From: Bilabrum cf. latius
Lineage: Eukaryota
Assembly: GCA_965178125.1 (NCBI GenBank)
Contig: OZ237751.1
Location: forward strand, 1-64,000
DNA: 64,000 nucleotides
Direction: 5' to 3'
Each line of letters begins with the position of its first letter. Positions within the stretch are counted from its first letter, which is position 1. The position numbers were made by a program, and so were the translations under genes. Positions 1 through 64,000 of this stretch are shown here, piece after piece. The notes under the pieces were generated by a model that saw only the letters and a program-made list of their open reading frames with translations, ran no database searches and had not been told where the DNA came from.

Positions 1-671
1 ACCCATATCGGCGCCGCGCGGCCAGAACGGAACCTGGGGAACATTTGGCCCATGTTGTGCCCCCAGGCCGTCCCGATGCAGTTTGAACGGTCTTCATATC
101 ACCTGTAGTTGCCGAGATCGTAGCACGTCGTTTTTCGGTGTGAAATTCTTCATACACCCATATCGGCGCCGCGCGGCCAGAACGGAACCTGGGGAACATT
201 TGGCCCATGTTGTGCCCCCAGGCCGTCCCGATGCAGTTTGAACGGTCTTCATATCACCTGTAGTTGCCGAGATCGTAGCACGTCGTTTTTCGGTGTGAAA
301 TTCTTCATACACCCATATCGGCGCCGCGCGGCCAGAACGGAACCTGGGGAACATTTGGCCCATGTTGTGCCCCCAGGCCGTCCCGATGCAGTTTGAACGG
401 TCTTCATATCACCTGTAGTTGCCGAGATCGTAGCACGTCGTTTTTCGGTGTGAAATTCTTCATACACCCATATCGGCGCCGCGCGGCCAGAACGGAACCT
501 GGGGAACATTTGGCCCATGTTGTGCCCCCAGGCCGTCCCGATGCAGTTTGAACGGTCTTCATATCACCTGTAGTTGCCGAGATCGTAGCACGTCGTTTTT
601 CGGTGTGAAATTCTTCATACACCCATATCGGCGCCGCGCGGCCAGAACGGAACCTGGGGAACATTTGGCCC
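1..671. repeat. 155-bp tandem (satellite-like) array, ~4.3 near-identical copies, distal to the first telomeric tract
   Basis: The unit ACCCATATCGGCGCCGCGCGGCCAGAACGG...TTCTTCATAC recurs every 155 nt, and identical ORFs end at 94, 249 and 404. The last copy is cut at ...TTGGCCC directly into AACCCT repeats. Confidence 0.97.
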
Positions 672-1238
672 AACCCTAACCCTAACCCTAACCCTAACCC
701 TAACCCTAACCCTAACCCTAACCCTAACCCTAACCCTAACCCTAACCCTAACCCTAACCCTAACCCTAACCCTAACCCTAACCCTAACCCTAACCCTAAC
801 CCTAACCCTAACCCTAACCCTAACCCTAACCCTAACCCTAACCCTAACCCTAACCCTAACCCTAACCCTAACCCTAACCCTAACCCTAACCCTAACCCTA
901 ACCCTAACCCTAACCCTAACCCTAACCCTAACCCTAACCCTAACCCTAACCCTAACCCTAACCCTAACCCTAACCCTAACCCTAACCCTAACCCTAACCC
1001 TAACCCTAACCCTAACCCTAACCCTAACCCTAACCCTAACCCTAACCCTAACCCTAACCCTAACCCTAACCCTAACCCTAACCCTAACCCTAACCCTAAC
1101 CCTAACCCTAACCCTAACCCTAACCCTAACCCTAACCCTAACCCTAACCCTAACCCTAACCCTAACCCTAACCCTAACCCTAACCCTAACCCTAACCCTA
1201 ACCCTAACCCTAACCCCAACCCCTAACCTAAACCCTAA
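672..1238. repeat. Telomeric repeat tract (CCCTAA)n / (TTAGGG)n, ~94 units
   Basis: Perfect AACCCT repeats, with variant units (CCCCAA, CCCCTAA, CCTAAA) only at the right end, ~1211-1238. Confidence 0.99.
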
Positions 1239-1317
1239 TCTGGATTGAATATGCCTGAGGCTGCTGCACAGTGGACCATGGTGGCCACTAGCACATGCTT
1301 TGAATGGCCAACTCTTT

Positions 1318-2830
1318 GCCGGAACACATGCAATCGCTGCATTTCAAGTGTCGAATCGTATGTACACATCGCGGGGCACACAATGGTGTCTATACATATC
1401 GACTCCGGATCCACCCCATGGCGGGACACGGCCCTGACGGATTTCACTGACCCTGCGGAACCGCGGCGCCGCGGTACCTGACACCACCTGGTGTGTGTTC
1501 CCCGGGTGGCATGGACCCCGATACATCTTCTGCATCGAAAACAAAACATCAAACGCTCATCTGTAGACCTGGACACGCCCGAACGCATAGGTCGGATCTC
1601 CGACTGATTTTGGAGATCCGACCTGCGCAAAAAAGTCGGATGTCCTCCATATCTCGGCCGGAACACATGCAATCGCTGCGTTTCAAGTGTCGAATCGTAT
1701 GTACACATCGCGGGGCACACAATGGTGTCTATACATATCGACTCCGGATCCACCCCATGGAGGCACACGGCCCTGACGGATTTCACTGACCCTGCGGAAC
1801 CGCGGCGCCGCGGTACCTGACACCACCTGGTGTGTGTTCCTCGGGTGGCATGGACCCCGATACATCTTCTGCATCGAAAACCAAACATCAAACGCTCATC
1901 TGTAGACCTGGACACGCCCGAACGCATAGGTCGGATCTCCGACTGATTTTGGAGATCCGACCTGCGCAAAAAAGTCGGATGTCCTCCATATCTCGGCCGG
2001 AACACATGCAATCGCTGCGTTTCAAGTGTCGAATCGTATGTACACATCGCGGGGCACACAATGGTGTCTATACATATCGACTCCGGATCCACCCCATGGA
2101 GGCACACGGCCCTGACGGATTTCACTGACCCTGCGGAACCGCGGCGCCGCGGTACCTGACACCACCTGGTGTGTGTTCCTCGGGTGGCATGGACCCCGAT
2201 ACATCTTCTGCATCGAAAACCAAACATCAAACGCTCATCTGTAGACCTGGACACGCCCGAACGCATAGGTCGGATCTCCGACTGATTTTGGAGATCCGAC
2301 CTGCGCAAAAAAGTCGGATGTCCTCCATATCTCGGCCGGAACACATGCAATCGCTGCGTTTCAAGTGTCGAATCGTATGTACACATCGCGGGGCACACAA
2401 TGGTGTCTATACATATCGACTCCGGATCCACCCCATGGCGGCACACGGCCCTGACGGATTTCACTGACCCTGCGGAACCGCGGCGCCGCGGTACCTGACA
2501 CCACCTGGTGTGTGTTCCTCGGGTGGCATGGACCCCGATACATCTTCTGTATCGAAAACCAAACATCAAACGCTCATCTGTAGACCTGGACACGCCCGAA
2601 CGCATAGGTCGGATCTCCGACTGATTTTGGAGATCCGACCTGCGCAAAAAAGTCGGATGTCCTCCATATCTCGGCCGGAACACATGCAATCGCTGCGTTT
2701 CAAGTGTCGAATCGTATGTACACATCGCGGGGCACACAATGGTGTCTATACATATCGACTCCGGATCCACCCCATGGCGGCACACGGCCCTGACGGATTT
2801 CACTAACCCTGCGGAACCGCGGCGCCGCGG
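1318..2830. repeat. 339-bp tandem subtelomeric array, ~4.5 copies
   Basis: Period of 339 nt (near-identical ORFs start at 1493, 1832, 2171, 2510) with only a few substitutions between copies. Full units carry the palindrome ACCGCGGCGCCGCGGT and a 13-bp inverted repeat. Confidence 0.97.
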
Positions 2831-2966
2831 AGAGTTATGACCCGACTCGGAGTTGTAACCTAGGTTTTAAAGCATGCCCAATCAGAATATATGGGTCTTG
2901 TTCCCTGAACCGCGCTAGCGTAAAAGCCGAAAATGGCCGACCCTAAGTATAAGTTGACCCCCTGAT

Positions 2967-3272
2967 ACCCTAACCCTAACCCTAACCCTAACCCTAACCC
3001 TAACCCTAACCCTAACCCTAACCCTAACCCTAACCCTAACCCTAACCCTAACCCTAACCCTAACCCTAACCCTAACCCTAACCCTAACCCTAACCCTAAC
3101 CCTAACCCTAACCCTAACCCTAACCCTAACCCTAACCCTAACCCTAACCCTAACCCTAACCCTAACCCTAACCCTAACCCTAACCCTAACCCTAACCCTA
3201 ACCCTAACCCTAACCCTAACCCTAACCCTAACCCTAACCCTAACCCTAACCCCTAACCCTAACCCTAACCTA
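2967..3272. repeat. Second (interstitial) telomeric tract (CCCTAA)n, ~51 units
   Basis: Perfect ACCCTA repeats in the same orientation as the first tract, with variant units (CCCCTAA, CCTAGG) at the right end. Confidence 0.99.
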
Positions 3273-3273
3273 G

Positions 3274-3843
3274 GTGGGCTGTGGGTGCGACGGATGGGGC
3301 TGCGACTCATGTAGGGCATGGGGTCGGTGGGCTGTGGGTGCGACGGATGGGGCTGCGACTCATGTAGGGCATGGGGTCGGTGGGCTGTGGGTGCGACGGA
3401 TGGGGCTGCGACTCATGTAGGGCATGGGGTCGGTGGGCTGTGGGTGCGACGGATGGGGCTGCGACTCATGTAGGGCATGGGGTCGGTGGGCTGTGGGTGC
3501 GACGGATGGGGCTGCGACTCATGTAGGGCATGGGGTCGGTGGGCTGTGGGTGCGACGGATGGGGCTGCGACTCATGTAGGGCATGGGGTCGGTGGGCTGT
3601 GGGTGCGACGGATGGGGCTGCGACTCATGTAGGGCATGGGGTCGGTGGGCTGTGGGTGCGACGGATGGGGCTGCGACTCATGTAGGGCATGGGGTCGGTG
3701 GGCTGTGGGTGCGACGGATGGGGCTGCGACTCATGTAGGGCATGGGGTCGGTGGGCTGTGGGTGCGACGGATGGGGCTGCGACTCATGTAGGGCATGGGG
3801 TCGGTGGGCTGTGGGTGCGACGGATGGGGCTGCGACTCATGTA
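3274..3843. repeat. 53-bp G-rich minisatellite, ~10.7 identical copies
   Basis: Unit GTGGGCTGTGGGTGCGACGGATGGGGCTGCGACTCATGTAGGGCATGGGGTCG starts at 3274, 3327, 3380 and so on. Confidence 0.98.
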
Positions 3844-4157
3844 AGGCAGGGTCCCTAATGTCTGCCTTGGATAGTCTATTCTCCGAAGTAGACACTCTAC
3901 TTGAGAGTCCTGGATGTGCCATTGGAAGAATCTGGACACATAGGAGCTTCACTGCCGGGCACTCTTTGCTGCCGCCGCGAGGAACTTAGGGCTGTGGCAA
4001 CCGGCCACCACGTCCAAGCTAAATCGGGATGATCGTTTCCCCTCGGGTTTGAGGCTATTTAACCTGAGCGAAACCAGTTAGTTTATTTTTGGTGCTAGGC
4101 TTGCTTCATTTCAAGATGTTGCGCAACATGAACATCAGAGCAGATAAACAACCAAAA

Positions 4158-5365
4158 TCACCACGCAGCCAGGAAGAACAGCTTTAGCATGAGAGCCATG
4201 CCGAGCTGCATGAGGACAATGGATCCCATGAGGCCCTATCGTAGTGCCTGCTTGGCCTGCCTCGCCTCTGCACTCAAGCTCGAGTCGTCCACATCGGCGC
4301 CGGCTGCGCTGCCTGGAGTCCTCCCGTCAGAACCCGGAGCCCCCTGAGACACGCCCAGCAAAGGACCTAATACCCTCCATTCAAAGTGTCCTGCAGCACA
4401 ACCAGCCACTGTCACGGCCAGCCACTGCACCGCTGCGAAAGGCATAGTGCACAGCAGTGCAGCCAGCAGGTGCGTGGTCAGCGAGTATCCCTGCACGCAT
4501 ACGAGCAGCACTAGGGGGAGGGGGCGCCCTATGTACTGCAACACTGCCCATCCCGCGATCGGTATGACCGCGACGAAGCCCAAAGAGCAGGATAGAGCTG
4601 TCGTCACTCGGGCAAAGTCGTAGTGCCACAAGGAATCCCCTGACTGTGGCTCGAACGTGAACCACCCGCTCAAATTCGACGCCACTCCGACAGCAAACGC
4701 CAGTGTTAGTGATAACCAGAGTGGTCCATACAAATCTGGCCGGTCAGAAAACACGAATGGCACTGGCACTGTCGGTTCGTCTCCGCCTGCGTCTGCCAGA
4801 GCGCGCGCGCCTTCTCCATCCAGGAACGGGTTTCCGTCGGCCTACTCACGTTCGCTATCTGGTACCCCTCGTTCTGCAGCATCCGCTGAACTTTCACTAG
4901 AAGCGACTTGCTGCATTCCCGCTGAAACAGGTGGTCGGGCTGTCCTCGTGACCGTTTGCACTGGAAGGACCACGCACCGAAGTCGCTCCAATACGTCGAC
5001 AGTATCTACATTAAAATACTGCGGTATAATATAAGACACCAGGAGCACACAAACGGTGACAAAAGCTACAAGTAGCCCGGACGTGCCAAGTCGTGGGTGC
5101 TTACCGGCCTGTAGTATGCCGCACTCAGGCAGCCAAACCAGCCGGAGGGTGGTGCAGGGACCTAAGTACCATCTACACGTGTACTGCTTGCTACGGCTAC
5201 CGTTCCCCGTGGCGCGGATGCACCTTCAAGAGATGCAGGGGCAGATTCTTTGGCGTCGACGTCTGCCCAGCCTTCCAGGGCGAGCTCCTCTGCCGAGCCA
5301 TCGGCAGACACGGCTTTTGGGCTGCCTAAGTTTCGTAGGGACACATCCGTTAAGCCGGTGCTCAT
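4158..5365 (-). CDS. Yip1-domain Golgi membrane protein (YIPF1/YIPF2-like); exons 5365-5105 and 5018-4158; 3 in-frame TAG
   Basis: Splicing gives YYRP|YFNVDTVDVLERL, the YIPF1/2 N-terminal motif, followed by PDLYGPLWLSLTL and several transmembrane segments. TAGs at 5162, 4842 and 4236 are in frame. Reading through 4236 adds the final hydrophobic helix GLMGSIVLMQLGMALMLKLFFLAAW, then TGA. Confidence 0.9.
5019..5104 (-). other. Spliceosomal intron (86 nt, GTAAGC...CGCAG) in the YIPF gene
   Basis: Canonical GT-AG ends. Its removal joins two pieces of the conserved Yip1 motif in frame. Confidence 0.88.
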
Positions 5366-5549
5366 GACCAGTTCGAAATGAAAGGAAACCAATATCGGCG
5401 CAACTTCTCGCTTTTGGCACGCTACAAATTATTTGGAGCAAGGGCGTTGAAGTGCAACAGGGCGCAACAACACCGAATTCCGCTGCTCACAAGCGTCCAT
5501 TAAGTTCACAATTTGTTACATACTGACAAAACAAGTCATCAGTTGAAGT
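5366..5549. promoter_or_regulatory. Putative bidirectional promoter (184 bp between divergent ATGs)
   Basis: Head-to-head starts of the YIPF gene and the FN3/Kelch gene, separated by an AT-richer spacer. Inferred from geometry only. Confidence 0.5.
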
Positions 5550-8500
5550 ATGACATGTTCAACCTTCAGGTTGCTGGTTGTTTCGCTTGCAGTTTGGGCG
5601 GCATCAGCGCAGATTGCTATCCGTGAACTGTCTGCGAAGCTAGAATCTCTTACCGATCTTAGCAAGCATGTAATTCTCACATGGATACCACCTACGTGAG
5701 AATGCACGCATTCCTTACTTTGCCTTCACAGTCCCACTGGATCGAGCATGACTTTATTGGTTTGGCTGTTTCATTTACAATCGCAGTGATTCAAATTATA
5801 GAGTAGTGTCATACGATGTAGAGGTCCAACCGCTCGATGGAGTAACCCTCCCCGTGTTAAGCTCGCTGCCTTACGAAAACCAAGGCTCTAGCGATGCATT
5901 CGGTTGGTACCCGATATCAATGGAGGAAGATTTGGCCAGGAGCAGCGGGTATAGGCACGCCGAATCAGGCTTAATTGACGGTGGTTTTCATGCAAGCTTT
6001 GAAATCAGAGTGATAATTCCTCCTCAGAACGCTTCGGCCAGGTTCGCGCTTGCGCTTGACGCTACTGCCAAGCAAGGTGCAGGGTCTGCTGCTGCATCTG
6101 ACCCGCACGAGCGGTCTCAATCAATTTGGGTTGGCTCTGATACGAGCAATTCTGCCCTAAAGCGTGCAGTGGAGGGCTTGCAAGGTGTGTCGGAGGCCCG
6201 GGTCGAGTCGTACGATTGGAAGGAGCGGGTCGCGGGCGCCATGCTAGCCTCGTCAAGGTCTTGGCGCGTGACCCTCGCTTTCGATGAAGACTGGGGAGTG
6301 GGCGGACATGAGCCTGTCGGATCAGGAGATGTGTCCCTGGATGCTCCTCAGCTGCGGTTGGCTCGCACTGAGGGCTTCGCTGCAGTCGCTGGTGGCCCGC
6401 CGCCAGTCCTGGTCCGCAGGCTTCGAGCCTCTGCGCTGCCCGCCGATGCTGCCGCCCATCTTGGGGTGGCTCGACTTCTCTGTGGAGCAGGTGGGGTCAC
6501 TTCGTATGTGGACGCAAGGCTGGCCCGTCGCGCAACTGGAAATAGCTCTGGTGTGCTCGTTGGCCACCTGCCGCCCGACAGCCGCACCCACAGCACACAG
6601 TCCATGGATGACGAGTGCCTCCTTGCGGTGCCAGTGGCCGTCCTCGCGAGCGGTGCTCGGCACCTGTTTCGGGTCCGCGCCAGAGTGGCCGGCTTGCCCG
6701 GATCTATCGTGCGTTAGACGCATGATGGCAACGCAAGCATGCTAGGTGAGTGGAGCGCGCCGTCTGCCCCGGTAGCAGTTCCTGCCGCAAGGGCTGTGCC
6801 ACCCACGCCTACAGCGCCTCGATAGGTAGCCAGGACCTCAACCTCAGTGTCTCTAGTTGTTCACGTGGGGGGCTCAACCATTGCGGCGCTACGTGCAGTG
6901 GAGGCCAGGGCAGTGGCTGTCCGACAAGGGGTCACACCGGGGGAGGCAAGGCTGGTGCCGTCGTGGCTTGCTGGGGCAGCGGGGACACCTGCCAGCGTGG
7001 AGATATACATTCGAGATGTATCTGGCGATGGATCACGGCAATGGCGCGCGGTTAGTCCGGTTCCACTTCTAGAGACTGGATCAGTCGGGGCTGGTGCGAC
7101 AGCGAGAGTGGTCGTGCAGCCACTTCGCCCCTCAGCTTCCTTTGAGGCCAAGGCGAGGCTGGTCTCCCCCGTTGCAGGCAAGTCACATTGGTCTCAAGTA
7201 GTGCATAGGGTTCAAACAGACGCCTCTCTGCCTCCACCGCCAGTTGTGCTCTGGGACAGGCTGCCCGCGAGTGGCGCTGTTGTCATGCTTGACGACGGGT
7301 TGCCGCTCGTCTCAAGCACGACTGTGGGGTTGCGTTGGACCACGCCTTAGTCATGGACTGGATCCCATTCGCTTGTATTCGACATATAGGCAAGGTCTGT
7401 CGAGGACCTCTCTTGGCACTTGGTAGGTAGCGCTGTGAAGGGCACTGAGGTTGGTGCGTCATCGGAGCACGTTGGATTCGTCGGTGCGCGCCATTTGATC
7501 AAGTTGTCGAAAGACGCATCCGGGGGGTCTTTCCGCCTTGTTTTCCAAGGTATTGCACGATCTCTCGTTGCTGCCCAGCGTTCTGGTGCTGGAATCGGCT
7601 CCAGCAGCATGGCCAGGCTCAACTCGTCTAGCGTGCTGCAGCTGGACGATGCCTACCCAGGCGGAGCCGCAGGTGCATTTCCCGGCGGTTTGACAACAAG
7701 GCCTATTTCTTGGGATGCTGCCGCTGCCGAAGTTCAAGCGGCTGTGCGAGAAGCACTGCAGTAGGCTAGATCTGCGATTGTTCGAAGCCAGGGGCAGTCC
7801 GGTGCGACCTCCGAGAGGGCTTGGGCCGCCGGACCCTTGGCAGTAACTGTTTCAGAGGTTGGTTCGTCCGAGCTTGGCTTGAGTCAGCGGGGCTGGGCAC
7901 TTGAATGGCCGGCTGCAGCTGGACCAGTAGCTGCTCCCAATGCTGACCCAAGTGGGATCAAGTCAGATGTCGATTTGAACCCTGGCAAGCAACTCGTCCA
8001 AGTTAGCCAGGCACGCACATGGTCAGACGGGGCAAACGTTGATGATCAAGCGCTGGTCTAGCCTCGTCCACTTTTCCACAGAGTTGTAGGCCTTAGGCCA
8101 GGCATGACATACCGGTTCAGAGTTCGATCCAGAATCGGAACAGGAGCAAACGCTTTGGGCGACGCAGGCCCGTGGTCGAGTGTCGGCCCAGCAGTCCGTA
8201 CAGCATTCGCCGGTCTAGCTCAGGATGGAACCAGCCCTGCTGCCTCTTAGTCGGAGAGAGCCGGGGCGCCTGGATCGCCGGGGGTGGGTGGACTAGGAGC
8301 CTCAGAAGCAACCCTCGCTGCACTTCAGGCTTCGACTGTGGCTTCGTCGATTTTGGCGCAGTGGAAGCAGACACTCGTGAGGGAGCCAATGACTAGCGGT
8401 TCCAATGGGCTGACTGGAGTTCTTGCGGGAACTTTACCTGCCTCAATCGAAGCGGGGGTACTTGCCAGCGCCGCGGGGTGGATGCAGCAAGTGCAGCGCG

Positions 8501-11500
8501 GCGCACGCGCTACCGCGACTGCAGCCGGTTTAGGTAGCTGGCCACCGCAGCAGCTCCAACACGGATTCTAGAACTCTTCATCTTCGATAGCACTTTTGCA
8601 TGCCGTAGCTGAGGAAATGAGTGGAATGCAGCAGAGATCATCTTAGTCCAGGGACTTGGGCGGGTTTGTGGCAGTAGGGGCACCGTTACCTCCTGCGTCG
8701 CACGTCGTGCCCGCCGTTGGCAGCACACCTGGTATGTCTGGGTCTGGGTACCATGAACCTGGCATCGGTGGGGGTGGCCAGCAGGCAGGAGAGCGCGGTG
8801 GCCATGGGCTCGTTGTCATCCGTGCGCTCGGAAGCACTGGGCCACTGCGCCTTCCTCCAGTGGATGCTGTTGGCCAAGCAGCTACCAGCTCACGATCGCC
8901 GATGCGGTCGGCTGCATTTCGATTCATTCATGGCAACGGCGATTCCGGCCGCTTGAGCCTCGTTCAGTTGCCGAAAGGAACAGTATCTGTCGAGGTACGC
9001 GCGTGGGGTGCTGGCGGAGGTGCAGGCTGTGGTGCTGTTGGTGCAGGAGGCGGTGCAGCCTTTGCGTAGGGGGTCTTTGATGCGGGCGCTGGGGACATTA
9101 TTGCAGTTGCCGTGGGAGGTGGTGGTGGTGCATGCGAGGGAGGGCGAGGCGGATCAGGCGGCTGGGGCGGCGGCGGGCGTGGAGGCAACGGGAGGGATGG
9201 GGGTGGCGGCGGCGGCGGGGGTGCATCGTGGGTGTACATCACAGCTGGGAAGCACAGCACTGTCGACCAGTCTGCTGCATCACTTCAAGGAGACGCAAGC
9301 TCAACCGCTGGTCTGAATCAAGCAGCTGCTGCGGCTAATATTAACAGCGACTTCGTGCATGGCGGGTCTGCACGTCTGCTACTGGTTGCTGGAGGCGGAG
9401 GTGGGGGTGGCGCTGCCGATGTCTGTTGCAGTGCCGGCGGGGCTGGGGCCTCAGGCGAAGCTTGGTGGCTGAGCGAGGAGCCTGCTAGCGTGAGGCTCGG
9501 CGTAAGTGAGATGGACAAGGAGAGACTGGGGTCATTGGTTGCACCCGTAAGTGGACGAGCAGGAGGTGGAGGCAGCGTTGCTTCCTTCCAGGCTCTGTTT
9601 GGTGTATCGAATGGGGATTTGGGGCGCGTACTTCCTGCCGCTGACGCGCATCGGGGGCTTAATATTAGTGATGAATCCGGGCTATTGACACTCAACTATT
9701 CAGCAAGTGGCCTTGCTGCTGCTGCAGGGGAGGGAGGCAAGCTCGGTGCTGGTGGAGGCGGTGGAGTTGGACCACATGGTAGCCTTGACGGCGACGATGC
9801 ATCTCGTATTCTCGGCTCTGCGGGGTTTGATGGGCTCTTTGGGTTCGGCGGGTCTGGCGGAAGCGGTCATGACGGTGGTGGCGGAGGGGGCGGCGGCCTG
9901 TTTGGCGGTGGCGGCGGGGCTGCTGGGCTCGACGGAGCTGGTGGAGGAGGTGGGAGCACCTTCATAGCTGCAGACCAGACCGCTGCAGCATCCGGTGGCT
10001 CGCTTCCGGGCTCCATCCCGGGCCGTGTTCGTACTGCTCCACGGGTGTTAGCAGCGACAGCGGATGAAGTAATCATTGCATGGCCTGCTAGCGTGGATAG
10101 CTGGGATTTAGCGTCTCGAGACACTGCCGGCCGAGCACCGATGATGTATTCAATTGAAGCAGGCTCAGCAAGCCCGGCTTCTGATGCCGCATTGCGACAA
10201 ATATCGCATTCAGGGCTGGTGGCTGAGTTGAGTTCATCGGACGGTTGGGTGGAGATCGCACGCGGAGTGCCTGGCCTAGGCCATTTTTCTCAAGGCAGGA
10301 AGGGTTGGGTGTCTGCAAGGCTGCGGGGATTGCCCTTGGGATCCGAGGTTCGAGTTCGCGTGCGAGCTGCATCCCGCAGGTACGGGCTTGGCCCTCCTTC
10401 TCCTTCCACGACGCTGAGAGTTCCATTGCCTGCCACGAACGGCTGGCGCAGTATGCAGTCGCTGGCTCCGGGTGCACCTCGTATCGAACCATTTGCTAGT
10501 GAATAGAGCGAGACTGAGCCTGCGAGCGCCGCAGGTGCCCGGCCGCCACCTGTTTACGGTGCTTCGACTACGGTGGTACGAGGTCGCGTTTTCATGTTTG
10601 GGGGATTGTCAACTGGACGTGGGTGTAGTGCAGGAGGCCTGATGCAAGTATGCGCTTCGAAATCCGGGGCTTAGAACACTCTCTGGGTGCTAGATCCGCT
10701 AACACAAGCTTGGAGCACGGTAAGCGTGCTACCTGACCCCATCTACGGCATTCCAGCACCTCGTGTTGCGCATTCAGCGGCCGCGCCGGGAGGCGCGCTA
10801 CACATCTGGAGCGGACATGGCTCGCCGTACGATGGCAGCAACAAGCGATGGCTAAATGACATGTGGCGATTGGACATCGCTCCAGAAAGGACATACATGC
10901 CATCAGAATCTGGCGCGATGCAGGTGTGGGAAGTACCAGACGGGACCGGTAGCTTGGTTCTGCCTCTGATCGTTTCGACTGAAGCCGACTCTCGCCGCGT
11001 CCCAGATCCTGTGGCCGGAATGGCAGACTTCGACAGGGCTCGGTCTACGATCGTCCTACGATCTGTATCTGACCAGCTCAATGGTGAGCTGGATGCGGTT
11101 ACCTTGGCTGCCACGGGGGATGCAACAGCTGCTGGCCTGCCAGGTGGTGCAGCGTCTGAGTGGACTCGTGCAAGAGCAGCGGATGCTCAGGCCCAGGGTG
11201 AGTGCGTTGTGTCCGTGCAGGTATGGGTGGAGATGAGACATGCTTGTTTACGCGACCTAAGCATTAGCCTTGAAGGTCCACAGGGCATTCCTGCAAGGAC
11301 AGGCATGGCCGAACGTTGGGTCCATGGCACTGGGGCTTCAGCTGGAAGCCGTACCGGTTTCGGTGGAGCTGCTTCTTCGACAAGCAGATAGGTGGTGCCT
11401 CTGCTTGATGGATCACAGCTTGCGAAACAGGAGCGCAGCCAGTGCTTGCAGACTTTTACTGGTCATGGCAGTACATTAAATGCTTCGATGGCACCATATG

Positions 11501-13758
11501 CCGTTTCAGACTGGGATGAGCAATGGCCGTGGTGGATGGACTACACCAGCTTACCGACGGGACCATTCGGGGTTGGAGGCCAGGCCGATACCAGCACAGC
11601 AGGTATTCGCGGCTCCGAGTATGCTACAGCAGGTGCAGGAGGCAGTCGTTGGGCGCCTGGGCATTTGGCGCAGCCCAGCGGTGGATCTGGGGGGCCCGTT
11701 CCAGCCTATGGGGCCAACATGCTCGTTTTTTCCGATGATGTTGGGGCACATCCGGTTCCGCTTCGAGAAATTAGGGCGGCATCGCCAGTTTCAGGTAGAT
11801 GCAATGCATCTGCACATGCCTGCTCGATTGATGCAAGCTCACGCGCCACAGTGGAGCGAGCTGCAGCTGGCAGCCGTGAGTCGTCAGAGAACGGCGCCCT
11901 TGAATCGAATGGATTGCCTCCGTGGCTATCTGGTGAAATGCATTCGCTAGAATCCTTAAAGGCCTTCCAAGGCGTGCGAGCTGCGGGACAGTGGAAGCTT
12001 AGACTGCAGGATTCTAGACGTAACGGCGTCTCTGGAGGCATTCGGCGCTGGGGCCTCACGTTACAAACGAGCCCATGTCATGCGAGGCCGCGATGGCGCC
12101 ATCTTCGGGACGATTCTGATTCAGTAGGACCAGCGCCGTTACCGCCTATGCCGGGCCAATCGGGTCGTCCGGACCGCAGCGAGGAGGACGATGCGTTGGT
12201 GTTCAGCACCAGGCGGGCAGCGCCGCCATCGCGCGACAACCCGACCTCAGTAGTGCTTGGGCTATCATGGTTCATCGCTGGTGGCTTCGGGACTGGCCCG
12301 CACTCGGACCTCTGGCGGTTCGATGCCGAGTCGGCGGCCTGGACCAGACTTCGCCCTGCGCCACGCGGTTCTGCAGAGTTTGGTTGGCCTTTCGCTGGGA
12401 CTGGACCTAGTGCAGGCCACTCCATGTTCGTCCCGGCGGGTCGTAGCGCTGCCTTGACACCGTGGGGCGTCGTAGCAGTCGGTGGGCACGACACGCTGGC
12501 TAATGGCCCCCTTGCGATGGCCCCCTGGAGGCTCGACCTCCACAGTGGGCGCTGGTTCCCCTTAATGCCTTCAATCTTGCAGCAGCGAAATGCACATGCT
12601 GATACTCGCATATCACGTCGAGTTGATGGCAGTGCAAGCGCATCAACGCCCGCAAATGTCGGGTGGTCGGCCTCTGCCCGGGGGAGCGGGCAGCCTGACT
12701 CTGGTCTGGCCCTCGAAGGATCTCACCACATGGGGGCGGATCCAGGGAGTGCTCGAGGTTCCCTGAGCGCAGCTGCACTAGCTACCGCGCTGAAGTCTGC
12801 GTAGGGTGGCTCGAAGCAGGGCACAGTAGGGGTTCCGGTGGGACCCTCAGCCACGACTGGGTAGCTGTCTAGGGCGCGAGCGGCATCTGGCAGGATTTTG
12901 GCATCGCCAGAGCCGCGCCTGTAGCCTGGGTTGTCCATCATTGGTGTTCCGGGCTCTTTATCTGCAAAGAGAGGCCTGGCTGCTCCGTAGCTGTTGGTGG
13001 TGGGCGGCCAGTCGACTGAGACTGGGCAAGCACTTGGAGACGTTTGGTCGTTCAGCATTCGCCACGTGCCGTTCCCCGCAGCCGACGGAGGCACCACTGG
13101 TATCGCAACCAGCAACGCGACGGAAGCGCACAAAATTCTGTCATCACCAGCAATACCAGACCGAGTGCAGAAATAGGCAAATCCTGCGCTGCGCGACGTC
13201 GATCGCCTCGTTGGACAGTCTTCGCAGGGTCTCGCAGCATCGGTGCAAGATGCAGCGGCGCCAATCACGCCGGGTCAGTCGCATGCCTACCTGCAGAATT
13301 CTGTCCATAAAGCGCCTTCTGAGCATAGGATCAGGGTGGATCAGTAGCATGCTGGGAGTTTTGTGCCAGGGCAGAGCAACAGCAAGTGGCCGGACTCGTG
13401 GCATGCAGGGCAGGTGTTGGCACCATGGCAAGGACCAGCCGGCTGGTGGCAGGCTCAGTGTCCTCATCGTCTTAGCGAAGGATCAACATCGGACTAGCTA
13501 TGGCGAGGGTCGTGCATGTCCGGGCGAGAGGCATTGGGGGGTTATGATGCGTCAGACGGGGCTGGGGGGCTTGGGCTGGCACGCACTGCTGGGCAGCACC
13601 AAGCAGGCAACTCGCTGGCGAATGCGACCGCAACGTCCAGGGCCTGGACATCATCATTGCAGATGGGATGGAGCCAGGCAGCTACACCGTGTGATATTCG
13701 AGAGGTTCTGGTACGGGCAATGTGTGCACATGAGTGGCAGTCGATTGGCCAAATGTGA
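5550..13758 (+). CDS. ~2,700-aa secreted multidomain protein: signal peptide, FN3 repeats, glycine-rich domain, Kelch repeats, proprotein-convertase P-like domain; exons 5550-5695 and 5787-13758
   Basis: Signal-like N-terminus MTCSTFRLLVVSLAVWAASAQ. FN3 motifs LTWIPPTDSNYRVVSYDVEVQ, GLRPGMTYRFRVRS and GLPLGSEVRVRVRA. Gly-rich block at 8990-9960. Kelch motifs RVFMFGG, WLNDMWRLD and DLWRFD. P-domain-like VWVEMRHACLRDLSISLEGP ... FQGVRAAGQWKLRLQD. Track ORFs 5806, 6847, 7420, 7837, 8284, 8656, 9112, 10687, 11392, 12994 and 13516 share one frame, are joined across TAGs and end at TGA. Confidence 0.85.
5696..5786 (+). other. Spliceosomal intron (91 nt, GTGAGA...TCGCAG)
   Basis: Phase-2 GT-AG intron. 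Its removal joins the signal-peptide exon to the main frame and restores an FN3 motif (WIPPT|DSNYRVVSY). Confidence 0.85.
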
Positions 13759-13920
13759 CCGTGCACCCGCCCGCTTGAAGTCTGACCAGTCTCGGCATAC
13801 CTGCAAAGGTTTGCCCCCCTGATATCAAGATGGTTGGTTTTTGATGCTAGATTACCCGTCCATGTCATTCTTTATGTACATATTGAAGGCTCTTCGCAAG
13901 CCCAAATCAAGGCAACAAGA

Positions 13921-14196
13921 TCACAGTGCCCCGCCATCTTGTTGCACCACCACGTCAATCTGCTCTCCGTCCTCGATACTCAAATCTGCCGGAGTCTTGT
14001 CCGCAACAATTCTATCGCCATCGTACTAGAACTGCATGGATTCTACCTTGAGTCCTTTCTTTTTCCCATATGCCTTGAAGATCTTGCCAAATTTTGTTGA
14101 CCTCCGAACTCTGAACTGCACAGTATCGCCATTCTGGTCCCGCAGCGTGATCTGCATAGCTTCTTTGGCCTTATCAGCATCACCAGACCCCGACAT
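13921..14196 (-). CDS. SUMO: Small ubiquitin-like modifier (SUMO/SMT3 family), 91 aa, one in-frame TAG at 14026-14028
   Basis: Translates as MSGSGDADKAKEAMQITLRDQNGDTVQFRVRRSTKFGKIFKAYGKKKGLKVESMQF*YDGDRIVADKTPADLSIEDGEQIDVVVQQDGGAL, then TGA. It has SUMO fold motifs and a C-terminal di-Gly with a short propeptide. It is absent from the ORF track because the TAG splits it. Confidence 0.93.
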
Positions 14197-14565
14197 CCTG
14201 CGTAAAGGGATTCGATGGAGGAATTAGTAGCGACTCGCCCATTTGTATCATACTACGTTTCTATTCATGGCAGCATGCAGAGTTAATCTGGCGGAAACGA
14301 TCAATTCAATGATTCTCACAGTACAAAGTGCTACTACAGTCGCCTCTTTAGCGCAGTGGCGTTGTTCTGTTTCCGTTGTGCTGTTGTGCTGGCGGTCCGT
14401 CCAGTAGAATGTTCCTTTTGGGTTCGTTTTTGCTCCGTCGCAGCTTCCTTCAGCACCAGCGACAGGGGCACAGAATATATTAAATCTTGTTCGCCTGCCA
14501 CATCTTAATCTTCTGTGTGTGAAATTTATCTAGCTGTGGCCTTTGGTGGCACATTGAGCGCTTTG

Positions 14566-17500
14566 ATGTTGCAGGGTACACGTGCAGCACAACGAATGTC
14601 GTTGCGACTGGTACCAAGCATAAATAAACGTAGCAATGTTCAATTCGAGATGATTTGTCAATTAGCAAACCGGTGCAAGCACACTAAGAGCCGACCCCGA
14701 TCCGTAAAGGAGCAATCGGTAGTATCGCCTCAGAGCTTAGCCGTGCTTGTTTCTACTTTGAAACAGAAACGAGGAGTCCGACGGCCGAATACTGGATCAG
14801 TGGTATCGCATTTTGAGTGGTTGTCAAGTAAACACGCTCCAATGGACTGCCTGCAGCAGATCCCGGACCTGTGGTCCCGCCTGAGAGCTCACAATATAAA
14901 CTCTCCAAGGCTTGCCTTCAGGGCCGTGGAGGCATTAGGTGCGTGGGGAAGTCGTGACCCCGATGCAGGAAGTACTATTCTTGGTTTGCTGCGGTCAATC
15001 CTAGCCACTTCGATCGAGGCTGCCAATGCTCAACGCACCGACCCAACCTCGCTCAAGGTGCCGCTCTCAGCCGGCGGGAGCGTCAATGTGCCGCTGGTCA
15101 TACTGCCAGTGTCTTGGGCCAAAGTATTCGAAGAAGCAGCTGTACAAGCCACGCGGATATCTGGATCCAGTGGCGCGGCCCTCGCGGTGATCCAGGGCAG
15201 TATGCGGCTCGGTGCCTGGCCCACCGAGAGCGTGGCGCAGGGGGTCTATTGCGCGCTACATGCGCTTGGGGATCGGCAGAGTGCCGCTCGAGTTGTTGAT
15301 GCCGCGCCATTTTTAGCTCTCTCTGCTGAGCGGGTTGCTGTGCAAAAGCGGTTTAGACGAGCGGGTAGTGATGCAGAACCGGAGTCCCCGCTGTCAGAAG
15401 TTGATGAAGCGATGCTTGCCAACCTAGAGAGCGGGGCTCAGACTCTGCTGCGAGCGTTGAGCCAAGCATGTAGACCACTCGCCGCTGCGTGGCGCATTGG
15501 TGCTCAGCAGGTGCTTGAGTAGCTTCGCGCCCAATCTGGCTCTGCCGAGCTCCGTGCCAAATTCACCAGCGTGCAGCTTGGCGTCCGCCAGAAGTCATCA
15601 GAATTGTCCACCTTTGTCCATGATGGATCGAATATGGAAGTTAGTGATGTAAGCCTCTAGGGCGGCTGGGAAACTCCTTTGGATCGTGCTGGCAGGGCAG
15701 CCTCATCCCACTTGAGTAGCACCAGCACCGCGACCATGACGAATAGTGTTGCAGACAGACCTGCATGCATGGCTTCGAATTCATTCGATTTGCTGGAGAC
15801 TTTGCAATAGGGGATGCCAAATCGGCCCTAGTCCGACACTACTGACCCCGGCGTGGAAATAACGCTCGCAGAAGCAGTCTTGTCGGACGGTCGAATCCTG
15901 GCCACTGTATTGGAGGAAATGATGACGGCTGCCGCTGCCACAGACGATGCTGCTGCTCGGGAGAGCCTCCGCAACATTGTTTTCGAGCTGGCTAGAACTG
16001 CTGCAAGGCCACATAGTGGCAGAGGGGTCGTGGTTCCGGAAGCGAGTTCCGCCGTCTCGAGAATACTGAAGCAGGTTGAAGATTCGAAACTCTGGAGCTC
16101 CTCTCCCGCTGCGGAGCTGACCAATTTCAAGTGGAGCGGCGATGTGTCCTCGACGCTATCACCTAGGGCCATGGAGAAAGAAGCTTCCTTCTCAAGTGCG
16201 CTGCTGATGGCTGCACATGGGCTGGCAGCCGGCACCAGCGGGTCACAAGCTGGATCAGAGGACGACGAAGTAGCGAATGCAGTCGTGTAGGCCGCTGCTG
16301 TATCAAGCTTAGCATCCGCGGCATGGAACCGTATTCTAGCGAAACAGTCGAGTTCATACTTGCTGGACACTGCATCTAAACAAGGAGGCACAAACTACCG
16401 AATTCGTGGCGTCGCAGGGGACGGTATTGCCAGGAGACTTGGTGCTCACTCGGACCACGAGCAACTCGCCGCTGCTGAGGGCGCCTCTACAGCCAGTCTT
16501 GCCTCCCACACTGAGATGGCGGCCATTACAAAAAAGGTTGCTGAAGCTGGGCTCAACGGTTTCCATATGGCAGGAAGCCGAACGGGTGGCGACGAGGATG
16601 CAAGTCAACTGCATTCGAATATAACGACAGCATAGCATCCGCTCGCACTGCTAGACTCAGTGAAGTTGCCCGAGGGAAGCTTTGAATAGCTCTTTGTCTC
16701 ATGTATCCGTGCGTGGAATCCGACAGCTCTTCTCGTTCTTGGCGCTGCGGCGCACTCTGGACAAGTGTCTGACGATGAATTTCGGCGAGTTGGGCTTCAG
16801 CTATAGCATTTGTCTGAGGGTATGCACCCCAAGCGAGTCGTGCACGCGGTCGCTTTGCTAGCCGGCTCGCCGGCCATGTCCTCCCTGTCGTTTAAATTCC
16901 GCCTGATGCTTGCTCGCCGGGTAGCTCAGGCGTGGGCTCATAGCGTAAGGGTAACCCGCACCACCAGCAACTCGGAGAACTCTTTTGATGCTATATCAAT
17001 GGTGTCCAAGTGCCCTCAGTGCGCACCCATGCCCTCGAGCAACGCTGAGACTGAAGCAGAAACCAGCGCTTCATCCGAATTCGTTGCTGCCAAGCGCCTC
17101 ATTCTACAGTACCTTGCGTCTCCAAGCCTAGCCACAGGCAGCAGCGGGGGTGCCCAGAGAGGTCCTTCGGCACGGGAGGCAGCATCAGCTGTCCAAGTTT
17201 TGCGTTCAAGCATGCTGCAGATCGGTGGTCGGCCAGGGGCTGCTTACAATGCTGGATGCATTCGCTACGTATCACGGCATTTCGAAGAAGAGACTCAGCC
17301 CTCTGTTCTCGCAGGCTTGATCCATGCTATCGGTGCCAGGTCGTCTGTAGCCACCGCCGGCTGGGATGGCTTAGCAAGTCTTGGGGGCGCATCTAGCTCT
17401 GCGCCATGGCTTCCTTTTAGACGTTTGCTTCGGGCTGTGTCTGGAGAAGGCGTAAAGGATTCGTTTGGCTGCTATGGTGAAGCAAGACGGCTGCTCTTCT

Positions 17501-18177
17501 TTGCCGCAGACCGTGTCAACGAAGCAGTAGCCACAGCGGGTGGCACAGTGGGAGCAGGGTGCGGGATTGCCGGAGATGCCAGGCAATCTATGGTCGCTAC
17601 AAGTTGGGCTTAGGCAGAGAAAGAGGTGCGTTCGATGTCTGCATGGGAGGAGCAGCACCACGAGAGACTGGTCGCGAAGGACTCGATCAGGGGCCCCCTC
17701 GGTGCCTCCTCTCTGGCCAACGCAGGAATCAGGCTGTTCTTTGCAGATCCCACCGAAAGGCTGAGCGTCTCGCCTGAAGTCATCGGGTACATGCCGATGC
17801 CAGAGGCTGTCCTTGCTGTGGCTGGACGAGCTGCTGTGCTTGGGAACGCCAGGGTGCCGCTCACAACCAGCGAGGACTTGGGGCCCGGGGCCACTGAGGC
17901 GTGGGTGTCTGACATGGGATTGCGGGCTGTGCTGCTTGCGATTGGCCCGCAAGCAGCGACGGGCATTCTAGCTTCTGCCGCACTGTCGGGAGACATTGCA
18001 TTTGTGTGGCAGCTGCTGCTTCTTGAAGGGCCTCCCCCAGGAGGGACTTTGCCGCAGTTGCCAACCGTGCTGGCGGCAGTGCGTGGGTGGCAGCAGCAGC
18101 AGGCTTCGAACCGTGTGGCATCATCTGCAGGCTCATCGCTACCATAGCACCCAGCTTAGCCTGGTGGAAGGCAGTGA
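14566..18177 (+). CDS. Hypothetical ~1,200-aa Ala/Leu-rich, probably helical protein; possible mitochondrial presequence
   Basis: Track ORFs 14515, 15853, 16360, 16810 and 17626 share one frame joined across TAGs and end at TGA 18175-18177. The N-terminus MLQGTRAAQRMSLRLVPSINKRS is Arg/Ser-rich without acidic residues. The start codon is uncertain and no family was recognised. Confidence 0.7.
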
Positions 18178-18295
18178 AGAAGATTCGGTTGGCGTGGCCC
18201 TGGTTTGTCGGAACGTTCTGAAAGGGTTCGCTGGATTGTAGTCAACTGTACAGTTCACGTCAATTCACTCGTCAATAGTGGACAATTCTTGTACA

Positions 18296-21200
18296 ATGAC
18301 CTCTCAAATCCGATATGTATTGCATTTTATTCTAATTGCTTCTGTTGGACTGTTCTGTAGTGCTCCAGCCAGTAGCAAGGTTGCCTTGAAGCAAGAGAGC
18401 CGGAGGGAGTATGTTGCAACGACTACCGAAAAGATGTTTGCTGCCGCGCTGCTCCAACTGAATCATGTGAATGATAGTCTACATTCATCGGAATGGACCA
18501 AAGCTAGTAATGAAGCTGATCCTCAGCGACTTGCGGCTACAAAGAAAGGAATGCTCTCGGCGAATGTCTCAATTGGTCTTGGTACCGATAACAGTGGTGC
18601 TACTGCATGGAACAAGGCAAGCACACAAGATTTATGCGCTCAGCGGCAGCTGTATTCCGCTGGAAGTTTATCCTGGCTACATTCGGAAAGTAGAGATGGT
18701 GCGTGGGCAGTAGCGGATTAGACGAATGGTACTTCGTTCGTGCTTCTGGCTAACTCCAACGGAGCACGAATCTCGATCGAAAAGGAAGGGGAGTCTGCTA
18801 GTATTCATATTGAGTGTGGCGCGTAGACAGGTCAGAAGTTGTGCTAGAAAGCGGCGAGGTTAGCAGCCAGCTCTGAAGTGGTTCTGGGCGGGTTTGCGTT
18901 GCCTGGCAACTCTGGCGCTTTTCGCGTCACTGGGGTGAATTATACGGCGACAGTAAATATGAGCGTCCCAATAAATGTAGTTCGGATTCGATTGGGCGAG
19001 CTAGAACGCGCTTCGATAGGCCTTGGCTAGGTAGCTCTCATTGCAGCGGAGACGTCGACGACCGGTACGCTAGTCTCGCGTTTCTTGGGTCCACCGTCTC
19101 GTCTATTCTCATTGGTTTCAAGTGGAAATAGAAACAATAGTACAATTGCGGTGGATACCGTTCGGGTAGATCCTCACCTGTCTTAGCAAGGCGTCCGTGC
19201 AGCATGCTCTGAGCAGTCAGGTTCTGCAGGCGCCCGCGGCGATAAGTACGTTGCCAGGATAATTGGGTCGCTTCAAGGGGGTCTACCGGCTATAGGTACT
19301 ATCATGAAGCTGGAGGGCTTCAGCTGGACTGGAAATGTCGGTGCTTTCCGTGTCGTAGCATCTGAACCCATCGCCAGCCATGAAGGAACCGGCACAGTGT
19401 GCGTTCTTGTTGAGGATATCCGAGCTGCATCTCCACTGCGACCTCAGTACCTACTATCCGGACCAGATCACAAAATGTAGATGCGAGTTGGTTCAGCGCA
19501 TGACTCGCTTACGCTTGCCATGCCGCTGGGGAGTGCACACGTGGACAGCGTGGTATCTTGCAGCGTCCAAGCCAGCACAACTGCATGCCGCCAGGGCGAA
19601 AAGCTCCTATCAGGTTTGCGTTCAAACGTAGTGGGCCTAGCATATATGGAGCCGGTTGGAATGGACTCCGTGTCTGGCTTGCCCATCATAGCAGGCCTGC
19701 AGGCTTGCGCGTCACCCACCTGCCAAGCTGTCCTTCATGGATTGGGCGACGCGCAACATGATGCTCAAACCGCTGAAATTGCTGGGGTGCGCGGGTCTGT
19801 CCTAATTTTAGCATCCAGTTTACCGCGCGATGTCAGACAGAATGGCTGGATTGTCGATGACCCGCCTACGCTGGCAGCCGGTGCTTGCACACCTGCGTAC
19901 ACATTTGGTGATCGGCTTGCCTCGAACGCAGCTCTGGTGCAGCGCACGGTAGGCTGGCTGCAGTCCTGCTGCTCCTTTCGACCCGGTGAAGTCTCCTTTG
20001 TGACGCCTAGTACCGGTCCCCGAGGTGGCGGGACATGGTTGGTGGTGGAAGGCCAGCAGCTCGGCCGAACTGTCCGCACGTCTGGTTCCATCAAGATCCT
20101 GATTGGCGGGGTTTAGTGCAACATTTAGCGATTTCTGTGGCAAAGCAAGACAACTGACGCCCCTTGGGCATCGTTTGCTTGTTTGTCTCCCGAGCGCGAG
20201 ATTCCGGCAGTCGTGCCAGTTCAGGCAGCTGTGCTGCGTGCGGATGGACGCAAGCAGACGAACCTTGTAGGGTCGTTCGAATTCGTTGGCTCCGCTTACT
20301 TAAACTCTGGACTACATTCTGGTTTCAATCCTAGCGATGAGCTCTCAGCTGTGCTTCACACAAAAGACTGGAGAGATGAAGGCACAGCAGGAGCACTCGT
20401 GCATGCAGCACAACTTGCGGTTGCTCGGGAGCGCTTGTATGATGCATCTGATCATGGCTGTGCATTCAACTGCTCCGGAAATGGCGCGTGCTAGAAGGCG
20501 CTCAGTGGCTAGCAAAATTGCGATTGCAATCCAGGCTGGGTCGGGCAATAGTGCGAGTGGCCGCTCTTGCCATGCACCGCTGCACTATCACAGGAACCGC
20601 AAGGCCAGGTCATTCCTGGTTAGTACAGGGAGGATCCGTGCGCTCCAGGCGGAGTGTGCGATGGTGAGAGGGGTCGGTGTGTCTGTTCGTCTGCAATCGT
20701 TACTTCAGGTGCTGTTTCGTTGCGCTTGCGGCGGTATGGCAAGGCATGCCAGTATATTGAGTGTCCTAGCGGGTGCAGCGGGCATGGCACTTGCCAAGTA
20801 ACCCAAGGTACTTGCGACTGCGACAAGCTCTATCTTGGTCCGGACTGTGGTAGTCTCACTAACTCCTCGCTGCATGCGCGGGCACCAGGATCAGGAGTCT
20901 CGCAGTAGCCGTTGAGCTCAGCAACGGATAACGTGTCGATGTCATATGAGCACTATGCCGAAAAATGGATTGGAATAGCTGCTATTGTACCAGATGCACC
21001 TGAAAGGGATGTTCTCGTTGAAGCTAATCTTGAGCTAGGTGGAGACACTTGGGTTGGCGCTGACGTGCATCCGACTTCGCTGGAACGCTTTGCATTCTCG
21101 ATTGGCCTGCACATGTATCCATGCGAGTAGATTCAACATTAGCTGTCGATGATGTCTCTGAGGTTTTTCGCAAGCGAAGGGAATGGTGTCCATGGGATCG

Positions 21201-24200
21201 ATTTTGATGGATCCGGTTGCGTCTCTGCCGCTGAGTTCGTGCGAGCTGCTCGAACAGCTGGGGGTTCAGCCTTGCGATCGCTGCTGGATACGCTGGCAGA
21301 CACGTTGGACGCCGATTAGAATGGGGAGATAAGCCCGTGGGAAGTATCTTTGGGTAGGATCCGGTAGATTGATGACGTTTCAGCATTTGGGGTAATGCCT
21401 GGCCTGTTGAGAACGCTTCGGGTGGCATCATCGGCTGCCGAGGAGGTATCGAAGGCGTCTGACAACGCGACTGAGCCAACGCTGCGGTTTCTTCGAGACT
21501 TGTCCCAACGTTCAGCTTTTGGTTTCAATAGTGATGTCTCGACTCGCGCTGGCTCAGAATTTGTGAATCATACGTAGCTCCTTTAGTGGTCTGATTTGTT
21601 GCGAGGAATGCTACGTCGCAGTGGCCCTGGGGCTGCATCGAGCTGGATGTAGGTGAAGCCAATGTAGGTTGTGACGGAAAGCAACACCGCATTTGGCCAG
21701 CCAAGCCCTTCGATGAATATTCTTCCAACAGACGGCGTCATCGCACAGGCTTGGCCACACGGCTGGCTTTTGGGAGCCTGGGGTGGACATGGTGGAAAGG
21801 CTGGGGAGGTATAGATGAGCAAAGTAGCTCGTATTGACAGCTAGGTTGCTGCGGGTGACATTGTAATGCCATCAATCGGGGCACCGCTTATGATCAAGGG
21901 CATGGTAGGACTCACTGTATCCGCGAGTTTTTCGTACAGGACCCGGATCTCTGTGCCTCATAGTACCGTATTCCCTCTGTTTAAGTTGCGATCCAACCCG
22001 GCTATTCCGATTCGTTTGTCAGGTGAGATGAGTATTCAACTCGGTTAGAATACTGAAAGTGGAGTGGTGATTGCAGATGTTAGCAGATAGGCGTGCAATG
22101 CAGCAAGAGTTGCAGCAATCATTGACATGTCCGGCGGTACGATTCTGTCCATACGGGATCGCACGGATGGCCAGCGGCGTCAGCAACCGGTTAGATCGCA
22201 ACTGATCGCATATGGACAAGTGGCATGGCGTGTCTGTACTGGCAAACGACCAGTGATTGGGCTCTCTAGCGGTAATTTGCAGTCCAAGCTGCGTTCATCG
22301 GCGTCAAGTCTGCGGCTCAATCTACAGGAAAGCGGCCAATCTTGGCTGATTGGGGTCGTTGCCCACATGCGAACGAGGCGCGGTGGCATGGCCTCAGTGC
22401 AGCCTCTCCCATTTGGCGCCCAGCTCCTCGACCATTCAGGATCAAGATCACTCAATCGGAGCCTGGAAAACTCTGCATCTGAAGCTCGATCGTAGTTTGT
22501 GTTTAGATTGGTAGCCTCGCAGCCAAGCCAGCTGTGGACTGGGGCTATGTCTTCGTTGTAGGAGGCTCTTAATCGATCAAGTTTGGCCTTTGAGGCTGAA
22601 GGCTGGGTGGATACTGCGCGGTCATCCAGCGATACTTTTAACTTGGCACCAGAATCTCTTGTTCGACTAGCTCAATCGGCCCTGCAGTTAGGCGACTAGC
22701 TCATGCTTGGCGCACCTGTTGGTCCTTGCACGGTGCTGTCAGCGTATGGGAAAGGGTTGGTCTTGCAGCCTCTGCTAAACGTTTTGGGCTACTCTGGACG
22801 TGGTGCTGTTGAATCCAGCTTGCCAAGTGGTAGGCTGTTTCGTATTGGAGCAGGCTAGGTACAAGTTGCGTCAACGTATGTGTAGCAAAGCCAGCAGATG
22901 TAGGTTCTAAGAACCAACTCCCTTGTGCTTGATGGATCGCAATGCCTAGATGCCTTACAAGTTGAGGAGTCCGACGATACCCCTATTGGATCCCGCCTCT
23001 GCAAACAGCAGGCTGCAGGCAAATTGTATTCGCCTGCAGGGTCGATGCACCCGCCACTTGTTGGCAGTGGAGACATTTTGCAAGTGTCTAGTTCGGGTGG
23101 CCTCACGTCATCTGTGGCCTTATCGGTGGATAAAAGACGCCAGTCTCCAAGCCCTGTCTGCGAAGTTCACCACCGGGTCGTATCTCGTGGGCAACCAAAC
23201 TCTCGGCAGAAACTATCTGCCGTAAGTATTGATGTTGTGCGTCCGCTGGCTGGACAGTGGGTGCATTTGCCAGGGTTTTGGAGAGAGGCTGAGGCCCTAG
23301 ATCCCGACCATAATCTCAACGCCTCGGTTGCAACATTCGAGTTCAGCGGAGATGGGGCGCATTTGTTCGTGCACAAGGGAGATACTGTGCTGGTGCGGCG
23401 GCGGGCAAGCTAGATCGGAGAGCTTGCATCCGTGAAGAGAGTGGGCCACAGAATGATGCAAGTGATCGCAAGTATTTTTACATCGTAGGTACCTGCAGAG
23501 AGCGGCGGGCCACTCGATGACGTCGATCCTCCCCTATCTTGGGGCAGCTCAGTCGATAGCTTCGATGCGCTCGGGCGGCGAGGTTGGTTTCCGTCTATGC
23601 GCAGGTTGTCATTGCCAGCGCATCGGACTGGTTCTGTAGTCTTTCATGTCGGTGATTCGTGCGATACACGCGTTTCGTCAGGCATAGTACCCATTGCTGT
23701 ATCCTCTGGATACGCGGCAGCTACAGACAGTCAGATTTCCGCCGAATGGGGGATCGTAGCGGACGCTTCATTCCAAGCTCGATATTCGTCGAGCCATGAT
23801 CAGAGTTTTCGCGTGTCGACCGGCCCACGGTTCCTATCATGGGAGGCCATAAGTCTGCTGGTAGGCATGCGCCCAGGCAAGACGGGGCCATCATCAGTGG
23901 TTGGGGCAGCTTTTGCCGATGATGTCGCAACGACTGCCAGTTTGTCGATAGCGTCTATCGAACGTGCTGCTGCATCTTCACGCTCGGATGGGCGGCTGTC
24001 CGTACACGAGGTCGTTTCTGGTATAACAAGCAAGAGCTGCCTCGCGAATGAATCGCCTATCGTAGAAGCTTCGCCTTGCTCCTAGGCAGCCGTGTACGGG
24101 CTGGGCGTTCCAGCATCGTACTCAGCCTTATTTTGGCCTGTCGATCGTGAGAATTATGTATGGTGCGCTACTGTCAGTACTTATGCGGGTGCATCTGTTC

Positions 24201-25705
24201 CGAGCGACTGCTTGCTGCTGGGACAATTGGACGATAGCACAGTGGGCGTCGATGCGGACTAGGTGGCGGGACTGCCATATGCACTGGCATCTGGAGGGTA
24301 GCACGGATTGCTGCCTGCCACACCTGGCGACCGTCACAAACTGCATGGCTTTGGCGACTTTGGATATCACCAACGGCCATCAACCCAAAGCCAAGCAGCC
24401 GCAAAGGGTGGCTCCGCTAGTAGCGCTGCTGATGGTCCTGGAATTGAGGGTGTCACGGGCGAACGGGACAGTCGGAAGAGTGGTGATGCAGGTTCTAGTG
24501 GACATGGTCGGCGACAAGGTACCAGAAGCACCACCATGTCAACGTCGCAGTAGATGTCGAGCAGCAGTTCAAGTGGCTCATCAGGCGGAGAGGATGGCTT
24601 TAGCCCAGAAGATACCGACAAACCAGAGTTTCCTCCTCGCCCCGCACTGCAGCCGTACAAGGAGAAGCCCCATGACGTGATGCCCGGTTTTTTCTATTTC
24701 CCCTCGCCGTTTATCTGGTGCCCCATGATCCCGCCGTTTTTGATCCCTTTCTGCCCAACGCCGATTCCGTAGATCAATATTCTGCTGAAGATGATGATCC
24801 CTGGCGTTATTCGCCCCCCAATCGATCAGATATTGGCAGACTTCATGGTCGGGGTGGATGCTACACAGCAGATTTTCCTCTGTATGTTCCCGATGATGGA
24901 TGCAGGTGGAGCTAGACGTGGACCGCCTGGGCTGATTCAATTGCAGAGCGGATTGACGCACGTTTCAGAGCAATCTGTCGAAAGTCCAGTAGGGCTTCTT
25001 GGGCCATTGGTTGGCTCAGGTGCTCGTCGATGGGGGCTGGGTAACGCGGCTTCGAATGCTCTAGTTTAGTTGGATGCGAGCCATATTGCATCGTTTGAGG
25101 TACATGACCGCGCACGCGCTTCTACGACATTGGAGCACAGCGGGTCTTCATCAATGCACACCGGTTTAGTCACGCCGGCTTTGAAGAAGCAGTTAGCTGG
25201 TGCTGTCAGTCACCCGATCGCCAACGACGTGGCAGCTGTAATTGCAAGCAATGTGCATCTTCAGTCGCACGCTCCATTAGTTGCTAGGCTTGCAGGCGCT
25301 GTTCGGGACGAAACCTTGCATGCTTGCTCAAGCGATGTATCGGACGGAATCGGGATCGCGGCGGCAGCAGCTATTGGGGGTGGTCTCTCGGCTGCAAGCG
25401 GCCGAGGTTCGAGCTTGCTGGCAGATGATATAGCGTCTATATCTCCAGCATCAATGGTTCCGGTGCTGAGCACGTCGGTCGCCCAAGCAGTCGCGGAAGG
25501 GCTTCTGTAGGACACACATGACTTGGATGCGTGCGCTGCGTGCCATGCAACGCGCTCATAGTCAGATTGCGACAAGTGCAGCAATCTCAACGGGTAGCGT
25601 TCGTCGTCTGGGGTGGCCACGGAATGGGCGAGTGTTTTATCTCGTCGGATAGCCGTCGCGTTGATGAGGGGGCAACACGAACTTAGGAGTGTACCGAGTG
25701 ACTGA
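18296..25705 (+). CDS. ~2,470-aa secreted protein with an IPT/TIG domain and EGF-like (tenascin-type) repeats
   Basis: Signal-like MTSQIRYVLHFILIASVGLFCSA. IPT motif VSFVTPSTGPRGGGTWLVVEG. EGF-like units CSGNGAC...CDCNPGWVG..C and CPSGCSGHGTC...CDCDKLYLGPDC. Track ORFs 18278, 19481, 20183, 20654, 20912, 21395, 21866, 22127, 22925, 23597, 24308, 24554, 24791 and 25070 share one frame, linked by TAGs, and end at TGA. Confidence 0.82.
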
Positions 25706-26043
25706 AGCTGGTGACTCAGTGGTGGCCTTTTGACTGACTGTGTGAGTTGAATGTCTCGGCATAAACTTAGAGTAGACTAAGTCCAAGTATTTGCTGTAAA
25801 TCTAAAGATTCGAAGTTGCACGCACAAAACAATCTGAAATGCCACATCCAGATCAGAGCTGGTCAAGATTCTGGATAATTCTCTGATCGTGCATCGCGAG
25901 ACCTACAGTCAGACTCTGGACCGCCGGCCAATTCCCGGCTCCCATCAGTTGGCAAGAAACAGTCCCCCGCACCATCCAGAACCAGATCAAAATCCCGATC
26001 TCTCCATGCCAACGCTGACGTCACAACTACAACTTTTGCAATG

Positions 26044-29000
26044 TCAAGGCGGTGTGCTAATATTGGCTGCGTAGTCCGCCCCCATCCCGAACAGGTGCCG
26101 AGCTTGCCGCTCAGAAAGATCGTATGGGAACCCGTCAATGCGCTTTCCGGAGCTCTTAAACCAGTCAGCAATAAACTCTGCAGTCGCATTTGTGTTGGTC
26201 GATTCGAGCCCCTGCCTGGTGAACTCCTCCCTAGAAGCCAGTTGCACTTCACTCTAATTTGTACTCAACCGTGACACCTGTGCCTGCAGAAATGTTCGGT
26301 AGTCCCCTGGCTGGACTGCTTGGGCAAAGCGGGCATCAGAAACTAGCTGTCGAGCAGAGATCCTGGCGTCAGCCACCATTTCACGATACAGTCGCTGGGT
26401 CCGCAGCATCCAATACTCCATGGTCACATCCGACTCGCCCCTCCAGAACTGCAGCGACCCATGCTTTCGCGAGATGGGAGTGTCAAATAACCTCCACGAT
26501 GCATCGTGAATGGCAAGCATGCACCGATGTCTGACGCGGTGGGCTACGCTTGTATTTACATCAGCGTGTTGCTGGTCAGCACAGATGGCTGGTGCGTCAT
26601 AGAATGCAGTGCTCGGGCGATCCGAGCTGCCGCGGCCAGCTGCAGCATGCAGCCAATCCTTCACATGCTCTTCTGCCCAAGCGCGTTCCTCCTTTGAAGG
26701 CTCGATCCCCTATTCCTGCCTATCGCGTAGCCTGTCTCGTTGAAATTCGTACCAATAGTGAAGGATACGCTCCTTCATGTTAGCTACCTTGGCTTCAGCA
26801 GCCCGGCCGCTGCTACCCAGCTCCGGGAGAGCATCACCGACGGTACCATGGTCCCTGAAGTAGCCAACTTGTTTCGACATTGCAGATGCAGCCCTCTGAG
26901 CAGAATCTAAACTCGTTTGGTCCACCACAGACATGGCATTAGCTTCGACACTCTTCGCATGCGCAGCCTTTGCGATGGTCTCGCGACTGCTTTCATAGGC
27001 TAGCTGCAGAGGATCCTGATCACCAGCTTGCTTCGATATCGACGCAGCCGACTGCGAAGAAGCCAAATCAGAGAAAATACCATCGACATTGACCCTACCC
27101 TTGGCATCGTCTTCTTGCACTGCTTCTGATGGTTGCGCCGTGGGCTAATTCAGAAGTATCGCCGAAGAAAGCTGCAAGAAAGCCGAATTGACTAAGCTCG
27201 AGCCGCCAATATCAAAACTCATATTCGTGGGGTGGTGTGCTTGCTGTCGACTCGACTCGGTCGGGGCAACACTCGCAGCCAATGTGCAACTTGTCCCATC
27301 GCGATCAACGACAAAGCGATGGCCAGGTTTCGGTGATGGCATCGTATGGCAGAAGTCACCGAGAGCCTCCGCCCTGGCTCTGTCCTGCTTGTTCCGGGAC
27401 ATGCCCTTCAGGTCATCCATCCAGTTCTAATACCTCTTCCACCCCATGGATTGCGCATACTGCTCAGCTTCAGTCTGCTCCTGAATCTCCTTTCGGCGAT
27501 TGCTATTGTCCTAGGATCGACTACTGCCGGAGTCTTCGGTTCCTTCCGTCTTGGAATGCACAGCATCTGGCAGGGCGCGCACAGGCCCTAGGCCTTGCGT
27601 GTCACAACCATTTTTCTCATGATACTTCCAATCAGTCTCAGCGAATTCCAGCGACCGAGAGGGTTGGACAGTAAACTTGGTGTAGAACACGCGTAGAAAT
27701 GCATCTCCAAATGTCCAAAGGTCAAATCCAGGAATGAGCTGCGTCTGTGGCGTGAACGCAGTGACGCATTGAACCTGATCGTAGCTCCAGCCCAAGACGG
27801 TGTAGTCTTCCTTGGTAAGGGTGAACGGAGTGCCTCCTAGCACGAATGTGACGTCCGGCAAGTCTTCTAATCCATCACAAGTGAGGGCCACTGACGTCTC
27901 TTCCAACAATGCTAACATGGGCCACACAGGACCAGAAATGAAGAAATCACCAGATCGAATTGTGGCTCTGCAAAGCGCTGGAATGAAGCAAGGTCGAATA
28001 CTTCGCCCATTCACGATGACATCCGACAGCATCATAGTCCAGGACGGTAGGAGAAACTTGATCCCTGGCATGGGGAGCGGCGCGACCTTCTTGAAGCCGC
28101 TTTTGGCATACTGTGCCGGGGCCTTTTCAAAGAAGAAACAGCCACCATTATCGGCAAAAAACATGCTGAACATCTTGGTGAAGCTCGATGGAAAGAATGG
28201 CGGCATCGGCCACAGCGGGAAATTCTTCGGGATGGGCACCGGTACCATCGGAATGGGGTAGAAGACTGACCCACAGCGCATGAAATCGATTATATTCAGC
28301 ATAGGGTCCATCGGAGCCAGGTCCCAAGGCCATGTCTCCTCCCAATAGGCAAGACCAACCTTGCCAGTGTGGTTGAAACCCATGTGGCCCACTGCCCCCA
28401 GGTCCAAGATCCCCATGTGAATCGGAGCCCCTAGTATAAACTTGCCAGCCAAGTTGACCATGGTGTGGCCGCCGATCCCAATGACTGACATGATCTGAAA
28501 AATACCGGCTTCAAGTAGGTCAACTGGTGCGACCACTGGCGGCATCTATGGGATGAACATGCCGCCGAACATCGGCACCTTCTTGCAGCCATCCATGAAA
28601 CAGGCCGCTGACATGACCCACGTGACTGCCAATCCTGTATCGAGGGTGACCCATAGCTTCTTCCCGCCAATATTCACATTGGCCTGGAAGTCCGATATGT
28701 ACTCCTGACCGCTCTTCAACCTGAATATCTCTAAACCTGTCCCTCCTCCTTTCTTTGGCGGTCCACAGTGCCACCAGTTGCACCTGTCGAGGTGGAACTT
28801 GTTCTGCTTCCATCTGCATGGGCATGGGTGCCTTGAGGACTCAGAGCCGGGTGAGCTACTGCTCCACTCGTTCTCCTCCTTGAAGTCATTGTTGGCCGCC
28901 CAGTCTCCCGGCAGACTGGACATTTGCCAATCGAGATCAGCAGCTGTGATATCGCTTGGATCAGCATCTGACGCATCATGCGGAAGCATCTCTTCTGGTT

Positions 29001-32000
29001 CCTCGAGATCCCATACGCCCACAGGACCTTTGGCAAGGTCTGATTCTGACGGTGCCCACACGCCAGGGGGGCCGCAATCTAGTGCGTCGGCATCGGTGAG
29101 AGAAGCCGATGCAGCAATCTCACCACCCTCATCAGCTTTCGTCTGCTACTCGTGGTATCTCGAACTTGCGCCGGTCGTCTAAAACGTAACATCTCTCTCA
29201 AGTTCTGCTGGCCCACGCTAGGCTATAGCACCATCCTCAACAACGCCTGCCCTGGACTTACGAATCTACCCAAAGCTGGCGTCACGTCGTGTTGCAGACT
29301 TCCTGGCAATTTCTGCGACACCTGCTCTGATTGCAGCCGCATACGGCTTGTCTGCGTTCGATACTGCCGCGCGATCCTATGTAGACATCTACCGCAGATC
29401 TGGTGAAGCAGGCGAGGCAGGCGAAGGATCGAAAGTGTGCTTCGTGAATCGCAGATCTGGGACCCAATCGGGTTCAATGCGATGTGATTGATCATGCGAC
29501 CCAAGCTACAAGAGACCAGGGGCAGATGATCCGTCCAGGTACTTGAATAAGACCGAGCTGCACACCCGTGATACCGGCACTTCGCACGACGTTGCGTTCG
29601 TGAACTGGCCGTAGTCGAACTGCGGGCCACCAGGCCTTCTAACACACCTAGTGCCTATAGATGGCGTTGGGCGGGTTCGGGGTACTTCACAGGCTTGCCT
29701 CGATTTCCATTGCGAGTAATCGTACCCCATCTCAGCGCCTCCTCCAGCTGGTGCACGGCAGCGGCCTCCCCTCGCAACTCTTCCGCTTGACAAGTCCCGT
29801 ATCCTGCCTTTGCGGGATGTCGGATCTTCGCACTCTTCTCTGGTAACAAAGAGATGCTCAAACGCAAGAACGGGCACGTTGGATGGGGGACCAACAGCAG
29901 CAGCAACTGAGTTGTCGCCTGCTGCTTGCATATGAGACGCACGTCGGTACTCGAGAGGAGGCAGACAGACACCGTCAGACAGGCACTCTGATCGTCGGAC
30001 GTGCTCCGTTGTTCCGCATGTTCCATACTCTAGGCACTCCCTCTTTGTCGTGAAGGACGGATTTGAGCACACACCTGACTCGGAGTCGCTTGTAGGCGTC
30101 AGTCCATCGTGCCACACGTTCGTGGGCATGAACACGCATGGCTTCCCGCTCGCGGTGAAGCTTGCCAAGCAATGATGACGCACCCCCAATCCTGCACCAC
30201 GACACGAACAAGTGCCGAACCGCAGGCAGTCATCTTTTGATAGCTTTGTGGACTCTGAGCAGTAACCCGATTCTGAATCAGAATCACCTGGCGTGAACGT
30301 CGGGTCTGCAGCCCACATGATGCCACCGTCGGACCTGCCCCGTCCACCGCTTCCTTTTGCAATGTCAAGCTGCAGCTAATTGAGAGCTGCATCGCATCGC
30401 GGACCGATGTCGCTGGTATCTTCTACGCATCTGAAAAGTGCCACGCCGGACGTAGGCGACCTCCCGAGCACCTACCATCGATGCCCAGCTGTCCCAGTAA
30501 TGGTGTGCATATCCTACCGGAAGACAGCGGAGAAGCCAGCCAAGTCTATGACCCCATTGCCATTTAGCAGACTACGCATGCTACGAGAAATATGCGGAGC
30601 ATTCGTGTTCTGTCTCAGGATCTTCATAGAGGATACCCGAAGGGGGGCATGCCCACCAGATCGCAGTCTGCTGTCGAGGTACAGCGTGACGCTAGAGGCA
30701 CCCACAGTCGAGTACGCAGCCTTGCCAACTAAGCGGACTCGCAATGGAATAAGTACCGCCGTGTTGGGGTGAGCCTTATCCGGGGGACTGATTGGTAGCG
30801 GCGGAACTGTGAAAGACAAGCTCGCCTGCTGTACAACCAACTCTGCTGTTGAGATGGAACATAGTTCGCGACCGAAGGGAAAAATACTTGAAGACTCTAT
30901 TCCGTTCACTGCCTACTGAGCGGTGGCAGCGGCACTAGTACACAGCTGTACCGACGCAGAACCAGCCAACGTTCCCCTACGGTGACCCTCAAAAGGCAAC
31001 ATCGGACCAGACCGGACCTATTCGTTGGAGAATGCTTTGAAACTAGGTGAAGTTGGCATATCTGACTTCCCGACGACGCTATTGAACGCTGCAGTAGTTG
31101 CGACAGTTGACTGCGACCATGTGGACGAGACTATGCGACTCTTTGAGCTGCCGGGGACGCTACTTATCTTGCTGCATTGCGACGGCTCACGTACACAAGC
31201 AGTGAAGTCCCAGCCGAGACTACCGCTGTGCGAGCGGACCGAGTGTTGCACTCCTTGATCAAGCAACGTGGTACTTGCGGAAATTTTGTGAGCTTGCAAC
31301 GCACTAGCTCGACGAAGACTTGAATCAGCTTCGTAGCTCCACAGGGGCACCTCAAGCCCGGTTGGCCCAGAGTCAAGAGGCACCAGTTCAATCGAGTCCA
31401 CTACTAGCATACGAGAGGCAGGTGCTGCACCAAGCACCGCAGTCGGAATATCCGCATACCACGATGAAACAGCAACTGGCTCACGCTGCTGACATGAAGC
31501 CCCCATTTGATTGCAGTTCAAAAGCAGACTCGTTGGTTCTAGCCGAACCCAATCCAATGGCTTCATGGAGATTGGAATCCTGACCAGCGAGCCCGCCTCA
31601 CCGGGAGCCTCCACAAGGAGCCTGACCTGCTTTGCCAGAAGTGTGCACCCGTGTGCTACTACGGTCCTGGCAGGATGCTTCGGGCTAGGCACAACGCACT
31701 GGCCCGGTGCTCGCGTCCTGTACACTAGCCGGATGCGTCCTTGCACACCTTCAGATGCGGGAAGATGAATTGCAGCAAGGCGATGTTTTGCTGCAAGGGG
31801 CCAAACAAGTGCCAGACGGAGCAGGCTGTTGGCAGGCATCGAATCCCACCCGAGCTATGCTTCAAGTGGGATGGATCCAGCACTATGGAGACCTCTTCCA
31901 GTCGCGAAGCCATCCCACAACTGTCCATCCATGGACTGCATTAATGAGTATGATCCAGGCAAGAGCGCAGGGAGAGTGCACACACTGGATGGAGGCAGTA

Positions 32001-35000
32001 ATGCCGTATACCTCTACTGCAAGGGGTTGCCAAGCTGCGACCCTCGTACGAAGGCAGCGTCAAATGATTCAGTATGCAGTGACTATGAGCACTCAACGTC
32101 ACCAAATCGTGCGCGAGGCATCAGCGAAGAGACTGCATGCCTGCGAGGGGGCAGCACCAACTGCTGCTGAGCCCCAGGCTCAAGTCCGAAAAGTACTTTC
32201 GGAGAAACTAGCGGTGGTAGCTCTCCTGGGCTGTATTGAAGCGACAAATACTCTACACATTCTCCCTCGAATCCATGCTTGCTCGTCCGTGCTTCTCGCA
32301 TTGCAGTAACTAGCCGTGACTGGCACAAATCAATAGCTGGCGCATTCTCAGCCGCGGCCTTCACTACAATAGATACATTTACGCTCTTTGATATAGTGCT
32401 GGGCAGCCATCTCTCGCGTTTAGGCCTGTCTAAACTAGATAGGTGCTCCCAAGCGGTAAAATTCCAATGATCAGATCCCACAAAAGCCTCTATATTGCGC
32501 AGTGGTGGCGCTACGCAACGCAGCGCACCTCCGACGGTGCGCCACTGGGCCGATGTTTCGGCAAGGGACTGAAGTTGCTCGGCTGTAAACTGAGCACTAC
32601 CACTGGCCACTGCATGCGAGTCAGAAACTACGTTGTCAGAAAATAGAACAGCCGGAACGAGCAGGCCCTCAAAGTTGCAAAACACGCTCAGTTGGACATG
32701 TTGACGCTCAGCTAGGATCATTGCAGCGTGAACCAAGCCGCGCTAGACCCCAAGGAGGGAGATGACGGTCCCTCCATGCAACGGCGCCTTATCTGGTACA
32801 ACGCGAAGTCCGACAGGGGCATACTTTTGCCACACTTCACTGCACGCCTCGTGTCCCAACCCGGAGTCCGCCGCGCTGCAGAGGGCTGACCGAGTGCGGT
32901 AATCCGCTTCATGATTCACTGACCAACACACGCGCATTGCGCTGTCAGGGGCATCCCAGTGTTCGCCAGCATCAACAGAGAGTACAAATGGCGCACAGAC
33001 AACGGATGAGGATTGCGTTTTCACCCAGCATCCTTTGCAATTAGAGTTCCGAGACACGGCCTGAGCATAATCCGAAAGCTTCGGAATCGCACACGAGACT
33101 GTGCTCGACGCTGTGGCTGCCTGATGCCCCTAGGAACTCAGCAGCGGCGAATGATGTATTGTCGATACAATGCCAAACCCACAACGCACAAAAACTGGGA
33201 CATTGGAGAGCCTGCTACGCGCACCAACAGCTGCCAGGTCTAGCAATACGGCTCGCTTACTAGCAGGTGCCTCAACACGAAGTGAGGTACACGGACCCGA
33301 AGCAGCTTCACAGAATCGAACAGAGGTAACGTCGATGTACGTGAAGTCTGCCACAGCCGGGGCTACCCACGACTTGCCTCCATTCATTGAGAACTCAAGC
33401 TTGACGGTAGCTGCTTCGTCTGCAGCTGCAGCCTTGCGCGGAGGAGCAGTACAATGCCACACCTCCCCTTGAGGGCCGGCCTCGTCCTTTGTAGCACGGA
33501 TCTCAACGAGGGATACTGCAGAGCCCAGCTAGTTCTTCTGTTTAGCTTCTTGGCAGCACTGCTATAGAGCAGCACCACTTCGGAGCTCTGCCACGATTCC
33601 AGGGCAAACCCGGTCTGCAACTGCAAGTCCATGCTAATCCAGATCCACATTTCCAGTCGCAGGGCTGTACGACCACGATTTGTTTTGGGGCAGCATGGCA
33701 TCCAGCAGCGTGGCTCGCACTCTTTCAACGAGCAGCATGTAGTTGCCGTGCTCCTGATCACTGAGATGCCCATCCTGCGTCTCCGCGTGGTGCCCGTAGA
33801 GCATTGCTAGCGCAACACCGGCTACTCCAGATGCGGATATCTTTGAGTTTTGCTAGGAAGCACTAGAATTCGTCATTCGTACTTGCTCGCTTGGGCAGGA
33901 CGTCTGGACGCTGTCCTTCGTGTCTGGGTGCACTGCGACAAGCGCTAATGCAACAGCTGCTCGGATTTTCCCAAAATTATGCATCTGTTTCAACGGCTCA
34001 TGGGCACTGTGTACTCCAAGTCGGTCCGCCCATTCGCGTGCAATGGGCTGCGTCTGTAGATAGTGCGGACAAAGCTGCTACGCTCGCTCCAGGAGTTCCA
34101 GTCGGCACTGTGCTGCCCTTGAGGCAGACTGTGTCTGCACCAAGGACTGTACAGGCTTCATCCATTTAGAATCTGGTTCAATTGCACCGACGACAACGCT
34201 GCCAAAGCGACAAAGCGCCATCGATGAGCTACCGACAGCGTTGTGCCCGCCCAACAAAAACTCTGGCCGTAAGTTGGTCCCTCGGATGGATACAACGGTG
34301 CCACCAGCTGCTGGGCCACTCATCGGCCAAATGTTAGTGACTTCGCTGACGCCCAACCTCACAAAGCTCTGTGAAAAGTCGTCTCCCAATAAATCTCGGA
34401 CTTGCTCTTTAGAAAGTGAGCTGGCACCTGAAAGAGTTTGGCCTGGGCCAGGTCGTACGTCGTCGTCTATCCGATCCAACGGCACCACGTCAGGAAATGC
34501 CCCTGCTACAATGAGTGCGTCTCTCAAATAAACAATGCTGGATGCGAGCCGCCTTGAAGCAAGCGTATCAGATGTGGAAAGCAGCTGCGTGGACGGAGAA
34601 TCCATAGACCATCCCACTGTGGCCAGCACGCGTCTTTGCTTCCACTGAAACACGTGGATAGGTACAGGCCCATAGTACTCCACAATCCGGCTATCAGCTG
34701 ATGTCATGACTGGCAAAGATGCACATACTGGATCGGACCACGGCGACAGGTGACGAAGGTGGGCAGATGCGACTTGCATGTAGCCTCTTGCAAGAACCAC
34801 CAGCAGAGGGTCCCACAACGAGTGAAGAGGTCCCACTTCAGCAACCAGCTCAAGCTTGTCGGTCGGAAGCCCCAAATGTGTCTGCAGAGCTGACACTCTA
34901 CCTCGTACCCGTTCTACGAACCTAAAGAGTGGCAAATGGCGGATCGCCGCAGTGGAGCTGCCGCGATCAGTCACACTTCCGGATCGCTTCGAACACTACC

Positions 35001-38000
35001 TGGCCATAGCTTGCAAAACACGGGGCTCATCATCAGCTGCCCAGTCGCCTTGTGGTCCGGCGGCCGCTACAGCCCACATTGCCCCACTTGCGCCGTTGCA
35101 TTGAGCAGCCAGCGTCCAACCTTGGTGCATGAACGGCCCAGTGGCATTGGCAAGATCACCAGTTGCTCGCGGTTTCGAACGCTGGCCGAGTTCTCCCAAT
35201 CCGTCCAGGACAACCGCAAACTCCACGGCGACGACTGTCCCGACTGCAACAGGGCTACCCCCCCTAGAAAAATCAGCGAAAACCTCAACTACTGGTCCAG
35301 GGCCCGTCAATGATCGAACTGCACGCGGGGAAGCTGGGCTCTCGCAGGTAATGGAGCCAGCAACGAGACGCAACTAATCGCTGATTGCTCCTAATTCACT
35401 GCCAGGCAGACCGTCACCCTGTGCCAGCTAAATACGCGCTGCTACTTTTCTCTCACCAAATCGACACCACACAAGACGAGCCTCGCCCGATGGCAAAGAC
35501 AGCAGCGGAGCCGGGATTCCTCTTACTGTCACGGTCTGGCCACCGAGCTAGTCGCCATGCAATGGCGACGCAACGATCTAATACCCATCTTGGCCGAGCT
35601 TCATGGCTTCAAATATATTTTGGGCCGTAGTATCAGCGCGCTGGAGCTAGGTGTAGTTCAAAAAGCTCGAGTCCATCACGCGCATGCGGCCAGCAGGCCA
35701 GAAAGCATGCCCATCGTCCAAAGAAACCTCAGCAAGCACTGACATGGTGGCATACCCACGAAGGGACCCTAGACTACCCAAGGATTGTATTGGCTCGGGA
35801 GTTGGCCTTGGTGCTTGCAGCAGTGAGCAGCCCGGTAATCGGTGCACCACATACGTTGAAACAGTCCTGCAAACGTAATTGGCACTGGGGCCAGTCCATC
35901 TTTGTGAATCCAAGTCAGGCGACCAAGCTACATCTGAAGGATCTGGAAAGCTATCGCTGCCATACAAGGCAAAATACGGTTCAACAAGAGACCGATGGGC
36001 AGACTTGACTCCATCGCCACACGTAGCTGTGAGCACTGCTTTCGACGCGTCACACACAGTGGAGAGGATGCTGCTGTATCCAGGCACGGGCTGTGCTTGC
36101 TACGAAAGGTAATGGGCAGCTTGCATCATAGTACGCAGTGGGATGGCCGCTGCAACCGCTGTCGGCACCCTGGCTCCCCTCTCTCTAGCAATGACCGCTG
36201 TCGTGGACAGCAAACGCTTCCATAAGCAAGGTAGCCAGGGCTTCGATTCACTGCACTGAATGTGAGGACTCTGAAGAGAATGCCCCCCTCTGTACGCGCT
36301 CAAGGCGTTAAGAAGTCTGGACACGTTGAGCTGCATCGAATCGGCGGCCCTCAACGCTTCCAGAATGGCTCGAACCTCAACAGGCGATGCGGCACTCGCT
36401 CTAGAAAGGCCACCAAGTGCTACCTGGGCAAGATCACTCAGAAAGATCGATTCCGCGCTTGAGTTTGGTGCATGCAACCTTTTCATGCCAATGCTAGGCT
36501 GATACAGCTTGCTGGGTCTCGATTTCGAATCCATACTAACAGCTGGTATCTGCTCACTTGCGGAATGGTACGCCTGTACTCTACCAAGAGTGTTTTCGGA
36601 CGACTCTCCAGGCATGGGCAGCGTTACATTCGGATCCTAAAGAGGAAACAGCTCGCTCTTGAACCTTATGGCCTATGAACCAGTCGTTTGCAGCAGGGAC
36701 TTTGCTGCCACCGAAGCCGCATCGGTGGCCCTGAAGGCCTCAGCTATGGCAGAGATGGACGGAGTCTAGCATATCGCGGTGGATGTGGCCCGGTCAACAA
36801 CAGCATGCGTTACAACACTGCCTCCGAACCGGCACAGCGCTTGCGTTGCATTTAGCATTTCTTCCAATGAAAGTGCGAGCCGTAGCTTTAAAAGCCCTGT
36901 TGCTGGCTTCCCGCTTGATCCTGCTCGACTAAATCCGCGGAGCGGCACCCTGACCATGCCGACGTCGTTGCCAACTACAGTGCTTGGCACTGGACCAGCT
37001 GGCTGGGGGTGTGGATGGTAAAAAAACTGCGGGTCCGGGGACTCCTCAGCCACAGCAGGCCCGTGGCCGCTATCGGAACCGGTGTGCTGGCCGTTCGGGT
37101 AGAGGCTTCGGTCGCCATATCCCGGGATGGACGACTTGATCTGCTTCGAAGCCTCACGGTCGAATCGAGTCTGTGCGTCTGCCATTGCACCAGTGAGCTT
37201 AGGTGGCTCCTTGGCACTACCACCCCCCCCTGAAAGTCCATGGGCGACGATAGGAGTACTGCCGGCGCCACTCTCTGTGCCACTTCTCAGCTGCTGCACT
37301 ACAGAAACACGAACAGGTACGCCGGCTGGGTGAGCATGGAGCGGGGTCACACAAGCCAGGCGCGCAGGCATGCTTTCATGAGTTGCTCCAGCGTATTCCG
37401 GCAATAGCTTGTGCTGCTACTATAGTACAGTATTGTGCAGTTTCGCCAGGCTCCAGCGCTTGCTCCAAGATGGTAGCCGTACATCCCCGTCCAGGGAGCC
37501 ACGCAGTGTTTCGTGCAGCTGCAGCAAACTAGCCGAACTGCTTGCATTTGAATAGACACGGTGGGGTCTGCTCACAGAAAAATGAGACAGAACAATGCCA
37601 GGTGCATCATTTGGCCCGAAATGGCACGTGTGCTGCAGCACAGGGTCGAAGTTGCCATCCAAGACAACCAGAGTACCGCCGTGCATTGGCCCCAGCCTGG
37701 GCTGTAGCGATGTCACCTTTACGAAGTGACGTACGGCATGTACCGTATTACGGCCACCCGCTGCTAGAGATTCCTGCCCGTCGATAGGACCAATATCGCC
37801 GTGATGATGTGCTACCACTCCCAGGCTGTGGTCACCCAGGTGCCAAGGGGTCGGTGGCAGTCCTGCAGACACCAGCTTGCTGGACATGTGCCGCTCCCAA
37901 TTTAGAGCGGCCCACCGCTGGTTCTCTCTCGGATTGCTCGAGTTGATGGATGCTTCGGCCAACTGAGATGCATTCGGTGTTTGTAGCAGAACTCCCACTC

Positions 38001-39006
38001 GAACGTTGATCGGATGGGACTGCCGCGGCTCGTGACTCCGTCGACTACCACTGGAATCCCTCTGCATGAGGCTCATGTCATGCTCTAGGTGCTACCGCCC
38101 GTCGACCTAATCCAACGGCCTCACCCATCCCAACCCATGGACGTGAACCCCTTCAGGTCGTACTCCCCGCCTGCGGTGCAGTGCCTCTATCCTTGTGGAA
38201 GCGACCGTATGAAGAGAGAGATCAGGCAGGTTTGCTGGGCCACTGCCACTGCCACTGTCTACCTGCAGCAGGCTGGACACCACGGGCATGTCCTCGTTGC
38301 GTTCGTTTGTGTCCGTGTTAAGACCAGCCTTTGCAAGCATGGCTGCAGACCTCCTCGCCCACTCACTCTGCAAGCAAACAGTATACGGCACCGGACAATC
38401 CACCCTAATGAAGTGAGCAGGACAGTGCTAAGGCCGTGAACTGCACGCTCTAAATCCAAAAGAACTCAAGGAGCCGCTTGGCTCAACGTGGATGCTCCCT
38501 ATTGTTGTGTGGCCATGTTTGAAAGTGCACCGCGCTTGAAGTGGCACTGAAGCAATCACCTCGCGGCGTTGCATCCAGGTTTTGGAGCGACCAGGCCCTC
38601 TTAGCTCGCCGTATACACTACTAAAAGTCAAGTTTGTAGACCACGGACTGCCATTGTGGCAATGAATCTGCGGTGTATGCAGTTTCGTGCTAGCAAACTG
38701 GTCGTGGTCTGGTACCTGGAGAAAACTTAAGCCCTGTACTGGACTACCATCAAGGTGGTTGCGACGATGTCCAGGCATTCCTTGCGAGAACCCAGTGTAC
38801 CTCTTCTAATAAGCAATTTCGTCCGAATCATGCAGGAGCATAGTCCGACGGATGGAGGCCTGTTGCAGCAGTGCCAACCACTCATTCGATGATCGCACAC
38901 GCCTGTTCAGCGCAGCTGATTGGCGTGAAGTACCATCATGCGTATGCTCATTGCACAAACAAACGAGTACGAGCGTGATCCATACTACGAGTCCTGCCCA
39001 CATCAT
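26044..39006 (-). CDS. ~4,320-aa secreted giant protein: multiple IPT/TIG domains, Cys-rich repeats and a C-terminal pepsin-like (peptidase A1) domain with a degenerate second catalytic motif
   Basis: Signal-like MMWAGLVVWITLVLVCLC. About 20 track ORFs (38806, 38428, 38107, 37420, 36766, 36100, 35647, 34996, 34078, 33130, 32743, 32083, 31018, 30514, 29506, 28546, 27511, 27145, 26710, 26254, 26044) share one frame. Gaps read by hand (27420-27511, 29041-29508, 30301-30516, 33421-34080) contain only TAG. IPT motifs VTSLQPRLGPMHGGTLVVLDG, VTNIWPMSGPAAGGTVVSIRGTNL and VVPDKAPLHGGTVISLLG. Pepsin motifs VTLDTG, LPDVTFVLGGTPFTLTKEDY and WTFGDAFLRVFYTKF. Confidence 0.82.
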
Positions 39007-39384
39007 TGCGGCTGGCTCTCTCGTGAAGTCCTATTTGCCGGAGTAAGCTTCAAACAACCGCAGCAGTTTCGGAGCCAGGGAACGAAAGTACAATTCTGGA
39101 GACAAGCGTCGGATTAATATAAGGTTTAGCAATCAGCCAGAGCGTATCTACTCCGGGTATTGCAATTTTGGAGAATCGGTGTAGATCGTCCGGAGTGGAA
39201 ATCATGTTCGACAGACATGAATCGGGTGAATGATACCATAGCACGGGGCATAATACCATCATGTTTCTGCGATGTTCAGATCCCCAAAACTGGCCAGCAT
39301 CGGCGTACCGCTTGCACCTAGCCTGCCACTACGATCCAATCATGCACCTCCGAGTCGTAATACTAGCAGCAGCCCTTCCGACCC

Positions 39385-39430
39385 GTCCATGTCCATGTCC
39401 ATGTCCATGCCCACGCCCATGCCCATGCCA
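39385..39430. repeat. Short hexamer microsatellite (GTCCAT/GCCCAT)n just 3' of the Rieske gene stop
   Basis: The sequence reads GTCCATGTCCATGTCCATGTCCATGCCCACGCCCATGCCCATGCC. Confidence 0.7.
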
Positions 39431-39433
39431 AGG

Positions 39434-40483
39434 TCAGTAATGGCCCCCACGAAACGGGTTTGTAGCATAATCATCCGATGGAAGCCATCCATCCGGGCGC
39501 TCCGAAGCATCAACGTCGGCTGCAGGGCCCCGCAAGGACGAAGGGCCCCCGGCAACGACAACCCGACCCCTGCCCTTCGATGCAGCGCCTCGACCAGCAC
39601 CAGTACCATGTATCTTGCCGCGAGACCTCCCACTGGCAGGTAGTGCCCCGGCGCTGTCGACGCGTCCGGCCGACCGAACGGTGCCTGCTGACCCAGCGCC
39701 ACCACCGCCAAACCCGAGCGCGCTGCCTAGGGCTGCAAGGCTGGAATGGAGCATAGATGGCGGTGCCATGCTCGAACTTGAGCCACCACCGGTGCCGCTA
39801 CTGCTACTACTGCTACCAGACCTGCCCAGCACCGCTCCGCTCCTCTCAGTGTGCCAGGCCCCAGATGCCCCAGGCCCTACACTAGCGGCCAGCAACGCTC
39901 CTGGCTTACTCTCTTTTGCATCGCCCTCCGAATTTTTGATTTCTAAGGCCTTTCGAACTTCTGTTGGTGCTCCGTCGGCAACGAAGATGTAAGGACTCTT
40001 CAGCTAATCGAGCTTCAATGCTGCTGGCGAATATAGAGAACTACAGTCAAAGCCCCTCGAGCCAACAGAAGTATCATGTAGGATGCCTGCAATCCTCTTG
40101 TCAGATACTACGACTGGATGGACCCGTTGTCGGATACCTTTGGAACGCACCTCCTTCGCACTGTCACGGCCAGCTCCTCGTGCCAGAGCCGCAGCATCAA
40201 GACCCACATAAACGCCCTCTCCAGTCGACAAGTCTATTTTATAGGTGTGCCAAGGACACACAATGACTCGGTGCTTTCCGAGATCCTCTATGTCCCCCTT
40301 CAATAGCCCGGCACCGTGATGGTAGCAATGCGCATCAATCGCATACAGCATTCCCCTGTCTCTGACCAATATCAGGCCTCTGCCGGAAGACAGTCGAATA
40401 CAGCGCCTTCCACCTTCGGCGAGCTCTGACAAAGGGATAGTCTATTCCCAAGGCGACGATTCGGGCGCAGCTGCAGCGGCCAT
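39434..40483 (-). CDS. Rieske [2Fe-2S] domain protein (RFESD-like), ~349 aa, 2 in-frame TAG
   Basis: Rieske ligand motifs AHCYHHGAGL and IVCPWHTYKIDLSTGEG, plus RSKGIRQRVHPV. ATG at 40483; TAGs at 40442 and 40004; the frame continues into track ORF 39434..39895 (ending PSDDYATNPFRGGHY) and stops at TGA. Confidence 0.85.
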
Positions 40484-40751
40484 TCTATAGTGCTGTGGCT
40501 TGTCCTTTGTGAGTCTAGCAGCGGCTAGTAGGTTGTGAGATGCCCGTGTAAAAAGAATCACGAGCTAAGGAATTGTACCTGCACGTCTCACAAGTTGGAA
40601 GCCGAGTGCAAGTGTTCTTGATGCATGCAATGATGAGGCTGGCCACTGGCAGACTCGGAGTTTCAAAAAAAAATCGATGAATGAGACGATTGGGTGATTT
40701 CACTAACAAATGATCAACATGGGGATCGCACGAAGAGCTGCGGCTCCGCTG

Positions 40752-43700
40752 TCAGCCATGGCTATCGCTTGTCCGACTCTCGTGCGCAGGCGGGAGTACT
40801 TGCAGGTACCCAGCGTCAGCATTGAACTCACTGCCTGAATGCAGTGCAAGCGCACCACCAGTGTCAGCAGGCTAGTCTGGTAGAATTCCCAGCAGGCTAG
40901 TAGACTGACTACCAAGATCCGCAGCGACCAGTCCCGGAGCGCGGCTCCTGTCCCGGCCTCGCGCCCTCGGCAGACCATGAGCTCCACCGGCGATCTCCTC
41001 TGCGCTGGTCTGAGCGGTTGGCGATGCCGGTCCCATCAGTTGGTCTGGAATTCGGTCGAGGAGGACATGGTGCCGCGCATCGACTGGCTCTGCAAGCGTA
41101 GTGCTGCTAGTACCAGTAGAGCTGCCCCGCTCGGCTGCGGTGCTGCCGAGCGTCTGTGCATGGGAGCTCACGGCGGACTTGAGGGCATCATTGTCACTTG
41201 GGATGAGCCCACTGCTGCTCCCGATACCGTCTTCATGTGATGCACTTGCCCGCGCCATGAGCCCTCCACCAGTCTTCATGAAGCCGCCTAAACCGATGCT
41301 TAACCCGGCAGAGACACCCATATCGCGAGCTGGGCTCGCTTCACGCATTGCCGCTACTTCGTGAGTCGGTTGTCGCTCAAAGCCCTTGCGTAGTCCACCG
41401 CCGGATCTTTTCTCCTTTCGAGCACTCCGGCGCGCCAGGTCAGCATGCACCTCGGCGAGAGCTCGCTCCATGCTGGGATCTGCCCAGCTGGATGACTTAT
41501 TTGCCAGCGGAGACGTAGGGATGCAGCGGAGCGACGCATCTGCACGCTCACCCGGCACATGGTGGCCTGCCGATTGAGATCGATCCGTAGCCTGTGCACC
41601 AATGAGTTGTTCCAAGTTGAGCGCACCCATGGCTTCGTTTGAGCGATCATTCGGGCTGTCCTACGTCTCTACCGGCGAGTCCCGTCCGTGCGCTGAACGG
41701 TGGGCGTCCCCACAACGCACTGCAGCCCCCTCTGCGGACCGCTTAGACTGCTCCGACTGTTGCCTATGCATGCGCACGGTAGATGCTCGCTACAGCATGT
41801 TTCTCTTGTCTAGTGCGGCTGGAGGCAGGAACGCGGCATCGCGCTCTCCAACAAGATGACACACAGACTCCAGTCGATTCGAACACGACACGCAATGGTG
41901 CTTGCATCCGATTGTAGCGCCCAGAGAAAACAGCACTATGAAGCACGATGGATCGTGCAGCAGGCCAGCGCAATGCAGCGGAGTGAGACCATTCCTCGAG
42001 CACGCGTTGAGATCAGCGCCTGCCCTAGCCAAGATTCGCACAGTCTCAACGGCGCCAACTGCGGCTGCAAGCATCAGTGGTGTTTCTCCTCTGTGATTCA
42101 CGGAATCAGGGGAAGCACCTGACTGCAGCAAGAAGTCACACGTGGCAAAATCCCCAAGGTAAGCTGCTGCCAGCAATGCGGTCCATCCGGCTTCGTTACG
42201 GTGTTCGATCGATGCTCCTGCTGCCAAAAGCAAACCCGCCAACTACGGCGACCTGGCATGGTGCATGGCTACCATGCCATGCTTGGTCTGGAACTGTGGA
42301 TCGACTCCCTCCCGCAGCATGGCAGCCACCATGTCCGGCTGCGAGCCTTCGACAGCAGCGCTCAACGGTGACATGTTGGTGGTCGTCGACACTGACGGGT
42401 TTGCTCCAGCTCGCAGCAAGAATGTAACACACGCAGGGCTTCCGGCAGCGACGGCATGATATAGCGCAGGCAAGCTCGCATTATCAACCAGACTCGGGTC
42501 TGCCAGTCCAGACGCAAGCAGATGCTTGCAGGCAACAGGATTCTTTGCCAAACAAGCCTCATGGATTGGTGACAGACCCGAGAAGTAGCCAAAGCTGCGT
42601 ACCGCGTCTCGCCAACCAATCGTGCGAATTCTTGGTCGCTTTACCGGAGAGGCAGCGCTCTTAGTACCCGGAGATTGGGAGGGTCCCGACTTCCTGGTAG
42701 ACTAAGCAGTGCCAACCTGCACCGTAGGTACTTGCTCATCCAAACTCATTGCGTTAACGCGTCCTAACCACCTGTGGTAAAATCTATCCGCGAGTTTGCC
42801 TCTGAGATGCTTGGCGGCAGCGGAGAGTGTCTGGCTAACGGCAGCGACTGCCTTTGGCTTGCCCAGAGCAGGCCTGCGCAAGATCCTAGGCGGCGGTTTT
42901 TCAAAGCCTAAATCTACACCAGCCAGCAACATCGATCTGTCTGGGAAAAAAATGTCGCCTCCTTCAGGTCGTCCAGCAGCCGTTACGGATCCATCAGGTC
43001 CGCTGCCTGTACACCCATTCGTTCCAAGGCTGCTGTCCAATTTAAGAATCGGCGCCATCCCCCTTGGTACGGGGTATGCCAGCATCTCTAGCATAGACTC
43101 CTCGCGATGGTACTTGCCAGTCAGACCAGAGCTGAGCACACCGATTCTTATCTTTCTTCCCACGGGCTACCATCCGCCTGATGGGCTACACATCCATTCG
43201 GTTTTCTTAGCTCTACGCAGCTTTGACACGAGGGAGCCATACCACGGGCTCGTCTGCTGCTCGCGCCGATGCACATCCCAGTAGCGGTTCGGCTCCGCGC
43301 GACTGGCAGAGCGCTTCACGGACTCGTACTAGTCCACCCTAGCAAACAAGGATACAGCACCGAGTTGTCCAACGTGAGGAGAAACCACGGCCTCCTCGGA
43401 CATGGCAGACGCATGCACAGCTGCCTCGCAGTAGATCTTTGCGCTGGTGCGAACGTGTTTACTGCCACCGTGCCCAGCCCCTTGGTGCCGGGGCTGTGCC
43501 GTGCCCCAGAATACCTCGTCTTCCAGACGATCCAGCCCTACTCCTTCGTATCCAGCCGGGTCAGTATTTAGTCCACGGGCACTGCACTCTGCAAACACCC
43601 GCGGGTTAGGCTTGCTGAGCAATGCAAACGCGCTCCGTCGTGCGATGCTGGGAAAAGCACTCCCAACAATGGCATCCTGGTTTTCATGTAGTCCCTGTAC

Positions 43701-45473
43701 CGACATCTCCGCAGGAATAAAAGTAGCTGTAGCTGCAACACCACTCCTCGCAGAGCCTGCTGTCTACTCTAATGGCCTAATCGATGGCTTGCCGGTGGCC
43801 ATTGACCCGCTGTCTGCTGGCTGTCCTTGCCCGCCTCCAATCAGTCCCAAGAGCTCCCATACGTTCCCGACCGGCTGCTTAGCCGCTTCATGCAGCAATG
43901 GCTGTGATCTACCTTTTCTTTGGTCCTTTGGCTAGACTATGTTACCAACCACGAGCCCATGCCCTATGATTCCTGGCGGTGGCGCCTTCTAGTGGGTAAC
44001 CTTCGATCCAACTGCCGCATCGCTAGTCGCAGCACCCGAGTGCTGCGTCTTCCGGCCAGGTGCACCCTTCCCTTGCGCATTGCGACGGCGCCGATTCTTC
44101 TTACCCTCTCGAACCGGGGAGCCGTACCCGGCCCCACTCGCACTCGTCGGGTGTGCGTCAAGTAGAATGCCGCCGGGGTGCTGCTGGACATCCAATGCCC
44201 TCGTGTCTCGGAGCCAGTCGGGGCAAACGTCTACCGCTGAGGCCATGTGTGGCACAGCGACTCCCTGTGCGCCCATGCCACCAAACCAATCCAGACGTGC
44301 GCCGGATCCGGGCGGGTACCGGCGACCACGCAGCAGCTCCTCGCTGCCTCTATTCTTCACCATGCTCACGACTCTGGCAGTGCCACTGCCGACGCAACCT
44401 ACCTCTGTGGATGACACACGTGTCACCGCAACTTGTTCGGATTGAGGCGTGCCAGATACACCAGCACCAGCGCTAGCCCTGGTCCCGGAGCAGGCGCCGT
44501 CACCCTGTCCCTCCCCCTCTCCCTCGGTGGGCTGCGAGCGACGGCCGCCCCCGAGCTCTACGACCAAGCCCCTGCACACTGCTTCTGCACACAGAGAAGC
44601 AACCGCATCCGCGCCATGTAGCAGTCCGCCTCCTACAGAGCCCAACGATGGGTCCTGCGCCAAGAGCTCCCGGGCCCCCTCCTTCAAACCCTCCGGCCAC
44701 CTGCTCGAGCCAGGGGATTCAGCCGTGTCTGGGCTCTCTGCGCCAGCCCCGCTCGATGCAACACTTTCAGAGGAATCCTTCAATGCTGCATCGGTGACTG
44801 CAGCTGTGCCTTGAACCATGGCCAGCGCGGTTGCAGCAGGGCGCCACAAAAATCGCTGCCCCGGCATGCCATTCAGGAAGGCTGCCCGCTACCCGGTGCC
44901 AGCCAGGACAAAATCGGACCCAGCAGCAAATCCTACAAACATTCTCCCCGGTCCAGCATCATGCAAGCACGCCATACCTTCCTTCCCACCAAGGGCCTGC
45001 ACTGCCGCCGCTCGAAAGTCGCCAGCATGCTCCCAATCGCGCTATCTCCTCAGCAACGCTTGGAGACCTGAGGAGTTGATCATTGTTTTGGAGTTTGCAC
45101 TTGAAATAGGATCGCCTTCAAACTACAACCAGAGTTGACCCAACCTGTCTGCAAGTCTTGGACCGACAAGCATGGATGCAGCAGCTCGAACTTGAGTCGA
45201 TTCCGAGCCCCAGTGGTTCTTAGCAGCCATCTTTGCCTCCCAGCTGTATGATTCGTTACTTTCAACTTCAACGGGTTTATTGTGCTGCGTACGATCTCTA
45301 CTTAGCAGCACCAAAGCAGCTGCCGTGGATAGGGAAACCGAGCTGCTGCCTGCAGGCAGTGATTGGTCATCGGCAATCTTCTCTTCATCTGCTTCTGACT
45401 TCTGGCGGGTCCATGCCTATCCAATGTACTTATGAAAGAGATTGTCGGAGCGAATGCTCTCCACATCTGACAT
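40752..45473 (-). CDS. ~1,570-aa ankyrin-repeat protein (repeats at ~41900-42580)
   Basis: Ankyrin motifs GWTALLAAAYLGD, GETPLMLAAAVG, GLTPLHCAG and LLRAGANP. Track ORFs 45123, 43989, 43329, 42702, 42243, 41790 and 40872 share one frame joined across TAGs. ATG at 45473 has an in-frame TAA just upstream; the gene ends at TGA 40752. Confidence 0.8.
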
Positions 45474-45577
45474 GCTCAGTGTTTAATTGGTGGGGTGCTC
45501 GGCGGTGTTTGTAGTGAGCCGTTATTAGCCACAAATCTGGTTATCCTATCTACTGCAACAATCACACCAGCGCATCG
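45474..45577. promoter_or_regulatory. Putative bidirectional promoter (104 bp between divergent ATGs)
   Basis: Head-to-head starts of the ankyrin gene (45473, -) and the PH-RCC1-FYVE gene (45578, +), separated by an AT-richer spacer. Inferred from geometry only. Confidence 0.55.
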
Positions 45578-48500
45578 ATGGTAGATTCTAGCGACATTCC
45601 ATGGTTCGATATTGCTATCTTGTAGCATGGTGCTCACCTGTTGAAATTTGGAAGGGTAGGCAATCCCCACTTTCGATATTTTTTCCTCTCAAGCTCTGCT
45701 CGCGAACTCAAGTGGACATCTCCGCGAAAAGCAGACGATGAAAGCACAGTTTTACTCTCGGAGTGCACGCTGATAGTAGGTCAGACAACTGAGGTATTCA
45801 AGCGGCACCAGCAGTCGCGATCTTTGCAACAACTGGACCTTTCATTCTCGCTCCTGTACAACGACTCGAAAGGGAAGGGGAGGCAGCGGTCCCTTGATGT
45901 GGTCTGTACTGACAGAAACTAGTTTGCTGTTTGGACTCGTGGACTGAGGTATTTGATTGAGGGGCCGCCCTCTGATGTGAATTTGAAGAGGTGGGTCATT
46001 GCAAAACGAGTTGTTGTTGCAATCGCACTTCGGTTGCACTCGAGTCGCCTCGCAATCATGCGAATGCAAGCTGAAGGCGGAATGCAGCTTCCTAGTGTAC
46101 CAGAAGTTCATTTTGCTGGGGACTTCGAGCAGATGTTTTCGGGGGCAGCACCCCGCAGGTTCGCATTAGGGAGTCCGGAAGATCCCAAGGCGGCGGCTCG
46201 TCGCGGTCATCTTACTGGAGTTGCTGCGGCTCTGGGTCTTGCCCAGGCCGTGACAGACTAGGACTTATTCCCACCGGCAGTGGCATGTACGATGAGTTTG
46301 ATTGGCAGGGGCATGCGCAGAGCCAGAGAGCCCGCCCAAACTGATGTTGCTGCCGCAGAAGCCCGACGAGGTGCTAGTAGCAGTGCTGCAGCCCCTCCGC
46401 CCCCACCTCCGCCGCAGCTATCTGCTAAATAGCGGCGTTCACTCGTACTCGTATCAGCGGCTATGCATGCAGTCTCTCTTGCAGCCAGTGGGGCGCAGGG
46501 GGCAGACTTGGACTGCATGCTTGACCCGGTGGGCTAGCCAGCTGCAGGCCATCCCACCGATGACTGGCCAGTGGTGAAGGCGGCCGATGGGGTCATGGCA
46601 TCTGGCGCCCATGCCCACATTGATAGTACTGCTGTGGAGCACTCACAATCCGTAACAGTGCTAGACGCTGGAAAGGCGGGTGGTGAGCTTCTTAGGGGAG
46701 GTCTGCCAGAACGAGCAAGCTCACCGGCTGGAAGAGCTGCCGTGGACGGTGACGCTGTTGCCATCGGTAGGGCTCGAGCATTAGCTCTTTCACTTGCGGC
46801 GTGTTGCTTACGAGAGGCTTTTGTGCATCCAGTTTGGTCACCCGCTGGGGCTGCGGTGCGGCCATCGGCTGCCATCGCATTCCGCAAGGTGCAGTCCGTA
46901 GGGCATGAAGGAAGGGCAGTTGCTGCTGCTGGAGGACCAGGTCCCAGCTCGTCGCCCACCGGTGGCCTCGAAGGAACAAGTAGAGCCCAGGATCTTTACT
47001 ACTTTGGCGACAACAGCTGGAATCTAAGCGCGGGCCACGCTTCAGAAGACGTGGTGCCAGTGCCACGCCCAGTGGGCTAGCTGCTCGGCAGAGCTGTGCA
47101 ACACATCGCTTGCGGAGAGGCGCACGCAGTGGCAGTGGTGAGCGACGCGTCTGTGTTCGTATGGGGCTGTGGGCGCTCAGGAAGGCTTGGAACTGGCGGC
47201 ACTGCCAACGAGCTGACCCCTCGGCAGCTAGTTGGCACCGGTGCCGATACATCCCCGCTGTCGTTTGCACGCGTGGCTTGCGGCGCTAGGCACTCCATGG
47301 GCATCGGTCTCGACGGCTCATTGTGGTGCTGGGGGGAGAACACATGTGGCCAGCTTGGCCTAGGAGACTTCCGTGATAGGTTGCAACCGGAGTGCGTCAG
47401 ATACTTGTGGGACCAGGGGCTGCGGGTGCGATCCTGCGACGGCGGGCAGTGCCACACTTTGTTGTCCGATGTAGACGGCAGGGCATTTGCGATGGGATCA
47501 AATGAAAGCGGGGCGCTTGGCCTTCAAGCAATAGATAGTGGCACCGATGGCGCTTCTCCACCATATGCTTCAATTTCACTGAAGGAATTTTGTCGGCTGG
47601 CTCGGCTCCAGGCGGGACGCAGCGCCTCTCCATTGGGTGCCAGCACTAGATTAATGGCTACTGGAGTGCGTGGATCCACCGGCGATGACTGCCCATGGCC
47701 AGTACGCGTGCTTGGATTCAGCAGACCACCCGTGAGAGACGAGCGGGGGTCATGGAGGGATCGCACAACAGTGATTGCCCGGTCAGGCATCGACATGCCA
47801 AGGGACCTGCGCGATGAGGAGACCGTGGCTGAGGTAGCTGCCGGTGATTATCACTCACTCGCGGTATCTCTGCAAGGTTCGGCGTTTGCGTGGGGCAGTA
47901 ACAGCTGCGGCCAGTGTGGGGTTGGGCACACGCATGATCTGCCTGCTCCAACCAGGCTCAGGTCGCTGGCAGCCATGGCGATTCAGCCTCGTGCGGGTGC
48001 CGGTCACTCGGCATTGCTCTGTTCCACAGACTACACAGACCGACGCGAGGAAACATTAGGCAAAGGGAAGCTTCCTATCTGGTTGGAGTGCCGGCTGTGC
48101 TACGTCATGGGAAGCGCCTCTTGTGGCCAGCTCGGACACGTGCAGCCCCCGAAGTTGCCTCGTCCGAGGGTCCCGACAGAGGACCTGTCCGACCCTCACG
48201 CTAGACAGCATGGCGCTGAGGAGGACGAAGGCTCGCCGTCGGACATTGAGGAGAGAGGCGATGACGAGAGCTTGCTGGTTCAGCCCGCTTCGTTCGTACC
48301 GCTGCCAACGGTGCTGCGTGCTGCTCCTCAGGACAGGCTCGCATCTGCTGCAGCTGTTGCCTCGAGGGGACTCTCGCGCTTGTCGTCTGTTGGTCCATTG
48401 TTGGCAGTACCAGTGGGAGCGTGCGTCACTCCAGGCAGTGCGATGCGTGGCATTATTGCGGTAGGTTGCGGCTCTCATCATACGGCTGTTGTGAGCGCAG

Positions 48501-50182
48501 ATGGCCAGCTGTTTGTTTGCGGGGCCGGCGACCGTGGCCAGCTGGGTGCAGCTGCCCCGTCAAGGTCTATGGATGGACAAGTAGGTTCCCCGCTTGGACC
48601 TGCAGGGGCATCGGAGTCGCTCTAGCACGGCACCGATGGCTTTGGAGACTACCCAACTAGGGTTCCACAGAGTCCGGCCTCTCCCGTGTAGAGCCGCAGG
48701 GATTCGCGCCAGAGCTTCAGTGTTACGGATCAAGGAATCGGGCAGACTCAGCAGGATCGACTAGACTCGACCTCCCCGCAGCGACATGGCTCCATGTCAG
48801 GGTCTGCTGCAATCGCGAGAATGATGGACGCGAGTCTTGCAAAACCACCCGTGAGTGGAGCCGGTCAGGGATCTAGAGGAATCGCCGACACCAGCGGCTC
48901 TCTGCGACGCATGGTAACCTCTCCAGGGAGGCCCAGTGCATCTAGAGCAGCCGCATCCCGCCTACAGGCGATGCAAAGCTCCCGTGCGATTGGGAGCGGC
49001 AACGTCTCTGCATAGGAAGTGGGCGCGTCACCGGAAGACATTCGACCGCGCTCAGTGAGCATTGCCCTGGGTAGCGGAAGGGTGAGTAGCGCCCTCCGTT
49101 CACCCCTCAAGCCGCCCGTGCAGCCGAGTGTGAGCTCCGCATCATCGGGGTCTAGCGCGGCCCGCACCCCGCGAGCCTCGCGGCCAACAATGCACCCACT
49201 TGCAGACAGGGTGTCGACGCGAAGGTTAGACGTCGACCACGATGGAAATGACAGCAAGGTGCCCGATGGCGCGCTGACTCGCATGCAAAGCACCGGCAGC
49301 TCCCAAGGATCGCTGATTCCGGCAACTGCCGGAGGAGCGGAGCGGCAGGCCCTCGGCATTTCGGCTCCTGGCAGTCGGGCAGGGAAGGGGTCGGTTCCTG
49401 CCGCCTTGTTAGCCGCCGCTGAGGCGGCGCAGGCGGCGACAGACCTCGAGTCAGCAGCAGTGGCGCTTGGTGCCTCTGCCGGAGAAGCGAAGGAGGAAAG
49501 CGGTTCGGTGATGAGGGTATCTTCGCTGCGCGGGGCGGGCACTCGGGCCGTCGCGAGCGGTGGGATCTAGGGCAGCGACTCGGCTCGGTCAGCTAACGAG
49601 GTGCATCTAGTCCGCGTTGACTTTGACCCCGTGGTGGAGGCGGCGGCGAGCGAGTGGCGCGGGCTTGGCATCTCATCGGGTCCGGGAGGGCGGTTGGACG
49701 GCAGCTTTGGGACCCAGATGATCTCAGACTCCCATGGATCCAGCGTGGGGTGGGGATGCCTGCCAGTGTGGGCTCTGAACCAGCGGGCTGTGACGTCTGT
49801 GTGCTGCGGGGGGGACAGCACGCTGGCCCTCGTGTCAACACAGTGGATCCCCGACTCAGAGGCACCCCAGTGCATGAGGTGCCAGTCGGGGTTTACCATG
49901 CGCATGCGCAAGCACCATTGCCGCGCCTGTGGAGGAGTGTACTGCGGGCGCTGCTCTTCACATGCGCTGCCTCTGCTGCGGCTTGGGTACGTGGACCCAG
50001 TCAGGGTGTGCGACGGGTGCTTCGCGCGGTTCGTGGTCCCGACAGCCTCTCCTCAGCTAGCAGCTGGCCCGGGGCATGCTCTTCAGGGCACCATGGATCG
50101 GGCATCACCCAGTATGACGCTCACGGCGGCTGATGCAGCTATCGCAGGGCATGAAGGTGACTTTGTTTGGGGGGCAACTTGA
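45578..50182 (+). CDS. PH-RCC1-FYVE domain protein (PRAF/RLD-like architecture), ~1,530 aa
   Basis: N-terminal PH domain (L*HGAHLLKFGRVGNPHFRYFFLS ... SFSLLY ... SLDVVCTDRN*FAVWTRGLRYLI). RCC1 repeats (IACGEAH, VACGARHS, WGENTCGQLGLG, VAAGDYHSL). FYVE domain (WIPDSEAPQCMRC...RKHHCRACG...RVCDGC). Single frame, ending at TGA. Confidence 0.9.
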
Positions 50183-50367
50183 TGCGACATATGACATCAT
50201 GATGATCGCACAGCTTACTTTGTGCATTGGACCGCATTCAATCGCCGCCACCGACTTCCTATCCTCCTCGCACACAGTACCAACCTGAACTTGTTTTGGC
50301 CTCGGTTCGGACTGCACCGCACTGCAGCCTCAGGTAGCTGCTCACCTTCCCGCGCACTTACAGGCCC

Positions 50368-53300
50368 ATGGCAAGCCTGAAAGATGCAAACTGCCCGGGA
50401 TTTACTGCGCAGCCATCTAATCCTAATAGATGCTTGCATTGCCGAAAGGGGATCGGCAGGCATAGGGCTGTCAGGAGCGTCGTACCTGAACCGACACTCG
50501 GCATCGCTTCTTGTCCGGTCGATTCATGTGAGCAGAATGACGAGCTCCAAAGTTCACAAGAGAGAGGCCAGGAAGAATCTATCAATGCAGCAGGCAGGAG
50601 CGCCGGAACGTCTGCGGTGGCGATTCCATTCATTTGGCCCAGACACAAGTCTCGTGCGAACTTCGAGACATTCGAAGTTATTGTCTCATTGTCAGAGTTT
50701 GACTGGGGACGGCTGGGTCCAAACGGAATTGTAGGCAATTGGTCCACTTCTACAAGTCACAGCCCCCGACACTGGCCTAGGGGGGCCTGGTACGTGCAGC
50801 TTTCAGCGGACGGTCCGCTAGAGGTTCCTACCCCGCCTCCGCAGCGGCTTGGGAAGGGTTCAGGCCAGGATCACACTTCAGACATTTAGCAAAGCCCAGC
50901 AAAATTATCTCTGGCTACACGTTTACCGCTCATGGAAGGCCTGGCTGGGCCAAGACCTTCCGGATCAGCTAGACCTGGTCTTGGCTTGCGGTCGAACGGC
51001 GGCTTCCCGACACCATCTCAATCGGGTCCGCACAGAATGGCCCCAAGGCGCAGATTTGGTGGTCCAGCACTAGCAGAGGTACTGGAAGAGGATGACGCCG
51101 ATCAAGGCTCGCCACCTTCAGCGCGTGCAGGCGAGCCCGCAGTCAGCACGGCATCGGCTGGCTCCAAGCCTGACAGCAGGAGCAGCAGCAGCAGAGGCAG
51201 CGGCTTGCCAGACCCGAGCAGCACCCGGGCCAGCAAAATCAGCGGGGCGTCACAGGCGCAAGATCACCGCGACGCAGGCCCCGTGGCTGCAAACCACGCG
51301 TACGAGTTCGGCCCGGGCCGAAGGGAGTCGGCCAGGCACCGCGGGGGCGAGACCGAGAAGATCCGCACGTCCACCATCGCCAAGCCGTTGAGGGCCAGAT
51401 TGGGCCCTGGCTCTGCCCCTGAGCGCGGAGACTTGTTTGAGGGCGATAGCTACGCGGGCAGTGACGAGAAACGCGGGGAAGCGGTCGGTGCGGGCGCTGG
51501 CGGGCTCGAGTCGTCCCTCTGGATGGCCCCCAGCCAGCCCACGTGGAGGGCCCCCAGGCAGGGGCAGGTGGTCGCCGTGTCCAAGTCGCCCGTCCTGCGC
51601 TTCTGCAGAGCGGTCCCACTGCGCATGCCCCGCTCTCTAAGGCTCTTGAAAGCGACTTCTCTCCGTATCTCGCTCATGTTCGTCGGGGGGCCCAACGGGA
51701 GCGGCAGGCCGCCAGTCGAGGTCGGCTCCGTGCTGGTGCCGCCTCAGACCGTGCTGCCGTCGGGCCAGTCATCCAGTGGGAAAAGTCGCGGTATTCGGAA
51801 CAAAGCCGTGTTTCTGCGGGGCAATGGCGGGTTTAGGTGCGTGTGTTCGTGCTACTCTCGCACGGCAGGGGCCGAGAGGAGGTCGTGGCTGAGCCAAAGA
51901 ATAGGAGGCACATCGCTCCGGCGATCCTTCGTGGTTGGCGGGGCTCAGAGGAGCAGCGTGCTGAGTTTTCGAGAGGAGTGCGAGGAGTCGGCCCTCGGGG
52001 TTGCAATTCCAGCTGCCCTCTGCAGGGCACGGGCGGATGGGTTGCGCAGGTAGCGCGAGAGGCTACTTCTAGGCCTGGATCGCATTCTTCCGCTGCTGCG
52101 GAGCGACCGCACAGCTTTGGAGCTAGCAGGGCCTACACAGGGAGTGCGGGACAGTGGAGGGTACTAGAATCCTCTTTCCAATGGAGAAGGGGTGTTTCCT
52201 TAGTTCAGTTCACAGCATGGTCAGGGCAGCCAGCAGGACAGCGGTGAAGATGGATCGGTCCGGACCAGGACGCGATCTGCATCTAGGAGCTCTCCAGTGG
52301 AAGCTCAGGAAGGCTCACTCTAGGCAGTACCGATCGAAGAGCGACAAGGTCCCAGAGCTAGGACGAGCAGCGTGCAGGTTGACAGCTCGAGAGAGCCGTT
52401 GGCTAGGGTCAAGGCGGCCATCGAGCGCATCAACGCGAGACAGGAAGTCATTGAAATTGGAAATAAGTCCAAACCCAGGCTGCGAAGGCGTGCAGGCCTC
52501 GCGGCAGATGCGGTCTCGTCCTCATCGCAGCCAGCACGACGAGGACCTCGCATGATATCCGAGCCTGGTCGCGCTGCATCGAATGCTGCACCATTAGGAC
52601 CTGAACGAACTGTATCTGCCTCTGCCACCACCCCATCTAGAGGCGCCGGAGTGCCGATTCCAGCGGGTGCGCAGCCACCGGCGGCATCTCGAGGATCCGA
52701 ACGGGGTACCCCTGGCCGGTTCGGACAGCAAGCGAGCCTAAATCCATAGCCGAGCCCTCTCACGTTTCGAGTGTCTGGAAAACTCGCGGGAGTTGGCTGG
52801 TATCTGGCAACAGCCAGAAACTTGCTGTGCATGCTCAAGGCCCAGGCCGCCTGCATCGCAGAGCTGGACGGGCAGGCTGCCATTCTGGCCCATCGATACA
52901 GGAGGGCGTGGAGGCACTAGAGCAGGCACAGAAACAGAGGCTGGGGAGATTTGGGCCACCACGCAGAGACGGCTGCGTTTTCATTCAAGAAGGGGATCGT
53001 GAGGCCTGGGAGGCAAGAGCCATGGCCAATCGCTGCAGCCCCGGGCGGCATTGCAGCGGGGGCGGCTGATCCCGTCGTGCATAAGGGCAGCATCGCACCC
53101 ATCCAAGACGTGCTCGCAAAGGGCTGGCTGAAGTCTATTTCCAATGAGAATACGCGCGAAAAGGACAGTATATCCAGAGGTTCGGGAGACAAGCTGCGTC
53201 AGTCGGTCGCAGAGCAGGGCGGGTAGTGGTACAAACCCAGCGCGCTCAAAGGCAGCTCATCGCTTGCCTTCTTGCCGTTGAATCTGCACCTGCACAGCAT

Positions 53301-56300
53301 GGAGGTGCAAGAGAATACTGTGGGTAGTTTTGTGGCATCTACCTATGCCAAGGATAGCCATCTTTTCGTCGAGCGCATCGCAAAGCTCAAGCGCAGCTCT
53401 GCAGTGCAGCGAGCCCTTTAGGCCGGTAGCGCGTCAGTTGATGCGACATGGGGATGGGGAGTCTCGCAATTCAAAGGGATGTTTATGCACTCTAAGAAAG
53501 GAGCCAAACGAAGGCGGGTACGCCGCCACCGTCTCGAGTCGAGCGCCTCTGTGCAATCAAGGCGGCTAACAGCTGGGACCAGCTCACTCGCATGGGACGA
53601 TGCGACTGCCGGACTGGTGTCTCCAGTCAGTTTGCCGCGGCCATCGATCGCAGCTTAGGACAAAAGAAACAATCAGTATGGATCTATGCTGTCTCGGGCG
53701 GCTGCGAGGGCTCGAGACGGTAGCGACGATGATTCTTCGGACGACTCTGAGCATGCCCCATCCATCGGCAGTTCGAGTAGCGCCAAGTCAGGAGCTGCGC
53801 CAGACGTGTCTAACGCGGATCCTGGCGAAAAGCGGGGTGCATCAGGCCAAGGCAAGCCATCTGCATGGGCAGTTGCTGGCAGAGTTGCACGAGTCCGCGC
53901 CATCTTCGAGAGGCGGCTGCAGCGCTCAGACGACGAGCCATCAGCGCAGTCGCCCAGATCAGACCAGGATTCTGGCCATGGATTGCCCTCTGGCAGGCAG
54001 TCTCCGATCGAGAACGGAGGGGCAAAGCTCGACAGTTCTGGCCCCATGCTGCTGACGGACTTGGCAGACGTCCTCCCCGACGAGCACGGCGCGAACGCTG
54101 CAGCCAGCGATGAGAAGCAGTCTCGCAGCAGGAGGCGTGCGAGACGAGGAAGTGCAGCTTCGGTCGAATCGCACGGGTCACATGTGAGCGGTATGACAGA
54201 TGCCTCAGATTCAAGCCATTGGTCAGCTCTAACTTTTGGAACCTCATTTGGTGGGGCTGTAGCTTCGCAAGATCAGCCTGGCGACACGGCACTGCAGGGG
54301 TCATGGCTCGCAAGTGGCAACACGAGGGGGCAGTAGGGCCGAGCGGTTGGATCCGGGGACTCGGTGGCTTCGTTCGCTACCTAGAGCAAACGGCTGGCGC
54401 GCTAGCAGTCCGTGGCACAGCTGGCCCAAGCTGAGATCACAAGGGTCTCTGAGCTCCTGCAAGAGCACGCTGCTGGGAACAGAAGAGAGGGTGAGAATGG
54501 CTCGGGTATTAATCGACCAAGACTTCTATCTGAAGCCTCTCGAAGGGCGGCTGGAGCTCGATCGACCAGCTTGAAGACTGTCAAGCACGCAGACCTGGGG
54601 TTTGACGGGCTCGTGCAGGCCAGCTCTAACTTGGACGCAGTCACCAGGGCAGCGAGTCTGGCCGTGATAGCGCTCAAAAAGATGCGCATTGACAGGGAGC
54701 GAATCAGCGGGTCTCCTGGAACGTGGTACACAGTGCTCACAATGGGTGCACCTGCGCTGCATGCTCCACTTGCTCCCTTGGAGAGCCTTGGGTCGCTGGC
54801 ACGGCTCACTTACTTCAAGTGCTTCCAGTCCACTGCAGAAGGCCAGAAAGCGTCACCAACCTACTACCCTCACAGGCAGAGGTACATGTCCGTGCCAGGG
54901 TTTGCTGAGGGCCCGTACTAGGGCATGGGGGGCCTCAAGACTGGTGGACTGGAGGCGCTGCGATTGCCGCTCATCACTGGGCTTGGCTTGGACGATTCTA
55001 CATCTTGTGCGGCGTTTCTCGAGGCATGGTCACTGTGCTGTGTCAGTCCAACGTCGGTTGCGGTGTAGAACTGGCGCATGGAGAGATCTACTGCTGAAGT
55101 GGAGGCTCTGCAGCGGAGGTAGGCATGGAGGAAATGGTTTGCGCAGGCGGTCGCAGCCACGTCACGAACAGGGTCGCGGGATGCGTTGGCGGCGCTGCCA
55201 TAGTCAAGTAGCCCGAAGCAGTCGCATTTTGCGAAGAGTGTACGAGCTATTGGGGACACTGATACATCGGATATGGGCATGCAGCTTGAGGCCTTGGGCA
55301 TGGGGCAGATCCTGGGGGCCCAAGGTGCGGGGGAGGGCGTTGCCAGAGCCAGGTTGCGCGAGGACCAGCTCAAGAAGAAATCTGATCAAGTGGCCAAGCG
55401 ATCTGCCTTGGAGAACCTCATTTCCACTCTGGGGGCGGTCGGTCTCGGTCATGGGGTGGAGCGGTCCAGCGTGACACACAACGCGCGGCCTACCTACGAC
55501 TGCGCCGTCCCACTGTCGCAGGCATCCATGGCTGCTGCGTCAGTTGCCATCGCTCTACAGCGCAGAGAGGACAGAGTGTTTGCGCAGGCGCTCTCGGCTG
55601 CTGTTGCGCTCGTGTGCAACGCAGTTGACGCCGCCATCGCCTCGCAGAATACCTCAAGGCTGGCTCCGCTGGCCAAGTCAGGGTTCCTGCTGTCCTTCGA
55701 GAGCCTGCTCAGCACTGCCGGAAGTGAAACCAGCATGCTTCGAGATTTCAAAGTCGCGGTCAGGTAGCTTGCTAAAGTCAGGGTTCGCTTTCGATAGCGC
55801 CTCGGTAAGGCTCAGGCGCGCGGTGCGGCGGCCATCTGGCGTGTGTCTGGCGTGCATGCCCCTGGAATGACAGGAACGTCGAGTGGTGGGTCTTCTTCGC
55901 GCCCATCGAGTCAAGATTCGCTTGCAGCAGATGCTCCACGATGGTATTCCTCCACGGATGGGATATCCGTGTGGGGCAAAGGGACTGCAGCTGTGGATGC
56001 CGGGACGTACTACCACGCAGCAGTCACCGCGCAACAGCTCAAGCACTCCGCGCCTCGCGGCAAGCCGCACACGCGAACTGGGACACGAAGTGGGTCTGGG
56101 CACAGTAGCTTGCACGACAAGAGCCTCCCAAGCGCCGGAACAGGAAAGATATCTGGTCCAACCACTCGTGGGAATCATCCAGACCTCAGCGGTGCCACGC
56201 AGGCAAGGCATGCGCATGGGAGACAGCTGTCGTTGGGGCAGCAGGCCAATCAAGGCGGTGTACCGATGCTGCGCAGATCACGAACGGCCATCCAGGCTTC

Positions 56301-59300
56301 TGCAGCGCGAGAAGTAGATTCATGGAGCGTATCGAGCGACGAAGACTCCAGCCGTGGGCTGCCCAGCCGACCAGTCCGTTAGCCCCCGTTGGCCCCGTAG
56401 CCTCCACCGGTCGCAACCCGCACTGCAAAGAGAAGGGTAACTGCAGCTGCGATTCCAAACTTGTCCCAGCAAGCGGATTCTGCTCACCCGATTTCTGGCC
56501 TAGATAGAATTTCGAGCATCGAGCGTATCTAGAATGGCACTGCTGCGGCAGTCTCAGAGAGCGATAGCGATTCCGAAGGCGCGGACATGGCTCGAGCAAT
56601 GGAGCGCGGTGATGAGGCTGCAGCTGAGGCGAACAGGCAGTTTTCCATTGCTGCAGCGCAGCGAGCGTAGGCTGAGCAATCTGAGGGGGCACTCAAGAAG
56701 TTGAACCAGCGTTACGCTCGAAAAAAAGCAATGCGGATCGGAAGCCGCACGGAGGCTCATGATGAGCCCAATTGGCGTGAGCTTGACGCTGCAGAGGTAG
56801 ATTCAGACAGCTATGAATCAGACGCAAATTCTACCAGCAGCAGTGACGACGATTCAGCAGATCGGGGTGGCGTTCCAGACCAACTACTTTCTACTGCACA
56901 AAGCTTGGTGGAGTCTGCAGCACACGATTGTGCGGTTCTGGGCGGATCATCGGGGGCCCTGGCGGCAGCGGAAGGAACGGCACCAGCAGATGACTCCCGA
57001 AGGGTGTCGGTTCTCGAGGGGGTTGGAAGCAGCGCAGCAGGCGATTTAACGTCAAAAGCAAGCCGGGATGGTAAGGAGGGTGGCAAGAGGAATGAGACGG
57101 CAGACCAGACCGCCCCGGCACCTGAAGACAGTAAATCTCCCAAGGCTTCACTAGGGTCTGGTTCGTAGCTTCTACCACCGGTGCCGTCGTCTCTAGACAG
57201 CCTGCATCCTAGTGGTGCAGCACGACCCGGAGGGCGTGCATCTGTGGGCTCCTCTCAGGTGCGGCCCGATGATGTTCCTAGGCAAGACAGTGCTCAGTCC
57301 GTGAGCAGTATGAGATTCTCCGGCGACGACCTGCGGCTCGTTGCACAGAAGTGCTCCTGGGCCCACGTGTGGGAAGCCTCTGGCACCAGCGATGGGTCCG
57401 AATTCGATGCGGATGCCTGCTCGAGCGAAGAGATTCCAGTCTATGCGATGGAGTAGCATCGTAGGCCACCGTTGCCACACTCTGATCCCAAGGAAGTCAG
57501 CATTTCTCTCATATCCAGCCGGGATCGATCGCAGACCACTCTCGCGGTTGCACCTGATCGAGCAGGATAGCAAGATCGAAGCGGAGCTGGTAGAGAGGCT
57601 ATAGCTGGCGAATCAGCTCCGACGCAAGGCCTCTCGAAGCTACCTTTACCTAAGCTGGCACAACATCTGCGAGACACGGTGCCGCCGCAGCGGAAGCAGC
57701 GGAGGTCGAGGGTGCAATGGGCTTTGCGTCGCACCGCTGAGCGGCTGATGTCGACCCAGACTCGAGTGGTGGAGGGCAGCAGACTAGCAAAGTCGCCGTA
57801 CAGCGGGTTCAGGGCCGGCGTGGAGGCAGAGGCCGCACAAGCATTGCAGCGAGCCAGCAAGCTGGCCAAGAAGAGGTTGCTGCAGAAATGGTCGTCCTCT
57901 GCAAGCCAGTCTTCCGTGGTGCGAGCTATTCTCGGCGACGGTGGCAGCACAAGCGGGGATCTGGAGGGGGCGCTGCAGCTCGCGAGGTAGGGCTCCGTGC
58001 GTGGTAAGACAGACGCGAGTGCAGCATAGGCAGTGCGTCGACTTAGGGGCCGCGGGCGGTTCTCGGTGTTTGGTGCCATCCAGGGCCTCAATGCCGGCGA
58101 TCTCGCCGACAAGCTGAGGCAAAAGCGCAGCGGCTCTGCTGGTGCAGCGATCCCGCAGTCACCAAAGCTTGGGCCAGCCGAGGCAGCTGCTTCAATTGGT
58201 GAGTCAGAGAGCAAAGGAGCAGATTCATCTGACCTGAAGTGGAGGGCAATCTGGTACGATGTGCAGCCAGTGCTTGCCGTGGGTTCACCATCGCTCCCGC
58301 AAGCGGTATGGGTTGACAACGTGGTCGCCATGCGGCTGCTCGTCCTTGCAGCGAGCATCGGAGGCGCTGTGGGACCCCGCCTCGCCGAAGCAGCAGCCTG
58401 CCTGCGTACTACGCGCCCGGGTCACGACGAGCTGGCGCAGAGCGGGTGCCTGCAGACAGACGGCGTATCCAACGCACATGCCCTGCTTTCCTTGGTGGCC
58501 AGAGACAAGCGCTCGTCTGGCAAGGACACTCGGCGCGGGCGGACTCTGTCTGCCGATGGCGGCAGCAATGACGATGGGGATCCCGACCGCAGGGCCAGCG
58601 CGGACAGTATTGCCGAATTGGACGATGTAGCAAGCGCTAGTACGGCTTCACTGGCCATCCGCGACGCGTTGCATGCGGCGCTCCTCAAGTACCCCTATCG
58701 TATTGCTGCCCCTGATCTCTTGCCGGCACCACCGGCAGCACCGAGCGCACCAGCACCTATTCCCCCCAGGGGAGTGGCAGTCCCAGCCCGTATCCGGGAA
58801 AAGAGGCAGAGGTTTTCTCTGCGAGGGGGCGGTATCGCTCCGTTGAGCGCCCCGGGATCGCCAGAGCTGCAGGCTCAACCAGCTGCGATTGCTGCCCGCG
58901 GCGCAGACGATCCAGTAGCGGTGATCCCGCCCGAGTACCTGTCACAGGTGATTGTGCATCTAGCAGCTGCAGCGGCAGAGGACCAGCAGGTGCTGCGGTC
59001 CGTGCAGCGAGTGAACCCTTCTCTTCGAGCTCTGCGCGCGGAAGCTGTGGCTGGGGGCCACCAGCGGGGGCGCCGAGCCGCGCTGCGGGCGCTGGTGAGG
59101 CTCGCCGGCGTCCAGTCAGCCGATGGGGCGGGAGCGGGCGGGCCCTCATCTCCGCCGAAGCAGCAAAACCGGAGCGGTGGCCGAGCAGGCCGTGTGAAGC
59201 GGGCACGAGGAGAACAGGCCGGAGACTCGCCCCAGGACAGCCCTCCACCAGCTCCTCGACCCAACGGCACGTCTGGCCCTCAGATCACCCCCTCGATCAC

Positions 59301-60114
59301 GATGTCCTCGGGCTCTCCGTCTGGTAGCCGCGGCCAAGATGGGCCCAGAGTGCCTGCCTCCCAGCTGGCGGGGGCCCCGGGGACAGAAGCCGCCGACCTA
59401 CCCGCTTTCTGCGCTGCAGCCGCGCAGGATGACACGCTCCAGGCCGCAGTGCTGCTTGCCAACGAGCAGTCCCTTGTGGTTGACCTGGAGTGCAAGCCCT
59501 CCGTATTCGACCAGCTGCCAGCAGCTCTCAGGGACGCAGCTGTTCCCCTGGTGCCCCTCTTGTTCTCCCAGGGCATCAACGAGGCGCAGACTTTCGCTAA
59601 CCTGCAGGGCAGCTCAGATCTGTCCCTGCAGCAGGAAACAAACCAGGCATCTCTATTCAGGCTGCAGCAGTTCGCGCGTCGATGGGCCGTGGAGCTGGCA
59701 GGCGCCGAGATGCGCGCCATCGACAGGGACCTGGCGGCCTTGGGAACCGAGGTACTGGCTGAGGCGGACCCAGGGAGGCGCAGGGCCAAGCGACCTAGGG
59801 TGCTGCAGCTGGCGGGGGACATCGTACGCGCGTTGGGGGGAGGGCGCGTGACCTGCTGCAAGAGCGGGAAGGACCGCACCGCCATGAGCGTCACGCTGGA
59901 GATCGCGCGCGTGCTGGCCAGAAGGCACGGGCTTCCCAAGGCCCGTGTCCTGGAGACTGCCGCTCTTCTTAGGGAGTGGGGTGTACGGAGGGACGTGTGC
60001 CGCAAGTGCATCGGGAAGCCCAGGTTTGCCTTCAACAGGCTGCAGCAGGGCTTCTTACCAGAGGAGTACCAGCCACCCGCTGGCAGCATCGCACAGGGCG
60101 CGTTAGAAACTTGA
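50368..60114 (+). CDS. INPP4: Inositol polyphosphate 4-phosphatase (INPP4-type, PI(3,4)P2 4-phosphatase), ~3,250 aa with long low-complexity insertions
   Basis: Catalytic CX5R motif CKSGKDRTAMSVTLE. Family blocks appear in order: YKPSALK...FLPLNLHLHSM, YTVLTMGAPALH, DRVFAQAL, FESLLSTAGSETSMLRD, LFSQGINEAQTFA, FAFNRLQ. All pieces lie in one frame joined across TAGs and end at TGA. Confidence 0.88.
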
Positions 60115-60421
60115 TCGTGGGGACGGTGGAAGAGACCTACTGTGCTGTTCACTACCGGACTTCGTCTGGCAGACGATCCTGCGGGAAAGGGAGGCAGCCT
60201 GAGGGTAGGGTCCGGCCTGATGAGGGTAGCGAGTCTGGGAACCGGAATTGAGAGCAAGCAAACGAGAACACGAATGAAAACGTCGCATTCCGCATACTAG
60301 CTTGCACTCCTTTTTTCAATCAACGGTGCTGTTTCATTTGTGCTAATTTGCTCAGTTGCTGCGTAGAAGGCGAGCCATTTACCATAGCTTTGTGTTTCTC
60401 TCTCCGCGTTCTCGACGCGAC

Positions 60422-61294
60422 ATGGAGAAAGAAGCAGGATCTTCAGCACACAGAAATGCAGGGTCCGGTAAGGTGGGACGTTGTGGCACGAAATAGGAGG
60501 AGTTAGACAAGATGGTAGCAATGCAGGCGGCTTCAATCATGCTTGGCGGTGGACGGGCGGGCATGGCAGATGAAGCTATGGTGGACCTTCGAAGACTCGT
60601 ACTCCGCCAAGCAGACACACAATATGGCCTCCGCAGTCGTGCTAGGGTGAAGAAGTGCAAAGCTTTGGGCCTTAGGTTGTCTCGTCCGAGACCACCACCG
60701 AAATAGCCACTCGAAGACGAGCCTAAGGCTGCTCGCGATGGCATCGTCGAATCGGTGAAAACCCACCGCTCCACGACAGGTGCAGCTCACTCGAGTCGTG
60801 CAAAGAAGACCAGCCGCAAGACAGTCACTGTTAAGGGGAGAAGCGATTCACGTTTGATAAAATAGACGAAGGCTGAGCTCGTGACAGCCAGGCGCCACCA
60901 GCTGCAGCTCGAGGCAGAGGCGCGTGATCAGAGGCGTAAGGCCCTTGGGATGCCGCGATCGTCGAGAGAGTCCATCACGAGGCGACAGCAGGAGGCGTTG
61001 CAGCGCCACATGAGGCGTGGTCGCACCCAGGCGCGTGCGTGCGCTGGCGGAGCACGAAGGGATGGAGGATCGCAAGCTGCCACCGGTCGCAACGGGACCG
61101 TAGGTTGCACTAGTGGGGCAGCTAGGCCTTCTCGTGCTCGGAACCATGGGAGTGATAGTGGTACACCTGCTCGATCGGCCGAGCCGCCAGCGGTTTCAAA
61201 CGATCATGGGTGGGATGAGCAGGCCCGGGTGTGGGCGCTGAGGGGCGGTTTGCCAGGGGCGCGGGCAGTCGAGACTGAGGAGCACACCAGATAA
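60422..61294 (+). CDS. Hypothetical basic (Arg/Lys-rich) protein, ~290 aa, 3 in-frame TAG, ends in TAA
   Basis: ATG 60422 is in frame with track ORFs 60512 and 60881. It is the only predicted gene here ending in TAA (61292-61294). No family was recognised. Confidence 0.6.
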
Positions 61295-61543
61295 GCAGGC
61301 GAAGCAGAAGTCCAAAGGCAATATTCAGTCCAATTTAATCCGCGATGCGGGCCCCCCGGGACCGTGATCTCTGCGGAACATGTCGGCTCGCGGCGCCGCC
61401 AACGGTGCGTAGACTAACTTATCCGGATTGAATGTGCTGTTGCACTCAACATTTAACAAAAGTACCGGTGATATTGGAGTCCAACCAGCGCTCATTGTAA
61501 GAGCAGTCAGTGCTCAATTCGCTGCAATTCAACGCAGGCCTCA

Positions 61544-64000
61544 ATGCTAGGCTTCATCCTGTCGCTGGCTGTTGCGTCAAGCCTTTGCATCGGGTCTGGT
61601 ATCCCTGAACCTCAGGCGAAGTATGCAGCCATGCGGCCTTTTCCCGTTGGAGTCGTATTTATTTAGGATCCGAGGCGTCACAAGACCATGGCAGATATCA
61701 AGGCCGAGTTCGCCCGTATCAAGCAGGCCGGATTCACGTGCCTAAAGCAGGTAATGCTAAACAACATCACGGACTCGTTTGTGGCTGAAGTGTTCGACAC
61801 TGCCCTGGATACCGGGCTGATCCCCTGGTGGTACGACATCGGGGGATGGGATAGCATCACGGACTCCCTGCTCGTAAAGCTTGGGCTTCCCAATTTCATC
61901 AGCATGGAGGACGCAGAGAATGCGCCAGCGATGGTCGATTACCAGACGAAGTTCCTCAGGAAGCGGGTGGCGAACATGTCCACTATTCCGCCGTACACGC
62001 CTCCGGCTCCGAAAGGACCGGGCCTGACAGTGCTGCCTATGGATTAGCGCCTGGTCCCTTTCTTTGCAGCTTGGCTGCAAGATGAATACGATGGTGATAT
62101 CGAGGCCCTAAATCGAGCGTGGCACGTTGACACCACGGAATCTCTGTCAAGGGCTTCGCGTGCAGCAGTAGAGATGCAAGCACATGGCCGACAGGCCATT
62201 GACGTGGCCTCGATCGCCGGCGGGTACGGCCTTGCGAGCGCCGCCTCAGCCAGAGAATCCGACTAGCAGCCCAAGCAGACTGTGAGGAGCTCGCCGCTCC
62301 GCAATTTCACCGATGCAGCCCTCAGTGTGGCTGTCCCCACCGGCGGTGCAGCGCCCGCCCCCGGACAGTGGGCCTTCGAGTACCTCGGGTCGAACTTCCA
62401 CTTCTCCCCGTGGCAGCCGAGCGGATGGGACAGGGACTATCGTCGGTTCAGGGATGCCATGCGATTCCACGCGCAGCACAAGGCCGGTCTGGAGCTGGAC
62501 ATGTGCAGGTACATGCGCGCGCACGAACCCCAGCAACCGGTGCGCGTGGGCGGCGAGACAATGCTGCTGCAGCCGCAGCCCCTCAACGGCTGGGACAGGG
62601 CGCTCATGGCAGACGTGGCCCGCGAGTGCGGGGCCTACTACGACTCGCTGCACCTGCCGTGGCACTACGCGCTCACCAACACGGAGAGATCCGACGGGCA
62701 GCACCATGGCTTCCACAGGTATGACCCCGACCAGAGCCTCTACTCCATGGCGCGGTACATTGCAGACGGGGGCAGGGACATGTGGCGGGGGGCCTTCGAG
62801 AGCAGTGGGGGCCCTGCGCTGTACTCTGGCGCGCAGGACAGCGGCATCGACGGTGGCCAGATCTAGAGGATGTTCATGAACTATTTGAGCGCAGGCCTGC
62901 GCGGGATCGGGGTGTGGTCTTGGAACGCGCGGTGGCAGGGGCAGGAGGCGGGTGGCTATGCACTCACCGATCTGCAGGGAAACGTGGGAGAGCGAGCAAT
63001 CGCGGCTGGGAACGTGTCTAAGGCGATCCAGCGGGAGAGGTTCTCTCTGTGGGAGGCAGAGGACGAGCCCGTTGTGGCGGTGGTGCACTCTTGGGAGGCA
63101 GAGGCAGCCAACTCGAGGATGGGGTAGGCGGGCGGGCCCGTGATCTCGTGCACGCTTGCAGGGTGCAGGGACAGGTGGGCGCAGGAGGCCTGGATGCACG
63201 TCAAGGCACGACTGGGCGTGGCGGCAGCTCTCACTGCCGCCGGTGTGCCCTGGCAGTGGGTCAGTGACGATGATGTAGGGCAGTGGGGTGCCGACGGGCT
63301 GCTGCAGCGCGGATTTAGGTCGGTGGTGCTGCCGGGGCTGGTGAGTGCCAACTCGACGAGCCTCCTCCCGGTGCTGCTGGGCTTCGTGGCCAAAGGCGGC
63401 ACGGTGGTTGCAGACGCGCCCCTCGGGATGCTAGAGGCCCCCGGCAGCGAGTTGGTGGACCATTTCCGGGCCTCGAGCGGTAGCAGCAAGGACCCTGCTT
63501 GGGCAGATCTGTTCGGGGCCGGCGTGTCAAACTGGCAGTCCTCATCCAACGGGTATGAGAGGATTGTCTCAGAGCTGCCCGGTCGGCTGGGGCGTCCCCA
63601 CCATGCTTCGGACTCGGGCGGTCTCTTGGTCCAGGGTACCACGGCGGATCTGCTGGTGGACGAATCTGCCCCCGGCGGTGGGGCCACGCTCGTCGTGGAG
63701 CCGGGGCATGGGCAGCCGAACGCTCGCCCCTGGGCCAGCGCCGCGGTGTGGGACAGGCCGCAAGGGGGAGGCCGCACCGTGCTGCTTGGCTTCGAGGCAG
63801 GGCGACTGGCCTTTGCCGAGCCTGCGCCTGCCTCGAGCGGGCTGTGGCCGGGCGAAGTCGAGGGCGGGCCCACGCATCCCGTGCCGCCCATGAGCGGACT
63901 GGGGCCATGGAGTCGATTCCTGGCGGAGTGCTCGACCCGCAACTACACTCTCTTGCCAGGAGCAGGGGCAGAGGCAGGGGCGATTGGCAGCACTCCTGCG
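61544..64000 (+). CDS. Secreted glycoside hydrolase, GH42/beta-galactosidase-like (TIM barrel plus trimerisation-type domain); runs off the window end
   Basis: Signal-like MLGFILSLAVASSLCIG. Motifs IKAEFARIKQAGF, FAAWLQDEYDGDIEALNRAW (GH42-like), RDYRRFRD, GIGVWSWNAR and LLGFVAKGGTVVADAP (trimerisation-domain-like). Track ORFs 61688, 62282 and 62870 share one frame joined across TAGs. Confidence 0.75.

Follow-up and report, generated by a model that had tools for sequence, protein, structure and literature searches.

The twelve open reading frames found between positions 4158 and 64000 of this DNA all carry in-frame TAG codons, raising the question of whether UAG is a sense codon in the nuclear genes of this organism and, if so, which amino acid it specifies. 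The original prediction held that UAG is read as sense while UAA and UGA remain stops. We compared codon counts in and out of frame, protein domains, contigs from several sequencing runs, and relatives at several distances across the window, i.e. the whole 64,000-nucleotide stretch of DNA that was analyzed.

Reading frames, stop codons, and protein domains

In eleven of the ORFs, 19,169 codons in all, TAG occurs in frame 186 times, and TAA and TGA are absent internally. The twelfth, a SUMO gene, brings the total to 187 TAG, where dozens distributed over all 12 genes had been predicted, and internal TAA and TGA are absent across the approximately 19,100 codons of the full set. When gene g4 (below) is counted from its likely ATG at 18296, the coding frame holds 19,008 codons with 184 TAG, one TAA, and nine TGA, and these TAA and TGA codons are terminal without exception. 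The two other sense frames contain 83 and 88 TAA, 243 and 435 TGA, and 226 and 212 TAG. At the off-frame rate of 0.0223 TAA + TGA per codon, the probability of zero internal TAA or TGA is approximately e^-433; TAG makes up ~1% of codons (i.e. ~1 per 100 codons). Frames free of TAA and TGA measure 7.9 kb (5806-13758 and 17813-25705), 9.9 kb (50227-60114), and 13.1 kb (26044-39132), matching the 7-13 kb first noted, and the longest ORF grows from 693 aa under the standard code to 4362 aa once TAG is read as sense. Among the 11 complete genes the terminal codon is TGA in ten and TAA in one (60356-61294), the same tally as predicted, and the twelfth gene leaves the window. Read from the nucleotide sequence, UAG is very probably a sense codon in these nuclear genes, with UAA and UGA as stops.

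The reassignment is of the uncoupled, UAG-only type, with no co-reassignment of TAA, because a TAA used in the manner of TAG should occur internally ~90 times, as scaled by the CAA/CAG ratio (239/489, 0.49), and the observed number is zero. Neither UAA as a sense codon nor a ciliate-type UAR code (NCBI table 6), in which UAA and UAG are both sense, agrees with this count; in-frame TAA as frequent as TAG was looked for, and its absence upholds the earlier claim that this is not the ordinary coupled code. Use of UGA as the terminator is evident from zero internal TGA in 19,008 codons against the hundreds found off-frame. Evidence that UAA terminates comes from a single ORF, not otherwise supported as a gene, and from the absence of TAA inside genes. 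In five genes the last TAG lies 5-39 codons upstream of the terminal TGA, and one (g3) ends in TAG, three codons, TAG, five codons, and TGA; given these late TAGs, UAG may additionally be able to terminate.

Many of the TAG-bearing frames encode recognizable domains, with Pfam or PDB matches to SUMO, PH, RCC1, FYVE, ankyrin, Rieske, Asp (pepsin-type), TIG/IPT, Kelch, P-domain, and EGF. The first of the twelve is a Yip1-like membrane protein gene (stop-to-stop frame 4158..5225, minus strand, 2 TAG, ending in TGA), whose weak Pfam Yip1 match (E 4.2e-5) falls short of Pfam's cut-off. Next is a Kelch / P-domain protein gene of 2650 aa (5806..13758, plus strand, first ATG 5920, 20 TAG, ending in TGA) with a Kelch match at residues 1570-1693 and TAG at 1623. 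The SUMO gene (13921..14196, minus strand, ending in TGA) encodes 91 aa with a GG-AL tail and has PDB SUMO matches down to E 2.7e-31; its single TAG, codon 57 (14026-14028), is inside the domain, and the GG tail is retained after it. The g3 gene (14515..18177, plus strand, first ATG 14566) encodes 1220 aa of no known family, with 11 TAG, 2 of them in the last 10 codons, and ends in TGA. A secreted EGF / EF-hand-like giant protein is encoded by g4 (18296..25705, plus strand, ending in TGA), which has 42 TAG, or 44 when counted from 17813, where the open frame begins; ATG 18296 is the likely start, and the relative P0056 also begins there. The largest gene, g5 (26044..39132, minus strand, 45 TAG, ending in TGA), encodes a TIG + pepsin-type Asp protease protein of 4362 aa, in which the pepsin-type match (3746-3825) lies downstream of 40 TAGs and the domain's own TAG falls outside its PDB alignment.

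A Rieske-domain (RFESD-like) protein gene (39434..40666, minus strand, 3 TAG in the open frame, ending in TGA) has a Rieske_2 match at 73-153 with TAG at 75. It is followed by g7, an ankyrin-repeat protein gene of 1573 aa (40752..45473, minus strand, 14 TAG, ending in TGA), whose ankyrin repeats are downstream of 10 TAGs and to which the relatives P0015-P0019 align. The PH-RCC1-FYVE protein gene g8 (45578..50182, plus strand, 1534 aa, ending in TGA) has a PH_12 match at 13-127 with TAG at 16 and 115, and all 10 of its TAGs precede the FYVE domain. The relatives P0058-P0065 align to g9 (50227..60114, plus strand, 29 TAG, ending in TGA), which encodes 3295 aa with an inositol-polyphosphate-4-phosphatase-like C-terminus. 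The last two ORFs, both on the plus strand, are a basic protein of 312 aa with no known family (60356..61294, 3 TAG), the sole one to end in TAA, and a secreted protein gene that leaves the window (61544..64000, 819 aa read, 5 TAG, no family match). The TAG-bearing domains named in the original prediction were thus recovered for SUMO, PH, ankyrin, EGF, IPT, Kelch, Rieske, and pepsin, and Yip1 only weakly; GH42 is absent from the domain scans, where the sole match of 61544-63997 at E<=0.5 is DUF7340, and FN3 is absent from the domain lists at E<=1e-4.

Sequencing runs and relatives

Pseudogenes, removal of TAG by splicing or editing, or assembly errors could leave the TAGs untranslated, and the sequencing runs bear on this reading. 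The sequence is the same in four DNA-type runs and three other runs from three studies, with no indels. Contigs of run X5 cover 25796-39144, 39256-40604, 40688-45469, 45576-46451, 46539-50172, and 50369 onward (25796 being calculated from the 13,349-nt length of the contig starting at 39144), and they break at all four intergenic gaps and once within g8. They show no differing letters and no gaps relative to the DNA, keep the TAGs, and vary in depth from gene to gene; the DNA run X1 spans the whole X5-covered region as a single contig of even depth. The contigs of X6 and X7 are also within genes, with a single G>C difference in 20 kb. That X5-X7 are RNA is a guess, as no matching run is recorded as RNA and X5 was automatically classed as 'probably DNA', and retention of TAG in these transcript-like contigs is to be read with the same reserve. 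No credible splice joints were found in the X5-X7 contigs: the sole joint, 51204>54072, lies in a CAG-repeat stretch, has TT..GT ends and 21 nt on one side, and spans a length not divisible by 3. Introns are absent over 13 kb of genes, and the contigs imply 3' UTRs of 64-250 nt. To this extent the expectation that TAG persists in transcripts was borne out. The guessed RNA nature of these runs, and a case made here from nucleotide sequence, leave untranslated TAGs some room, but the probability of such a reading is negligible given the e^-433 chance above, the identity of sequence among runs, the poor quality of the one joint, and relatives that keep the protein sequence on either side as well as the position of the stop.

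These relatives are known from ORF fragments at ~99%, 81-93%, and 53-67% identity, and in the public protein collection they are present only as fragments cut at TAG. Annotation with the standard code would likewise shatter the genes of this genome and its relatives into TAG-cut fragments. Fragment ends fall exactly opposite a TAG here in 10 of 15 cases, including one relative at 67% identity, and the UAG reading is therefore common to a whole clade. Wider searches returned little: a protein search with full-length g8 found generic RCC1 proteins only, and in the search for relatives' DNA the RCC1 protein query against metagenome contigs gave only generic RCC1 matches (L001, L002). Against genome contigs, the g9 C-terminus had no match and P0018 only a bacterial ankyrin match (L003), and the P0018, g5, and g9 queries were without match in viral contigs. 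Taken with the ORF statistics, the domains past TAGs, and the TAG-keeping contigs, the relatives' stops at the same positions bear out the predicted code.

The close relative (81-93% identity) keeps TAG at 8 of 15 sites and has changed it at the other 7, a turnover ~3x faster than that of residues generally (~15%). The seven changed sites carry E, Y, L, D, W, K, and S, six of which are one-base neighbours of TAG. Such a pattern would fit a codon tolerated wherever any residue works, i.e. a UAG without one fixed meaning, owing either to near-cognate readthrough after eRF1 has ceased to recognize UAG or to combined use as sense codon and, near mRNA ends, as stop; the two TAGs directly ahead of the g3 TGA point the same way. 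This is highly improbable, however, when TAG occurs inside the SUMO, PH, Kelch, and Rieske matches, is conserved at more than half of the sites compared with the close relative and once at 67% identity, and is followed by a TGA or TAA stop in every complete gene. Known ambiguous stop codes have very short 3' UTRs, and those implied here by the contigs are longer.

The amino acid at UAG

The best candidate for the meaning of UAG is glutamine, at a probability a little below even, an assignment that we advance tentatively and from sequence comparison; it corresponds to NCBI table 15. Distant relatives have Q at three of nine TAG sites, each in a block with flanks 85-88% identical, and Q makes up 3.8% of residues. 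In PAM/BLOSUM log-odds tests Q ranks first in two of three, by margins of 1-3 ln units; the third matrix pair places H and N above Q. In PDB alignments, the residues opposite TAG are E in PH, polar in ankyrin, A in RCC1, and P, C, T, S, or D in Kelch, and TAG is also found at EF-hand loop position 4. Within-protein repeats had suggested Leu at the Kelch site, a candidate dropped because the PDB alignments there give P, C, C, T, S, and D. Against glutamine, Q never appears at the seven changed sites of the close relative (0/7), although CAG<->TAG would be expected to be the commonest silent change, and two sites described below favor Leu.

Under the reading of UAG as Leu, a copy of tRNA-Leu(CAA) would have mutated to CUA. 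UAG = Leu occurs in an insect-dwelling rhizarian and in some phyllopharyngean ciliates. At SUMO codon 57 the aligned residue is R in SUMO2/3 and L in two other SUMOs, namely the best single-domain PDB match, 5gjl, where the flanks F_YDGDRI are identical, and a plant SUMO. Site 1228 of g7 is L in both the close and a distant relative. Leu also came second in a neighbour-context test, one without real power. These matches stand against the three Q matches in conserved blocks, the polar or small residues opposite TAG in PH, ankyrin, RCC1, and Kelch and at the EF-hand position; Leu is outside the top 8 in all three log-odds tests, and the R of SUMO2/3 indicates that polar residues are tolerated at codon 57. 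The Leu reading is unlikely.

Another single amino acid (Glu, Lys, Tyr, Ser, Arg, His, or others) is possible, if unlikely. The log-odds tests place E, K, N, H, and Y 0-5 ln units from Q, and Tyr accounts for only 1.3% of residues when TAG is left out. In the weak neighbour-context test, the surroundings of TAG look like those of R, K, and Y sites; this naive Bayes analysis was discarded as evidence, as cross-validation failed to recover Q, K, E, and Y sites. A UAG = Tyr code exists, and we know of no natural precedent for reassignment of a stop to Arg or His. Codes with UAG = Ser and UAG = Glu are described in PMC11687900. Each of these residues appears in at most two of 16 comparisons, as against Q three times in conserved blocks, and glutamine remains the preferred reading. 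There is a small chance that this DNA represents a GC-rich, intron-poor, non-ciliate clade, of at least three divergence levels in public data, that reassigned UAG independently and gave it a meaning new for a UAG-only nuclear code (e.g. Tyr, Lys, Arg, or His) or an unfixed one, which would explain both the seven residues at seven sites and the ~3x faster turnover of UAG sites.

Putative mechanism and known UAG codes

Because every studied stop-codon reassignment works through a cognate tRNA and an altered release factor, we infer the same pair here: a tRNA with anticodon CUA, pairing with UAG and not UAA, would supply the amino acid, and eRF1 would have lost recognition of UAG while retaining that of UAA and UGA. 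If UAG is glutamine, the source of the tRNA may be a copy of tRNA-Gln(CUG) mutated to CUA. Within the window there are no tRNA genes, an Rfam search gave no match, and the eRF1 gene is absent. Coupled UAR = Gln codes are used by many ciliates, Ulvophyceae, hexamitids, Streblomastix, and Amoeboaphelidium. These resemble the present case in the change from stop to sense, probably via a mutated tRNA-Gln, and differ from it in that internal TAA are lacking here from ~19,000 codons where ~90 would be expected.

Green algae generally have a telomere repeat of the TTTAGGG type. Among them, Scotinosphaera reads UAG as Ser and retains UAA, according to PMC11687900. It is likewise a non-ciliate with a UAG-only code, whereas Ser appears here in only 1 of 16 comparisons, the genes show no introns across 13 kb, and the telomeric arrays are of the TTAGGG type. 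The combination of UAG = Gln with UAA and UGA as stops is attributed to Iotanema spirale, Protocruzia tuzeti, and two phyllopharyngean ciliate lineages in PMC5304391 and PMC11687900. This type is alike in the UAG-only change, in both stops, and in the amino acid that our sequence comparisons tend to support; UAG codons are scarce in Iotanema as portrayed in PMC5304391, unlike the ~1% of codons found here. That paper also describes the rhizarian exLh (Sainouroidea), where UAG = Leu, 71 genes carry 384 UAG, and the stops are UAA and UGA. Also a non-ciliate with a UAG-only code and abundant UAG, exLh differs in that its stops are mostly UAA (56/71; PMC5304391) while ours are UGA in 10 of 11 genes, and its Leu meaning is disfavored here by the relatives' residues, with SUMO and one other site fitting Leu.

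The uncoupled reassignment of UAG alone, first described as rare, is indeed so outside ciliates; the precedents there, however, are three lineages rather than two, with Scotinosphaera (Ser) joining the rhizarian (Leu) and Iotanema (Gln), as named in PMC11687900. A literature search found no GC-rich non-ciliate with a UAG-only code beyond these three, which is not proof that the present case is unpublished. An additional lineage that combines a contiguous genome with apparent transcriptomes and relatives at several distances would make it possible to follow the capture of UAG while UAA continues as a stop, the rate at which new UAG codons spread, and the co-evolution of eRF1 and tRNA(CUA) under high GC content, to which the usual explanation by AT pressure does not apply. 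The description of a GC-rich genome with TTAGGG telomeres was accurate, as CCCTAA arrays are present and GC content is 58%. With this GC content, TTAGGG-type arrays, and long contigs, the DNA is unlike a ciliate macronucleus and therefore does not come from one.

UAG inside open reading frames

Read by the standard code, no ORF in the whole window exceeds 693 aa. Reading through TAG gives ORFs of 2650, 1220, 2630, 4362, 410, 1573, 1534, 3295, 312 and 819+ aa, besides a Yip1-like frame and a 91-aa SUMO gene (13921..14196, minus strand), so that twelve reading frames on alternating strands fill the sequence from 4158 to the window end. As first noted, all 12 genes contain in-frame TAG: 11 frames (19,169 codons) hold 186 TAG with no internal TAA or TGA, and the SUMO gene contributes one more. 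For frame comparison the giant EGF gene (18296..25705, plus strand) was trimmed to its probable ATG, which leaves 19,008 codons. The coding frame then contains 184 TAG, 1 TAA and 9 TGA, all ten TAA/TGA being terminal, compared with 83 and 88 TAA, 243 and 435 TGA, and 226 and 212 TAG in the two other frames on the same strand. At the off-frame TAA+TGA rate of 0.0223 per codon, frames this long would stay open with a chance of ~e^-433. Since TAG occurs in-frame at 0.97% versus 1.15% off-frame, it is not avoided at all, and TAA and TGA are wholly excluded. An adjacent pair of in-frame TAGs at codons 571-572 of the 4362-aa gene at 26044-39132 (..NTVL-TAG-TAG-QHKLL..) speaks for efficient decoding and against rare readthrough. 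UAG is located inside translated frames, and UGA and UAA are not; the absence of internal TAA and TGA from the 19,008 codons supports the interpretation that UAG is a sense codon in these nuclear genes with UAA and UGA as stops, and the observation of UAG-only sense reading is confirmed.

Complete genes stop at TGA (10/11) or TAA (1/11), in agreement with the earlier counts. Termination at UAA is based on one ORF (60356-61294), which nothing else supports as a gene. With TAA read in the way TAG is, ~90 internal TAA would be predicted from the CAA/CAG ratio of 239/489; none was observed, and the ordinary ciliate-type UAR code is thereby excluded. In-frame TAA as frequent as TAG, named at the outset as a refuting outcome, is not found inside genes.

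Pfam scans of the ORFs matched Kelch, proprotein-convertase P-domain, EGF, TIG, pepsin-type Asp, Rieske, ankyrin repeats (E 1e-34), and PH with RCC1 (E 1e-62) and FYVE. The SUMO ORF aligns to solved SUMO structures with E down to 2.7e-31, and its GG processing motif is kept downstream of the TAG. Within matched domains, TAGs occupy SUMO codon 57, PH codons 16 and 115, Kelch codon 1623 and Rieske codon 75, and both FYVE and the ankyrin repeats are preceded by 10 TAGs. The predicted domains were therefore recovered for SUMO, PH, ankyrin, EGF, IPT (TIG), Kelch, Rieske and pepsin, with a weak match for Yip1; GH42 and FN3 were not recovered in these scans. In the product of the 3295-aa gene, the last 693 aa (58033-60111) are free of TAG, had no Pfam match and resemble inositol polyphosphate 4-phosphatases, with an atlas feature score of 0.95 to two INPP4 clusters. 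They contain CCKSGKDRT, a stretch of the CX5R active-site type.

Relatives and the residue at UAG

In the public protein collection, relatives occur only as ORF fragments that break off at stops, never intact, and scans of three sequence collections found no DNA of relatives. Fifteen fragments align to three genes: one at 99% identity, eight at 81-93% (hereafter the close relative; four of the eight come from one 18,963-nt contig) and six at 53-67% (the distant relatives, of which there are two or more). A fragment end falls exactly opposite a window TAG in 10/15, one of these at 67% identity; with TAG at ~1% of positions this is not chance, and the relatives have an in-frame stop there. Where both sides of such stops are seen the protein is conserved across them, as in the fragments covering 219-513, 626-714, 794-1076 and 1226-1533 of the ankyrin gene (40752..45473, minus strand). 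Given these conserved in-frame stops, the UAG reassignment is common to a clade and predates the 53-67% divergence.

In the close relative, 8 of 15 reachable TAG sites are kept as stops and 7 are changed, a turnover of 7/15 versus ~15% of residues overall. The replacements are E, Y, L, D, W, K and S, all different; 6/7 lie a single base change from TAG, and Q is absent (0/7). Overall, ambiguous decoding of UAG is judged very unlikely. Among nine usable sites in the distant relatives, Q stands at three (sites 609, 1000 and 1565 of the 3295-aa gene, 50227..60114, plus strand), each in a block with flanks 85-88% identical (e.g. ...QGG-X-WYKPSALK...), with A, A, H, L, E and R at the remaining six; S at a tenth site, 659, was excluded, its flanks being only 33% identical. 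Against a Q share of 3.8% in these proteins, 3/9 is an excess. Log-odds from three PAM/BLOSUM matrix pairs placed Q first twice and third once, but its lead over E, K, N, H or Y was no more than 1-3 ln units. A single residue other than Gln or Leu is an unlikely identity. In PDB alignments, TAG lies opposite E in the ELMO PH domain, polar residues in ankyrin repeats, A in UVR8 RCC1 blades, E or C in Rieske proteins, and P, C, C, T, S or D in Kelch proteins. Taken on sequence comparison, the residue is probably polar, and Gln is the leading, still tentative, candidate. Counted against Gln are SUMO codon 57, opposite L in the best single-domain PDB match and a plant SUMO and opposite R in SUMO2/3, and site 1228 of the ankyrin gene, which is L in the close relative and one distant relative. 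Leu never entered the log-odds top eight and is quite unlikely.

Mechanism and comparison with known codes

A tRNA with anticodon CUA, as would be expected from all studied reassignments (PMC5304391, in the part available), would read UAG only and so leave UAA untouched; it would be one mutation from tRNA-Gln(CUG) or tRNA-Leu(CAA). By the same analogy, eRF1 would have lost UAG recognition (PMC5304391, available part). The 64-kb window contains no tRNA gene, no Rfam match and no rRNA. Its protein matches, the best SUMO hit and the INPP4-like atlas neighbours among them, are not diagnostic of a lineage. In five genes the last TAG lies 5-39 codons before TGA, less than the mean distance of ~45 codons that the off-frame rate predicts for non-coding sequence. 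UAG may still be able to terminate. One gene (14515..18177, plus strand) has two TAGs in its last 10 codons (18145-18177: TAG CAC CCA GCT TAG CCT GGT GGA AGG CAG TGA). The last TAG of the ankyrin gene (codon 1534), 39 codons before TGA, is conserved in the close relative.

The change is of the same kind as the UAG-only nuclear codes listed in the available parts of PMC5304391 and PMC11687900, namely a sainouroid rhizarian (Leu), Iotanema spirale (Gln), Scotinosphaera (Ser), and the ciliates Protocruzia and several phyllopharyngeans (Gln, Leu); one further ciliate reads UAA as Lys and UAG as Glu. The kind of change is already known and is not categorically new. The rhizarian exLh stops mostly at UAA (56/71) whereas the window uses UGA in 10/11 genes, and Iotanema has scarce UAG codons whereas UAG makes up ~1% of codons here (PMC5304391, accessible portion). 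The expected dissimilarity to a ciliate macronucleus holds: GC content (58% across the window), TTAGGG-type telomere arrays and long contigs (at least 60.7 kb for the aligned contig of the DNA-type run X1, whose longest record is 212 kb) set this genome apart from ciliates. Literature searches by description turned up no further lineage of this type, which lends weak support to the case being unpublished. It is relevant to code-evolution research and has practical importance for annotating this genome and those of its relatives.

Transcript-like contigs and window layout

Sequencing runs were searched with a 9.4-kb test stretch, which is complete in X1-X4 (DNA-type, one sample) and X5-X7 (two other studies), and contigs of X1 and X5-X7 were aligned to 39000-58999. 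The RNA status of X5-X7 is a guess, X5 being classed 'probably DNA'. Neither strand nor transcript ends can be proven from contigs. A single X1 contig covers the whole region at a flat depth of 20.3. X5 is divided into a 13,349-nt contig starting at 39144 (reaching ~25796 by its length) and contigs at 39256-40604, 40688-45469, 45576-46451, 46539-50172 and 50369 onward. It breaks in 4/4 intergenic gaps and once within the PH-RCC1-FYVE gene (45578..50182, plus strand), with depths varying gene by gene (25.6, 24.2 and 25.9 for the minus-strand three, 9-16 on the plus strand), as expected of a transcriptome assembly. Shorter X6 and X7 contigs are also confined within genes, one X7 contig beginning at 40685, three bases from an X5 contig end. 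X5 shows no other letters and no gaps, and the differences listed over the 20 kb amount to one base (52447 G>C, X7) with no indels. If X5-X7 are transcripts, the mRNAs would retain every TAG and the genes would lack introns. Removal of TAGs by splicing or editing was likewise not seen, as these contigs retain them without indels or a credible splice joint. The sole joint, 51204>54072, is anchored by 21 nt within CAG repeats and has TT..GT ends and a length not divisible by three; it was rejected as a splice and is taken to be a repeat artefact.

Two short repeats, CATGGG-type at 39387-39428 in the 3' UTR of the Rieske gene and CAG-type at 51173-51205 in the 3295-aa gene, attract many unrelated contigs; they cause depth spikes and loose ends, which are not evidence of splicing. 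Genes between 25796 and 60114 are very densely packed in same-strand runs, with transcript-like contigs ~80-200 nt apart. Near-equal X5 depths offer a lead that such runs might be co-transcribed, contig depth being a poor measure. Near-identical DNA (0-1 differences/20 kb, 39000-58999) occurs in runs under three organism labels from three studies; this may reflect an organism that is a partner in co-culture, a parasite, prey or a contaminant, or different labelling by different submitters.

The left 3.9 kb form a composite chromosome-end structure: a 155-bp satellite x4.3 (1-672), CCCTAA-type telomere units as (AACCCT)x94 (672-1238), a 339-bp satellite x4.5 (1318-2830), telomere-type units as (ACCCTA)x50 (2967-3270) and a 53-bp satellite x10.9 (3273-3848). 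This end (1-3848) may be genuinely interstitial or may stem from a join made in assembly. Both telomere-type arrays are internal and identically oriented, the outer one flanked on its outside by satellite, and by arithmetic the X1 contig matching the window starts near 3814.
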